Below, one piece after another: positions 1 to 44,030 of a stretch of DNA of 44,030 bases. Positions within the stretch are counted from its first letter, which is position 1. The number at the start of each line of letters is the position of its first letter. The notes beneath the pieces were generated by a model. The model did no database searches and was not told the DNA's origin. It was given only the letters and a program-made list of their open reading frames with translations. The DNA is from a virus. The DNA lies in the IMG/VR virus record IMGVR_UViG_3300018915_000002; one strand, given 5' to 3'. A program made the position numbers and the translations under genes.

Positions 1-3000
1 GCAGAAGTTAATCAAATCTTAAAGAATAAGTCAGCCTTGGATATTACAACTGGGGCTGCAACTCAGTTGAATATTACATTGGGTTCAATTTACAAGAAAA
101 GTTTACCGCAGTATGCTGGAGGCGTTGTAGAGGTCAATGCACGGGCAGCGAGTGCCATCAATGACCTGACTGACCGACTGGAAGACGTAAGGATTTCAGC
201 CGAAGATGTCATTCCAGTAATGAATGTTGTGATGAATACAATCGGGGACGCAGCGAACTTCCCGGTTGACCAAATTGCGGCATTCTCAGCAGCCGTTTCC
301 GCCTTAGGCACGATTGAACCGGAGGCAGCAGGTTCCTTCTTCAACCGTTTTAGTGCAGCGGTTTCTAAGGGTCCTGGTGCTTACGTTGACAATCTAGGAT
401 ACGGCACACTTGATGCATTCAATGAGGCAATCAATACAGACAAACTTGGGGTTGTTATTCGGATTGCCGAGACTTATAAATCAATCAATGGGGAACTTGA
501 GAGAGGAAAATTCCTAGGAAAAGGAGGCTTGGGACTAGGTTCCGCTCAAGACCAAAAGCTCATTCAAGGTCTTGCAAACAATATAGAAGTACTCAACAAA
601 GCACGAGGTGTTGCCCGCCAAGGTTTCTACGGAGAGGCAGGAGAAGATCTCTCGGTGCAAGCGGAATTCAGCCGAGTAATGCAAACGTCATCGTTCCAAG
701 CAGAGCGATTCACAAGGGCAACCGAGGCGCTGAAGCACACGCTGGGACTCGCAATACAAGAGGCCCTTACGCCAGTAATGGAGATATTGTCGAATATCGT
801 CCAAATGGTATTGACTCTAACCCAGAAGTTCCCTGGCATAACTAAGGCGATCGCTCTAACGGCTGTAGCACTAGGGGGACTCGCAACCGCAGCAGGAACA
901 GCAGGGGTAGTTCTCTTTGGACTAGAGCAGGCAGGAGCCGTTGCCTCAGTGGCAATGATTTCCATGCAGCGTTCTATGTTGCCTTTGACAGGCTTCTTCG
1001 CCACGGCTCAGACGGCACTGGCTGCGACAAATCCCCTAGAAACATTCTTCCGCAGTAATACGAAGCTAGCGGCTGATTTCGGACGAGCAGCAACAGGTAA
1101 CTTTGAGGAAACGACAACAGGATTACAGATATTGGGACGGCAGGCAATCAATACCGGACGCGCCGTATTTGCCTTTTCCCGCTCACTGCTCCTTTCTCCC
1201 TTTGGAGTTGCGATTGGTAGCTTTATTCTGCTCAATACCTTGGTTGAGCAAGTTGTACCAGGACTTAATTTATTTGGTGTAGTTTTAGGTGCAATTGCCG
1301 CTCCCTTTGGTTTTATCTGGGGTGTCATCAAGGGAATAACAGAGTCATTTTTATCGTTTTTAGGACTAACTGGTTCTGGGGCAATGAGTGCTATTGCCCC
1401 CATGTTCCAAACGATTAGTAATGCCATTTCGATGGCGGCGCAGTCGTTTACCTTATTTGCCTCTTCTGGGGAAAGGGTAGGACGCGCTCTGGGGAATGCA
1501 ATCCTTTTCCCATTTGAATTTGCCGCACGAAAGATTGTCTCTGTCTGGAATGCCACCCTTGGCGCAATTCGCAACCTCTTGCGTCCGTTCGCTGATTTTG
1601 TTCAGCGAGTTGGACAGATGTTGATTGGATTCCTTGCCGAAGCGTCTCCGGGTCCCACTTACTGGATTCGTCGGAAGTGGGTGGCAACGGTACAGTTCTT
1701 GCAGGGATTGTTTCAGCCCTTGCTTAATGTAGCTACATTTGTCGGATCTGCATTAAACAGCGCCCTATCTCCAGTTACTAGACTGTTCGCTAAACGCACC
1801 TTAGATATTGGAGTTCAGGAAAACAAATTACAAGAAGACGAAGTGGGTGACTTATTGGAGTCACTCATTGCCAAGAAGCTTGGCGCACAATCTATTGCTG
1901 ATCCAGCGGTATCTAAGCAAATTATCGGAACTTTAAGACAGGTAGACTTCTCTGACTCCAATAAGGAGATAGTCGCCCAAATCACTAAAGCGGCTCAAGA
2001 TATCAGCCTAGGTAAGGTGAAGTCTGCGGGAGTTGATTCATTCATAAGCCCATTCACCCTTCGGTTTGCTGATATCAAAAGCAACTGGGGGATGACGAGC
2101 GAGTCAATCACTCAAGGTATTCGCTCTCTTGTTGGTGTCGCCCAAGTAGAAGGGCATTCTCTTCAGTCAGCCCTATCCGAAGCGTCTCCGGGTCCCACTT
2201 ACTGGATTCGCCAGAAGTGGAGCATGACGGTGCAGTTCCTGCAAGGGCTGTTTGTTCGTCTCGGTCAAATGGCGGGAACCGTCAAGAACTCCTTGGTTTC
2301 TATGGCACCTGCGATCGCACAGGCTTTGCCAACGGTAGTTCAACTTGGGGCACTTGCCGCTCGTTTCGCAGGGTTAATTAACCCGATGGCACTACTTGCC
2401 ATATCAACAAGTGTCTTCCTGTTCAAAGGAATACTAAAGGCTGTTAATGGATCGGTTGAGGAAGCAATCCCCACTATCGCTAATACATTGACGATAGGAC
2501 TTGCCGCCATCGCTGGAAGAGCATGGGCTTACGGGATTATTACTCCGATACAGGGGATGGCGGCAATCGGTGGTGGAATCATTGGCAACCTCCTTGCCAA
2601 GGGAATCATTCAACACTTTGATCAAATAAAAAGCACACTTCAAAACGTTATTTATGCGGTTAGAGAGGCAGCCGTTTACATAAAAGGGCAGATTTCAAGC
2701 CTGTTTACGGCTGTCCTGCCCCAACTCCCCAATGCAGTTTCCATTGCGACGGTACTGGCAGAATTGTCAGGCATCATCAATCCCATTCAAGGACTCGCGA
2801 TCGCCATCGGGAACACGATTTTTGGTGGCATTGTTGAATCGATGGGCAAATCCTTGGATGAAGTGATTCCTATATTCATCCGACGCTTTTCCCTGATCGC
2901 CGCATTTGGGGGATTTCTTGCTCAAAGATTGAATTTTATCCAGCCGTTGCAAGCTCGAATTATTGCAGGAATTGCAGTAATGACGGGGCTTTCAACACTT

Positions 3001-6000
3001 TATTTTAAGTCGTTTAGTATTGATGTCACAAATATCTGGCATTCCACGATTCAAGCTATCCAAGGGGACTTACAGGCACTCGCGGGGATTGCTAAGAACA
3101 TAGGATTACTGCTAATCAGCTTCCTTGCTGAAGCGTCTCCGGGTCCCACTTACTGGATTCGAGAGAAGTGGGGGATGACGATAGAGTTCCTCCAGGGTTT
3201 ATTTAGAAGAATTGCGGCGGCTGCCAGTGTGGTCAACCAAGCCTTCCTCAGCATAGGGGATGTTACGGCCGACCAAAGAATGGTGGCGAGGCAGGCGATT
3301 TTTGAAGGGATCATTCTAACCCTAGTTTCTGGAATTAAGTCGCTATTCTACGTCGGACGGGCGCTGACGTGGGTTTATGACAATCTTCAGCGAGTCGTCA
3401 ATAATGCGATCGCCAACTTTGACTTACTCGGCTTTTCTCTCCTGACCGTTGCCTCACTCCCCGCAACAATGGTTCCTCTGCTCCGAGAAGGCTTTGAACA
3501 AGTTATTCCTGAGTTGGCACTTCTCGCGGAGCATGGCATACCGAGAGCAATTGTATTTGGACTCCCCGGTGCGATCGCGATTGCGATGAGTTCTGGGCTT
3601 GTCAAGGGCTTTGAGCAGGGCTTTGCCAATTACGTGGCAGGGATGCCAGCGCGATCTGCTGCTTTCTCTCATGCTGTCTACGGAATGTTCAACCAAGGGT
3701 TGAAGAGTGCTGTAAACCAAGGGCTATCAGAGGGCGTGACCGCGTTTGTTCGCGCTCTACCGGATGAATTGGGAGGTCGAAGTGATTTTACGTTCAATTT
3801 TGATTTTGATGCCGCTTATGCCGCTTATGAAGAACAGCGGAACGCGAGAACACTTGCCCTAGTTAGCTATCTCCAACAGGTAGGAACTGTCGCCAATGAG
3901 GTGGGGGCGCAACTACAGGCAGCATTTGCCCCTATCTTGTCATTCCAGTTTGGTGGTGTTCCGGTCATCCCCTTCTTTAGTGTCATTATCCCGTTCAGGA
4001 ATGCACTTCTAGAACTTGCCACATCACCTGCAATACAGGGGTTCATCCTCTTCTTGAGTGGAACAGTTCTTCCAACGGTTGCAAGAACACTGGCTGCGAT
4101 CGCGACAACCATTGGATTCATCTTTAATACTTTTGTTACGCTACCAGTTGCGGCGGCGATCAATGTATTGACGAGAGAGGCTGTCGCAGCAACACGGGCG
4201 GTTATCCAAGCAGGACTTACCTTTGTCACCGCTATTCCTGCCCTCGTAGGGCAAGCTGTGGTGATGCTTGCCGCGAAAGTGGTGGAGATGATTGCTACTA
4301 CCCTTGCTCGAATTCCCTATATCGGGCAAGCGGTCTCCCAAGCATTCTTGAGTTCCATTAGCTTTCTCGTTGCCACCTCTCAGGTTTACTTCCAGCTACT
4401 AACTCGCTCATTCCAGCGGTTCACAACTCAAATCTGGACGCTACTGGGTCCTACTTATCAACGATTAGCGACTGAGATATTTCAAGGGATTGTTTACGGG
4501 TTCCAGCAGGGTGTCAGACCCGCTGCCGCTATCGTTGGTCGATTGGTCGCTGGGATATTTGACCCTCGCACAATCGGACGGTTCCTGAGTCTCTACATCA
4601 GAACAGGTGGATTCCGCCAGATCTTTAAGCCTGGATTATTTGCAATTAACCCAATTGACATTTTCTTTGGTGGGATTCCGGGGATATCCAAGTCCATGAG
4701 ATGGTTGGCATTAGCTTTGTTCCGTATCCAATTCCCTGTGGATGTCATTTCCAAGAAGACGGAAGAAGTTGTTCAGATATTTGCGCTTCAGTCAGATCGG
4801 ATACAAGCGGAACTGATGTCTAAAAGGTTGGATAGGACGATCTTAGTGCCGCTAGAAACCATCATCAAGTCACAACCTGCAATTGGGCGCTTCTTCTTAG
4901 AGGTGTACCGAGGAATATTGCTAATCAACCCCCTTTCCCAAATCCTAGGCAGGATAGCGCTGACTACCTTGTTCTGGTACTCCGTCCTCAAGCCGATTAC
5001 CCCAGAGATGTTCCGGGCAATTGAAGCAACTGAGTTTTTGGGTGTATCCCTTGCTCCTGTTGCGAATATCCTGCGAGGTATGCGTTTTGTGTTCGTGGAT
5101 TTGGGCGAAGGGTTCTTGAAGTTCGTTAAATCGATTCCACCTTTTATCCGTGCCACTCAGCGATTATTCAATTTACTAGGAACAATTACAGGCGTTATTG
5201 TCCATGAAGCCGTCGGCATTACCAGCATCCTGCTCAACATCTTTAAAGCGACGTTCGGTAACCTACTGATTGTTGCTTCCATCGGGTTCGCCGGACTTTT
5301 GGATCTTGCCCTGATCAACCTCCGGAATTGGGCAAGCTTCCTGCGCCTGAAAACCCAGCAGTATGGGGATGCAATTGTTGCTGCACTTCACGGACACTTT
5401 GGTCCATTGGTTCACCAAATATTTAGTGACATCGCCCAAGGAGTGACGATTGTATTCCAACGGACTGTAGGTGCAGCAGCAAGAGCGATCGCATCAGTTG
5501 CGGTTAATACTTTCCGATTACTGAGTGCAATTGGGGAAGAAACCATTCGGTTTATACGTGACCCATACAACGAAAGCATCCGACTTGCAGGATTATTCCA
5601 AGCTTGGGTCAATGACACATTTGGTGGTATCGCCCAAACCATTAACACCTACATTCGACAACTACAGCTAGATAGATTAGCCCGATTCCTCGGAAACTAC
5701 TGGATTCAACTAGCTGCGATCGCAGATGTTCTACTGCTCGTCACAGGTGTCCTCAATCCTCTCCAATTCGTGATTAGCGCATTAATTGGACTAGGGTTGT
5801 TCCTGGTTAACGAGTACCGCACGGGATTCCAGACCCTGGATGCATTAATCGCGGGACTCGCCAACCCCATTGAATTCGTGACTAACGCCATTAATACGAT
5901 GATCGGGGCGTTAGGAGTCTACATCCCACCAGAACTTACTGAATTTATTGGAGGGGTCACAGAGCAGTTTGTTAAATCTCTCCCCATCATCGCTGGGGGA

Positions 6001-9000
6001 GTCTTCCTGCTTGCCCTCCTCATCCGCAGAAACATTGGACAGGCATTCCAGGATGTCGTCGGTGGGGTGATGAAGATTGTCGGTGGGGTGATGCAAGCTG
6101 TAGACGCGACACGGATCTTTGGTGGAGTAATTCGTGATACGGCATCTAGCGCCCAAGTACAAACCCAAGTGGGTGCTCAAGTTCACCAAGTTCGCCGCAA
6201 AGAATCAGTCCTTGGTATCCGTAACCCCTTTGCTTATTCCCAGAACGAAGATCAGCAGAGACGTGCGACGATGCTTGGGGATGAACGAGTGTCCAAAAGC
6301 AGGGCTGCTTTGCGATATCAAGACGAGATCAATAAGAGCCTGGAGAAAATCACTAAGGAAGAAGAGGCGGAGGTTAAACGGTTGGCGCGATCGCGTAATG
6401 CTCGTGACCAAATCATGGCTTTTGGTGGAAAACTTCAGCGCCCTGATGGGTTCTCGTATGACGTAGCTCCTTTACTTGAGAAGAAGAAGGGGTTGTTTGG
6501 TTTAGAGCGCTTGGAACTGAGTGAAACAGGTCGGGCTAGGGTTGCTGAGGAAGCGAGAAGAAAGATTACATCCCAAGATTCTGACATTGCCAAGCAAACT
6601 CGAATGAGAGCCGCAATGGACTCTGGCTTAGCTACTAGCTTTGTCAAGCATGGTGGAACAATTCCTCCGGATGAAGTCCTCAGGACGCTGGCACAACAAG
6701 GGGATTATGGGGTCACCAACCTCTTGGGTGCCTTTCAAAAAGCAATGGAAAATCTTCATGTTCAGGATTTTCAAGTTGATAAGCTATACGTCGCGGAATT
6801 TTCTCGCCCCAGAAACTTCCCAACTCAAACACCATACAGCCCAGCCGCTTTTGACAACCAGCTAAATAAATTTCAGTCTGACCCTAAATACCAAAAGGAG
6901 GAAGTTATCAAGAAAGGGGTATCCTCCCGTGGGCTTGAAAATCTTTTCTCTAAAGAACTCGCAGCCGCTCACACTCAAATGAAGTCAGCAGCTTATTTTG
7001 CCACTGACTTAACAGCAAGTCTCACCAATGCTTTTAGCGACCTGCCAATTGCCTCCGACAAAGAGATGTCAGAGTACGCCAAGAGACTCGCTGGCAAGAT
7101 GAATAAAAATGAGGAATTTGTAAAAGAACAGAACATAATAATCAACGAATTAATACAAAAACAATTCAAGCAAATTGTCAAGGCTGTTCCTGACTTCAGC
7201 AAAATGGAGGAATCTAACTTGGCTGCACTTAAGGAAGTTCAGCGCAATGTTGAAGGATTTCATCCCGTCGCCACGAATACTGATGTCCTGACCCAAGCTG
7301 TTCGTAATGTGGCAGGGCAAACGCAGTCTGAGGTGGATCAACTAAATAAGACAAGACGCTCTTTCTTTAGTTCACTATTTGGCTTTACCGGAATTCCCCA
7401 ACTCATTGAAAACTTCCAGTACAACCGACGCTTATTCCGTCGTAGCCAACGGATAGCGCGTCGGGTGGAAGAGATGGCAACAGAGGAAAATAAAGAGAGA
7501 GGAGCTACGGCTTCGGCGCGTCAACGTGGACTAGAGGCGTTAATGTCCAATGCTGGATATAGATTCCCAGATCAATCAGTCCAGTTCTATGCTGCTAAGC
7601 AAATTAATGCCCAAGAGCAAGCATTTATTGAATCTTGGATTAAAAATCGCAACTTCAAAGTTGATGTCACTCAACACGAAGCATTCCGTCCGCAAGTGGA
7701 CAAAATACTTGCTAACTTCAAACAACTTTCAACTAATTTAACCCTTAATACTATTGATGATGTTAAAAAGTTCCGACAGACACTTGATGAGGTATCTACA
7801 CAATTAACGAAAGAAGAACAAGCGTCTTTTAAAAAATTGGAACAGTACCTTCTTCATGGAGCATCTGATAAACCGAAGGGTAGTCAAGTATCTTTTAGTG
7901 AACGAGATGATATCTTAGGCGCAATCAATAAAAGCATTGCCAATAACTTAAAAGCCTTTGGCATAACAGGGCAACACAAGGATATCTCCAAGGCTAATTT
8001 TAAAGATCTGCGTGACAAGTATGATGACACGGTTAATCGCCTCACGTCGCGCTTTGTTGGCACTGGGGAATTTATTGCCCAGATTGGGGGTAAGAACGAA
8101 TACATAGAAGGGGCATACAAGGAGCTAGAGAAAAAACTAGGGCTAGGTACGGCAACTGGAGCGTCGTTACGTCAAATCCAGAACATCAAGCTCAAAAACT
8201 CTATTCGTCAGATAGGAGTTAACTTTGGGATATTTGTCGAAGACACCGAAGATCGAGTCACGGAGTTCCGTGACGGGATTTACAAGAAACTTGACAAATT
8301 CCAGGATCGACTAGAAGCTACCCTTCCCTTCCCTAGCTTGGCTCCTCGAATCACCGATCTCCTTCGTCGTCCATTTGAGATGATCTCGAACAATATAGAG
8401 ACTATCTACGCTGCACAGAAGGCAAATATTCAAAATACGGTAAAACAACTTAGATCTGACTTCGTTGGCTCCAACCTTATCAGTCGCATTGACCGCCTTA
8501 ATAAACAGTATAGGGAGGCGAGGGAGGCTTCCTTACAAACTATCTTGCAGTCCTCTAAAGATGAGCGCATCGCTAATTTAGCGCGTCGTGGAGCAGCGAC
8601 TGGGCAGCTAGGGCGAGTCTGGGAAAAACTGAACAAACAGCAATTTACTGACGCTCAATCTGGTCAGACGGTAACAACGCTAATGCGTGGCGCAATGAGC
8701 AAAGAAGCTGTCAGCGCCATGCTAGGGCAAGAGTTGCGACGACAGGGACTCTCAAGAGAACAAGTCTCAACCGAAATTGATAAAGTTCTTAGCCAGTTTG
8801 GGAATCAAACGAGGTATTCAGTCGGTGACATCCTGAAGATGCGGGGACTTGATGTAACTAAGGTATCTAAAGCCCTTGAATCTACTCTCTCCTTACAAGC
8901 CAGTGAAGTTGAGAAAATCATTAAAAATCCCAACTATACGGCTCGCGCTATTGCACCCTTCCAGTGGTTCCTTGTTCGGGATATGCCGGGAATCATTAAA

Positions 9001-12000
9001 GATGCCGCTAAGGGATTTGTTGGCACGATCAATAAAATCGGTGGAGGCGCGATCGCAAAGCTTGCGGGTATCGTTGCGAAAGATATTGCCGTTGGATTCA
9101 AAGGCGAATTCCTCAATACCCTAGCCAAATCGATAAGAACCCTTTCAAATCGCCTTGGAATAGGGGCGAACAATCTCGCATTGGGCATGGAACGGATTGT
9201 TGGGAAAAACCCCTTTAGTGATGCTGTCCGTGGGTTCTCTGACTTTTTAAGGGCAAGAGGGAAGGCGACAGCCGACTTCCTCAAAGCCCAAGCACTTGTT
9301 CCGGATGATACGAGATCGCTTACTAAACTCATCAAAAATCGCACGATTGAGTTATTCAAGGTAATCGGCTCTACCATCCAATCCGCCCAAGCCGCAATCC
9401 AAGCTCAAGGGGGAGGGGTATTTGGGGCTATTCGAGCGCTATTTAGTGGACTTAAAGGCTTCTTTGGAAAACTCTTCAACCGCTCCTCAAACTCTCAAAT
9501 CGCTCAACTCGACAACCAAATTCAACAACAACGCGATCGCGCCGCTAGGGCGAGGGAACGACAGGGACGGGCACAGTCCTTGACTGATAATCGAGTCGAT
9601 CTTTGGGTAAGAGAAGCAGGTCAAAAAACGGCACAACGCCAGTACGATATAGCACGTCAAGCCGATGCTCAAGCGGCTCGATTGCAGCGACAACGATCCT
9701 TAACTGAAAAATTTTCAAATCCACGTTACTCTCCCGCAGGAGGCGATGCGGCGAGGATCGCGGGTAGCTTGATGGGACGCATCGGCAAAACCTATGAAGA
9801 AACAGCGACTAAATTAGGGCAGCGCATCACAGAACTCCGTGATCAAAGAACTGGAGTTCGCTCTCAACGACAAGGAGAGACGCTTGCGGGAGAGCAAATG
9901 TATACACCAAAATCTAGTGGTGGATGGCTGCCCCGTAATTTACGCCTAGATGACGGAGTTGTTTCTTCTACCGAATACATCCAATCCTTAACTACCAAGG
10001 CTTTTACCAAGCTAACTGAATCAGCTCACAGTACAACTTTAAAACTCAGTAACTATTTTAAAAATTCAGCCCTACGCTCAGAGACTGCATGGGAAGAAAG
10101 CGCCAACCACATCACCGGGAAATCGTGGTGGGCAATGACCAAACGCGCAGTCTGGACTGGAGTGAAGATTGTAACAAACCTCAATCATGGTGCCGCTGAC
10201 GTGACGGCAGCAGCTTGGGAACGTTCCCAGCAATCTGTCTCCCAAGACATGCATCAGATGGCACAAACTGCCCAACAGACAGGGCAGCAGATTAGCCAGA
10301 GCATGGGGCAAGCGGCACAAAAGTCCACAGGCTTCCTCTCCCACATAGGAAACAGTATAGGTCGAGTTGGCAAAGCGGGGATGGCGATTGGAGCAAGTGT
10401 TACCGCAGTCGGGTTCGGGGCGCAGACCGCGATGTACTCACTCTCCACTATGGGGCTAATTAGCGAAGAGACATCCCAGCAACTTAATAAATTCTTTGAA
10501 ATCTTCACGCTTATTGGTGCTGTTGGAGGTATCGCCACCCCAATCATTACCGCACTCGCCACCTCCTTCGGTGCCATTGGTTCCCTTGCTCTTGCTGCTA
10601 CAACAGGAGTCGCGGCAATCGGAGGTGCGATCGCGCCTCTCATTGGACTAGGAAGTGTAGCATTTGCCCCTTTCCTAGTGGGCATTGCAGCCGTTGCAGC
10701 AGCGATGGCAGGGTTGTACTTCGCTGTTCGGACTAACTTCCTCGGAATTGGTACGGTAGTCCGAGGAATAGGTAGCTTAATTAGTAACGCATTATCTGTT
10801 CCCATCGGCTTTATCGAATCAGCATGGCAGGGATTTGTAGATAGATTTGGCTCTAAATTGATGCCAATTATTCAACCTGCACTAGATATTGCTCAAGGAT
10901 TAATCAATGCTCTTAATCACAATCCCACCGAAAAGATTCCAGCCGCGTGGGATATTGCTGGAGAAAGAATCAAAGGTGTTCTTGATAGTATCTTAGGGGC
11001 AGGACAGGCTGTTGGCAATGGGTTGGTGAGTTTCTTTACACCAATTGTTTCGCTATTCAATCCTTTAACAAGTCTGTTTAAAAAGAAAGACAAACAGCAA
11101 CCAATAAGTACACTTCCAGAAGTAGAGACTACTCAAGAAAGTCCTGAAAAGGGTGTACTGGGTTCCATCATGGCAGCGATAAAAAGCCTTGTAATGTTGC
11201 CTGTTAATTTAATCAAAGGATTAGCAGACTGGGTGGCAAGTGTTATCACTGGCGTAATCAAAGGGGTTATTACTGCGATAACGGGACCATTGCAGTGGGC
11301 GGCTGAGGCTTTGCGACCACTGCAAATGCCGATCGGACAAATTGAATTGTTCTTCAAGAACCTGGTCAGCATTATCCAGTCGGTTATTTACCTCAATGGT
11401 GTAATGCGCCCTCTAGCGGCCAATGCCATTAGCGTCAATGCCACGATTAATGCGATCGCTCAGTTCTTCTATAGCCTGCGATCACTTATTCAGTCCGTTG
11501 AGTTCCTCTACTACCACGTCTTCAACCGTAAAGCCTTGGTGCAGGGGATGGGACAGGGAGAGGATGCGGTTGATCCAAGTAAGGGACCAACCAACCGTCG
11601 CACTGGAAATAAGTTAAGTGGGGGGTATGTTGAGACGGGTGGAAAGGCGATTCAAGACCTGTCACTAGGTGAAGCCGCGAAAGAATCGGTGGGCTTATTC
11701 AAGAACATCATGAGCATCAAGGAGAATACTGGTGCTGTCTTTGGTGGTTTTAAGACTGGATTAAATTGGGTAGGGAGTGCATGGCAGAACACTTCGAGGA
11801 TGATTAGAGGGGAAACCGGGACTCTTGTTGCCGACGCTGAAGTACAAGGCTACAACTTACAGAAAAATCTCTCCGAAGGTTCTCCGGGTCCAACATTCTG
11901 GATTCGCCAAAATTGGGAAAAGACAACCAAAGCCTTACAGGGGTGGATGGGTGACTTGTCTGGGAAGTCGAAAGAGGCGGGACAAGATATTGCGGCTAAT

Positions 12001-15000
12001 CTAACGCCTGACCCCGTTACACCTACCCCGACAATTTCCCCCGTCGTTGACTCCCCACGTCAAGCAACAGGATTCACCGCCCTAAGGGCGAATGCGATCG
12101 CAGCGGTTAATGCCATCACAGATGAAGTTAGGGCAAGCTACCAGGTATTGCAAAGTAGTGGGATTGGGAATATCGGGGCGCTTATCATCCCCGGCTTATC
12201 CCAGACCGGAAGAAGCGTAAGGATATTGAGCGGAGATTTCTGGGATTTCGGCAAACGTGCCGTCGTTGCTCTTGCGACATTGAATTTCGGTGAACTTTCA
12301 GGGGCAGTTAAAGATCTTGGAGGGAACTTCGGCTACTTCACGCAAGGAGTCCTTCTAGGCTTCAAGCAGATGATTGGTGGGGCAATTGCCTTTGGGATGT
12401 ACACGGTTGCCAGCATCAGCCCCTTCCTTCTCATCTTGGGAGGGGTTGCCTTTGTCGCCGCTGTGATTCTCGCCAACTTCTTGGGTCTACGAACAATACT
12501 AGGTGGTGCATTCCGAATCGGGATTGGGCTGGGGCAAATCTTGATCAGTGTGATTAGTGGCATCGTCAATATCGGGCGATCGCTCGGAATGGTCATTGGT
12601 GGTGTATTCCTAGCAATGCGAGGTGATTTCAGGCTACTGGATCAAGGGATTGCTCAATTCAAGGCTTCATTCCAGGAGATGGGGCGAGGGGTCTTGAGGG
12701 GATTGAGAACCATCCGATCTAGTATTTCTCAAATACTGCGGGGCATTGAAACAGGAATTACCCAAATCTTCCCAATGTTCCCAGCTTGGGTGAATCAGCT
12801 AAAGGGTGTTGCCCGTGCCTTCCGCAATCCAGAACGAGCAGGAGAAATTGCGGCTGAGATTTTAATTGGGGCATTCAATCGAATCAAGAAGGCAATTGGC
12901 GTAATCCCAATGCTCCTTGGTCGTATCCCAGGATTGTTTAGACGCAATCTTGATACTGCAACAACAACAGTCAACCAGTTCGGGGCAAACATTTGGGATA
13001 CGGTTAATCGGACTTATCGATTCTTCCGTACCCTGACATTCAAAGGGATCGTCAAGCGCTTCACCACGGAATTCCGTGACCTCCCTCAATTCCTCGGTCG
13101 AATCCCAGGACAGTTAGCTACCAAAATTGAAGAGGCGATTCCTGCACTGAAGGCTCCTTTTAATTACCTAAGAGGATTCATTCGTGGGTTTGTCAGACGC
13201 TTAGCCCAAGAGCTACCTCCAAATATCGTCAAAGCCGTATCCACCTCCTTGCAGGCAGGGACAGCGAAAGTCCGCCTAACCCTTGCCACCCTGTCGGGGC
13301 AACTCATTAGTGCTTTCCGAGAGCTTGCGACTCGACTGGGGCTAGAAGAGCGCTTCAACCGAATGATTCAGAAAGTGAGTGATCGCTGGAAGGGCTTTAC
13401 GGCGTGGGTAAAGCAAGGGAATCTATTTAATTGGGTGCCAAGAACTACTCAAGAGGTTTCTGATTTATTTGTTGCGACTATTAACAAAATAGAATCCGCA
13501 TGGAATCGCTTCACTAAATGGCTCGGTGTCACGACACTATTCCCCAGTCTGTTTAATCAGCTAGAGCGAGTAAGTCGTGGATTTTCCGGCTTAATGAAGT
13601 CCTTAGATCGTAAGTGGAGTGAACTGAAGATCAAGTTCGGAGTACCTGTTTTTACAGGGTTCTTTGAAAGCTTGCGTGGACTCGGTACGAAATTTATCGA
13701 CATCATTAGTGACATCGCAGGACATTGGGAGAAGTTTGCTAAACCGTTAAAACTGCCACTTCTACAAAACTTCTTTACCGAAGTCGCTCTCCTTGGCGAA
13801 AAATTTAACCATGTCGTCAGTTTCATCGAGAGGAAATGGAAGGGTTTAGCTACCTTCATCTATACAACCCCACTAATCTCTGGGGTCATGCAAGGGTTGG
13901 AGTATTTAGGAAGTAAGTTCAATGAGTTAATTCTCTTCGTCCAGCTCAAGTGGAAGCCGTTTGTCAAGGCTATATCTTCCGCTCAATTCTTCCCGAATGC
14001 TTTTAAAGAACTGCGGAAGCTGGGAGCCGCAATTCCTGGTTTAAAAACAACAATACAAAACGCATTACAGGACATTCCACAAACAGCCACTCGTGTTTTC
14101 AATAGATTAACTGAGTTAGCAACGGCAGCTATCAATAAAGTTAAAAAGCTATTTTCTAATATCTTTGGAAGGCAAAATGTAGGGGCGATTGAGGGACAAC
14201 CCAACCTCAAATCTCCTTTGGTTGGGGCTGTTGATCACATACAAGAACGATGGGAACGGTTTGCGAAATCGTTTAAGTCCATCCTTGAACCTATTACTGG
14301 ATTTGCTCGTCGGGTTGCCGACAAATTAATCAAGGCATTGAATTGCTCACCGACAGTTGTGATTCCTAATGCTTGGGAAAATGCGGTCAACAATATTACT
14401 TCTACATTACAGCTATTAATTGAACCCTTCCGTCGAGTAGGGAAATTCATTGTAAATACATTTGGCTTTGCCTTTGAGTTTGTAGAGAGTTTATTTAGCT
14501 CTTTTTATAAGGCAATTTCTCCTGGAATCGAGAAGATTTTAGCTTCTATTAAAAGAATCAAGCAGGGAGCAGTCGCCGCCGACGAAATAGGCTCTTTATT
14601 CCAGGGGATATCAGGTTATCTTGAGCGCTTAAAAAATGCCATTAAGCCCGTCACCCAGTTGTTTGACAGATTCTCCAAGAAGATGAACGCTTCGACCGCT
14701 GAAGGTCAGCAAGCTTTAAGCATGGGAGAAGGGCTAGGTCGAGCTTTTGGACAACTCACCATTTTCCTTACAAAGTTCACGCTTCAAGCGATTCCTCCAC
14801 TACTCAAGGTACTAGCAATCATTGTTCGGATAACGGTTGAGATTGCTGTATTTGCTGCCAAAGTTGCTTATGCCTTGCGATTTGTCATTAACTACTTCAC
14901 GCGAGTAGGGTTTTCAGTGGCTGACACGATTGCGAGTATTACTCGTTTTGTTCGTAGTACCAGCAAAGCAACGGATCAAGTTCGAGGTGCATTTAACAAG

Positions 15001-18000
15001 CTTAAAGATGATGTCCGGAAGTTTGTGACTCAGTTTAGTGAGGGCATGACGGACTTAGGGCGGGCGTTGCGACGATTGGTCGGAGCAATACTCGATGTCT
15101 TTGCCCCTCAGCTTAAGCCTGCACTCAAAAGCGTGATTGCTGATTTTGAGAGTTTTGCCTCCCTGATGCGCTTTGCCGTGGTGGACTTGGTTTCCACCGT
15201 GGTTGAGAGAATGCAACAAATGTACAAGGCAGTGACGGCAAATTCACCTTTTGAGTTAATGGAGAAGGGGTTTAGGAAGGTGAGGCAAGCTGCTAAGTCC
15301 TTCGGCAAGGCATTGCAGCAGTTAGCTGTCTCTACGGGACTTGCTCAGGCACTAGAGCCAGTAGCGGCAGCCCTGGCTCCGATCGCCAGATGGCTTGGAA
15401 TCACGTCAAAGAACGCCAAGACAGTGGGGCAAGCGTTTAGGGAGTCGGGGACTGCTATTTCTTCCACGTTGGCAGACGTGAGGGTGCAGGTTCAAGGGTT
15501 CTTTGGAGGCTTAGCAACACAAGCGAGAGAGTCTGCTGAACAGCTTGTCATTTACTACCGTGCAGCACTAGATGACTTAGCCCAACGCATTCGATCCTCT
15601 TTCCCCTTCCAGATCCTAGAGGGCGGATTTAAGAGAGTGCAGGAAATCGGTTCGGCTGCATTAGCCACAATCCAAGCCAAAGCAGAACAGGTTGGGGCAG
15701 CATTCCGCCACGTCTTGGTTGCCCTCAAATTAGATGTCCCGTTTGACCAAGGAGTTGCCTCAGCTCAAAAGTTTGGAGATCAGTCAGTCATCATCATTGA
15801 CTGGGCGCTCACCACGATGCGGAAGAGGATTGAGCAGGTAACAGACTGGATCAGGCAACAGTTTTCTGCCCTAGGAGATGCGATGGCTAACGCGATCGCC
15901 CAAGCCGTAGCGAAAGTCAACACAACGTTCTCAGGGATTGGGGATGGATTTAAAGCCTCCCTAGAACAGATGGCGGGTCAAGTTGACACAGTAATGGGTT
16001 CTGTTAAAGCCTATGCCTCCAAGGTCATGCTCCCTTACGCACCAATTATTGATGCACTAAAAGACGTGTTTGCTGCACTTCAAAAGATTGCGGGAGCGCT
16101 CGCTGGATTAATTGGTGATATTACTGTCTTTGGTCTCAAGGTTGACACCATCGTCACCGAGGTCATTCTTAACTTTGGCAAAGCAACCTTTGCCATCATG
16201 GATCTTGTCGGGAAGGTTCTTACTCCTTTTGGTTTGATGGGCATTCTCACCGCCCTTGTTAATATCGCTGGGGCAGTCAAAGACTTGATTGTCAATTTCG
16301 GCAAACTGGTGGGCGAAGCGGTTCCAGTCCTAGGGGCATTGGGTAACGCAATTAAAGACTTACTATTAATCCCCTTAGAAGCGATTGGTTCTGTTTGGAA
16401 TAATACGATAGGTAAGATCCAAAGCTCGATGGCAGGGCTTACCAAGAAATCCAAATCCGAGGGAGAGCAGATTGCAGAAGCAGTGGGAGAAGCCCCAGCC
16501 CAAAAATCTCGGCAGTTCTGGAAGCGTAATGCTAAAGGGGTTCAAGCTGACGTTGAAGTGCTAACCGAGGAACTAAAGGTTGAGGGGAAGGAAATTGAAT
16601 CTGCGATAGGAGAGGTGCCAGCCCGTAAATCCTGGCTGCATTGGAAGCGCACTACTCAAGCCATTCAGTCTGAAGTTGAAGCACTCACCGAAGATCTCAA
16701 GATTGAAGGGCATGAGATTCAAGCCGCTATATCAGAAGGTTCTCCTGGAACAACCAAGTGGATACGTCATCACTGGAAAAGGACGGGTGACTTCATCCGT
16801 AGCCAGATAGAAGATGTTGCCTCGGTCGCGAAGGGACAAGGAAAGGCTATTCAAGACGAACTTTCAATTCCTGCTGATAAAGCAAAGAAACGCTCTATCA
16901 ATACCCGCGAATTGTATTCCAAGCAAAATATTGAAATAGTTACTCAATATGGATCAAAGGAGCAACAACAAGGCTTTAAAAATCAGATCCAGCAGATGAG
17001 AGCCTACGAAAGGCAGATACAGAAAATTAGGGTACTCAATCAACAGGGGTTATTACCTGGAGATGTAGCTCAACAGAAAGTAGACAAACTTGTAGGGAGG
17101 TATCGTGAAGCCGGAGCCGAAGCCAGAGCTTTATTAGAGCAACTTCAGTCTGGATCTAATGTAGGGGTACAACAGAACCAGCAAGCCGAAGAGATGTCTG
17201 AGCGAAACCAGAAACTCGCGTATACTGCCCAATCCCTCTTCACCTCACTTGGCTCTGCACTATCCAACTTTGCTCCACAGTTGGCGATGCCGATATTCAT
17301 GGTGAACGATTTTATCACCGCCTTCTTCGATATCAAAAAAGCCATTCCTGAAGTCAAGGCGTTGATCCAAGGAACGGAAAGTGTTGCTGTCGCAAGCAAT
17401 ACTGCGATCGCGGTATCGGAAGCGGCTGTCGCTCAAGCGGCTGGCTCTTCAGCGATTGTCTTGGCAACAGGAGCGGCAGAAGCTGGGGCAGCAAAGGCGA
17501 CGGAAGCGACTGTTGTTGGTGGGGCAAATAGCTGGATGGCAGCAACCTATGGATTCCTTGCAACTGCTGCAAAGAGTGCCTACCGATCAATGATCGTTCC
17601 GTTGATTCCCTTCCTGCCGATGATATTGGCTGTATCAGCGGGTATCTTCCTTCTCTACAAGGCGTTCCGCACAAACTTCTCCGGTATTGGAGACGTTGTT
17701 GAGGGAGTTAGCAACTTTATTGAGGATTTCTTTGGCTTACTGTTTTCTGGGGCATGGCGAACGATTTCCTCTATCTTCCTCAATATTGAGCGTCAAATGA
17801 GGGCGATTGGTCGCACCCTCAGAATGGTCGGCAATATCGTGATGGAACCGTTCCGCCCTCTCTTTGCTGCCTTTGGCATCTCTGGGCAACGCTCAGTACT
17901 GGGGAACGCGATGGTGGCGACAGTTAACCTCATCCTCCTCCCTCTGAAGTTGGTTGCAGGAGCGATTAACCTCATCATTAGCCTGCTCGGTGGCTTTATC

Positions 18001-21000
18001 CGAGGAGGCATTGTAATTGGGGGCATTATCCTCAACTTCATTCTGCTCCCCATTCGGCTAATCAACGCCACGATTTACGGCATCTCGATGGGTTTCCATT
18101 CCGCCATGATGGGTGTAAATCAAGCCGTCAACAACCTTCTCCTTATGCCATTGAGTATTGCCATTGGGGTGGCATACGAGGTGGCATCGGCGATCGCGCA
18201 AGTTGGACAAACCATCACGAGGTTTATACTTGCGCCCTTCTTCGCGATTCAAAATGCCATCATGAGGGCGATTAGTCCGGTCGTGGACTTTGTGATGCGA
18301 TCAATTGGAATGATTGCTGGGGCTGCCGCCATCATCTTCACCGTACTGAATCCCGGACTTGTTATCGGGACGTTCATTGCCTTTGTTACCGGAGCAACAC
18401 TTGCTGCACGAGCCATTCAATTTATCCTCGGACTGCCACTTAAGGCGATCGCATTCTTATGGAAAAATACAGTCGGCAAGATTTTAGGCATTACCCAAGG
18501 ATTTGTAGAATCAACAAAAGGCTTTGGAGAACAGCTTAAGATCTTCCTCACTGATCCTACGGCTGCAATTCGAGAAAGCTGGAAGTCAACGATTGAATAT
18601 ATTCAATCCAAGTTATCTGAGCTTGGTATTACAGCGAGGGCAGAAGGACAAGATGTTGCCCGCTCACTAACGCAGGCCCTCCCTGGCACTCAAACGCCCA
18701 GACTACTTGCAGGGACAACGACTCCACCTGCACCGAGGATTTCTCCAGCTCCTCAGCTTGATGCCCATCTGCAAATGTTGGGGTTGAAGCAAGCGCCTCA
18801 AGATATGGCTGAGTTGAAGAGAGCTTATCGTCAGCAATCTAAAATAGCTCATCCAGATGCAGGTGGGGATGCAGAGCAATTCCATCGGGTGCAGAATGCC
18901 TATGATCAACTCAAGGCAAATATGGAATCTCCAACACGGAGTTCCGTGGTAGACACCGCCCCAATTGAACAGGTAGCGAACAAGGTTGGAACTTTATCAG
19001 AACGGATGAGGGGTTTAGGCTCCGGTTTCGGCTCAACTCTTTCCTCAATGGGTGGTGCCATTTCAAACTTCTCCCCTCAACTTGCCGCGCCATTTTTCAT
19101 CCTGAGTGACTTTATCGATGCGATATTGAGCGTAGAGGGCTTGTTACCAGGATTAAAGGCTTTCTTCGCCGGGAAGAAGGCAGCAGCCGTTGCTGATGCG
19201 GCTGTAACGACGGCTGCTAATGGTGCGATCGCATCCTCCAATCTACTTGTTGCTGGCACTTCCGCTTCTACGGCATTAACGGTTACGACGGGAGCCGCGA
19301 CTTCCGCGACTGCGGTAACAACGGAAGCGACGGCGGTGGGAGGAGCCAACAGTTTTATGGCGGCGACGTATGGAATGTTGGCAAATGCCGCACGTTGGGC
19401 TTATAGCCAAATCCTGCTACCGATCCTGCCCCTACTTCCTGCGATATTGGCAATTGTTGCAGTAGTAGGTCTTCTTTACCTCGCATTCAAGACCAATTTT
19501 CTTGGGATTGGAGATGTTATCCGAGGGGTGGTAGGCGGATTCCTCATGGTATTCGGCGTGGTCTGGGGAGTGATGAAAGGAGTATGGGATGCGATCGCCG
19601 AGGTGTTTGGAACCCTACTCAGTTCGTTTGGCGAGATCTTTTCGGCACTGAAAGAACTGGTGGGTGCGATCATGGCTCCCTTCGCTCCTCTGTTTGCGCT
19701 GTTTGGAGGAAGTGGATCAGGGGGTGGCTCACTAGGCGATGCGATTAATGCGACGGTAAAACTCATCCTTCTTCCCGTTAAACTGGTTGCTGATGCTCTG
19801 TCTTGGGTAATTCGAGCCATTACCTTCTTAGTGGTTGGAGCGATCAAGCTAGGTACAGCAATCGTCACCAAAGTTCTTAGCCCCATCACCCAAGCACTAA
19901 GCTTCCTTGCACCTGTGGTTCGACTGATTCGGACGGTCTTAGGGGGTATTGTCGGTGTAACCGCAGGCGTTGTCGTCCTGATTGGATTAATTGGCTTTAT
20001 TGCAACCGTACTCGTTCCTTTAATTGTTGCTGGGGCTACAGCGTTATTCGGCATGGTCATCTCTGGGATGACGTTTTTGATTACGGCAGCCATCCCGGTA
20101 CTGATTCAGGGATTGATTACAGTCGCAACAGTTGCGATACCACTACTGATTAATGCCTTCTTGTTCATTGCGACTGTGGCGATACCTGCAATTATTAGCG
20201 GATTGATTGCGATCGCCACCACTGCCATCCCACTAATCATGGCCGTTTTATCTGGCTTCATCCCCTTTGTTATGGCGGGATTTGCGTTTATCATCACAAC
20301 GATCATCCCTGCTGTTGTCGCTGGATTAGTATTCATCGCCACAGTGGCGATACCAGCAATCATCAGTGGAGTTATCGCCCTAGCTACTGCCGCTATCCCA
20401 TTACTGATTACATTCGCCCCAATCATCCTTGCAGTGCTAGCTATTGTTGCTGCGGTGTGGCTCTTAAAAATAGCCTTTGACTTTGTGTTCAAGAAGATTG
20501 CGGAATTCATTCCTTTTGCCGTGCAAGGATTTCAGCGTATTGCACCAATTATCCTGAGTCCGTTTGTGAAGTTATGGGAGTTGATTAAAAATGTCATCAG
20601 CGGGATTGGCAGCTTTTTTGGCAACATCGTTTCAGGTGTTAAAAACTTCTTCCAGAACATACCCTTAGTTGGTCGGTTATTTGGAGGAGGGCAATCAAAT
20701 GAAGGAAAAAATGAGTCCAATATTCAAGAGTTTGCAGGTGGAGGTTTAGTACAAGGACCAGGGGGGCAAGCCGTCCCAGTGGTTGCTCACGCTGGAGAGT
20801 TTGTTGTTAATCCAGAGGCAACTCGCCTAAACATAGGGGTACTAGAATACCTGAACGAAGGTGGGCAGTTAGCACTACCAACTCCTGGCGTGGGCATTAT
20901 GCCACCGATGCCCTTGATACTGCCTATTCCAGTTATTGTGCCAGTGGAGGGAGCAGGTAGTGGGACAACAGTGATAGTTGAGAATTTGAATGTAAACTTT

Positions 21001-21126
21001 ACAATAAATCTCAGTGCCGATAGTGCAAGGGAAGCAGGTAATGAATTCCTGCGCTATATCGAAGACCCACGGTTCAAGAGGGCAGTACGACAGGCATTAC
21101 GTGAATCAGTTGAGACAATGAAATGA
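1..21126 (+). CDS. Giant phage tail tape-measure protein (>7,000 aa, 5'-truncated by the window)
   Basis: Frame is open from base 1; the track start at 37 is an internal TTG. N-terminal segment resembles the TP901/PhageMin_Tail core (TTGAATQLNITLGSIY...QIAAFSAAVSALG...AAGSFFNRF). Long Ala/Gly/Ile-rich amphipathic and hydrophobic stretches with periodic Trp. C-terminal FAGGGLVQGP...VVAHAGEFVVN motif typical of TMPs. Confidence 0.9.
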   Translation, partial: AEVNQILKNKSALDITTGAATQLNITLGSIYKKSLPQYAGGVVEVNARAASAINDLTDRLEDVRISAEDVIPVMNVVMNTIGDAANFPVDQIAAFSAAVSALGTIEPEAAGSFFNRFSAAVSKGPGAYVDNLGYGTLDAFNEAINTDKLGVVIRIAETYKSINGELERGKFLGKGGLGLGSAQDQKLIQGLANNIEVLNKARGVARQGFYGEAGEDLSVQAEFSRVMQTSSFQAERFTRATEALKHTLGLAIQEALTPVMEILSNIVQMVLTLTQKFPGITKAIALTAVALGGLATAAGTAGVVLFGLEQAGAVASVAMISMQRSMLPLTGFFATAQTALAATNPLETFFRSNTKLAADFGRAATGNFEETTTGLQILGRQAINTGRAVFAFSRSLLLSPFGVAIGSFILLNTLVEQVVPGLNLFGVVLGAIAAPFGFIWGVIKGITESFLSFLGLTGSGAMSAIAPMFQTISNAISMAAQSFTLFASSGERVGRALGNAILFPFEFAARKIVSVWNATLGAIRNLLRPFADFVQRVGQMLIGFLAEASPGPTYWIRRKWVATVQFLQGLFQPLLNVATFVGSALNSALSPVTRLFAKRTLDIGVQENKLQEDEVGDLLESLIAKKLGAQSIADPAVSKQIIGTLRQVDFSDSNKEIVAQITKAAQDISLGKVKSAGVDSFISPFTLRFADIKSNWGMTSESITQGIRSLVGVAQVEGHSLQSALSEASPGPTYWIRQKWSMTVQFLQGLFVRLGQMAGTVKNSLVSMAPAIAQALPTVVQLGALAARFAGLINPMALLAISTSVFLFKGILKAVNGSVEEAIPTIANTLTIGLAAIAGRAWAYGIITPIQGMAAIGGGIIGNLLAKGIIQHFDQIKSTLQNVIYAVREAAVYIKGQISSLFTAVLPQLPNAVSIATVLAELSGIINPIQGLAIAIGNTIFGGIVESMGKSLDEVIPIFIRRFSLIAAFGGFLAQRLNFIQPLQARIIAGIAVMTGLSTLYFKSFSIDVTNIWHSTIQAIQGDLQALAGIAKNIGLLLISFLAEASPGPTYWIREKWGMTIEFLQGLFRRIAAAASVVNQAFLSIGDVTADQRMVARQAIFEGIILTLVSGIKSLFYVGRALTWVYDNLQRVVNNAIANFDLLGFSLLTVASLPATMVPLLREGFEQVIPELALLAEHGIPRAIVFGLPGAIAIAMSSGLVKGFEQGFANYVAGMPARSAAFSHAVYGMFNQGLKSAVNQGLSEGVTAFVRALPDELGGRSDFTFNFDFDAAYAAYEEQRNARTLALVSYLQQVGTVANEVGAQLQAAFAPILSFQFGGVPVIPFFSVIIPFRNALLELATSPAIQGFILFLSGTVLPTVARTLAAIATTIGFIFNTFVTLPVAAAINVLTREAVAATRAVIQAGLTFVTAIPALVGQAVVMLAAKVVEMIATTLARIPYIGQAVSQAFLSSISFLVATSQVYFQLLTRSFQRFTTQIWTLLGPTYQRLATEIFQGIVYGFQQGVRPAAAIVGRLVAGIFDPRTIGRFLSLYIRTGGFRQIFKPGLFAINPIDIFFGGIPGISKSMRWLALALFRIQFPVDVISKKTEEVVQIFALQSDRIQAELMSKRLDRTILVPLETIIKSQPAIGRFFLEVYRGILLINPLSQILGRIALTTLFWYSVLKPITPEMFRAIEATEFLGVSLAPVANILRGMRFVFVDLGEGFLKFVKSIPPFIRATQRLFNLLGTITGVIVHEAVGITSILLNIFKATFGNLLIVASIGFAGLLDLALINLRNWASFLRLKTQQYGDAIVAALHGHFGPLVHQIFSDIAQGVTIVFQRTVGAAARAIASVAVNTFRLLSAIGEETIRFIRDPYNESIRLAGLFQAWVNDTFGGIAQTINTYIRQLQLDRLARFLGNYWIQLAAIADVLLLVTGVLNPLQFVISALIGLGLFLVNEYRTGFQTLDALIAGLANPIEFVTNAINTMIGALGVYIPPELTEFIGGVTEQFVKSLPIIAGGVFLLALLIRRNIGQAFQDVVGGVMKIVGGVMQAVDATRIFGGVIRDTASSAQVQTQVGAQVHQVRRKESVLGIRNPFAYSQNEDQQRRATMLGDERVSKSRAALRYQDEINKSLEKITKEEEAEVKRLARSRNARDQIMAFGGKLQRPDGFSYDVAPLLEKKKGLFGLERLELSETGRARVAEEARRKITSQDSDIAKQTRMRAAMDSGLATSFVKHGGTIPPDEVLRTLAQQGDYGVTNLLGAFQKAMENLHVQDFQVDKLYVAEFSRPRNFPTQTPYSPAAFDNQLNKFQSDPKYQKEEVIKKGVSSRGLENLFSKELAAAHTQMKSAAYFATDLTASLTNAFSDLPIASDKEMSEYAKRLAGKMNKNEEFVKEQNIIINELIQKQFKQIVKAVPDFSKMEESNLAALKEVQRNVEGFHPVATNTDVLTQAVRNVAGQTQSEVDQLNKTRRSFFSSLFGFTGIPQLIENFQYNRRLFRRSQRIARRVEEMATEENKERGATASARQRGLEALMSNAGYRFPDQSVQFYAAKQINAQEQAFIESWIKNRNFKVDVTQHEAFRPQVDKILANFKQLSTNLTLNTIDDVKKFRQTLDEVSTQLTKEEQASFKKLEQYLLHGASDKPKGSQVSFSERDDILGAINKSIANNLKAFGITGQHKDISKANFKDLRDKYDDTVNRLTSRFVGTGEFIAQIGGKNEYIEGAYKELEKKLGLGTATGASLRQIQNIKLKNSIRQIGVNFGIFVEDTEDRVTEFRDGIYKKLDKFQDRLEATLPFPSLAPRITDLLRRPFEMISNNIETIYAAQKANIQNTVKQLRSDFVGSNLISRIDRLNKQYREAREASLQTILQSSKDERIANLARRGAATGQLGRVWEKLNKQQFTDAQSGQTVTTLMRGAMSKEAVSAMLGQELRRQGLSREQVSTEIDKVLSQFGNQTRYSVGDILKMRGLDVTKVSKALESTLSLQASEVEKIIKNPNYTARAIAPFQWFLVRDMPGIIKDAAKGFVGTINKIGGGAIAKLAGIVAKDIAVGFKGEFLNTLAKSIRTLSNRLGIGANNLALGMERIVGKNPFSDAVRGFSDFLRARGKATADFLKAQALVPDDTRSLTKLIKNRTIELFKVIGSTIQSAQAAIQAQGGGVFGAIRALFSGLKGFFGKLFNRSSNSQIAQLDNQIQQQRDRAARARERQGRAQSLTDNRVDLWVREAGQKTAQRQYDIARQADAQAARLQRQRSLTEKFSNPRYSPAGGDAARIAGSLMGRIGKTYEETATKLGQRITELRDQRTGVRSQRQGETLAGEQMYTPKSSGGWLPRNLRLDDGVVSSTEYIQSLTTKAFTKLTESAHSTTLKLSNYFKNSALRSETAWEESANHITGKSWWAMTKRAVWTGVKIVTNLNHGAADVTAAAWERSQQSVSQDMHQMAQTAQQTGQQISQSMGQAAQKSTGFLSHIGNSIGRVGKAGMAIGASVTAVGFGAQTAMYSLSTMGLISEETSQQLNKFFEIFTLIGAVGGIATPIITALATSFGAIGSLALAATTGVAAIGGAIAPLIGLGSVAFAPFLVGIAAVAAAMAGLYFAVRTNFLGIGTVVRGIGSLISNALSVPIGFIESAWQGFVDRFGSKLMPIIQPALDIAQGLINALNHNPTEKIPAAWDIAGERIKGVLDSILGAGQAVGNGLVSFFTPIVSLFNPLTSLFKKKDKQQPISTLPEVETTQESPEKGVLGSIMAAIKSLVMLPVNLIKGLADWVASVITGVIKGVITAITGPLQWAAEALRPLQMPIGQIELFFKNLVSIIQSVIYLNGVMRPLAANAISVNATINAIAQFFYSLRSLIQSVEFLYYHVFNRKALVQGMGQGEDAVDPSKGPTNRRTGNKLSGGYVETGGKAIQDLSLGEAAKESVGLFKNIMSIKENTGAVFGGFKTGLNWVGSAWQNTSRMIRGETGTLVADAEVQGYNLQKNLSEGSPGPTFWIRQNWEKTTKALQGWMGDLSGKSKEAGQDIAANLTPDPVTPTPTISPVVDSPRQATGFTALRANAIAAVNAITDEVRASYQVLQSSGIGNIGALIIPGLSQTGRSVRILSGDFWDFGKRAVVALATLNFGELSGAVKDLGGNFGYFTQGVLLGFKQMIGGAIAFGMYTVASISPFLLILGGVAFVAAVILANFLGLRTILGGAFRIGIGLGQILISVISGIVNIGRSLGMVIGGVFLAMRGDFRLLDQGIAQFKASFQEMGRGVLRGLRTIRSSISQILRGIETGITQIFPMFPAWVNQLKGVARAFRNPERAGEIAAEILIGAFNRIKKAIGVIPMLLGRIPGLFRRNLDTATTTVNQFGANIWDTVNRTYRFFRTLTFKGIVKRFTTEFRDLPQFLGRIPGQLATKIEEAIPALKAPFNYLRGFIRGFVRRLAQELPPNIVKAVSTSLQAGTAKVRLTLATLSGQLISAFRELATRLGLEERFNRMIQKVSDRWKGFTAWVKQGNLFNWVPRTTQEVSDLFVATINKIESAWNRFTKWLGVTTLFPSLFNQLERVSRGFSGLMKSLDRKWSELKIKFGVPVFTGFFESLRGLGTKFIDIISDIAGHWEKFAKPLKLPLLQNFFTEVALLGEKFNHVVSFIERKWKGLATFIYTTPLISGVMQGLEYLGSKFNELILFVQLKWKPFVKAISSAQFFPNAFKELRKLGAAIPGLKTTIQNALQDIPQTATRVFNRLTELATAAINKVKKLFSNIFGRQNVGAIEGQPNLKSPLVGAVDHIQERWERFAKSFKSILEPITGFARRVADKLIKALNCSPTVVIPNAWENAVNNITSTLQLLIEPFRRVGKFIVNTFGFAFEFVESLFSSFYKAISPGIEKILASIKRIKQGAVAADEIGSLFQGISGYLERLKNAIKPVTQLFDRFSKKMNASTAEGQQALSMGEGLGRAFGQLTIFLTKFTLQAIPPLLKVLAIIVRITVEIAVFAAKVAYALRFVINYFTRVGFSVADTIASITRFVRSTSKATDQVRGAFNKLKDDVRKFVTQFSEGMTDLGRALRRLVGAILDVFAPQLKPALKSVIADFESFASLMRFAVVDLVSTVVERMQQMYKAVTANSPFELMEKGFRKVRQAAKSFGKALQQLAVSTGLAQALEPVAAALAPIARWLGITSKNAKTVGQAFRESGTAISSTLADVRVQVQGFFGGLATQARESAEQLVIYYRAALDDLAQRIRSSFPFQILEGGFKRVQEIGSAALATIQAKAEQVGAAFRHVLVALKLDVPFDQGVASAQKFGDQSVIIIDWALTTMRKRIEQVTDWIRQQFSALGDAMANAIAQAVAKVNTTFSGIGDGFKASLEQMAGQVDTVMGSVKAYASKVMLPYAPIIDALKDVFAALQKIAGALAGLIGDITVFGLKVDTIVTEVILNFGKATFAIMDLVGKVLTPFGLMGILTALVNIAGAVKDLIVNFGKLVGEAVPVLGALGNAIKDLLLIPLEAIGSVWNNTIGKIQSSMAGLTKKSKSEGEQIAEAVGEAPAQKSRQFWKRNAKGVQADVEVLTEELKVEGKEIESAIGEVPARKSWLHWKRTTQAIQSEVEALTEDLKIEGHEIQAAISEGSPGTTKWIRHHWKRTGDFIRSQIEDVASVAKGQGKAIQDELSIPADKAKKRSINTRELYSKQNIEIVTQYGSKEQQQGFKNQIQQMRAYERQIQKIRVLNQQGLLPGDVAQQKVDKLVGRYREAGAEARALLEQLQSGSNVGVQQNQQAEEMSERNQKLAYTAQSLFTSLGSALSNFAPQLAMPIFMVNDFITAFFDIKKAIPEVKALIQGTESVAVASNTAIAVSEAAVAQAAGSSAIVLATGAAEAGAAKATEATVVGGANSWMAATYGFLATAAKSAYRSMIVPLIPFLPMILAVSAGIFLLYKAFRTNFSGIGDVVEGVSNFIEDFFGLLFSGAWRTISSIFLNIERQMRAIGRTLRMVGNIVMEPFRPLFAAFGISGQRSVLGNAMVATVNLILLPLKLVAGAINLIISLLGGFIRGGIVIGGIILNFILLPIRLINATIYGISMGFHSAMMGVNQAVNNLLLMPLSIAIGVAYEVASAIAQVGQTITRFILAPFFAIQNAIMRAISPVVDFVMRSIGMIAGAAAIIFTVLNPGLVIGTFIAFVTGATLAARAIQFILGLPLKAIAFLWKNTVGKILGITQGFVESTKGFGEQLKIFLTDPTAAIRESWKSTIEYIQSKLSELGITARAEGQDVARSLTQALPGTQTPRLLAGTTTPPAPRISPAPQLDAHLQMLGLKQAPQDMAELKRAYRQQSKIAHPDAGGDAEQFHRVQNAYDQLKANMESPTRSSVVDTAPIEQVANKVGTLSERMRGLGSGFGSTLSSMGGAISNFSPQLAAPFFILSDFIDAILSVEGLLPGLKAFFAGKKAAAVADAAVTTAANGAIASSNLLVAGTSASTALTVTTGAATSATAVTTEATAVGGANSFMAATYGMLANAARWAYSQILLPILPLLPAILAIVAVVGLLYLAFKTNFLGIGDVIRGVVGGFLMVFGVVWGVMKGVWDAIAEVFGTLLSSFGEIFSALKELVGAIMAPFAPLFALFGGSGSGGGSLGDAINATVKLILLPVKLVADALSWVIRAITFLVVGAIKLGTAIVTKVLSPITQALSFLAPVVRLIRTVLGGIVGVTAGVVVLIGLIGFIATVLVPLIVAGATALFGMVISGMTFLITAAIPVLIQGLITVATVAIPLLINAFLFIATVAIPAIISGLIAIATTAIPLIMAVLSGFIPFVMAGFAFIITTIIPAVVAGLVFIATVAIPAIISGVIALATAAIPLLITFAPIILAVLAIVAAVWLLKIAFDFVFKKIAEFIPFAVQGFQRIAPIILSPFVKLWELIKNVISGIGSFFGNIVSGVKNFFQNIPLVGRLFGGGQSNEGKNESNIQEFAGGGLVQGPGGQAVPVVAHAGEFVVNPEATRLNIGVLEYLNEGGQLALPTPGVGIMPPMPLILPIPVIVPVEGAGSGTTVIVENLNVNFTINLSADSAREAGNEFLRYIEDPRFKRAVRQALRESVETMK
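1639..3161 (+). repeat. Three identical 32-bp in-frame repeats GAAGCGTCTCCGGGTCCCACTTACTGGATTCG (1639-1670, 2179-2210, 3130-3161) encoding EASPGPTYWIR
   Basis: Read directly. Diverged copies at 11875-11906 (EGSPGPTFWIR) and ~16735 (EGSPGTTKWIR). Confidence 0.95.
8259..8272. repeat. Palindrome CACGGAGTTCCGTG (in TMP)
   Basis: Perfect CACGGAnnTCCGTG. Confidence 0.85.
13065..13078. repeat. Palindrome CACGGAATTCCGTG (in TMP)
   Basis: Perfect consensus. Confidence 0.85.
18766..18915 (+). other. DnaJ-type J-domain embedded in the tape-measure protein
   Basis: HLQMLGLKQAPQDMAELKRAYRQQSKIAHPDAGGDAEQFHRVQNAYDQLK has the canonical LG..ELKRAYR..HPD..GG..F..V..AY pattern; HPD at 18850-18858. Confidence 0.9.
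18935..18948. repeat. Palindrome CACGGAGTTCCGTG (in TMP)
   Basis: Perfect consensus, read in a different frame from 8259/13065. Confidence 0.85.
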
Positions 21127-22298
21127 TCACTAAATATGATTTACTACGAGTCCAGTTTCTCCAATTTCAATTATTGTGTTGTGAGGCAATTGAACAGATT
21201 TACGTGAGGGATAAACTAGGTCAGTTTGCCAAAGCCAACCAAGGTGAGTGGCAGGGTCAAGGAGAGGAAGCCGCCTTCGACTTTGCTAAAAAATCAGCCA
21301 AGGACTTTTTTGAAGAGTCGCTTAACAATCTATCACCTGAGGCTCAAAACCTTTTACAAGCCTCAAAGGCATATAAGAGTGTAGATAAAAGATTAGAAAG
21401 AGTTGCTAATTTAAAACAGAATCTTTATCCCGCACTAGGGGTGACAAATGAAGGGCTTATCGGTAGTGCAGTTAACGCTGGCATGAATTCCCCTGAGTTT
21501 GTAAAAAACATAGCATTACCCGTTGCTTTGCTCTCTAACTTTTCCCCTAGCCTATCTGAACTAGAAAAGATAAATGATGTAAAAGAATTCAGGGAATTTG
21601 GAGAAGCCAAACTAAAAGAAAAAGAAGCAGAATACGAGGGTAATATCCTTGCTCAAGGGGCTGCTACTCTTGGGAGATCCTATTTAAGGCATCAAACCAA
21701 TATGGATAAGTTTCGGCATCTTGAAGACTACGGAGAAACCGAATGGGTAGGACAAATGGGAAGGATCGGAGCCTTCGGAGTAGACGCAGCTTGGAACATG
21801 ACAACACTTTTAGGGGCTGCTGCCCTCCCCCAAGTGTTTGGAGGTGCGAGGACGTTAGAGGCGATTACTCCTGCGATACAAATGGCAGCAGAAAAAAGGG
21901 TGGTAATACCCGGATTAGTAAAAGAAACCTATGATGTAACAAAGGAAGTGATAGACGAAAAACCAGAAAAGGTTTTACTTGCTTTTGCCGCTGGTGCAGT
22001 AACAGGAAAAGCATTAGAACTAGAACAAGAATTCACCGAAAAGAATCCGGAGGTAGCCGAAAAAGCAAAGGCAATGCTAGGTGAAATGCAAACAGCAGTT
22101 GAAAAAGCGGCTGAATTCAACGATTCAGTTGATGAGGCGATGAAAAAGACTGGAGCTGATGAATTATTTAAAGCAGACGATTTAACGCTTGATGAATTTG
22201 TGGCAGGAGCAAAAGATGTATATCAAGCAATACCTGAAGACAAAAGGGAAATACTCGATAGGCTATCCGATGGCGCTTCAGAGGAAATACTGAATTAA
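21123..22298 (+). CDS. Hypothetical protein, shared-leader paralog family (copy 1)
   Basis: 391-aa ORF with ATGA overlap to the TMP stop; N-terminal YDLLRV...YVRDKLGQFAK. Confidence 0.8.
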   Translation: MITKYDLLRVQFLQFQLLCCEAIEQIYVRDKLGQFAKANQGEWQGQGEEAAFDFAKKSAKDFFEESLNNLSPEAQNLLQASKAYKSVDKRLERVANLKQNLYPALGVTNEGLIGSAVNAGMNSPEFVKNIALPVALLSNFSPSLSELEKINDVKEFREFGEAKLKEKEAEYEGNILAQGAATLGRSYLRHQTNMDKFRHLEDYGETEWVGQMGRIGAFGVDAAWNMTTLLGAAALPQVFGGARTLEAITPAIQMAAEKRVVIPGLVKETYDVTKEVIDEKPEKVLLAFAAGAVTGKALELEQEFTEKNPEVAEKAKAMLGEMQTAVEKAAEFNDSVDEAMKKTGADELFKADDLTLDEFVAGAKDVYQAIPEDKREILDRLSDGASEEILN

Positions 22299-22480
22299 TC
22301 ACTTATCCATCGCAAACAAACCAAGTATCAAGTGTTCCCGATCTATGTAAGACAGGCTCAGCAATGTCACTTTCTTGCGCTTGTGAGAGATAGTGATCAC
22401 AGTCATAATAAAATCAAGCTTCGGAACAACAAAGTCCCTGTCTGAGCTATAGGCGCAACAGCAAATTACCTTTTTATATT

Positions 22481-23236
22481 ATGTCGAGCTACCCATTAGC
22501 CCAAGCCAAACTTTTAACGCTAAGTGCATTATTGCAGTGTGAGGTCAAAGAATCCAAAGAGGACTGGCGCGAAACCCCAGTCAAACGAGAAGGAGGGCGC
22601 TTTGCTAGTTCATCAGGCTCTGGTACTGGTGACACTAATCCTTCAAAACAACCAAACGCCATTAGGGAAGGGGTAAATAGGGTAACTCAGTCTGTCCTGA
22701 GAGGAATGGCGACACAGGCAAGTAATCAAGTTCAAAAACTATCCACCCCCCAGCAAGAAGCTGTCACTGAACTATTGGACTCTCGTGCTGGAATGTTTAT
22801 CAAAAAGGAGATTAGGCGGCTAGTAGATCCAGCAGGGCAAGCAGCTTTTGATCGTGTTGCCCAAAAAATGCAGGGCAAAGGGAATGCAACTTTAGGTGAT
22901 CGCGTCAAAGCGGCAGGTCGTGTCGCGCAGAAAGAATTAGAGGCGGCAGCAGATAATCCTATCGCTGTAACAAAGGGAGTTTTAGGAGGTCTTGTGCTGC
23001 CAGTGTTAGTCGTTCATGGATTGAATAACATAGATACATCAGGGAGCGAAGAAGCCGCAATTACCAAGGAATTTCTGGAGATTGGAGCAGTGCTGGGTGG
23101 GGCTGGATTGCTAAAAAACTCGATTGAAGACATTAACAAAAAAGCTCAGGCAAATTTAACAAAAGAAGAACAGCAACGACTATCTGAGGAACTTAATCAG
23201 TTTTACTTGGGTGTTAAAAAATTAGAAAAGAAATAA
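22481..23236 (+). CDS. Hypothetical protein, shared-leader paralog family (copy 2)
   Basis: 251 aa; YPLAQAKL...EVKESKEDWRETPVKREGGRFAS; two C-terminal hydrophobic segments. Confidence 0.85.
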   Translation: MSSYPLAQAKLLTLSALLQCEVKESKEDWRETPVKREGGRFASSSGSGTGDTNPSKQPNAIREGVNRVTQSVLRGMATQASNQVQKLSTPQQEAVTELLDSRAGMFIKKEIRRLVDPAGQAAFDRVAQKMQGKGNATLGDRVKAAGRVAQKELEAAADNPIAVTKGVLGGLVLPVLVVHGLNNIDTSGSEEAAITKEFLEIGAVLGGAGLLKNSIEDINKKAQANLTKEEQQRLSEELNQFYLGVKKLEKK

Positions 23237-24645
23237 TGCTAAACCCAGATCTCATCCTCCAACTCCAAAGCCAACTGGCGTTCGCTTCCACAGCAACTCG
23301 TGAATACCTTCAGTCACGGAGTTCCGTGGTCGAGGAGGAAGATGTGACTGAAGTAAACGATGATCCGTCCTCGGCAATTGAGGCGGCGCAGGGACTAGTT
23401 GAACGCGCAGAGGAATGGCGTGAAGTCCCCGTTGTACGAGACGCAACAGGACGATTTGCTTCAAAAGCCGCCTCTTCGGACGTAAAGGAGACAGATGAGG
23501 TGGAGGAGGTGGAGGAGGCAAGTGAGCCTGACCCACCGCTCATCCCAGTAGAAAAAATCCTTCAAGAGAAAGCAACGACCTTCTCCGCAGGCTTGAAGAG
23601 GTTTGAGAAGGAGCAGATTGAGATGGTGAATGAAACGATACTCAGTCGCGCCACAGATCGCATCAAGGATATAGCGGAACAACGCAAAGGGCTAGCAAGC
23701 GATCTAGTGGATATGATGTTTGGGAAATACGCCAAACAAGCCCGTAAGCAGCTTGCTGACTTGTGTAAGCCGATTAATCCCGACCTAAGCAAAGGGATTG
23801 AAGAAGACCCTTACGAAGAGGTTTCAGCGGACATCAAGCGGCTAACCCGACAAGCTAGCCTAGGAAATACCAAAGCTTTGATGCGTGACCTCCCAAAAGC
23901 CTTCCAGTATACAGTTGCGAAGTACAACAAGACTGTTGACGATCTTTCAAACGCAACTGGAGAGAACGCGGATTTAATGCACGCGGCAGGGAAGGCGGTT
24001 GCCCTTACAGTTCCGATCACGACATTCCTTGCCGCAAGCTTTGGTGCAGCAGCCGTTGCTGGGGTACTTACTCATGCGATCGCTGTTGCACCAATTTTTG
24101 CGGCTGGAGGAGCCGCCGCTGGTGCAGCAAAATTGGCAACTGGGATAGTGGTTGGCACAGCGGCGTGGAAAGTTAAGTCTAAATCGATTGAGGAAGGGCT
24201 GGATATTTTAGAAGTTGATAATAAGTTCACCCGGAAATTTCTGAAGTGGGCAACATTCCTTGCGGGAGATCTATCTATGTTGCCTACGCCCAATCCCCTT
24301 TCCTTGCCATCCACCTTATATGAACCTGGAACAGCATTGGATGCTCTGTCCGGTCTTGGTGAGGCTAGCAAAGCCGCATTTATGGGCGTAATTAACATCA
24401 CAGGGGAAGACCTACTGAACTTTGCCGTATTCCCAACATTAAATGGGATATTTGGTGATGCCTTGGCACCAGGGCGTAACCTCAACGGAAAAAGCTACTC
24501 CCAAATGAGGGAGTTGAAACGTGCGAGGGAAAAAGCTCAGAAGACGCTTAAAGAGATCAAGAAAAAGGCTTCCGACTACAACGAACAGTTTGATGAAGCC
24601 ATGTTAGCTTTACAAGAACTCCCCGATTTGGAGGTGGCAGCTTGA
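23236..24645 (+). CDS. Hypothetical protein, shared-leader paralog family (copy 3)
   Basis: 469 aa; TAATG coupling; EEWREVPVVRDATGRFAS; Ala/Gly-rich hydrophobic hairpin. Confidence 0.85.
   Translation: MLNPDLILQLQSQLAFASTATREYLQSRSSVVEEEDVTEVNDDPSSAIEAAQGLVERAEEWREVPVVRDATGRFASKAASSDVKETDEVEEVEEASEPDPPLIPVEKILQEKATTFSAGLKRFEKEQIEMVNETILSRATDRIKDIAEQRKGLASDLVDMMFGKYAKQARKQLADLCKPINPDLSKGIEEDPYEEVSADIKRLTRQASLGNTKALMRDLPKAFQYTVAKYNKTVDDLSNATGENADLMHAAGKAVALTVPITTFLAASFGAAAVAGVLTHAIAVAPIFAAGGAAAGAAKLATGIVVGTAAWKVKSKSIEEGLDILEVDNKFTRKFLKWATFLAGDLSMLPTPNPLSLPSTLYEPGTALDALSGLGEASKAAFMGVINITGEDLLNFAVFPTLNGIFGDALAPGRNLNGKSYSQMRELKRAREKAQKTLKEIKKKASDYNEQFDEAMLALQELPDLEVAA
23315..23328. repeat. Palindrome CACGGAGTTCCGTG (in paralog 3)
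   Basis: Perfect consensus. Confidence 0.85.
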
Positions 24646-25703
24646 GTCAGACACTTTATGAATTAGCCAAGCTTCAGGCAACGTGCCTAGAAATAACCTT
24701 AATCTCAGCAGCGGGTGAAGGAGAGCTTAAGGAATATAAAGAGAATTGGCGTAAAAGCCCAGTGTTACGCCAAGGTGGGCGTTTCGCTTCAAGTGTTAAG
24801 ACAACCGCTGGCAATGCAGAAAAAGGGATTGAGCAGTCCCTAAAAAACACCATAGAGGCAGCCAATAAGCGTATAGACCAAGTGAAAACCTCAATTGCCA
24901 AGCTAGGAGACGCGGCTCAACAGAGGCTAAGGGAGATATTTCAATCCGCTCCGATGAATGAAGCCAAGGGCAAAATCGGTGAGGTGCTTGAAGATGTTTC
25001 TCCTGAGGCGAAAGAGATCTTCGACGAGATCAACGAAGAGGTTGCCTCTGCGCTAGAAGAGGGCGAGGATTTGGATGTGGCATTAACCAAGGGACAGAAC
25101 AAGGCAATGGATAGCCTAAAAAAAGCCCTCGCTTCAGTAGGAGATGCAGTCAAAGAACGAAAGGCGGGACTCGTTGCAATAGGGACAATTGCCGCTTTAA
25201 CCGCAACAGCCGGTGGGGCGGGATTATTGATTGGTGCAGGGGCAGTAGGAACAATCGCCAACTGGAGTGTCCCGAACCTATTGGGCAAGGCGAAGGAATT
25301 CGCAACAACCAAAGCCTTGCTCGAAGACGACAAAGATCTATTCAATGTTTGGGACAAGGAATTCCAAGCTGAGGTATCTCAGTTTTTGTTTCGTGCCTCA
25401 ATAGTCGCGGCAGGAGTTGGCATCCTGGTACTAGGGGAAGAGATTCTATTTAATGCAGTAGAAGAAGATAAAAAGAGCTTTGCTCAAGGCGTAAAGGTAG
25501 TAACGCAGGATGCGATCGCAGGAATTGCAGGGGACGGGGCAAGCGATGAGGATAGAGAAAAGTTAGGAGGGTATCTAAAAGACTCTTCAAGCAAGCGACT
25601 GGGTGCAGCACGGGACTTAAGTCAACAAGTGGGTGATCGAGCCAGTGATTTTACTCGTACTACTACGAAGAAAGCAATAGACACCATTAATCCATTTAAG
25701 TAA
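24642..25703 (+). CDS. Hypothetical protein, shared-leader paralog family (copy 4)
   Basis: 353 aa; TTGA overlap; YELAKL...ELKEYKENWRKSPVLRQGGRFAS; hydrophobic segments. Confidence 0.85.
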   Translation: MSQTLYELAKLQATCLEITLISAAGEGELKEYKENWRKSPVLRQGGRFASSVKTTAGNAEKGIEQSLKNTIEAANKRIDQVKTSIAKLGDAAQQRLREIFQSAPMNEAKGKIGEVLEDVSPEAKEIFDEINEEVASALEEGEDLDVALTKGQNKAMDSLKKALASVGDAVKERKAGLVAIGTIAALTATAGGAGLLIGAGAVGTIANWSVPNLLGKAKEFATTKALLEDDKDLFNVWDKEFQAEVSQFLFRASIVAAGVGILVLGEEILFNAVEEDKKSFAQGVKVVTQDAIAGIAGDGASDEDREKLGGYLKDSSSKRLGAARDLSQQVGDRASDFTRTTTKKAIDTINPFK

Positions 25704-25704
25704 A

Positions 25705-25953
25705 ATGACTTTCAACCAATCCCCCTACGAACTCCTCAAACTGCACGGAATCCTGAATGCGCTTGCCGACTCCGCTGCTGAAGGAGGACTATCCCAACTT
25801 AGCTTTAATACAGGTCTTACTGTAGTCGGCATGGGAGTAGCGGTTGGATTGCTAGGTTTAACAGGAGGAGAAGCACTAGATCAGTGGACAGCATATACCG
25901 TCGATTACGAACTTAAACGAACAGGAAACATCCTCAAAGGAGGCGAACCTTAA
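25705..25953 (+). CDS. Short, internally deleted member of the paralog family (possible pseudogene)
   Basis: 82 aa; YELLKL leader joined directly to EGGLSQLSFNTGL, which matches KGGLSQLAFSTSL late in the 279-aa paralog. Confidence 0.6.
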   Translation: MTFNQSPYELLKLHGILNALADSAAEGGLSQLSFNTGLTVVGMGVAVGLLGLTGGEALDQWTAYTVDYELKRTGNILKGGEP

Positions 25954-26773
25954 TATTGACATCGCCCCCCTGCTTGACAACCTCCTTGGAGAATTCCAAG
26001 GACTGAATCAAAGTTTCCATAACCAAGCTTTTCAACTTAAATACTTCTGGAAATAGGATTGTCGCCAACCCATGCCAAGCGGCTCCCAACGAAGTAGAAA
26101 AAGCGAGTTGAGATAATCCGCCTTTTGCAAAGGCAGCTACAATAGCATCCGCTCCTTCCTTAGAAAGAATTGCCGCAATTCCATCAAAAAGACCTCCTAT
26201 TCCGAATAGATTTGGAAGACTAAAAAAAGCAACAGTTCCAGCCGAACCTAATGTCACTCCTATTGCAGCCGCAGTCGCAACAATAATCTCTGCCCTGTTT
26301 TCCTTTGCCTTATCAATTAGGTCTGATGCCAGCTTTTTAGCTTTTTTTGCTACCTTGGCTAAGCCAGTTTTTTCCATCAACTTATTAATAGCTTCAACCA
26401 TTCCGTTGAAAGCCTTCCCTGCGTTGGAATCCGCTTTAGCAATAGCATCTCCGGTTTGTTCCTGTGCTTTTTTCAGGTTTTTACTGAATAAAAATTCTTT
26501 AATACTAGACTCGTCTTCCTTAGATAAATCATTAAAGGCTGTTGATAGTTCATCTAGCTTTTTCCGCATGGAATTAACAGATAGATCTTGATCTGTTAAT
26601 ACTATTTGGGAGGAGTATCGATAAGAAGAAAACCGCCCACCTTGGCGAATAACTGGGGTTTCGCGCCATTTCTCCCGGTATTCTTTAACTTCAAACTGAG
26701 CCGATTCGATCAGTTTGGAACACAATAGCATTGACCGCAATTTAGCTAATTCGTAGTAGGAAACATTGCTCAT
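25934..26773 (-). CDS. Hypothetical protein, shared-leader paralog family (copy 6, inverted)
   Basis: 279 aa; YELAKL...EVKEYREKWRETPVIRQGGRFSS; hydrophobic C-terminal half. Confidence 0.85.
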   Translation of the reverse strand: MSNVSYYELAKLRSMLLCSKLIESAQFEVKEYREKWRETPVIRQGGRFSSYRYSSQIVLTDQDLSVNSMRKKLDELSTAFNDLSKEDESSIKEFLFSKNLKKAQEQTGDAIAKADSNAGKAFNGMVEAINKLMEKTGLAKVAKKAKKLASDLIDKAKENRAEIIVATAAAIGVTLGSAGTVAFFSLPNLFGIGGLFDGIAAILSKEGADAIVAAFAKGGLSQLAFSTSLGAAWHGLATILFPEVFKLKSLVMETLIQSLEFSKEVVKQGGDVNIKVRLL

Positions 26774-26788
26774 TTTTATCCTTTGTTA

Positions 26789-26818
26789 TTGACACGTAAG
26801 TTATCTATAAGTTATACT
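26789..26818 (+). promoter_or_regulatory. Sigma70-type promoter TTGACA-N18-TATACT
   Basis: TTGACA 26789-26794 and TATACT 26813-26818, upstream of ATG 26852. Confidence 0.7.
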
Positions 26819-26851
26819 GATGGTATCAACAGGTTAAATAAAGCAAAACCA

Positions 26852-27277
26852 ATGAATACTAAAACTATTGCTCGTTCAGCCATCTCTTCAACCTTAGCCG
26901 CAGCTCTTTCACTAATCATATTGTTTAACAATATGATGGTACTGCAAAAAGCTCACGACTCTTTCACGGAGTTCTGGTTAAAGGAAACTATCGAGTATAT
27001 CTTCACGCCAAGTTCTTCTTGGTTAAAAGACCTAGAACATGAATTTTTATGGAATGTGATTGATGTCGAATTCGTCCTGTTCGACTCGTTGAAAGCAATC
27101 AACAAAAAAGAACACGAACTAGTAACCAACCTGCATCACTCATTTCTCAATGCCTGGGAACGAGAGCAGGTGAAGCTAATAGCAACACCTCGCTCTTGGC
27201 ACAAAAAACTCAAGAAAGAAATCTTATGGATGGCACTCGATGCTGAACACGCCATCTTCCGCAAAATCGTAGGTTAA
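26852..27277 (+). CDS. Membrane-anchored hypothetical protein with internal repeat
   Basis: ATG at 26852 preferred over the track's TTG at 26783, which overlaps the promoter. N-terminal hydrophobic helix; repeat SWLKDLEHEFLWNVIDVEFVLF / SWHKKLKKEILWMALDAEHAIF. Confidence 0.7.
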   Translation: MNTKTIARSAISSTLAAALSLIILFNNMMVLQKAHDSFTEFWLKETIEYIFTPSSSWLKDLEHEFLWNVIDVEFVLFDSLKAINKKEHELVTNLHHSFLNAWEREQVKLIATPRSWHKKLKKEILWMALDAEHAIFRKIVG

Positions 27278-27297
27278 CGCGATTAAGTTAACAGAAG

Positions 27298-27335
27298 AAC
27301 CCCCTTGTATCAGATACGATACAAGGGGGTTTTTG
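27298..27335 (+). terminator. Intrinsic terminator
   Basis: AACCCCCTTGTATC-loop-GATACAAGGGGGTT followed by TTTG. Confidence 0.75.
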
Positions 27336-27346
27336 TATTTAAAGAT

Positions 27347-29119
27347 ATGCCTCCTGAACCCATTGCTCCTGCGGGTCCCATCGCACCAACCAATCCAACG
27401 ACTACTAGTACACCGACAACCACCTCTAGTACAGTAGGTGCAATAACACCCGCTCCCAAGCCTCAGGTTACTCAAGCCCAAAAACAACCTGCTGACACAA
27501 CTCCGATCAAGAAAGCAACCTTGCTCAAGCAGGTATTTGACCCTCGCTTTGGGGCAACGTATGCCCCACTAGAAATTCGCTTCCTAACGGGAGCATCCGC
27601 CGATCAAGTCTTAGATCTGGGGTTCAATATCAAGGAATTCTCAATGTCCCAGTCGCCTCAATGGGAAAAAGGGCAGGGGCAAACCATCCAAGTGGGACAT
27701 AATTTCACCAACATCTCCCCCTGGTCTTTCTCCCTTAACTGGGAATATTGGGGCATGTGGGACGATGTGCACCAGCTAGCGGCACTCGCTCAGCACATGA
27801 ATGTCATTGATCCAAAACTATCTACCCCACCTAAACTACAGTTCACTTTTGGTGTTTCTACTATTGACCCAGTTGTTTGCACAAACTTAGATATTAAGTT
27901 CGACACCCCTCTGCCTGACGACAAAGGAATGCGCCACGCTACTGTCACCGCTTCCTTTGAACTGGAAGCCGGACAAGGAACCAAGCATCAATACGCACCA
28001 CCCCTTGCCCCAAATGCCCTGAGCGATCGCATTCGTTCCCTAACAGAAACGGAGCGGGAGCGCCAAGGGATAATTGGGGTCGCCCGTAGTACTCTTGCTC
28101 CCTGTTTGGGGAAGAAAGGGAGTGAGGAGGTGGCTAAGCTGCTCAAGGACAATAAATTAGGGGATGAGGCAACACTACTTTCCCTTGATGCCAATACCTT
28201 TATCCAACTCGCTGTCGCTGGGACGATACCCAAGGAGACCCTAGCTAAACCAGAATTCGAGGAAAAGCTCAAGCGCGATCTGGCGAACCAATTAGCAAAG
28301 GCAGAGAACGGCACAACACCAGCTAGTTCACGGCAACTCGCTTCTGCCTTAGAGAATGGAGATCCGTCTTTCCTGCCCCAGGAGTTCAATAAAACTCAAT
28401 CAGAGCGTCGTGTAGACTCCAAAGGAGCAGAAACGACTCAAGATAGCACCCTATATGAGCGCATCTCTGGGGACTATCAAGCTATCCTTACGGCTATTAA
28501 AGATCAAAAGCTCAGTCCCAACGACGACGTGTTCAACCCCGTAAAAAATCCCACAGCCCAAGGGAGGCTTACTGCCACCGCAGGCTGTGGGCTGGACTTA
28601 AGAAATAATGGTGCACCTAAAATTGCCAAGACAGAGGGAGGCGATGCGGTACTTCTAGCTGGAATTAATCACGCGATCGCTCAAGCGAAGTCGGATGAGG
28701 AGATTAGGAATATATTCAATCTTCCAGAGAATACACCAGAAACGGTTATTCGCAAACTGAAAAATGGGGTGCCCTACAAATCGAAGGACGAGTTTATCGC
28801 AAGGTCATCTTACAATCAACTGGGAATCACAGGGCATTCATTGTGGAGTAGTTTTAGCTCCCATGAGTCGGCTCAATTAACCTCAGTTAATCAGTTCCTC
28901 GCGCAGGAAAACCTGAGTGATGATGATATCAAAAAACGGTTTGACGTTGGGGATGATGCCATCAAGAAACTTCGTAACAATGGAAAACCATTCGCCTCCA
29001 AAGAGGAGTTTCTTAAAGCTACATCCCCTGATACGACGGGAGTAGATGGAAAGGGCAACGAAACCTGGCTCAACTTTGAACGCAACGCCGATAAGGTAAA
29101 GGCTGAAGCGGTTCCTTAG
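27347..29119 (+). CDS. Putative tail-tube initiator / baseplate protein (CIS-tube / P2 gpU-like N-terminal domain) with helical C-terminal repeats
   Basis: ATG 27347 lies after the terminator. FNIKEFSMSQSPQW...FSLNWEY...PPKLQFTFG...VVCTNLDIKFD...ATVTASFE pattern; two C-terminal HhH-like repeats (KLKNGVPYKSKDEFI / KLRNNGKPFASKEEFL). Confidence 0.6.
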   Translation: MPPEPIAPAGPIAPTNPTTTSTPTTTSSTVGAITPAPKPQVTQAQKQPADTTPIKKATLLKQVFDPRFGATYAPLEIRFLTGASADQVLDLGFNIKEFSMSQSPQWEKGQGQTIQVGHNFTNISPWSFSLNWEYWGMWDDVHQLAALAQHMNVIDPKLSTPPKLQFTFGVSTIDPVVCTNLDIKFDTPLPDDKGMRHATVTASFELEAGQGTKHQYAPPLAPNALSDRIRSLTETERERQGIIGVARSTLAPCLGKKGSEEVAKLLKDNKLGDEATLLSLDANTFIQLAVAGTIPKETLAKPEFEEKLKRDLANQLAKAENGTTPASSRQLASALENGDPSFLPQEFNKTQSERRVDSKGAETTQDSTLYERISGDYQAILTAIKDQKLSPNDDVFNPVKNPTAQGRLTATAGCGLDLRNNGAPKIAKTEGGDAVLLAGINHAIAQAKSDEEIRNIFNLPENTPETVIRKLKNGVPYKSKDEFIARSSYNQLGITGHSLWSSFSSHESAQLTSVNQFLAQENLSDDDIKKRFDVGDDAIKKLRNNGKPFASKEEFLKATSPDTTGVDGKGNETWLNFERNADKVKAEAVP

Positions 29120-29121
29120 AA

Positions 29122-29135
29122 CACGGAGTTCCGTG
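29122..29135. repeat. Palindrome CACGGAGTTCCGTG (between convergent stops)
   Basis: Perfect consensus; fills most of a 17-bp intergenic gap. Confidence 0.85.
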
Positions 29136-29136
29136 A

Positions 29137-29634
29137 TCAAGACGCGACTTGGAACGCCTGATTCCAGAGTTGCCTAATGTCAACGGCATTACTGCCTTGA
29201 GTACGCGCTACGGGGGCAAATTCACGAACTTTCGTAGGCGTAGGCACTAGCGTTTCTTCCTGGAGGATGTCCTCCACCGCTTCACGCAAATACTTCGACA
29301 TCGTTGTCCCCTTCAGGTGGCAAAAAAGCTTGAACTTCTCCTTTGTTTCGGAGTCGATCAGAAACCTGATGTAGGAATCCGCTTTTTGAAGCCTCTCTTC
29401 GTAGTATTTTGTCCGAACCCCTTGTTTTGAGTGGGGTTCCATTGGCCCCTTTTTAACCAATTTAGGTAGATTAGCTCCTTCAAGCGCGGCGATCACCACG
29501 CCCGTCAAAAGGTCAGTCATCTTCCCGTGAGGACGGGCTTTTTTAAACTCGTCTTTCAAATAAGACGGGATACGGATACGGATATCGTCGTCTAGCATAG
29601 TGGGACTTCTGTATATTACATCTTGTTGCCACAT
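29137..29634 (-). CDS. Tandem ribbon-helix-helix DNA-binding protein
   Basis: Two RHH-like units: IRIRIPSYLKDEFKK...MTDLLTGVV and IRFLIDSETKEKFKLFCHLKGTTMSKYLREAV. True start may be ATG 29598. Confidence 0.7.
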   Translation of the reverse strand: MWQQDVIYRSPTMLDDDIRIRIPSYLKDEFKKARPHGKMTDLLTGVVIAALEGANLPKLVKKGPMEPHSKQGVRTKYYEERLQKADSYIRFLIDSETKEKFKLFCHLKGTTMSKYLREAVEDILQEETLVPTPTKVREFAPVARTQGSNAVDIRQLWNQAFQVAS

Positions 29635-29774
29635 TGTAACTCAAAAAGGTACGCGGTGAACAGTATCCAGATCTGTCAATGGACTGAACCGTGTTCATAG
29701 AAGGAACTGGCAGAGGATTTGTTCCAATATATTTCAGCCATGTTTTCTTGAGCCACGGAACTCCGCGCCAAACT

Positions 29775-29806
29775 AAAAAGCCCTCGACATTTCTGCCGAG
29801 GGCTTT
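29775..29806 (-). terminator. Intrinsic terminator (possibly bidirectional)
   Basis: AAAGCCCTCG...CGAGGGCTTT stem with flanking A/T runs, just past the stop at 29822. Confidence 0.65.
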
Positions 29807-29821
29807 GTTGTTTCTGCCTGT

Positions 29822-30292
29822 TTATTTGTTGAGGAATTCGATGTACTTCTCTAGGAGAAGTATCCCTTTGCTGGGCGTGTCCCAGTCAACATACTCGCTC
29901 ACCAAACCGTCATCATCTTCGATGTAGCAGGTCTCCTTTATAGGATGGCTAAGTCTTCCTGAACCATCTTCATTCAGTAGGAGCCGAACGTCTCCCTGTC
30001 CTTTCACATGCTTGATTCGATGGAATCGGTTGAAAATCTCCAGGATTGCGACCAAGAGCTGACGAGTCGGAACTCTTGCGGATAAACCACGGAGGGTTAG
30101 TTCCCAAGGTAGCCACTGCTGGCTACCTTCTTCTCGAAGTAGGCAATAGGATCTGTCTTCGTCTATCAGGACAGTAGCTTTGGTATAGCCGTTTTTTGCG
30201 GCTATTTCCAGTTCTTGAGCAACGTCCTGCCCTCCACAAGCGATTTCTATGTGACCTAGCTCGTTTCCTGCCAAATAAATTGTTAGTTGCAT
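29822..30292 (-). CDS. Hypothetical protein
   Basis: ORF 29822-30319 in the track; ATG at 30292 preferred. Confidence 0.65.
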   Translation of the reverse strand: MQLTIYLAGNELGHIEIACGGQDVAQELEIAAKNGYTKATVLIDEDRSYCLLREEGSQQWLPWELTLRGLSARVPTRQLLVAILEIFNRFHRIKHVKGQGDVRLLLNEDGSGRLSHPIKETCYIEDDDGLVSEYVDWDTPSKGILLLEKYIEFLNK

Positions 30293-30324
30293 CTTAGTTG
30301 TTAGTTGGTTTTGCTTCAAACGAA

Positions 30325-30349
30325 GATAGACCCGGACTCCGGGTCTATC
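30325..30349. repeat. Perfect 12-bp inverted repeat GATAGACCCGGA-C-TCCGGGTCTATC
   Basis: Read directly; intergenic, just downstream of the DUF932 gene. Confidence 0.7.
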
Positions 30350-30357
30350 CTTAGAAG

Positions 30358-31386
30358 TTAGCGCAGGGCGCTAACAATCTGTTTCAACACTTGCTCTTGC
30401 TTGCTTCGCTTAGAGCCAAGCCACAGTGAATTTACGTGTCCTGAGGCTCCGCCGCGTTGGGCGGAATGGTGGTTGTAGTACTCCGTAGTGGAGTTTACTA
30501 AACCCCACGCGGTTTGATACGAGCTGAGTAGTTCGCTGCCAATCGCTGCACCGCAGTAGAGATCAAGTACTTCTTGAACAGCTTTTGGCTGTTCTTCAAG
30601 TTTCTTCTCTTTGTCACCAAGGATTTTGATGACCAATGCGTGAGCGGCTGGCATATCAAGGGAGGTCTGAGACAAGAACTCAGCATCCTCCTTGAATTTA
30701 TCAAAGCCAGTTTTCGCTGACTCTAAAATCTTCGTAACGCGAACTTCTGAATAGGTAGAGGTATGGGCAATCACTTGCCCAGCGACTTTGACGGGTAGCA
30801 CTAACTGGTTAGCGCAGACGAGGCGAGGTGCCATCAAGTCCACCCTTGCTCCGCGCCCACTTTTGTGGGAATTGGTCAAGAGCAATTTGCCCTCGATAAT
30901 GTCGTCCCCAGGCAGGACGAAGCTTTGGTCGGTCTTAGCGACCGCAAAGATGATTCGTCCTGAATCTAATGATCCGAGGCGCTCCATCGTTAACTGCGAT
31001 TTCTCACAGAAACTGATGAAGCTGTTGACTACCTCTTTATTCTGGAATGGTTGCCAGCGGCGAGAAACTGTCCCTAAGTGGATTGGCTCCCCTCCATTGG
31101 GGTTCAGGCGATAAATGATGCGATCGCGATCAGAACCATACTTAAAGTCTGGCCCATACTTAATCCCATCCGCCATAAGAACATCCCAATCCAAGTTTGA
31201 GCGCTTGAGCAGCTCATCTACGTCACTTTTGCCGACAACCTCATTAACTGCCATGCCAACCCCGTGGTATAGCTTCTCGTCTATCTTGGACGTGTTCGCC
31301 AAGTTGTAAGTCCACGGAGTTACCGCGTTCTCTCTTTCGATGGTATCGATCAAGGACTGGTGGCTTTGGTTGTGATTTATGTTCAT
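30358..31386 (-). CDS. DUF932 family phage/plasmid protein (TIGR03299-like)
   Basis: Motifs LDWDV, PFQN, GSLDSGR, LLLTNSH..G, RLVCANQL, HT, TAWGLVNSTTEY. Confidence 0.85.
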   Translation of the reverse strand: MNINHNQSHQSLIDTIERENAVTPWTYNLANTSKIDEKLYHGVGMAVNEVVGKSDVDELLKRSNLDWDVLMADGIKYGPDFKYGSDRDRIIYRLNPNGGEPIHLGTVSRRWQPFQNKEVVNSFISFCEKSQLTMERLGSLDSGRIIFAVAKTDQSFVLPGDDIIEGKLLLTNSHKSGRGARVDLMAPRLVCANQLVLPVKVAGQVIAHTSTYSEVRVTKILESAKTGFDKFKEDAEFLSQTSLDMPAAHALVIKILGDKEKKLEEQPKAVQEVLDLYCGAAIGSELLSSYQTAWGLVNSTTEYYNHHSAQRGGASGHVNSLWLGSKRSKQEQVLKQIVSALR

Positions 31387-31430
31387 GGTTTTTGCTTTGA
31401 AAAAATATGTGATTTTGTGGTCACACTGTT

Positions 31431-31439
31431 ATTATAACA
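31431..31439 (-). promoter_or_regulatory. Extended -10 promoter TGTTATAAT
   Basis: In the AT-rich intergenic region, ~45 nt upstream of the DUF932 ATG. Confidence 0.6.
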
Positions 31440-31479
31440 AATAAATTAAAATATTCTGAAAAAGTTCGCAAAAAACCTG

Positions 31480-31689
31480 TCACGGAGATCCGTGGCAGGG
31501 TGCCTTGTCATCGCCATCAATTTGACAACCTTCGTGGCTGTAGCCAATGAATCGGTCATTGACATACATGTATGCCCAGCGCTGGCTAGGCGAAACAACT
31601 AGTTTTTTGCCGCAAACCAAGCAGTAATTTCCTGGTGGGCGAGTCAAATATTCGTCTGAGAAAGCTTGCCCATCAAAGCGGCTAGGCAT
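31480..31689 (-). CDS. Small CxxC/HxxC putative Zn-binding protein
   Basis: 69 aa; TAATG coupling to the upstream gene; CLVC...HEGC. Confidence 0.6.
   Translation of the reverse strand: MPSRFDGQAFSDEYLTRPPGNYCLVCGKKLVVSPSQRWAYMYVNDRFIGYSHEGCQIDGDDKAPCHGSP
31481..31494. repeat. Palindrome CACGGAGATCCGTG
   Basis: Perfect consensus, upstream of the DUF932 promoter. Confidence 0.85.
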
Positions 31690-32078
31690 TAAAAATAGAC
31701 CATATTTGCGACATCACGAAGCGCGATCGCAACATCTGCTGGCACTCCATAAGCTCCAGTACTCGATTCAATTCTGTCCCAGATGCTGGTCGCTGTGATA
31801 TCTGGTCTCTCCTCAGGATCGGGTGGGGTATAAAGTTGCAGCATCCCACCTTCCGTTGCGATCGGCGTTTCCCCGCGCCAGAGGTTTTCCCCAGTTGCGT
31901 ATTCTTCCTCTCCCCCTTGTCGCCAACGAACCAAGGTATACACACTCACTTGGGCGTATCCTGTCACTCGGTAGATGGTTCCTGGGGGGAGAGTACTCTG
32001 AGCGATCGCAGCGGCTGTTCCGCCAATACCGTCAGGAATCTGCTCAAGACGACAGAAGAATGGAAAGGGTTTTAGCAT
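31689..32078 (-). CDS. Hypothetical protein
   Basis: 129-aa ORF in a tightly packed minus-strand operon. Confidence 0.65.
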   Translation of the reverse strand: MLKPFPFFCRLEQIPDGIGGTAAAIAQSTLPPGTIYRVTGYAQVSVYTLVRWRQGGEEEYATGENLWRGETPIATEGGMLQLYTPPDPEERPDITATSIWDRIESSTGAYGVPADVAIALRDVANMVYF

Positions 32079-32094
32079 GAACGACCGCTAAAAT

Positions 32095-32457
32095 TTAAGT
32101 GATTGCTTTGTTTTCTAAGTCAACATAATCCGCAACTTTTTCCTTTGCCTGCATTAGCAGAATAACCGCGTCCGTTAGCAACGGATGAGCGCCAGAACCT
32201 TCAACGGCTTGGATAGCTTGATGAATTACCATCTCAGCCGGAGTCAGCAAATCAAGTTGATTGCGACGTGGGATTTGAGAGTATTTGTCTTGATGCTCAA
32301 ACGAACTAATTAATGGGTAGTCAGATTGAATCCTTCGCATAGGGACAATATCTTTAAGCTGTTGTTCGTACTGGTCATATACCGAGGGTTCGTAAGTTTT
32401 GATTTCGGTAATGGGTAATGGGGTTGCGAGTTCCGAATGTTCGGGATTGTCTTGCAT
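32095..32457 (-). CDS. Hypothetical phage protein
   Basis: 120 aa; helical C-terminal domain IPRRNQLDLLTPAE...HPLLTDAVILL...VADYVD. Confidence 0.7.
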   Translation of the reverse strand: MQDNPEHSELATPLPITEIKTYEPSVYDQYEQQLKDIVPMRRIQSDYPLISSFEHQDKYSQIPRRNQLDLLTPAEMVIHQAIQAVEGSGAHPLLTDAVILLMQAKEKVADYVDLENKAIT

Positions 32458-32484
32458 TCTTTTGGTTTGTGAATAACGGCTTCT

Positions 32485-33225
32485 TTAGCTATTGTGTACC
32501 ACAAGCCAAGCCGCGATCGCCTCATAGCAATTCTTGGCACTTAGAACATCTTCAATCCCTGTCCCCTGAACGCCTGGGGCAGAATTGAAATCAATCGCCA
32601 GCCGTCGCTCCATTCCTTGCCACGCCACAAAGTCAATAGCGAAAATAGGATACTGACCAAAGGGACGGATTCGCTCTCCTTCGTCCCAGAACCCGAACAC
32701 TTCACTTAATACCTTGATGTCAGTGTCCACGGCATAGTTGGAGAGCCAACTGCCCTTACCTGTATATTTAAGCCACCAAGCGCGATCGCCAATTTGCAGG
32801 TAACGGTAGGATATCGCTTCCTCCTCTGGGTTCTCTGTTGTGGGGATAAATACCGAGTAAGGTAGTCCTCGATATTCCCTAAACGCTTTGACTGGATCAA
32901 CCAGTTGCTTCCCCTCTCCTCGATGCGCCAAATCATCGGTATACACGACGGCTTTGATATTGGAGAGCGATTTCACCTTGATGCTTTCCTGCCACCAGTT
33001 CATAAACTCCGGATCTCCCACTCTTCCAAAAAGAGGAGTGTCCAGTCCCGCCTCAGTTAGAAGCTGGAACTGTTCTAACTTTGACATCGTTGTCCGACTA
33101 TGGCGATTGAACACGACTACGGCTGGAGTGTCCCGCCGAGCAAACCAATGATCGTAATAATCTCTGTAGTCGGAATTTAAGTGAATATACGAGGGAAACA
33201 CGCGGGAGATTGATAGCCCCGTCAA
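32485..33225 (-). CDS. ATP-grasp-like protein, 5' end interrupted by an IS605 insertion
   Basis: SKLEQFQLLTEAGLDTP, AIDFV and IDFNSAPG resemble RimK-like ATP-grasp motifs. The annotated TTG start lies inside the IS left end. Confidence 0.6.
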   Translation of the reverse strand: MTGLSISRVFPSYIHLNSDYRDYYDHWFARRDTPAVVVFNRHSRTTMSKLEQFQLLTEAGLDTPLFGRVGDPEFMNWWQESIKVKSLSNIKAVVYTDDLAHRGEGKQLVDPVKAFREYRGLPYSVFIPTTENPEEEAISYRYLQIGDRAWWLKYTGKGSWLSNYAVDTDIKVLSEVFGFWDEGERIRPFGQYPIFAIDFVAWQGMERRLAIDFNSAPGVQGTGIEDVLSAKNCYEAIAAWLVVHNS

Positions 33226-33274
33226 TTCATTGCGGGGTGGAAAAGCGACTCGGCAGTTTTAACTGCCGTAAATA

Positions 33275-33679
33275 CTAGGAATGGTGTGGGTCATTAATGT
33301 ACTCAGTAATTTTAGCGGTAGTCACTTTACCCGTAGTGTCATAGAAATAAGAATGCGTCCAGAGGGTAGGTAGCTTAAGTAGATGAGGGAACTCTTTTCT
33401 AAGTAACCGAGATGAACGCCCTTTGAATGCCTTTACAACTGAGTTAATTGGTGTTTTTGGGTCGTACTCCACCAATAAGTGAACATGGTCTGGAGCGATT
33501 TCCATAGCCCTTATAATCCATCCCTTTTCTACTGCTACATCCGTAAGAATCTGACTTAACCTAAGCCTGACCTCTCCAACGAGGACAGGCTTTCTGCGTT
33601 TAGGTATCCAGACTAAATGGACATTTGCCATTCCCACTGAATGTCTAGTGCGGTTGTATTGCCGTTCTTGGGTATTCAT
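33275..33679 (-). CDS. tnpA: IS200-type Y1 HUH transposase
   Basis: HLVWIPKRRK, DHVHLL (HUH), KGRSSR, LW..SY, EYI. Confidence 0.95.
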   Translation of the reverse strand: MNTQERQYNRTRHSVGMANVHLVWIPKRRKPVLVGEVRLRLSQILTDVAVEKGWIIRAMEIAPDHVHLLVEYDPKTPINSVVKAFKGRSSRLLRKEFPHLLKLPTLWTHSYFYDTTGKVTTAKITEYINDPHHS

Positions 33680-33742
33680 TTACTTAGAAATGCGGTACAC
33701 TCTTATTGTATATAAGTAACGTCCTTCAACAGGAGCAAGTTT

Positions 33743-35125
33743 TTGCCTCGTTCCCAAACCCCATCATTTGTTGCTACCCTGCCGCTAAGAACCTCCAGCT
33801 CCGACGAGAAAGAACTAGAGGCAAGATTCAATGCAGCACAGAACTTATATAACGCTGTCTTAAGTGAATCTAAAAAGCGGTTGGAATTGGTACGCAATAG
33901 TGAGGCTTATTCTGAGGCAAGAAGTACCCCCAAGAAAGACAAGAAGCTTCGTTCCGAGCGGTTTAAAACAGCAAGAGCAGCTTACCGTTACTCTGAATAT
34001 GACCTGCATGAGTTTGCCGCACGTACAGCCAAAGCATCAAAATGGATAGCCCAGAAAGTAGATGCTCAAGCAGTGCAGACAATTGCGACTCGTGCCTTCA
34101 AGGCATCTGAACGGATGTTAGTCGGCAACGCCAAGAAGGTCAGATTCAAGGGGAAGGGACGCTACCGCTCAGTTGAGGGGAAAACCAATAAACAGGGCAT
34201 TCGGTTCAAGGATGAATGTTTGGTTTGGGGTAAACTTCAGATTCCCATCCTCATTGACAAGAATGACCCTGTTGTCCTGCATTCTCTGGGTTCTCCTATT
34301 AAGTTCTGTCGGGTTGTCAGGAAGAACATCAAAGGTAGACAGCGCTGGTATATCCAGCTTGTCTGTGAAGGTTCTCCTTATGTCAAACCCAAGAACAAGT
34401 TAGGAGAAGGAGTGGTCGGGGTTGACCTTAATGTTTCTGCCGCTGGGATTGTTTCTGACCAAGAAGCATCTCTTTCTAGTTTCTGCTCAGAACTTGAGTA
34501 TCGAGAGCAAGAAATCAAGAGACTTCAGCGGCAAAACTCTCGACAACTTCGTGCCAACAATCCCCAGAATTACGAACCAGACTTTAAGGCTCGACGGGGA
34601 AACAAAACCGTAACTAAAAAAGGAAAGGTCAAGAAAGGTTCTAAACAGTGGAGCCGCAGCAAGCGTTACCTCAAAATCCAAGCCAAAAAAGCAGAGATTC
34701 AGAGGTGTCAACAAGAACACCGGAAATCTCTGCATGGGCAGTTGGTGAATGAGGTTATTCGCCAAGGCAACCACTTCAAAATGGAAAAGGTTTCTGTCAA
34801 GGCGTGGCAGAAGAACTGGGGGAAACAGATTGGTTATAAAGCCCCAGGAGAATTCCAATCCCGCTTAGTCCGCAAGGCTGAAAGTGCTGGCGGACAAGTG
34901 GACAAGTTTTCTTGCCAAAAAACAAAACTCTCCCAAACTTGTGTGTGTGGGAGAGTTGAGAAAAAGTCGCTGTCTCAACGCATTCATCTGTGTGAGTGCG
35001 GAGTAAAAGTTAAACGAGATGTACTGAGCGCATTTCTGGCAAGAAGCGTCACTGACGATAGTCTCATCATGCCCTCAGTCCTTGATGACTGGGGAAGGTT
35101 GGAAACAGCGCTTAGGCAGGTATGA
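33743..35125 (+). CDS. tnpB: RNA-guided nuclease TnpB
   Basis: RuvC-I GVDLN, RuvC-II MEKVS, Zn finger CVCG...CECG, RuvC-III RDVLSA. Confidence 0.92.
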   Translation: MPRSQTPSFVATLPLRTSSSDEKELEARFNAAQNLYNAVLSESKKRLELVRNSEAYSEARSTPKKDKKLRSERFKTARAAYRYSEYDLHEFAARTAKASKWIAQKVDAQAVQTIATRAFKASERMLVGNAKKVRFKGKGRYRSVEGKTNKQGIRFKDECLVWGKLQIPILIDKNDPVVLHSLGSPIKFCRVVRKNIKGRQRWYIQLVCEGSPYVKPKNKLGEGVVGVDLNVSAAGIVSDQEASLSSFCSELEYREQEIKRLQRQNSRQLRANNPQNYEPDFKARRGNKTVTKKGKVKKGSKQWSRSKRYLKIQAKKAEIQRCQQEHRKSLHGQLVNEVIRQGNHFKMEKVSVKAWQKNWGKQIGYKAPGEFQSRLVRKAESAGGQVDKFSCQKTKLSQTCVCGRVEKKSLSQRIHLCECGVKVKRDVLSAFLARSVTDDSLIMPSVLDDWGRLETALRQV

Positions 35126-35311
35126 TGAGTAGCAAGTTGCGAGCAAGTAAGCGTTGCCGAAAGCAGGAAATGTCAGTTTTCCTCAGAGCAATTCTGCCTG
35201 AAAGTCTTCAAGAAGTAAGGGAGTCGAAGGCAACAGGTCAAACGAAACCTTATGTATTGAAGAACCCCCGTTTTTCTAAAACGGGGAGTTCTCAGACCAC
35301 GGAACTCCGTG
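35126..35311 (+). ncRNA. Predicted TnpB omega/reRNA (right-end scaffold plus flank-derived guide 35296-35311)
   Basis: Inferred from established TnpB biology; 5' boundary unknown. Confidence 0.5.
35298..35311. repeat. Palindrome CACGGAACTCCGTG (abutting the IS right end)
   Basis: Perfect consensus. Confidence 0.85.
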
Positions 35312-35312
35312 C

Positions 35313-35636
35313 CTAAACATCTGGCAATTCTACCGTTTTTCCTGCGAGTGAGTGAGTGCAGTCGTCGAGGAAGCGAATCATGCCATCTTCCACAAAACTG
35401 TGGCACCGGAAGATCAGTTCCCCACTATCCTTTTGTGCCTTGGCATTAATTGAAGGGAAGAAGGTCGGTTTATCGAAACTGCCTGTAAACGCCCAGGAGG
35501 CTCCCATCGCATTCTTGTAGGGAGAGATGTAAACTTCGTGGCTCATCCCACAGCCAGGACAGTCGAACATATAGGCGACTGTCTTGAGTACGCCATTCTC
35601 TTCATCTGGTTCCTGGATGGATAGTAGTTTAGCCAT
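35313..35636 (-). CDS. DUF6527-like Zn-binding protein
   Basis: FDCPGCGMSH, W.FTGS.DKPTFFPSI, CHSFVEDG.I.FLDDCTHSLAG. Confidence 0.75.
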   Translation of the reverse strand: MAKLLSIQEPDEENGVLKTVAYMFDCPGCGMSHEVYISPYKNAMGASWAFTGSFDKPTFFPSINAKAQKDSGELIFRCHSFVEDGMIRFLDDCTHSLAGKTVELPDV

Positions 35637-35700
35637 GTTTAGATCGTGTGTAGCTCTCGTTCAGTCTATACACAGCCTACACACAGAGTAAACACCATCT
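35636..35700 (-). repeat. ~65-bp 5'-UTR repeat element, copy A
   Basis: Ungapped 52/65 identity with 36838-36902. Confidence 0.8.
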
Positions 35701-36139
35701 AACTCACCGAATCCGCAAATGCGATCGCCATCCGCTTGCAGTCGTCCAATGTTTTGGCTTTGAAGCCAATGGGAAGGGAGCGATCAGCTTCTGGATGTTC
35801 TTTCAAATACGCCTTAGTCCAACCGGAAGAGGCTGTACAATCCCCCTTTTTAACAACGTCTCCGACACTGAAGCCACACAAAGCCCTATGACTCCAGCCG
35901 TACCACTGCTGTCCTTCAGCAGAAAACCCGATGGAGCAAACTTGGTTACCGGGAATGCATTCAGGCTCAATTCCTAACCCATAAAGGAAACCAGCAGTAT
36001 CAAGGTCGCCAATATATTCACCCTTCTGGGTATACGTTGATTCCACTTCTACGGGTTCATCTTCCCCGTAAGTTAATTTTTCCTTCCTAATTTCAAACCC
36101 TCTAGCGTCTTGCCGTGACTCAATTACATCTCGCTGCAT
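35699..36139 (-). CDS. Hypothetical phage protein
   Basis: 146 aa; CSIGFS...WYGWSHRA.CGF.VGD...MAIAFADSVS. Confidence 0.75.
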   Translation of the reverse strand: MQRDVIESRQDARGFEIRKEKLTYGEDEPVEVESTYTQKGEYIGDLDTAGFLYGLGIEPECIPGNQVCSIGFSAEGQQWYGWSHRALCGFSVGDVVKKGDCTASSGWTKAYLKEHPEADRSLPIGFKAKTLDDCKRMAIAFADSVS

Positions 36140-36422
36140 TCGCCTCTTTAGCCTCCATCAATTGTTCCACCACATATCCGTCTTCCAGTAGTGCGTGAGA
36201 GCAGATCCCATACATACTGAATGTTGATTGCCCCCTGTACAATTCCACCAGTTTTGTCCGTGCCCTCAAGTATTCGAGGTCATACCGTGAGGCGACCAGC
36301 CTCACGGCTTGATAAAAATCGTGGCAGCTTATCGCGTCCCACACCGGATCGTAAGCAGGGTTTCTTCTTGGTAAATCTAAAAGCCCTTTAGGTAGGACAA
36401 AATGGCTAATCTTCATTGTCAA
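36120..36422 (-). CDS. Hypothetical protein
   Basis: 100-aa ORF overlapping its neighbours in the operon. Confidence 0.6.
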   Translation of the reverse strand: MTMKISHFVLPKGLLDLPRRNPAYDPVWDAISCHDFYQAVRLVASRYDLEYLRARTKLVELYRGQSTFSMYGICSHALLEDGYVVEQLMEAKEANAARCN

Positions 36423-36792
36423 TAATGCAATTCTTCTTCAATTCTTCAAAACCTTTGGCAATTTGGTCAAGCTTGTCATCCTCCTCCTCTTCAAGGGCAA
36501 TTAGCTCGTTCCTCGCCTGAGTCTTTACCAGCAGCAGTTCATTGAGCTTCATGTGGGTGGCTCGTGAATCTCTAGCCTGAGTATTCAACAGAGCCGTTGT
36601 TGTGATCCAGGTGTAGATGGTCGTGAAGGTATTGATGATCAGTTGATGAGTATTGGTGAATCCATAAATCAGTCCGGTCACAAGCCAAACGATTAGGATG
36701 CCAATGTTGATCATCATCGCGATAGGAGAGGCAAGCCAATTTGTCAGTGTGCGACTAAACCGTGTGAAGCGATTACCAATTGTTCTAAGCAT
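36406..36792 (-). CDS. Low-affinity iron permease family (Fet4-like) membrane protein
   Basis: W.VTG..YGF.NT.QLIINT.TTI.T......NTQ.RD..A.H.KL.ELL.....ARNELI.LEE signature; AAGGA RBS. Confidence 0.85.
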   Translation of the reverse strand: MLRTIGNRFTRFSRTLTNWLASPIAMMINIGILIVWLVTGLIYGFTNTHQLIINTFTTIYTWITTTALLNTQARDSRATHMKLNELLLVKTQARNELIALEEEEDDKLDQIAKGFEELKKNCIIDNED

Positions 36793-36837
36793 GTAATTCC
36801 TTTAAAAGTCGCCACGGGACTCCGTGTCCAGAACATC

Positions 36838-36902
36838 TGTATAGACCGTGTTTAGATCTCGTTTAGTCTGTATACACGCAATACACAGACTAAACAGCAT
36901 CT
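36838..36902 (-). repeat. ~65-bp 5'-UTR repeat element, copy B
   Basis: Ungapped 52/65 identity with 35636-35700. Confidence 0.8.
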
Positions 36903-36969
36903 GTATTCCAGTCACGTCTTTGTGCAAGCAAGTAACCTCTTATTCAGTGACATCCTCTGCCGCTAATTC

Positions 36970-38238
36970 TTACGAATATAGCGGCAGCTTCCCAACCTCA
37001 CAATTGGGCATTCCTACTTCATCCGGAGTGCAACCACTTAACCGTCGATAGGCAGCCACCGTGAGTCCCACGGCAGTTAATGCTTTATGCAAAACATTGA
37101 TTGCGGCATTTTCATCTCTGTCCATTTCCAGACTACACTTTGGGCATTCATGAAGCCGAACAGCTAACGTCTTGGGTACTTTAGTGCCGCAACTAGAACA
37201 ATCTACTGTGGTGTTGTGGGGGCTGACCTTAACAAGATCTACGCCGCATCTTAGTGCCACTGCTTCTAATATTGCCAGGAACTTACCCCAAGCCACATCG
37301 TAAATTGATTTAGCTAAACGTGTTTTAGCTAATCCCTTAATGTTTAAGTCTTCAACAGCTATTAAGTCATACTTTTTGACAAGTTGATGAGCGACATTGT
37401 AATGAAACATCTCTCGCTTCCTACCTATGCGTTGGTGGATGCGAGAGATTTTTTCTTTTTGAGCTTGCGCGTTAATAGAACTAGGTACTTTCTTGGCTAA
37501 GCGCTTCTGTTGACGAGCAAGGTGCTTCTGGGTTTTTCTATAGTGTTGTTGGACTTCTACAGATTCACCTTCAGATGTTACGAGAAAAGACTTGAGTCCT
37601 AGGTCAACACCTACTGCACTCTTAATTTCATCAATAGGCTTGGGACTTGGGATAGAATCGTCTTCTAGGGAAACAGCGATGTACCATCCATCAGCTTTCT
37701 TGACGATAGTTGCAGTTTTTAACTCAAATCCGTCAGGGAGTGGACGGTGCATAATGACCGGCATTGACCCTATCTTGGATAAGGTTAAAACACCATCATC
37801 AATCTTGTTTACTCCAGCTTTTGGACAGTTGATTCTGGGAAAGGTGAACGAACGCATTTCTCCTTTCTTTTTGAACCTAGGTCTACCCGCTTTCTTGCCC
37901 GACTTGTCAGGTTTTATCCACCTCTCCCAAGCTTTGTCTAGACGCTTGAGATTCTGCTGCTGAACTTCAGAGTGAATTTCTTTGTACGCAGGAAAGAGTT
38001 GTTTGGTTTGCTTTAGTTCTCCAGCTTGAAAGTTATATCCAGGAAACTTGTCAGGGATGTCGCCAATTGCTTCTGAAACTAAGCTGCATCTATCAATCTG
38101 GCATCGTGTTCTACGCAGCCAGTCAAATCGCTGTCCGAGGGCGTAGTTGAAATGCCACCTCAACAACTCTAGCCAGTCATCCATGATGGCGACTTGCTCA
38201 GTAGAAGGCTTAACTCTGTAGATGTGCGTTAGTCTCAT
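36970..38238 (-). CDS. tnpB: RNA-guided nuclease TnpB
   Basis: HTH_OrfB-like N-terminus, GVDLG, AVEDL, CSSC...CPKC, DRDENAAIN. Confidence 0.95.
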   Translation of the reverse strand: MRLTHIYRVKPSTEQVAIMDDWLELLRWHFNYALGQRFDWLRRTRCQIDRCSLVSEAIGDIPDKFPGYNFQAGELKQTKQLFPAYKEIHSEVQQQNLKRLDKAWERWIKPDKSGKKAGRPRFKKKGEMRSFTFPRINCPKAGVNKIDDGVLTLSKIGSMPVIMHRPLPDGFELKTATIVKKADGWYIAVSLEDDSIPSPKPIDEIKSAVGVDLGLKSFLVTSEGESVEVQQHYRKTQKHLARQQKRLAKKVPSSINAQAQKEKISRIHQRIGRKREMFHYNVAHQLVKKYDLIAVEDLNIKGLAKTRLAKSIYDVAWGKFLAILEAVALRCGVDLVKVSPHNTTVDCSSCGTKVPKTLAVRLHECPKCSLEMDRDENAAINVLHKALTAVGLTVAAYRRLSGCTPDEVGMPNCEVGKLPLYS

Positions 38239-38273
38239 GGGATATACTTTACATTAGTGTTTGGCTTAGTGCA

Positions 38274-38681
38274 ATGGCGTATCACATTACATCTGGAGCG
38301 TGTTACAGACTTCAGGTACATTTAGTGCTTGTCACCAAGTATCGGAAAAAGGTCATCAACAAAGAGATGCTTAATCGTTTGGAACAAATCTTCCGAGATA
38401 CCTGTTTTAAGTGGGAATCAAGCGTAGTGGAATTCAACGGAGAAGCAGACCACGTACACTTGTTGGTTGACTATAATCCCAAGGTGCAAATTAGTAAGTT
38501 TGTAAACAACTTAAAAACAGTTAGCAGTCGGCTAATCAGAAAAGAGTTTGCTAGTCATATTGAGCCGTTTTACTACAAGCCAGTATTTTGGACAGGGACT
38601 TATTTCGCTGCTAGCTGTGGTGGTGTAACGCTAGAGCAACTTAAAGCTTACGTCCAAAACCAAGAAGCTCCAGAAGAATAG
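38274..38681 (+). CDS. tnpA: IS200-type Y1 HUH transposase
   Basis: HLVLVTKYR, DHVHLL, KTVSSR, FW..TYF, AYVQNQ. Confidence 0.95.
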   Translation: MAYHITSGACYRLQVHLVLVTKYRKKVINKEMLNRLEQIFRDTCFKWESSVVEFNGEADHVHLLVDYNPKVQISKFVNNLKTVSSRLIRKEFASHIEPFYYKPVFWTGTYFAASCGGVTLEQLKAYVQNQEAPEE

Positions 38682-38760
38682 TGTTGCTACGCTCTTTTAT
38701 GCTGGCTTCAATTCCCCTGCCACTAAGCTTCGCTATAGTGGCAGTACCCTTTCAGCTATT

Positions 38761-39438
38761 TCAGATGGAATGTAAATCTTCTAATTCACATAAGTCCTTC
38801 TGAGTTTTCAACTCAGAAAATTCGTTTTTTAACAGAGGAACTGTATTTTTAAAGATTTGGACTAGTTGAGGGCTAAGAGAAAATCGCTCTGTATTTATTT
38901 CAATGCTGCGGTAGATGTCGCCATCACGATGTCTAGCGACAGCACAAATCCAGTCAACCAGCATCTCAATCACATCAAACAAGTTCATGTTATTCACAGA
39001 TGAGCAATACTCTTTTTGCTTTGTTCTCAAGAACTCCTGCATCTGCTCATATCCGTGTATGTCATCAGGCAAGACTTGGGCATTATCAATTGCCCACTGT
39101 GCCATTAGAAGATAGGTATTAATTGATTCACTCTCAGGGCAAGGCTGAAAAAACTCTGGATGGTGACGGTTATGAGCGTAGTGATTGTCTAGGGCTGGTT
39201 TCATCCCCTCTAAAAATCCTTTGTATTCCTCGCTACCGTATGTGCTAGTCGCTAGCTTAGGCGTATATTCGGTGAAGACCGAAACCTCAGGAGCAATCAA
39301 TTTGGTTCTATCGTGGGTAAACTGCCGACGCATCAACTCAATTTGGGCGCTGCCGAGCAACTGCATGACCAAATCAATGTGCTTCCAGGTCTCGGCGTTA
39401 GTGGCTTGTTCAGCTTGTGTTAATTCGTGTTCAGTCAT
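38761..39438 (-). CDS. DUF5662 / HD-like putative metal-dependent phosphohydrolase
   Basis: ATG at 39438. KHI...HDRTKL...YGSEEY...HYAHNRHHPEF...MNLFDVIEMLVDW. Stop codon supplied by the IS end. Confidence 0.75.
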   Translation of the reverse strand: MTEHELTQAEQATNAETWKHIDLVMQLLGSAQIELMRRQFTHDRTKLIAPEVSVFTEYTPKLATSTYGSEEYKGFLEGMKPALDNHYAHNRHHPEFFQPCPESESINTYLLMAQWAIDNAQVLPDDIHGYEQMQEFLRTKQKEYCSSVNNMNLFDVIEMLVDWICAVARHRDGDIYRSIEINTERFSLSPQLVQIFKNTVPLLKNEFSELKTQKDLCELEDLHSI

Positions 39439-39480
39439 TGTATAGATCGTGTGTAGGGTATATGCAGGCTGCACAGAGCC
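39439..39480 (-). repeat. 5'-UTR repeat element, shortened copy C
   Basis: CTACACACGATCTATACA (39439-39456) matches copy A at 17/18 and directly abuts the ATG. Confidence 0.7.
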
Positions 39481-39490
39481 TGTACTTGGA

Positions 39491-41020
39491 CTAATTGAGA
39501 ACTCGATACAGGTTTTCTTGTCTTCCTCCGTAAACGGCATTAACAGCTTCAATGCCGTCCTCCCATCTGAATTTGTGCTTACCAGATGAATTAGAAAGAA
39601 CCTTTGCACAACCAGGGGCAGAGCAAACCCCAATGTGCTTTCCAGGCTGAATCCAGATGTCTCCCGGCACTGCTTCTGCTCTAGTGATCTTTCTCCCTCG
39701 TCCACCAGTAAGTGCAGCTTCACAAGCGGCTACAGCGACAGGTACTCCCCAAGGCTCAATCGGAGCGCCTAGCATCTTCAATCCAGCAGGAATGATGCAA
39801 AATTTGTTCAAAGCATAAGCACAGCCGTTCCTACCTCCATCGGGTCCCGCAGCCGTATCAGCCTCTCTATTCGATTGCGCCGCTGCCCAAATCTTGGCAG
39901 GAATGTCTCCAGCAGCAGGAGCAGGTTGAGCGGCATCAGCTTGAGCTTGTTGCCCTGCGGCAATCTGTCCCGAATCACCTACTCCAAACACCTGGGGCTT
40001 AGGAGCATTCGGATCTGGTCTGTAGGCAACTAAATCGGCTTCTAGAGTGCGCCCAAAATAAAAAACAACCTCATCGACGGTAAAGGTTCCGTCAAGATCT
40101 TGCCCAAAGCCCTTCCCCTCAAACGTCACCTGAGCATCCAGTTTGAGAATGTCCGGCTGAGACGAAACATCAAGAGCGCACCTTAATATGTGCGATCGCT
40201 GGTTATCCAATGCCTGGATGCCGAGGGCATAGGAGAGGGCATCAAGTGGGGTGGTGGCTCCCGTTGCATTGAGAGTGCGCGTGGTTCCATCCCCTGTATC
40301 GATGCAACCTAGTCCGTAGTTGGAGGGCATGGGAGCTGCACCGACGGCAGTGGGGTCTAATCCGGATTTGAAGTAGGCGACTGCTTTCTGGCAAGCCTCA
40401 AGATAATGGCGAGTACCTGGTTGAGTGGTTCGGTGGACAAGTCCAGGGCTACCAGCATTCACGATACTGCGACAGTTTGCCCAATCCCCTTTTTCGGCAT
40501 AAGGGCGAATGTCTTTGTTCCCTGGTCCCCCACTCCAGTACCAGCAAGATATTTTGGCAGACAGTTCGGTGTCTTGAAGAATAATATCTGGATTATTAAC
40601 TACATCTACACCGAAAACCTTCTTTATCATCTGATACAGCTTTAGGTGCGTTGCTTGGATGAATCCTCGACCACGGTAAGGATCGTATTGACCCGTATAC
40701 TTGCTCGTGCCTTCTTTTTGGTTTTTAAAAGCACATTCCACGGCGATTGTGGTCAAAAATCCAACAAGCTGATTCTTGCTGATCATGTTTGCCGCCACCA
40801 TTGCCTTAGCAACAATGGGCCAGTTCTTCTCTACATCCTTGCGATTGACGTGTCCTCGGTAAACCGCCATGATGTCATCCACGCTCGGATAGAGCGCAGG
40901 AGCAGGTTTTGCCTGTGTTGTCCCACTAGCTCCCGCAGGGGTTGCGGAAGTTGCACCGGGAGTAGAAACCGCAGGCGTGGTAGGGCTTTGTGACGGTGCT
41001 AAAGGCTTGGTTTCAGGCAT
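39491..41020 (-). CDS. Virion-associated peptidoglycan hydrolase: GH19 lysozyme + baseplate-hub-like segment + NlpC/P60-like peptidase
   Basis: GH19: VEC..., YRGRGFIQAT, NNPDII, CWYW, IVN. Hub-like: GFGQDLDGTFTVDEVVF. NlpC/P60: GCAYALN...PGDI...HIGV...SNSS. Confidence 0.8.
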   Translation of the reverse strand: MPETKPLAPSQSPTTPAVSTPGATSATPAGASGTTQAKPAPALYPSVDDIMAVYRGHVNRKDVEKNWPIVAKAMVAANMISKNQLVGFLTTIAVECAFKNQKEGTSKYTGQYDPYRGRGFIQATHLKLYQMIKKVFGVDVVNNPDIILQDTELSAKISCWYWSGGPGNKDIRPYAEKGDWANCRSIVNAGSPGLVHRTTQPGTRHYLEACQKAVAYFKSGLDPTAVGAAPMPSNYGLGCIDTGDGTTRTLNATGATTPLDALSYALGIQALDNQRSHILRCALDVSSQPDILKLDAQVTFEGKGFGQDLDGTFTVDEVVFYFGRTLEADLVAYRPDPNAPKPQVFGVGDSGQIAAGQQAQADAAQPAPAAGDIPAKIWAAAQSNREADTAAGPDGGRNGCAYALNKFCIIPAGLKMLGAPIEPWGVPVAVAACEAALTGGRGRKITRAEAVPGDIWIQPGKHIGVCSAPGCAKVLSNSSGKHKFRWEDGIEAVNAVYGGRQENLYRVLN

Positions 41021-41059
41021 AAAAAAACGCCGAGGCGATCTACACAGAGATCGCCCCGG
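41021..41059 (-). terminator. Terminator-like hairpin + T7 immediately before the hydrolase ATG
   Basis: Minus strand reads CCGGGGCGATCT-CTGTGT-AGATCGCCTCGG-CG-TTTTTTT-ATG. Confidence 0.6.
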
Positions 41060-41117
41060 ACTGGGTTTTTAAATTTGATAATGTTAAGACTACTTTTGCA
41101 CAAAAAACTGAAAAATT

Positions 41118-42050
41118 ATGCCTAGCTCCTACAGAGACATAGTGGCTTATGGAGACTTTGTCCTTCCCCACATCACAGAAGGAGTGTTGTTACGGGTTGG
41201 GAGGGGCAACAAGGTAGAAGGGATGTTGCTTACTATTGGGGCAATTCCAGAACTTAACGATCACCTCAATAGAAAAATTGAGAAGATCAACGGGAGGGCA
41301 GGATTGGAAATTCTCCTTGCCCCAGAGGATGTTGGAGCAATAGCGATCGCAAATAACCTCTCAGACCTAGCGAATATTGCCCAAGCACGGATTAACCTGG
41401 GGCTAAGAAGTGCAGCATTGCGAGAGGCAGGGGAATTTGAATTGGCAGGGGCAGCCCTAAGTGCAATTGCCTCACTTAAGACGGAAGTTGGGCTAATTAC
41501 AAATTCACAAATTGCAATTGGGCGAAACACTGCAACAGAACGGCTAGAGGTATTCGGTGGAAACATCAAAATTCTGCGTGATACCACAAATAAGGGTGGC
41601 TACCTGATCTTCCAAAACCTAGCAGCTTCCACCACCATTTCCCACTATCTGTGGTACTCGCCGACTTTGGGAGTGCTGCGAAGACTTTCAGGAGCAACCG
41701 CCCCAGCTAACTTAGATGCAGATGGAGGTTTTGCCAACTGCAATCCCCCTGCCAATACTCAAGTTCTTACCGCAAGCTCCACGATATCCGTACAAAGCGA
41801 CATCCTTCCAGTTAGCGCAAACACAGCCATCACTTTGATTTCAACACCAGCCATTCAAGTGAGCGGAATGAGCGATGGGGCTTTGATCAAGATCTTAAAT
41901 ATTGGTTCCAACAACATTACGTTTCAGGGGAGAAATATTTTAATGAATTCTGGCGTTTCATTAGGAGCCAGTAGCACAAAGGCATTAGTCCCTAACCAGT
42001 TCCTACAGTTCATGTTTTTCAAAGGCATCTGGTATTTAGGGGGTGCTTAA
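41118..42050 (+). CDS. Putative tail fibre / receptor-binding protein
   Basis: ANNLSDLANIAQARINLGL fibre motif; IAIG..TATERLEVFGGNI beta repeat; beta-rich C-terminus. Confidence 0.7.
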   Translation: MPSSYRDIVAYGDFVLPHITEGVLLRVGRGNKVEGMLLTIGAIPELNDHLNRKIEKINGRAGLEILLAPEDVGAIAIANNLSDLANIAQARINLGLRSAALREAGEFELAGAALSAIASLKTEVGLITNSQIAIGRNTATERLEVFGGNIKILRDTTNKGGYLIFQNLAASTTISHYLWYSPTLGVLRRLSGATAPANLDADGGFANCNPPANTQVLTASSTISVQSDILPVSANTAITLISTPAIQVSGMSDGALIKILNIGSNNITFQGRNILMNSGVSLGASSTKALVPNQFLQFMFFKGIWYLGGA

Positions 42051-42056
42051 AGCGCC

Positions 42057-42070
42057 CACGGAACTCCGTG
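42057..42070. repeat. Palindrome CACGGAACTCCGTG
   Basis: Perfect consensus, 12 nt upstream of GTTACAAT. Confidence 0.85.
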
Positions 42071-42113
42071 CAGAGGAAAGTCGTTACAATCAAGAAAATC
42101 ACGGCACAAGGTA

Positions 42114-42353
42114 ATGATAAAGAAAATTAAGTTGTTTCTAGTCTTCGATGACTGGAGAAAGCTCAGTACAGGCCAGTCCATCTACGGCTCTCAAGAAGAT
42201 ATCGACAACGAGCTAAGTCTAGGAATCTTCCACTCCGGTACGACGTTTAATGCAGAAATAGAAGTAGATATAGGTCACGATAAAACGATAGCCGAAGCAT
42301 TGGCACTGGGAATCGTCCCGGTGTTCTGGGCTGAAGTTAAACCAGAAGAGTAG
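42114..42353 (+). CDS. Hypothetical protein
   Basis: 79 aa, preceded by a GTTACAAT -10 box (42083-42090) and followed by a terminator. Confidence 0.65.
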   Translation: MIKKIKLFLVFDDWRKLSTGQSIYGSQEDIDNELSLGIFHSGTTFNAEIEVDIGHDKTIAEALALGIVPVFWAEVKPEE

Positions 42354-42371
42354 CGATCGCTCCCTTAAAAC

Positions 42372-42409
42372 AAAAAATCCATCACGGATCTTCGTGATGG
42401 ATTTCTTTT
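42372..42409. terminator. Bidirectional terminator between convergent genes
   Basis: AAATCCATCACG-GATCTT-CGTGATGGATTT with A/T tails; its apex is a variant of the 14-bp palindrome (42383-42396). Confidence 0.75.
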
Positions 42410-42421
42410 GAGGCTAGGCTA

Positions 42422-43369
42422 TCAGTTGCCTAGGTCGATGTAGCCCAATAACTTGGCTAGAGTTTCCTTATTGTTACAGCTTGTTGCTGCCTCCTTGATT
42501 AAGTCGAGCATTCTTTGAACGTGATATCCTTCCGCTGTATGACTGTAGAGCAGTCTGTCTAAATGAATTTTTTGCCGAGCAATATCTGACTCGACAGATT
42601 TTTCATCAATAAATCGCTTGAGATCTTCGTCAGAGTAATTGATCAAGGACTTTGTATTGAAGCCCTGCTCTTCCAAGAGGTCAACAAAAAAACATAAACT
42701 GACAGTGCAGCGAGGCTCATCAATCTCTTCTTCAATTTTGTTTATTAACTCACTGAAGTTAACATTGTCGCGGATTTTGTCTATCAGCCAAGCCTTACTC
42801 GGTTCGTCAATTTCATCAGGAGAAGGAAGAACCGTTGGCTTTGGTTCGTGATGGAACGCTTGTCCAAGCTTGGGAGATGACTCTTTGTGTCCGCATTTAT
42901 CGCAAACAACATTATCAGATTGAAGCACAAGCCATCCTCCACACACAGAGCAAGATATTTGTTGTGCTTTTAATTCACCAGAGTCTATCAAATGCTCTAT
43001 CCTGTCATGGAAAGACTGCATATCATATCCACATCCATGTTCTGCGGTTTTTGCGACGATATCCATCCCTAGTTCTAGAGCATCTTCATCGCCGACTAAG
43101 CGATTAGAGGCACGAATAACAGCTTTCTTGGCTGATTCAATAATCTCCTGAAGACATTCCTCTGCCTTTATTTCAGAAAGGGAAGAAAGTGGAGTCCAAT
43201 CCGTACCGTAGTAGATGCGACCAATGGATGTGAACGTCTCCCGAAGGAGTTGTTCACGCCTCTCTCGCATCACATTTATTCCTGGTGAATCGAGTTTTCC
43301 TATTCCCAGTATGGCTATCTGGGATTCGATGTTTCCGATTTCAATCAGTTTCTGAATTAGTTCGTTCAT
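42422..43369 (-). CDS. Hypothetical protein with Zn ribbon
   Basis: 315 aa; CSVC...CDKC; upstream TGTTACAAT extended -10 (43395-43403). Confidence 0.75.
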   Translation of the reverse strand: MNELIQKLIEIGNIESQIAILGIGKLDSPGINVMRERREQLLRETFTSIGRIYYGTDWTPLSSLSEIKAEECLQEIIESAKKAVIRASNRLVGDEDALELGMDIVAKTAEHGCGYDMQSFHDRIEHLIDSGELKAQQISCSVCGGWLVLQSDNVVCDKCGHKESSPKLGQAFHHEPKPTVLPSPDEIDEPSKAWLIDKIRDNVNFSELINKIEEEIDEPRCTVSLCFFVDLLEEQGFNTKSLINYSDEDLKRFIDEKSVESDIARQKIHLDRLLYSHTAEGYHVQRMLDLIKEAATSCNNKETLAKLLGYIDLGN

Positions 43370-43417
43370 GTTTTTGCCTTAATCCACTTCTTTTATTGTA
43401 ACAAATAATAAACCCAC

Positions 43418-43431
43418 CACGGAAGTCCGTG
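43418..43431. repeat. Palindrome CACGGAAGTCCGTG
   Basis: Perfect consensus, 15 nt upstream of the minus-strand GTTACAAT. Confidence 0.85.
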
Positions 43432-43437
43432 ACGAAG

Positions 43438-43464
43438 AATCCATTCAAGAGGATGGATTTTTTT
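43438..43464 (+). terminator. Intrinsic terminator-like hairpin
   Basis: AATCCATTC-AAGA-GGATGGATT followed by a T run. Confidence 0.55.
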
Positions 43465-43512
43465 GTTGTCTAATGAAGGGCAAAATAATAAAGATCTTAT
43501 TCCCCTCATGAA

Positions 43513-43740
43513 ATGGAACACGCCCCGGAATTCAAGCTGTTGGTCTCAATCGTTGGGAAAATGGCGCAAGCACTAAGAATCTACGCCAAAGGCTGCGTCA
43601 ATCCAGAACTTGCCGAAGAGTACTGGGAAGCCTGTAAGTATCTTCAAACTAAAGGATACTTACAGTCATGGAAGGAAGGAAACGAGACAGCCCTATCCAC
43701 TATATCGGCAGTTTTGCAAGAAACATCTAATCAGGGGTGA
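43513..43740 (+). CDS. Hypothetical protein
   Basis: 75-aa ORF with ATG start, divergent from 43369. Confidence 0.55.
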   Translation: MEHAPEFKLLVSIVGKMAQALRIYAKGCVNPELAEEYWEACKYLQTKGYLQSWKEGNETALSTISAVLQETSNQG

Positions 43741-43882
43741 CGGAGACTTTGAGGATTGTGATGATAATTACGAGCTAGTATCTGGGGTTTCTCCAAAGAA
43801 TGCTACAATCGACCCTGCTGTGATTAGTAAATCCGCTGTCGTTGTTTTTGATGGAAGAGATTTTTTAGGAGTATAAATTCAA

Positions 43883-44030
43883 GTGGAAAATCTTCAACTA
43901 GAATCCCAACTAAAAGAAGTTTATGGCAAGAAAACAAAGTTCACGCTAAAGTTGAGTACCGAAGACAACAGAGTGCGGGTGTCACACGACGACAAATACC
44001 TAGACACTGGGTACTCGAATTACACAGTAG
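43883..44030 (+). CDS. Hypothetical protein, 3'-truncated by the window
   Basis: AGGAG RBS (43867-43871), GTG start, open to the window end (MENLQLESQLKEVYG...). Confidence 0.5.
   Translation, partial: MENLQLESQLKEVYGKKTKFTLKLSTEDNRVRVSHDDKYLDTGYSNYTV

Follow-up and report, generated by a model that had tools for sequence, protein, structure and literature searches.

A 7,320-residue tape-measure protein homolog in a putative contractile-tailed jumbo phage of filamentous cyanobacteria

Tail length in phages is the output of a molecular ruler, the tape-measure protein (TMP), and the greatest length known, nearly 1 µm, belongs to a Thermus phage whose tail does not contract. In the contractile systems of T4, P1, cyanophage A-1(L) and the AFP/PVC particles TMP sizes range from some hundreds of residues up to about 1,100 aa, and the tails measure roughly 100-220 nm. 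The longest contractile tails known to us, those of phages G and 0305phi8-36, reach about 0.45-0.49 µm, and we know of no description of a contractile tail longer than about 0.5 µm. The TMPs of Thermus phages P74-26 and P23-45 are approximately 5,000 aa long. The tail of P74-26, almost a micron in length, is the longest of any known virus (PMC10034513). The Gordonia phages Hotorobo, Monty and Woes combine a TMP of 3,327 aa with a tail of ~540 nm, amounting to 0.16 nm per residue. Here we analysed a stretch of 44,030 nucleotides from the IMG/VR virus record IMGVR_UViG_3300018915_000002 (hereafter the window, to which all positions refer), which holds most of a far longer gene of this kind.

A giant intact frame with homology to tape-measure proteins

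From the first base of the window a single frame stays open through 7,041 codons until it meets a stop codon at 21124-21126, with no earlier stop in between. The full product is available as a database protein of 7,320 aa (P0002; JGI contig of 242,584 bp), of which residues 280-7320 match the window translation exactly; positions 1-21126 (plus strand) hold the C-terminal 7,041 of its 7,320 codons, and the remaining 279 aa (837 nt) are encoded upstream of it. This bears out the initial annotation, which had described an uninterrupted ORF of at least 7,041 codons starting before the window and had called for recovery of the gene start. The start was taken from P0002 alone, and it agrees with the alignment of the relatives, whose own residue ~250-280 falls on window residue 1.

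Mis-assembly of repeats had been named as a possible source of so long a frame. A second assembly (ENA, a contig of 242,772 bp) encodes a 7,320-aa product that differs from P0002 by one residue. The sole DNA repeat in the ORF is a motif of 48-95 nt in 3-5 diverged copies, self-BLAST detected no internal duplication of the product at E<=1e-4, and the GC content is even along the ORF (0.45-0.505). Given the agreement of the two assemblies, the absence of long repeats and of duplication, and the even GC, repeat mis-assembly is very unlikely and was rejected as an explanation. A frame of 7,000 open codons cannot have arisen by chance, and the giant frame is a genuine feature and an intact gene. 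The repeated motif (E-A-S-P-G-P-T-Y-W-I-R in translation) stands in three copies within 1633-3171 (plus strand), with more diverged copies at 11869-11916 and 16729-16776. The aromatic residues of the protein display no regular periodicity by autocorrelation, nor are there tandem repeats as in some rulers, which counts against the ruler reading set out below.

Five PHROG TMP families (phrog_4200, 1535, 1272, 58 and 5493) match the giant protein with E-values from 1e-13 to 3e-31. These matches establish it, at the level of sequence, as a TMP homolog, and the earlier reading of the ORF as an exceptionally long TMP held. An N-terminal region resembling the TMP core covers window residues 228-795 (682-2385, plus strand; phrog_4200, E=9e-18). 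It overlaps with the first ~590 window residues, the part common to all relatives, and the relatives carry PF10145 (PhageMin_Tail) in their N-terminal part. A second region with TMP-profile matches extends over window residues ~4242-4924 (12724-14772, plus strand; phrog_1535, E=4e-23; phrog_1272, E=5e-23; phrog_4200, E=6e-19), and over window residues ~4240-5735 PHROG TMP matches include phrog_1535 (E=3e-31) and phrog_1272 (E=2e-25). In the window protein PF10145 stays below its curated cut-off, and the Pfam list of full-length P0002 consists of PF00226 only; the cut-off is reached by relatives P0004, P0005, P0008 and G001 and by the copy on plasmid pC052_F (see below). In two relatives PF10145 matches the giant frame near its N-terminal end (E=9e-45 and 2e-43), once per genome. 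Otherwise Pfam finds in the giant protein a J-domain plus helical-repeat noise (Apolipoprotein, Baculo_PEP_C) and nothing else, and neither the N-terminal 900 aa nor the C-terminal 199 aa have a sequence match among solved structures.

The J-domain, an Hsp70 co-chaperone domain, is predicted at 18766-18915 (plus strand), ~710 aa before the C-terminus, with its HPD motif intact at full-length residue 6563. The PF00226 match (E=3.4e-6) scores 27.5 bits against a cut-off of 27.8 and also figures on the precomputed list of P0002; the HPD also lines up in matches to two solved J-domains, 2och and 1hdj (E=1.4e-4). At least 10 of 57 giant relatives keep a J-domain with HPD, mostly at a similar position. 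Precomputed Pfam annotation marks a J-domain in a few further relatives. Strongly hydrophobic stretches number 29 and make up 16% of the residues; among them is an uninterrupted stretch of 200 residues with a recurring A-I-P motif (full-length 6912-7112; 19897-20499, plus strand), a candidate for the membrane-inserting part. By composition and an AlphaFold2 (AF2) sample, full-length residues 2401-3600 (6364-9963, plus strand) form a highly charged (24-30% D/E/K/R), all-alpha central block that is mostly missing from relatives of 4.6-4.9 kaa. A further highly charged block occupies residues 5801-6000.

The giant TMP family and its replicons

A word-indexed protein search returned 30 relatives of 4.6-7.6 kaa, and an exhaustive protein search 64 clusters at 50% identity, in which TMPs of ordinary size appeared with weak E-values only. 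Over both searches there are 55 proteins of at least 3.8 kaa (up to 7.6 kaa, median 5,684 aa), to which the 8,170-aa copy on the Nostoc plasmid pC052_F is added. In the shorter members the N-terminal ~900 residues are retained along with several blocks towards the C-terminus, and most of residues 900-3600 is missing. A comparison of TMP lengths among relatives, as proposed beforehand, reveals a family of 3.8-8.2 kaa whose length is tightly kept within a subgroup of ~4.8 kaa. Twelve members of 4,815-4,940 aa have a median identity of 66% and a median net length difference of 22 aa; one ~4.8-kaa member aligns to the others at only 26-27% identity and with ~1,800 gapped columns, and differs in length by just 41-79 aa. 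Length is thus kept within the sublineage despite heavy divergence, as a ruler predicts and cargo does not.

Where the source names a host, the TMP relatives come from Microcoleus and Crinalium and the sheath homologs discussed below from Allocoleopsis and Arthrospira. All of these are filamentous cyanobacteria, in line with the cyanobacterial host proposed initially. Isolated phage genomes gave no match to the giant gene by megablast or tblastn. An exact search for the window's first 40 bases was likewise negative in viral and genome contigs. With the N-terminal 600 aa as query no related locus was found in genome contigs or metagenome contigs, and the IMG/VR contigs yielded one match, on a contig that is almost entirely the ORF. 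In the literature we found neither these TMPs described nor pC052_F treated as a phage, nor any mention of a TMP that contains a J-domain. A 'moraphage' paper deals with unrelated Bacteroidota phages.

Plasmid pC052_F of Nostoc sp. C052, retrieved by tblastn, is a complete circular replicon of 223,442 bp on which the 8,170-aa copy is annotated as 'phage tail tape measure protein'. Its annotated genes include portal, terminase large subunit, nrdJ, sigma factor, methylases and ParA/ParB; with this gene set pC052_F looks like a jumbo phage-plasmid. It has in common with the window the gene directly after the TMP, a 604-aa gene, a GH19 lysin-like gene and DUF5662. Among its ~40 large proteins no second TMP was found. 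The five sheath-bearing IMG/VR records searched likewise hold one giant TMP frame each (4,851-6,339 aa); two of the five are rated 100% complete, one of these with terminal repeats. A single TMP per genome in all five IMG/VR genomes and in pC052_F is evidence pointing to the giant protein as the only TMP of its phage.

The sheath, the tube initiator and the genes beside the TMP

A 1,001-aa protein of pC052_F matches the PHROG tail sheath family phrog_23 (E=5e-18), the protein adjoining it matches the baseplate wedge family phrog_6 (E=6e-9), and there is a weak baseplate hub match (phrog_150, 7e-5). The sheath belongs to a family of 107 members of ~1,000 aa, whose profile matches solved sheaths, T4 gp18 and Afp included, at E=1.4e-20. 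One member, P0037 (phrog_23, E=7e-16), lies on the 242,772-bp contig that twins the JGI assembly, together with the 7,320-aa TMP and the window's own 590-aa protein; this co-occurrence on one contig indicates that the window's phage has a sheath. For four more sheath/TMP pairs the contigs agree exactly in length. Seven locus tags separate the two genes in Crinalium, and tens of kb lie between them in most relatives. The Pfam families for sheath (PF04984), gp25 (PF04965) and Baseplate_J (PF04865) had no match in pC052_F; as PHROGs and the family profile did find the sheath, the silence of these tail models probably reflects divergence. A siphophage-type major tail protein or a second tail module was not found among the ~40 large pC052_F proteins.

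A search for sheath and tube genes upstream of the TMP had been proposed. In six relatives no gene is conserved there and none is recognisable as tube or chaperone; the TMP does not directly follow tail-tube and frameshifted chaperone genes. This separation of the TMP gene from the sheath and tube genes, and the lack of a conserved chaperone pair upstream, count against the ruler reading.

Downstream, a 391-aa ORF (21123-22298, plus strand) starts with an ATG that overlaps the TMP stop (ATGA), which suggests translational coupling to the TMP. Within the Nostoc TMP an internal stretch is similar to residues 97-311 of this ORF (26% identity, E=6e-11). The next four genes are paralogs with a common N-terminal leader ending in G-G-R-F-A-S. 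The 469-aa gene after the TMP had no credible match in the Atlas. As candidates for tube-initiator or hub genes, those at 21123-26773 were rejected as leader-sharing paralogs.

The better candidate is a 604-aa protein encoded at 27305-29119 (plus strand; database form from M15, 590 aa), 6 kb from the TMP and 47% identical to the product of pC052_F 1631-3343. Its AF2 model, built with 12 homologs (pLDDT 67), predicts that residues 66-217 adopt a tail-tube fold, behind which comes a helical C-terminal part. Searches of the model by VIA, Foldseek and the Atlas point to contractile systems: the VIA Z-scores are 10.5-9.1 against the baseplate initiator chains of the Streptomyces and Anabaena CIS, AFP, PVC, T4, P1 and A-1(L), and 6-7 against siphophage parts. 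The protein is accordingly modelled as a tube initiator of contractile type. A contractile-type tail of the window's phage, as suspected in the initial annotation, is therefore supported by the sheath on the twin assembly and in all five searched relatives together with this tube-initiator fold, whereas the genes directly after the TMP proved to be neither tube-initiator nor hub genes, and no hub-like gene was found in the window.

Ruler or cargo, and comparison with known systems

A segment of 1,200 aa (full-length residues 1900-3099; window 4861-8460), i.e. 16% of the chain, was modelled with AF2 from an alignment with seven relatives. The model contains ~77% helix and 1.5% strand at low to moderate confidence. 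Its hydrophobic half consists of long helices of very low confidence, its charged half of helices of 10-50 residues with loops (pLDDT 70-90), so arranged that they may bundle together instead of forming one rod. Foldseek found no PDB fold or known enzyme fold for the sample, returning only non-specific alpha-solenoid rows. On these predictions the giant protein is probably overwhelmingly alpha-helical and hydrophobic, and the J-domain aside it has no recognisable enzyme domain. The reservation made at the outset, that much of the protein might be folded cargo, is eased by the lack of an enzyme fold and the helix content of the sample, and kept alive by the short looped helices in half of it.

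At 0.15-0.16 nm per residue, the ratio calibrated on the Gordonia phages, 7,320 aa would most likely correspond to a tail of ~1.1-1.2 µm if the usual ratio holds. Processing of the protein, or helices that double back, would shorten it; with half the chain folded back it would still measure ~0.55 µm, above the longest contractile tails cited earlier. By the same ratio we infer tails of 0.7-1.3 µm across the family. As a rough estimate, a 1.1-µm sheath would take ~1,600 copies of a 110-kDa protein and be heavier than the capsid, a point that counts against such a length.

The reading that we favour, with somewhat better than even confidence, is that the giant protein is the TMP of a ~243-kb contractile-tailed phage of filamentous cyanobacteria and sets a tail of ~1.1-1.2 µm as a ruler. 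A few TMP copies would fill the tube lumen during assembly, with their C-terminus anchored where tube initiator and hub sit, and polymerisation of tube and sheath would continue until the TMP N-terminus is reached. Contraction would then drive the tube over several hundred nm, enough for the thick polysaccharide sheath and wall of the hosts. After ejection, the hydrophobic segments near the C-terminus could insert in the membrane and form a DNA conduit, and the J-domain might recruit DnaK, either keeping the giant hydrophobic chain soluble or helping to draw it into the new cell.

An alternative that we regard as possible, if on balance doubtful, is a TMP-derived multifunctional ejection protein, of which only the N-terminal core and the C-terminal anchor act as ruler, for a tail that is ordinary or moderately long. 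The rest would be folded back into helical hairpins or bundles, cleaved or cargo, and as cargo it would build a long trans-envelope channel or act inside the host, where the J-domain would operate. The ~3,400 central residues that match no PHROG TMP profile speak for such a division, and against a ruler of full length, as do the loss of most of residues 900-3600 in shorter relatives that keep both terminal regions and the fairly confident prediction of the charged block as short looped helices. The 29 hydrophobic stretches and the J-domain are unnecessary for measuring, and the leader-sharing paralogs beside the TMP gene are maybe injected cargo. On the other hand, the tube lumen has little space for several copies of a chain with folded domains, full-length relatives are ~4.6 kaa long even at their shortest, length is tightly kept within diverging sublineages, and neither Pfam nor Foldseek (the latter on the 1,200-aa sample) found an enzyme or toxin fold.

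The tail might also be long and non-contractile, as in P74-26, with the sheath belonging to another device on the same replicon. We consider this improbable. The distance of the TMP from the sheath gene in most relatives, the TP901-type core typical of siphophages and the three silent Pfam tail families in pC052_F would fit it; yet sheath and TMP homolog are present once each per genome, the two occurring together in all five searched records, the Crinalium genes are near neighbours, the tube-initiator fold 6 kb from the TMP finds its best match in contractile systems, and the large proteins of pC052_F include neither a siphophage-type major tail protein nor a second tail module. An artefactual ORF, whether from chimeric assembly or from a pseudogene in decay that no longer yields a single protein, is hardly credible: although the source is a metagenome contig, the two assemblies agree to one residue, long repeats are absent, and intact frames recur in more than 55 independent giant relatives, one of them on a circular replicon that is finished and another in a genome that has terminal repeats. 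We thus retain the full-length ruler on a contractile tail as our preferred reading. Its extension to a widespread group of 190-245-kb phages and phage-plasmids of filamentous cyanobacteria, with contractile long-stroke injector tails of 0.7-1.3 µm and a J-domain TMP that recruits Hsp70, is put forward tentatively, at clearly less than even confidence.

If this is true, such tails would be the longest of any virus and more than twice as long as the longest contractile tail known to us. A family of 4.6-8.2-kaa rulers in sheath-bearing phages raises the questions of what length a contractile machine can reach before straight assembly, stability or firing fails; whether stroke length is an adaptation to hosts in thick polysaccharide sheaths; and how a hydrophobic chain of 0.8 MDa stays soluble and threads the tube, given its built-in Hsp70 co-chaperone domain. 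The proposal is directly testable, as a Nostoc strain in culture harbours pC052_F, a complete replicon of 223 kb that has partition genes. Metagenomes of biocrusts and mats commonly contain the lineage, and phages of the main cyanobacteria of these habitats are almost unknown.

Among described phages, the Microcoleus jumbo phages named My-WqHQDG and My-ElHQDG (bioRxiv 10.1101/2023.04.12.536658) resemble the present group in their ~239-kb genomes, their filamentous cyanobacterial host, a VOG-annotated sheath of ~940 aa, and genes for DUF932, DUF5662 and a class II RNR. Compared by gene table they differ: theirs lists no tape measure, PF10145 or J-domain, and does list a Baseplate_J match, which is absent from pC052_F (bioRxiv 10.1101/2023.04.12.536658). 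With the TP901-1-type TMPs (PF10145; PHROGs 4200, 1535 and 1272) the giant protein shares the N-terminal core and a second internal region of profile matches, but it is five to ten times longer, has an embedded J-domain and remains below the PF10145 threshold. T4, P1, A-1(L) and AFP/PVC are linked to the window's phage by sheath homology and by the tube-initiator fold (Z 9-10.5), whereas the sheath here is ~1,000 aa long with long insertions. The present gene is 2.2 times longer than those of Hotorobo, Monty and Woes, which are 75-kb siphoviruses with the TMP after chaperone genes, in contrast to a TMP gene set apart from other tail genes. P74-26 and P23-45 likewise have a multi-thousand-residue TMP; their tails, however, are non-contractile, whereas here a TMP of 7,320 aa, with relatives of up to 8,170, would serve a sheath-bearing cyanobacterial jumbo phage. 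If the ruler rule holds, its tail would be the longest known, far past any described contractile tail.

Phage genes on a Nostoc plasmid

Plasmid pC052_F of Nostoc sp. C052 (NZ_CP040278.1, loci L002-L006; 223 kb) is labelled a 'non-mobilizable plasmid'; its genes encode a terminase, portal, sheath, baseplate wedge, an 8,170-aa tape-measure protein (TMP), three tail-fibre paralogs, and ParA/ParB. The replicon appears to be a jumbo phage-plasmid whose host is a cultured cyanobacterium, and our literature search did not find it described as such.

Putative virion-associated proteins

Downstream of the TMP gene lie four paralogous ORFs, three on the plus strand (22481-23236, 23236-24645, and 24642-25703) and one on the minus strand (25934-26773), that have a common N-terminal leader (Y-E-L-A-K-L ... 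W-R-x-x-P-V-x-R-x-G-G-R-F-A-S), beyond which their helical and hydrophobic bodies diverge. In pC052_F, the gene directly after the TMP is the counterpart of the 469-aa paralog. One possibility is that all four are packed together with the TMP, as cargo of the virion or as proteins for ejection. The sheath family (P0032-P0137), at about 1,000 aa roughly twice the usual sheath size, carries repeated G-T-G-T-x-F ... G-D-x-I-Y segments (e.g., residues ~210-700 of P0037, from the twin 242,772-bp assembly) that match tail-fibre and structural-protein PHROGs and probably form surface-exposed insertion domains.

A 509-aa GH19 (chitinase class I/endolysin) protein (39491-41020, minus strand; phrog_181, E=1e-19; domain at residues ~110-200) may be a tail-associated lysin, since it is conserved in pC052_F (50% identity), where it adjoins a weak baseplate-hub match.

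Transposons and wider relationships

Two IS200/IS605-type units (33275-35125 and 36970-38681), each with a TnpA Y1 transposase and a TnpB/Cas12f-like gene, interrupt the phage genome; pC052_F also holds many copies of TnpB, IscB, and IS607.

The DUF932 and DUF5662 genes (30358-31386 and 38761-39723, respectively; both minus strand) represent families common to the window and the ~239-kb Microcoleus jumbo phages (bioRxiv 10.1101/2023.04.12.536658). Alongside these two families the latter possess a class II RNR, and the overlap hints at a wider related group.

Follow-up and report, generated by a model that had tools for sequence, protein, structure and literature searches.

A dispersed 14-bp palindrome in a large cyanophage-like element resembles the dyad repeats of Cluster O mycobacteriophages

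Background

Mycobacteriophages of Cluster O carry, in tens of copies along the genome, a 17-bp dyad repeat, TGTTCGG-N3-CCGAACA (Cresawn et al. 2015, PMC4351075), for which the authors proposed a dimeric DNA-binding protein as the putative reader. Cluster A phages (L5, Bxb1) have more than 20 copies of a 13–14-bp site, the stoperator, all read by a single phage protein. The stoperator lacks symmetry, a two-domain monomer binds it, and its orientation closely tracks, and is required for, the block of transcription (PMC9283540, PMC6550527).

Palindromes similar in size to the one described below are also dispersed over a mobile replicon in the KorB-OB and ParB-parS systems. Plasmid RK2 has about 12 OB sites of 13 bp on 60 kb, at which KorB loads, some of them far from promoters. 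The matS site is a 13-bp palindrome (GTGAC-N3-GTCAC, with 5-bp arms) present in many dispersed copies, including copies inside genes, and MatP, a dimeric protein containing a ribbon-helix-helix (RHH) domain, organises the DNA of the enterobacterial Ter macrodomain. A part in long-range gene silencing is described for KorB, which works there as a CTP-dependent sliding clamp (PMC11790492).

Here we describe a palindrome, CACGGA-NN-TCCGTG, in a stretch of viral DNA of 44,030 nucleotides (the window, taken at its full length), the source of which is a virus-like, ~243-kb cyanophage-like element of filamentous cyanobacteria.

Results and discussion

Sequence and distribution of the palindrome

A scan of the window identified 9 perfect and 4 one-mismatch copies, while dinucleotide-preserving shuffles predict 0.00 and 0.07, respectively; the copy list of the first-pass annotation, made from the sequence alone, is exact in all its coordinates. 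Copies with exactly two mismatches are absent from the window (about 2.3 expected), which makes the family sharply bimodal. Symmetry between the arms is perfect, and the half-sites show no excess outside the full palindrome (CACGGA: 18 against ~10 expected, TCCGTG: 15 against ~9), which together count for a dimer-type docking site. Asymmetry is confined to the central 2–4 bases, and the central dinucleotide is biased rather than free, with GT or its complement AC in 9 of the 13 copies. Neither G-U nor compensated stem variants occur among the perfect and one-mismatch copies, which indicates that the sequence is conserved and not mere pairing. The flanks of the 13 copies have nothing in common beyond the 14-mer.

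The copies and the genes most relevant to them are listed below by window coordinates.

1..21126 (+): 3' 21.1 kb of the tape-measure gene, with four palindrome copies
8259..8272: perfect copy CACGGAGTTCCGTG in the tape-measure ORF, encoding (V)TEFR(D)
9828..9841: one-mismatch copy CACAGAACTCCGTG in the tape-measure ORF, encoding (I)TELR(D)
13065..13078: perfect copy CACGGAATTCCGTG in the tape-measure ORF, encoding (T)TEFR(D)
18935..18948: perfect copy in the tape-measure ORF, read in another frame as TRSSV
23315..23328: perfect copy within ORF 23236-24645(+), read as SRSSV
29122..29135: perfect copy filling the 17 nt that separate two convergent genes, 27305-29119(+) and 29137-29634(-)
29137..29598 (-): 153-aa tandem RHH protein, TraY/AvtR-like (PF10723), candidate reader
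29754..29767: one-mismatch copy 9 nt past a separate canonical terminator, upstream of the tandem-RHH gene
31481..31494: perfect copy across the end of ORF 31480-31689(-)
35298..35311: perfect copy 1 nt past the stop of 35313-35636(-) (DUF6527), with the right end of insertion element ISa 1 nt off on the other side
36813..36826: one-mismatch copy lying 20 nt before the start codon (ATG) at 36792(-) and ~120 nt beyond the right end of insertion element ISb
42057..42070: perfect copy 6 nt past the stop of 41118-42050(+)
42383..42396: one-mismatch copy between convergent genes, at the tip of a hairpin that looks like a terminator in both directions
43418..43431: perfect copy within spacer 43370-43512, resembling a terminator on the minus strand

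The perfect copies recur every 4.4–5.9 kb between 8 and 29 kb, as had been claimed, and the nine of them are spaced more evenly than random (CV 0.39, P=0.009). Support for regular spacing is only moderate: all 13 copies taken together are not more even than random (P=0.13), and copy-free stretches of at least 8.3 kb at the window start and at least 9.9 kb in the tape-measure gene of a relative, G405, were found.

Of the nine copies outside the tape-measure gene, eight are in non-coding DNA, which amounts to 8.6% (p=2.6e-8, counting copies that lack sense codons or overlap a stop), in agreement with the earlier assignment of these copies to gene boundaries. Half of the eight overlap a stop codon or sit within 6 nt of one; the formal test of stop proximity counted 3/8 (background 11%, p=0.048), missing the stop-overlapping copy 31481, in which a 69-aa ORF has its final four codons (HGSP) and its TGA stop. 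Copy 29122 is 2 nt and 1 nt from the flanking stop codons and has a T-run on neither side. An intrinsic (Rho-independent) terminator was considered and rejected: only 3 of the 13 copies have a terminator-like T-run (31481 on the minus strand, where the stem is also extended, 42383 on both strands and 43418 on the minus strand), the core hairpin is weak (-5.9 kcal/mol), and five copies fall within ORFs, with four of these on a single 22-kb mRNA. Copy 29754 comes just after a separate strong terminator (29806-29777(-)), so the palindrome itself is not the terminator there.

Copies inside genes and their conservation

The full-length tape-measure protein (P0007, 7,320 aa) is encoded on a 242,584-bp contig, and PF10145 is present in its relatives. 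The window has five peptides that are compatible with the motif, and the palindrome encodes every one of them, while tape-measure codon usage predicts it with P=0.0056 for xTEFRD and 0.0002 for TRSSV (under 1%). The DNA comparison covers the tape-measure gene of one relative, G405, which carries exactly two CACGG-N4-CCGTG copies, both at orthologous codons: a perfect CACGGTTCTCCGTG at the position of 9828 (local identity 32% over a 126-aa query, 39% over a shorter HSP) and again CACGGTTCTCCGTG at that of 13065 (local identity 36–38%). Taken over both sites, identity is 32–36% on the 126-aa query and 37–39% on the shorter HSPs. At 8259, where the local identity is 62%, G405 keeps the peptide AEFRE as GCA GAG TTT CGG and the palindrome is absent. 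Thus, by sequence comparison, palindrome positions are conserved in one relative at two in-gene sites. The first-pass annotation had stated that copies inside genes are read as TEFR or as RSSV and that the DNA, not the peptide, is under selection; the frames are correct, and selection at the nucleic-acid rather than the peptide level is supported by the five peptides, the codon usage and the orthologous codons of G405.

Other relatives were compared at the peptide level. P0008 and P0009 read ITEVRV at the 13065 position, which is still motif-compatible, and do not keep the 18935 copy (SQYPV and SQNTV, respectively); the segment around 18935 has no counterpart in P0010, P0011 and G405. Among homologs of the protein containing copy 23315, P0001 (SRNSV) and P0002 (PRSSV) are motif-compatible, while P0003, P0004 and P0006 are not.

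Host genomes and the HIP1 palindrome

The palindrome has no copies in 5 genomes (43 Mb) of the lineage that donated the insertion elements, and among 401 cyanobacterial genomes from the order to which the host probably belongs there are 12 single copies, at most one per genome, none of them with the GT/AC centre. These controls represent the likely host order and lineage; the possibility that the motif is a host repeat, equally frequent in the host chromosome, does not hold for them, and the palindrome belongs to the element, not to the host lineage. HIP1 (GCGATCGC) served as an internal control palindrome: it is present in the window in 35 copies, 34 of which are coding, and in the tape-measure gene 19 of 22 are in one codon phase. 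Palindromes of the HIP1 type are abundant in the host chromosome and occur in coding DNA irrespective of gene boundaries. The 14-mer shows the opposite behavior, being mostly non-coding outside the giant gene and absent at abundance from the searched genomes, and a HIP-type host palindrome was therefore rejected. In summary, the sites are real, element-specific and selected at the nucleic-acid level.

Comparison with described systems

The motif was not recognised in the first-pass annotation and we found no published description of it, but repeats of a closely similar kind are known from Cluster O mycobacteriophages (PMC4351075). Both repeats are short and inverted, with invariant arms and few one-mismatch copies (3 there, 4 here), and both have a biased variable centre (TTT/AAA in 29 of 34 copies there, GT/AC in 9 of 13 here); in both cases many copies are dispersed in short intergenic gaps and within ORFs, positions are conserved among relatives, the repeat is absent from the host genome and the orientation trend is slight. 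The palindrome thus fits the Cluster O type of dispersed dyad repeat in its arms and centre, its absence or single occurrence in genomes of the likely host order and its positions in one relative, G405. The two differ in sequence, arm length (5–6 bp here, 7 bp there) and spacer (4 or 2 bp here, 3 bp there), in host (cyanobacterial here) and in genome size (~243 kb here, ~70 kb there). Moreover, stop codons are favoured here, whereas many copies in the Cluster O phage Corndog are near gene 5' ends, and recombination between repeats, seen there, was not detected here by the tape-measure breakpoint test.

Stoperators are also short dispersed sites with many copies in short intergenic gaps (inside operons in their case), but the analogy proposed earlier fails on their defining asymmetry, the arms being perfectly symmetric here. 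In orientation, a trend of 6 versus 2 copies does not reach significance. No gp71-type repressor was found in the 44-kb window, nor was a ParB/KorB gene. Proximity to stop codons is not characteristic of KorB. With matS the palindrome shares 5-bp arms and dispersal that includes the inside of genes, and the candidate reader here is of the RHH type as in MatP; on the other hand, matS is chromosomal, confined to one macrodomain and free of gene-end bias, and the candidate is a tandem TraY-like RHH protein rather than one with a demonstrated MatP-type coiled coil.

Alternative explanations

Could the palindrome act in RNA, as a transcribed hairpin (5-bp stem, 4-nt loop) whose sequence a phage endoribonuclease or RNA-binding protein recognises, or as an element of 3' ends or of translation termination where genes end? 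Such an element would resemble REP elements or the hairpins recognised by Cas6-type proteins. The copies at or within 6 nt of stop codons, the three that tip longer hairpins followed by T-runs, and the tendency of the centre to be GU on the sense strand (6 unambiguous copies versus 2 with AC) agree with this possibility, although the last bias is not significant (binomial p ~0.29). We nevertheless consider it unlikely: besides the weakness of the core hairpin and the 10 of 13 copies without a T-run, the stems lack G-U and compensated variants, the sense RNA of copy 9828 contains an A-C mismatch, the loop is not the same between orthologous sites (AACU and AAUU in the window, UUCU in G405), four copies are in an mRNA needed whole, and copy 29754 follows a terminator of its own. 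Or perhaps the palindrome could be the target of a DNA enzyme, i.e. the crossover or cleavage site of a site-specific recombinase, a nicking or homing nuclease or a modification enzyme, with cassettes exchanged at gene boundaries? The 6-2-6 layout with a preferred non-palindromic centre resembles the crossover sites of serine recombinases, the sites do lie at gene boundaries, and Cluster O phages show indels flanked by their repeats (PMC4351075). However, identity breakpoints among six tape-measure relatives miss the four in-gene sites (percentiles 0.1–0.7), the G405 copies break the 6-2-6 symmetry (CACGG-TTCT-CCGTG), freely recombining dispersed sites would scramble the genome, and apart from IS transposases, whose hairpins differ, we found no recombinase or nuclease gene in the window; this explanation appears rather improbable.

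Least probable of all is a miniature REP-like or HIP-like repeat that an IS200-type Y1 transposase or biased repair has multiplied and that has no function for the phage. The window does contain two IS200/IS605 elements with palindrome copies near their right ends, HIP1 illustrates that iterated palindromes can accumulate in such DNA, and the common GT/AC centre could reflect copying from one source. Yet the right ends of ISa and ISb, both mapped with independent copies, exclude the palindrome: ISa ends 1 nt before copy 35298 and its Microseira copy is without it, and ISb ends ~120 nt from copy 36813. The terminal hairpins of the elements are other sequences (CCCCG...CGGGG and CTGCCRCTA...TAGYGGCAG), and with no flanks in common among the copies, an IS200/IS605 terminal hairpin or a REP/RAYT repeat was rejected. 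The distribution of the palindrome is also opposite to that of HIP1, and two in-gene copies hold their positions across deep divergence, unlike a mobile repeat.

A putative DNA-binding reader

The explanation we prefer, with roughly an even chance of being right, is that the palindromes are docking sites of a sequence-specific DNA-binding protein encoded by the element. Formal precedent is provided by the authors of the Cluster O study, who made the same proposal of a dimeric protein. The palindrome would be a cis-acting site read by its sequence, and each CACGG arm would take up one unit of the putative reader, which would bind as a dimer or pseudo-dimer. Sites would be placed where the genome tolerates them, mainly a few non-coding bases past stop codons, and in the 22-kb gene, with its lack of non-coding room, where the protein accepts T-x-[FL]-R-D or R-S-S-V. 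The bound protein may act genome-wide, either silencing or roadblocking, or organising or segregating the DNA. We infer that the reader is a protein and that it reads double-stranded DNA, and likewise the effect of its binding. Some observations speak against docking sites: stop-codon proximity and terminator-like hairpins fit an RNA-level role too, a purely symmetric dimer does not need the biased GT/AC centre, and the spacing is not strict, given the long gaps in the window and in G405.

The product of 29137-29598(-) is a candidate reader by virtue of gene adjacency, the gene being bracketed by copies 29122 and 29754. The protein comprises two strand-helix-helix units (precomputed PF10723), and its top Foldseek matches are chains of F-plasmid TraY (probability 1.0, TM 0.57–0.63). 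Copy 29754 is ~95 nt upstream of the promoter-like site of the gene (29660-29633(-)), not over that site.

It is also conceivable, if doubtful, that a putative phage-encoded DNA-organising or silencing protein, either RHH or ParB/KorB-like, uses the palindromes as a lattice on which it loads or is anchored. A 243-kb genome would then need sites along its length, so strongly that a 22-kb coding sequence keeps them across deep divergence, and the lattice, if true, would be a virus-encoded counterpart of the matS, parS and KorB networks.

Conclusions

By analogy, the palindrome is a Cluster O-like dyad repeat in a giant cyanobacterial phage, and another case of a known but unexplained kind: the exact dyad repeats of Cluster O genomes have been known since 2015 without explanation, and with a second case, unrelated to the first, the phenomenon becomes general. 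The present example adds clean host-absence controls, HIP1 as an internal control and sites held inside coding sequence. The two conserved in-gene sites make the requirements of DNA and protein separable by synonymous changes, with a defined 14-mer and a candidate reader at hand. If the reader organises or silences a 243-kb phage genome, the finding would be relevant to the management of very large phage genomes.

Form and frequency of the palindrome

The palindrome CACGGA-NN-TCCGTG is a genuine cis element, specific to the phage and under strong selection. A pattern scan of the window identified nine perfect copies (start coordinates 8259, 13065, 18935, 23315, 29122, 31481, 35298, 42057 and 43418) and four copies with one mismatch (9828, 29754, 36813 and 42383), in agreement with the first-pass annotation at every position, while 0.00 and 0.07 copies, respectively, are expected from dinucleotide-preserving shuffles. 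Copies with two mismatches are absent from the window (~2.3 expected by chance), so that the family is sharply bimodal, and half-sites outside the full palindrome show no excess there. The arms are invariant, with no compensated or wobble variants. The central dinucleotide is biased: 9 of the 13 copies have GT or AC, its complement, giving the consensus CACGGAGTTCCGTG. Outside the 14 bases the flanks have nothing in common apart from a purine that follows the motif.

Genomic context

The window contains 35 copies of HIP1 (GCGATCGC), a host-type palindrome used as internal control, against 0.5 expected, a signature of cyanobacterial DNA. The main features are as follows.

Features of the window
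1-21126, plus strand: 3' part of the tape-measure ORF (complete on a 242,584-bp contig, protein length 7,320 aa)
29122: palindrome copy filling the 17-nt gap between convergent genes
29137-29598, minus strand: P0023, 153 aa (precomputed domain PF10723; weak RelB, DUF6290 and phage-repressor matches)
31481: palindrome copy contributing the final four codons and TGA stop of its ORF
35298: palindrome copy 1 nt past a stop
42057: palindrome copy 6 nt past a stop
Leftward block further downstream: DUF932, two IS200/IS605 elements (ISa and ISb, with TnpA and TnpB), DUF6527, Tad6, DUF5662 and a GH19 lysin-like protein

Relatives of the tape-measure protein (6,300-7,600 aa) carry the domain PF10145; the protein itself gives a weak match to the J domain (PF00226, window residues ~6258-6305), which recurs in the precomputed annotation of several of them. 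The first ORFs downstream of the tape-measure gene gave no family match, or weak matches to tail families only. Between the two IS elements lies the anti-Thoeris protein Tad6 (35699-36139, minus strand; full-length match to PF25188, E=7e-48), adjoined by a low-affinity iron-permease-like ORF (36406-36792, minus strand). The DUF5662 ORF (38761-39723, minus strand) appears to enter the left end of ISb (38700-38760), which may have inserted at or in the 3' end of that ORF. Back-to-back terminator-like hairpins on opposite strands occupy 43400-43470, in a spacer classed as 'divergent' by the ORF calls, and between 42.4 and 44 kb some genes may have escaped calling.

For the TnpB of one IS, Coleofasciculaceae and Microseira genomes contain copies with 81-88% identity, and this likeness guided the choice of genomes of the likely host lineage. 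Five of these, 43 Mb in total, lack the palindrome altogether. A wider set of 401 genomes from the same order includes 12 with a single copy, never with the GT/AC centre, and none with more; the reversed pattern, taken as a control, turned up there at a similar frequency. The density in the window thus exceeds the host-lineage background by four to five orders of magnitude. By the criterion of the first-pass annotation, a motif equally frequent in the host chromosome would have refuted its reading; the counts in these cyanobacterial genomes bring no such refutation and reject a host repeat.

Selection at the nucleic-acid level and conservation in relatives

Five copies lie inside ORFs. In the tape-measure gene three are read in the same frame (VTEFRD, ITELRD, TTEFRD) and another in a different one (TRSSV), and the fifth lies inside ORF 23236-24645 (SRSSV). 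In all window ORFs and frames there are only five motif-compatible peptides, and all five are encoded by the motif, four of them perfectly. Under tape-measure codon usage the chance of spelling the palindrome is 0.0056 for xTEFRD and 0.0002 for TRSSV. This codon-level evidence is proof of DNA-level selection.

The DNA comparison was carried out with a single relative, IMGVR_UViG_3300018916_000037 (21.6 kb long and made up entirely of tape-measure gene, with 62% identity at the C-terminus), which carries 23 copies of HIP1. Exactly two matches within two mismatches were found in it, both CACGGTTCTCCGTG, 6.3 kb apart, at codons orthologous to 9828 (ATVLRD vs ITELRD) and 13065 (VTVLRD vs TTEFRD), where protein identity is 32-36% with a 126-aa query and 37-39% over shorter aligned segments. 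The ortholog of 8259 shows 62% local identity and keeps the peptide AEFRE, but is spelled GCA GAG TTT CGG and forms no palindrome. The palindrome is thus retained in diverged context and absent where the peptide is kept, and is not a product of peptide conservation. A peptide repeat of the tape-measure protein can be rejected on the same grounds, together with codon odds of at most 0.0056 and the fact that T-[DE]-[FLIV]-R occurs just three times in the product of the gene, each time as a motif copy. The earlier suggestion that selection acts on the DNA rather than the peptide is therefore borne out at the nucleic-acid level. As judged from these sequences, the conserved core is CACGG-N4-CCGTG, with a preferred centre that differs by genome.

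At the protein level, site 13065 remains motif-compatible (ITEVRV) in P0008 and P0009, site 8259 in P0008 is one mismatch off (ITGFRD), and neither 9828 nor 18935 survives in the P0008/P0009 lineage. The close relatives P0003/P0008, P0004/P0009 and P0010 are encoded on contigs of 27, 49 and 245 kb, respectively. The copy in ORF 23236 stays motif-compatible in 2 of 6 homologs. Such mixed fates indicate that in-gene sites are partly conserved and partly labile. No relative of the window was detected among GenBank phages (megablast and tblastn), nor any relative's DNA by a single-protein scan of viral contigs or by alignment-based scans with ORF 23236 of metagenome, viral and genome collections. 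The exact 14-mer gave scattered single matches in viral contigs, and back-translated IPAL.APF in metagenome and viral contigs gave chance matches and IMGVR_UViG_3300018916_000037 only. A further sequence, L214, was discarded as too distant (27% identity; neither HIP1 nor an enriched palindrome).

Placement and spacing

Of the nine copies beyond the giant gene, eight either stay clear of sense codons or run across a stop, in DNA of which only 8.6% is non-coding (p=2.6e-8); this agrees with the placement at gene boundaries noted earlier for the accessory region. HIP1 behaves in the opposite manner: 34 of its 35 copies are coding, and a single codon phase accounts for 19 of the 22 that lie in the tape-measure gene. 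Half of the non-coding palindromes (4/8) either overlap a stop codon or lie no more than 6 nt from one; a formal test of stop proximity, which misses the stop-overlapping 31481, gives 3/8 against a background of 11% (p=0.048). As for the regular recurrence noted in the first-pass annotation, the nine perfect copies do show a more even spacing than random placement would give (CV 0.39, P=0.009), but the full set of 13 does not (P=0.13). Copy-free stretches reach at least 8.3 kb in the window, and the relative's gene has one of at least 9.9 kb, so that a strict spacing rule is unsupported.

Relation to the insertion sequences

ISa spans ~33203-35296, its right end 1 nt short of copy 35298. It is precisely at this end that the ISa copy in Microseira departs from the window sequence, and the palindrome is missing there. 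The right end of ISb (...GAGGATGTCAC), also supported by independent genomic copies, is ~120 nt from copy 36813, and the terminal hairpins of the elements differ in sequence from the palindrome. With both right ends mapped in this way, an IS200/IS605 end or omega-RNA feature is rejected. The flank where the omega-RNA guide of the ISa TnpB would be read begins C-CACGGAACTCCGTG-C; because ISa ends 1 nt before 35298, the guide-region DNA begins with a phage-repeated sequence, the identical 16-mer occurring at 35297-35312 and 42056-42071. Any cutting by this TnpB at other copies would depend on its TAM. The left-end 76-bp segment of ISa (33203-33278) is present more than 20 times in one Microseira genome.

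Possible readers of the palindrome

The invariant arms, the lack of compensated or wobble variants, the element specificity and the genome-specific centre imply that the reader must recognise the sequence itself. Twofold symmetry, the in-gene copies and the copy beside a separate terminator favour a DNA-binding dimer, and we consider the chances about even that the reader is a dimeric or pseudo-dimeric DNA-binding protein. Adjacency to stop codons would then be explained by scarce non-coding room combined with avoidance of ribosome-binding and promoter elements. This adjacency fits a role at the RNA level equally well, yet we regard such a role as rather unlikely. A general terminator is rejected, since the core RNA hairpin is weak (-5.9 kcal/mol), 10 of 13 copies lack a T-run and 29754 lies 9 nt past a separate terminator with a 13-bp stem, although 31481, 42383 and 43418 are tips of terminator-like hairpins. 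A known RNA family is likewise rejected, as Rfam matched nothing in the window. That the palindrome is the target of a DNA enzyme seems improbable: identity change-points of the tape-measure gene against six relatives fall away from the copies, which also dismisses a marker of recombination joints within this gene. A selfish repeat is highly improbable, the palindrome lying outside both mapped IS ends.

P0023 comprises two tandem strand-helix-helix units in one chain (alignment and AlphaFold model, pLDDT ~80 there), followed by a C-terminal helix. TraY, AvtR, SvtR and ParG are ribbon-helix-helix (RHH) DNA binders, TraY and AvtR being single-chain tandem forms. The best Foldseek matches, with probability 1.0 and TM 0.57-0.63, were TraY chains from the relaxosome of the F plasmid; AvtR ranked lower, and a profile search matched SvtR and ParG. 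By its predicted fold, P0023 is a TraY/AvtR-like tandem RHH protein. Host-lineage genomes gave distant single-RHH matches only, and Pfam and PHROGs found no DNA-binding domain in other small window ORFs. Copies 29122 and 29754 bracket the P0023 gene, the latter ~95 nt upstream of its promoter-like site and not over it. P0023 is a candidate reader, linked by adjacency only; many genes of the element have a copy at their end.

Comparison with known systems

The analogy to stoperators drawn in the first-pass annotation fails on asymmetry, a defining trait of stoperators that the arms of the palindrome lack. Stoperators are also orientation-dependent (PMC9283540); in the window, the unambiguous copies have GU on the sense strand in 6 cases and AC in 2 (binomial p about 0.29). 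The matS-MatP system would offer a functional analogy only, as would KorB/ParB networks (PMC11790492). Closest among known systems is the 17-bp Cluster O mycobacteriophage repeat, itself of unexplained function, which likewise combines invariant arms and a biased centre with copies both between and inside genes, at positions kept among relatives, and is missing from the host; it has three one-mismatch sites against four here (PMC4351075). The palindrome is therefore a further case of a kind already known yet unexplained, to which the window contributes host-absence controls, the contrast with HIP1, codon-level evidence of selection, orthologous in-gene conservation, the exclusion of IS elements and P0023 as a candidate reader.

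Follow-up and report, generated by a model that had tools for sequence, protein, structure and literature searches.

An IS605-type element inserted beside a repeated palindrome in a phage-like contig, and the predicted reach of its TnpB guide

The DNA analysed here, referred to below as the window, is a stretch of 44,030 nucleotides and forms a piece of a 242,772-bp biocrust metagenome contig, which is cyanobacterial by its 35 HIP1 octamers and phage-like by its gene content. The window carries an intact IS605-type element (33191-35295) comprised of a transposase gene, tnpA, and a divergent tnpB gene (Table 1). The RuvC residues of TnpB (D228, E348 and D426), described as apparently intact in a preliminary description of this DNA, are all present in alignment, as are the zinc-finger cysteines C400/402/417/419 (CxC...CxC). 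The element is flanked by a DUF6527 gene on one side and by the body of an ATP-grasp-fold gene on the other. Further genes on the minus strand include a Tad6 anti-Thoeris gene (35699-36139; Pfam PF25188, E 7e-48), which shares an operon-like run with the split ATP-grasp gene and is located two genes upstream of it, a DUF932 gene (30358-31386) and a GH19 chitinase/lysozyme-type gene (39491-41020).

Table 1. Features of the element and its surroundings (window coordinates)
Feature	Position	Strand	Remarks
Perfect 16-nt guide match	18935..18950	-	5' neighbour GTCT, no TAM; within the giant ORF
Perfect 16-nt guide match	23315..23330	-	5' neighbour CTCG, no TAM
ATP-grasp-fold (RimK-like) gene body, 235 codons	32485..33190	-	Reconstructed frame; model
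Target tetranucleotide / predicted TAM ATAC	33187..33190	+	Remains 5' of the element; common to all close sister copies, base -5 variable
Left end	33191..33274	+	Left guide ATAG 33213-33216; subterminal hairpin 33217-33237; conserved in sister copies
tnpA, Y1 HUH transposase, 134 aa	33275..33679	-	Divergent from tnpB; Pfam Y1_Tnp, E 4e-36; open frame, HVH motif
tnpB, 460 aa	33743..35125	+	Pfam Cas12f1-like_TNB; homologues named TnpB
Predicted omegaRNA scaffold and right end	35126..35295	+	5' start may fall within tnpB
Right-end parts	35262-35265; 35266-35286; 35292-35295	+	Right guide GAAC; hairpin; last bases TCAG; from sequence
Predicted 16-nt guide	35296..35311	+	Phage DNA flanking the right end; 16-nt flank rule taken from ISDra2
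14-bp palindrome copy CACGGA-NN-TCCGTG	35298..35311	.	Fills guide positions 3-16
DUF6527 gene	35313..35636	-	Pfam PF20137; one base between its stop codon and the palindrome
Second, unrelated IS605-type element	36947..38769	-	tnpB 36970-38238 and tnpA 38274-38681 (Pfam); right end TCAC 36950-36947

The ends of the element were defined by comparison with related copies, which were found in cyanobacterial genomes, in metagenome contigs and in a further two or three phage-like contigs; full-length copies are 75-89% identical in DNA. Across 19 different right flanks the copies are alike up to TCAG and then diverge, the next base being A, T, G or C, and two short contigs end exactly at TCAG. On the left side all close copies start after ATAC, and the fifth base is variable. 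The 4-nt guides at the two ends covary across relatives with the motifs that they recognize: the left guide ATAG occurs with ATAC and GTAG with ACAC, while the right guide GAAC occurs with TCAG and GAAT with TCAA. At the sequence level, this covariation is that of IS608-type target selection by 4-nt DNA guides. The boundaries of the sister copies, together with the guide/target covariation, place the element at 33191-35295 and make ATAC the predicted TAM. The TAM and the right end put forward in the preliminary description, with TCAG followed directly by the 16-mer, agree with these results. A left cut after TACG was ruled out because the covarying GTAG-ACAC guide fixes the register, a five-base motif TATAC because the fifth base varies, and a right end one base further on because the next base varies. 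Insertions occur 3' of a fixed ATAC at independent sites, and when 33190 is joined to 35296 a reading frame is recovered with no target duplication. All the sequence tests that could be applied place the element in the IS200/IS605 family.

The 170 nt between tnpB and the right end are conserved in ten copies, and of the 49 consensus pairs in the alignment of these copies 12 have two-sided changes. The scaffold and right end fold with a z score of -2.8. A conserved and covarying right end is as expected of a working omegaRNA scaffold, which is predicted for this region.

Some variation among copies of the element was recorded. A loose end at window position 33194 in sample S2 (run X2) represents another insertion of the element with a different left flank that likewise ends in ATAC. 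Two other assemblies of the locus, with flanks identical to those of the window, have divergent patches inside the element (L181, window 33270-33398; L183, window 34313-34747). Identity in the patches is 95-97% to the sister copy of a 107-kb phage-like contig from the same study (L194), compared with only 85% to the window; the patches are either assembly chimeras or the result of recombination between elements of co-occurring phages. Another phage-like contig (L187) has two tnpB copies of the same clade 7 kb apart (1597-3163 and 9986-11553), both of which are devoid of tnpA and of a recognisable left end.

The empty site was reconstructed by joining 33190 to 35296. Read on the minus strand, the joint runs from the DUF6527 stop codon through a single base and the 14-bp palindrome to a GTG codon, so that the palindrome makes up nearly all of the 15-bp spacer between the DUF6527 and ATP-grasp genes. 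The element divides this GTG, the start codon: two of the codon's bases (G35297 and T35296) come from the right flank and one (G33190) from the left. A Shine-Dalgarno-like GGAG is contained within the palindrome (35308-35305, minus strand), 7 nt ahead of the split start codon. The reconstructed frame opens with MYIHL and aligns start to start with three homologues at 58-74% identity. The predicted structure of the reconstructed protein has the ATP-grasp fold (pLDDT 85), with RimK as its best match (E 2e-8). As reconstructed, then, the insertion interrupts the start codon of a phage gene preceded by a spacer that is nearly all palindrome. In the presence of the element, the starts that remain are a TTG within the left-end hairpin and an ATG 34 codons in, use of the latter resulting in the loss of a conserved N-terminal motif. 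Expression of the ATP-grasp gene would be reduced or lost. The loci of ATP-grasp homologues have neither the palindrome nor common neighbours.

The palindrome is a repeated feature of the window. It has a 6-2-6 form and occurs in 13 copies, nine exact and four with one mismatch, or about one per 3.4 kb; order-3 Markov controls gave expectations of 0.0 exact and 0.05 one-mismatch copies. Eight of the 13 are situated at gene junctions, which comprise 3.7% of the window without its insertion sequences, and copies are also present within coding sequence. The palindrome looks like a dimer-binding site. A giant frame of 7029 codons (37-21126, plus strand), with internal repeats (about 1620-1710, 2160-2250 and 3110-3200), holds four copies in its coding sequence. 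At 31480-31494 one copy provides the stop codon of a 69-codon gene, and at 42374-42405 another is the tip of a longer terminator-like hairpin.

Searches of viral records, 401 cyanobacterial genomes and protein clusters yielded no relative that shares this lattice of palindromes. The 401 cyanobacterial genomes contained no host lattice, with three single matches to the palindrome compared to seven for the control. Paired palindromes occur in unrelated virus records, which have only two or three clustered copies. One cyanobacterial virus record (L221:7897-7951) has a single pair 41 nt apart, and a group of GC-rich, unrelated proviruses (L220, L222-L225) has four or five tandem near-copies with a spacing of 21-22 nt.

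In ISDra2, the last ~16 nt of the omegaRNA come from the right flank (PMC8612924). Since both ends of the element are fixed by the sister insertions, positions 3-16 of the predicted guide are the phage palindrome. The preliminary description had equated the guide with the palindrome itself; the palindrome is indeed inside the guide, but does not account for the whole of it. The two perfect minus-strand matches to the guide that had been listed are present, together with the one-mismatch matches at 13063 and 43416, and two further one-mismatch matches that had been missed were found at 29122-29137 (minus strand) and 42055-42070 (plus strand), with 5' neighbours CTTG and AGCG.

The binding and cutting of DNA by TnpB are TAM-dependent, the TAM being the target of the transposase, and in nature the enzyme acts on the donor joint that excision leaves behind (bioRxiv 10.1101/2023.03.14.532601). 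Dependence on the TAM and cutting of the donor joint were also found in another study (PMC8612924). The TAM used here was accordingly taken from the transposase target, and the 44-kb window was scanned for this motif and the guide. None of the 12 other palindrome copies in the window has ATAC beside it in either orientation. The 5' neighbours given in the preliminary description (GTCT and CTCG at the perfect matches, CTTC and ACCC at 13063 and 43416) are correct. The copy that comes closest to having a TAM matches three of the four motif bases and has 3-4 guide mismatches, and the best ATAC-adjacent guide match elsewhere in the window has six mismatches in 16. Within the 12-nt seed, no more than one mismatch is present in seven of the 12 other copies. 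Within the window, the full target, i.e. the predicted TAM followed by the guide sequence, is therefore confined to the element's own empty site, as judged from the sequence. By chance, 0.02 occurrences of ATAC beside the other copies are expected, so that no avoidance of self-cleavage needs to be invoked. Of the earlier suggestion that self-cleavage may be avoided, one part stands, namely that the other copies should escape cutting; avoidance as a selected trait was ruled out, the absence of ATAC being at the level of chance.

The probability that an insertion acquires such a guide depends on where insertions survive. When all ATAC sites are considered, with no correction for junctions, a palindrome falls in the first 16-20 nt after ATAC in 0.1-0.2% of insertions. 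Surviving insertions favour gene junctions, which hold most of the palindromes, and the adjacency is thus less unlikely than this figure: among junction positions, 1.4% (16 nt) to 2.9% (20 nt) give a palindrome-bearing guide. Only 13 ATAC sites are located at junctions, the insertion site among them. In a scan of this size, a chance event at the level of a few percent per phage is not remarkable. Association of independent insertion sequences with the palindrome, another point raised earlier, was not found: the palindrome is absent from all 19 distinct right flanks of sister insertions, which is a weak test of a preference because the sister loci are devoid of any palindrome, and from the flank of the second IS605-type element. 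In comparison with control ATAC flanks, the sister right flanks also show no excess of structure (Mann-Whitney p 0.77 and 0.27), which rules out a general preference of the element for hairpin flanks. The sequences of the sister insertions thus indicate that the element is not tied to the palindrome.

The second element serves as an internal control. Its guide is unrelated to the palindrome, the nearest copy of which is 120 bp away. Its bounds are taken from other copies, whose loose ends lie at 36947 and 38769/38770, the left boundary being approximate. Many related copies of it are present in the same samples.

A cause other than chance for the adjacency would be a phage protein that binds the palindrome and pauses replication forks; TnpA, inserting into single-stranded DNA at stalled forks, would be drawn to the nearest ATAC, and the content of the guide would be a by-product. 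Such recruitment of IS608 has been demonstrated at forks blocked by LacI-lacO, TetR-tetO and Tus-Ter (PMC5027513). The resemblance of the palindrome to a dimer-binding site, its presence in coding sequence as well as at junctions, the 2 nt that separate it from the element junction and its occurrence near the end of the second IS605-type element are consistent with this mechanism, and the likeness to IS608 at blocked forks extends to insertion near a probable protein-binding palindrome. However, the published effect is hundreds of bases wide and was obtained with operator arrays, so that an adjacency of 2 nt, far tighter than the published spread and observed in a single event, is not predicted by it. 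Moreover, with palindromes at this density and concentrated in few spacers, proximity is common anyway, and recruitment by a roadblock is considered doubtful. An extended version, in which the protein-bound palindrome attracts IS605 insertions and thereby programs guides repeatedly, with a TnpB of loose TAM requirement binding or cutting many copies in the phage or its rivals, is highly improbable.

The guide is self-complementary, as had been pointed out, and forms a hairpin of -6.6 kcal/mol with a 5-bp stem (four G-C pairs; positions 3-7 with 12-16) and a 4-nt loop. It could be supposed that this fold over the seed leaves TnpB weak or inactive and that it made the insertion tolerable in a genome rich in near-matches. 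In nine omegaRNA contexts the stem has a pairing probability of mostly 0.7-0.99, an equally good fold is formed by only 1.7% of control flanks, and the stem overlaps positions 1-12, which are required for cleavage by TnpB (PMC10097598). Cas12a, on the other hand, tolerated spacer folds of -5 to -11 kcal/mol, a range that includes the fold found here, and seed pairing was often dissolved (PMC7102956). Some dampening of TnpB by the hairpin is possible. A sister copy in another phage-like contig is flanked on its right by a 12-bp hairpin (L193:10158-10190), so its predicted guide would be sequestered too, and muting is not needed where the other palindrome copies have no TAM. A muted guide as the explanation of the insertion is accordingly rather unlikely.

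The proposal in the preliminary description that TnpB is poised against a repeated regulatory site, and the related idea that it is kept or used on many palindrome copies as a repressor of the whole lattice or a weapon against relatives, are not supported; such a function has the lowest probability of all the explanations considered. The two perfect and four one-mismatch guide matches in 44 kb and the close seed matches at other copies speak for it. The TAM, required for both binding and cutting, is absent from every one of those copies, and within the window the guide preceded by the motif belongs only to the element's own empty site. A domesticated repressor is also difficult to reconcile with an intact RuvC site, a tnpA gene and both ends, with 88% identity to mobile copies elsewhere that carry other guides, with the absence of the palindrome from the sister flanks, and with the failure to find a relative sharing the lattice in the records searched. 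TldRs are nuclease-dead and act in trans on a TAM-bearing target. Identity with a TldR was ruled out, since the three RuvC catalytic residues are present and tnpA and both ends are intact; nor does the element have the fixed guide and TAM-bearing trans target of a TldR, as sister guides differ and the window holds no second target. What the element shares with TldRs is a TnpB-family guide matching a regulatory-looking sequence in a phage, and TnpB has elsewhere been domesticated into repressors (bioRxiv 10.1101/2023.11.30.569447). If the palindrome attracted insertions, or if its other copies were acted on by TnpB, one chance insertion would create dozens of RNA-guided sites in the phage genome.

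The explanation that best fits these findings, with a probability of about 0.7, is an ordinary chance insertion of an IS605-type element at the junction ATAC, the TnpB of which cuts only excised or IS-free copies of that one site. Of the two alternatives offered in the preliminary description, this is the one favoured by the evidence. In a recent event, TnpA would have placed the element 3' of ATAC at the start of a non-essential ATP-grasp gene, the 15-bp upstream spacer of which is almost entirely one copy of the gene-junction palindrome. As the guide is whatever follows the right end, the predicted TnpB guide now contains the palindrome. Needing ATAC directly 5' of a guide match, TnpB would cut only the empty site of the element itself, either in copies from which the element has been excised or in IS-free siblings during co-infection, and repair from an IS-carrying copy would restore or spread the element by homing. 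Excision would rebuild the start codon and ribosome-binding site exactly, and its reversal by homing would therefore lock in the disruption of the ATP-grasp gene. The omegaRNA, guide length, TAM use, cleavage and homing are attributed to the element from what holds for other family members. In chromosomes, TnpB restores the element by recombination from an IS-carrying copy (bioRxiv 10.1101/2023.03.14.532601), and a TnpB-based drive against IS-free sibling plasmids has been described (Mears et al., bioRxiv 10.1101/2025.02.20.638934). Cutting of IS-free sibling phages is plausible by analogy; any TnpB is known to act in this way at the site of its own insertion, irrespective of the palindrome.

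The element shares with ISDra2, IS608 and ISGst2 a Y1 TnpA, a RuvC-containing TnpB, hairpin ends with 4-nt DNA guides and insertion 3' of a short motif without duplication; an RNA guide derived from the right flank and targeting of its own empty site are predicted as further likenesses. It differs from them in its cyanobacterial clade of 460-aa TnpBs, its location in a phage contig, the palindrome in its flank and the split start codon, and its motif is ATAC (end TCAG) as opposed to TTGAT in ISDra2 and TTAC in IS608. In the plasmid gene drive, an IS-carrying replicon cuts IS-free siblings at the empty site and converts or displaces them, as is predicted here; that study demonstrates the drive for plasmids and does not mention phages (bioRxiv 10.1101/2025.02.20.638934), to which we extend it by inference. 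The observation is real and is an example of known biology; what is new is a TnpB clade with the motif ATAC and clearly defined ends, here carried by a phage. The knock-out of the ATP-grasp gene, which precise excision would reverse, is predicted to be locked in by homing. The locus also provides a natural test case of whether a self-paired guide weakens TnpB and of the stringency with which the TAM shields a genome rich in guide matches.

IS-free siblings and products of excision were sought in several data sets. All six assemblies of the locus, apparently from one biocrust study, carry the element with identical flanks. The joint of 33190 to 35296 was present in no contig of four DNA runs, contigs being prone to drop rare variants, and the empty-site pattern had no match in viral contigs or in 232 loci. 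The right-end pattern had no match in metagenome and viral contigs and only the known copy in the 401 cyanobacterial genomes. A run containing 60% of the sequence words was rejected as an IS-free sibling, as it covers the element in pieces at low depth. Five flanking phage proteins form singleton clusters, and hence no close sibling is on record. A contig of run X5, from a second study, contains the ends of both the DUF932 and DUF6527 genes (window 30434 to 35319) with intervening sequence, and may come from a distant relative in which the genes are ordered alike.
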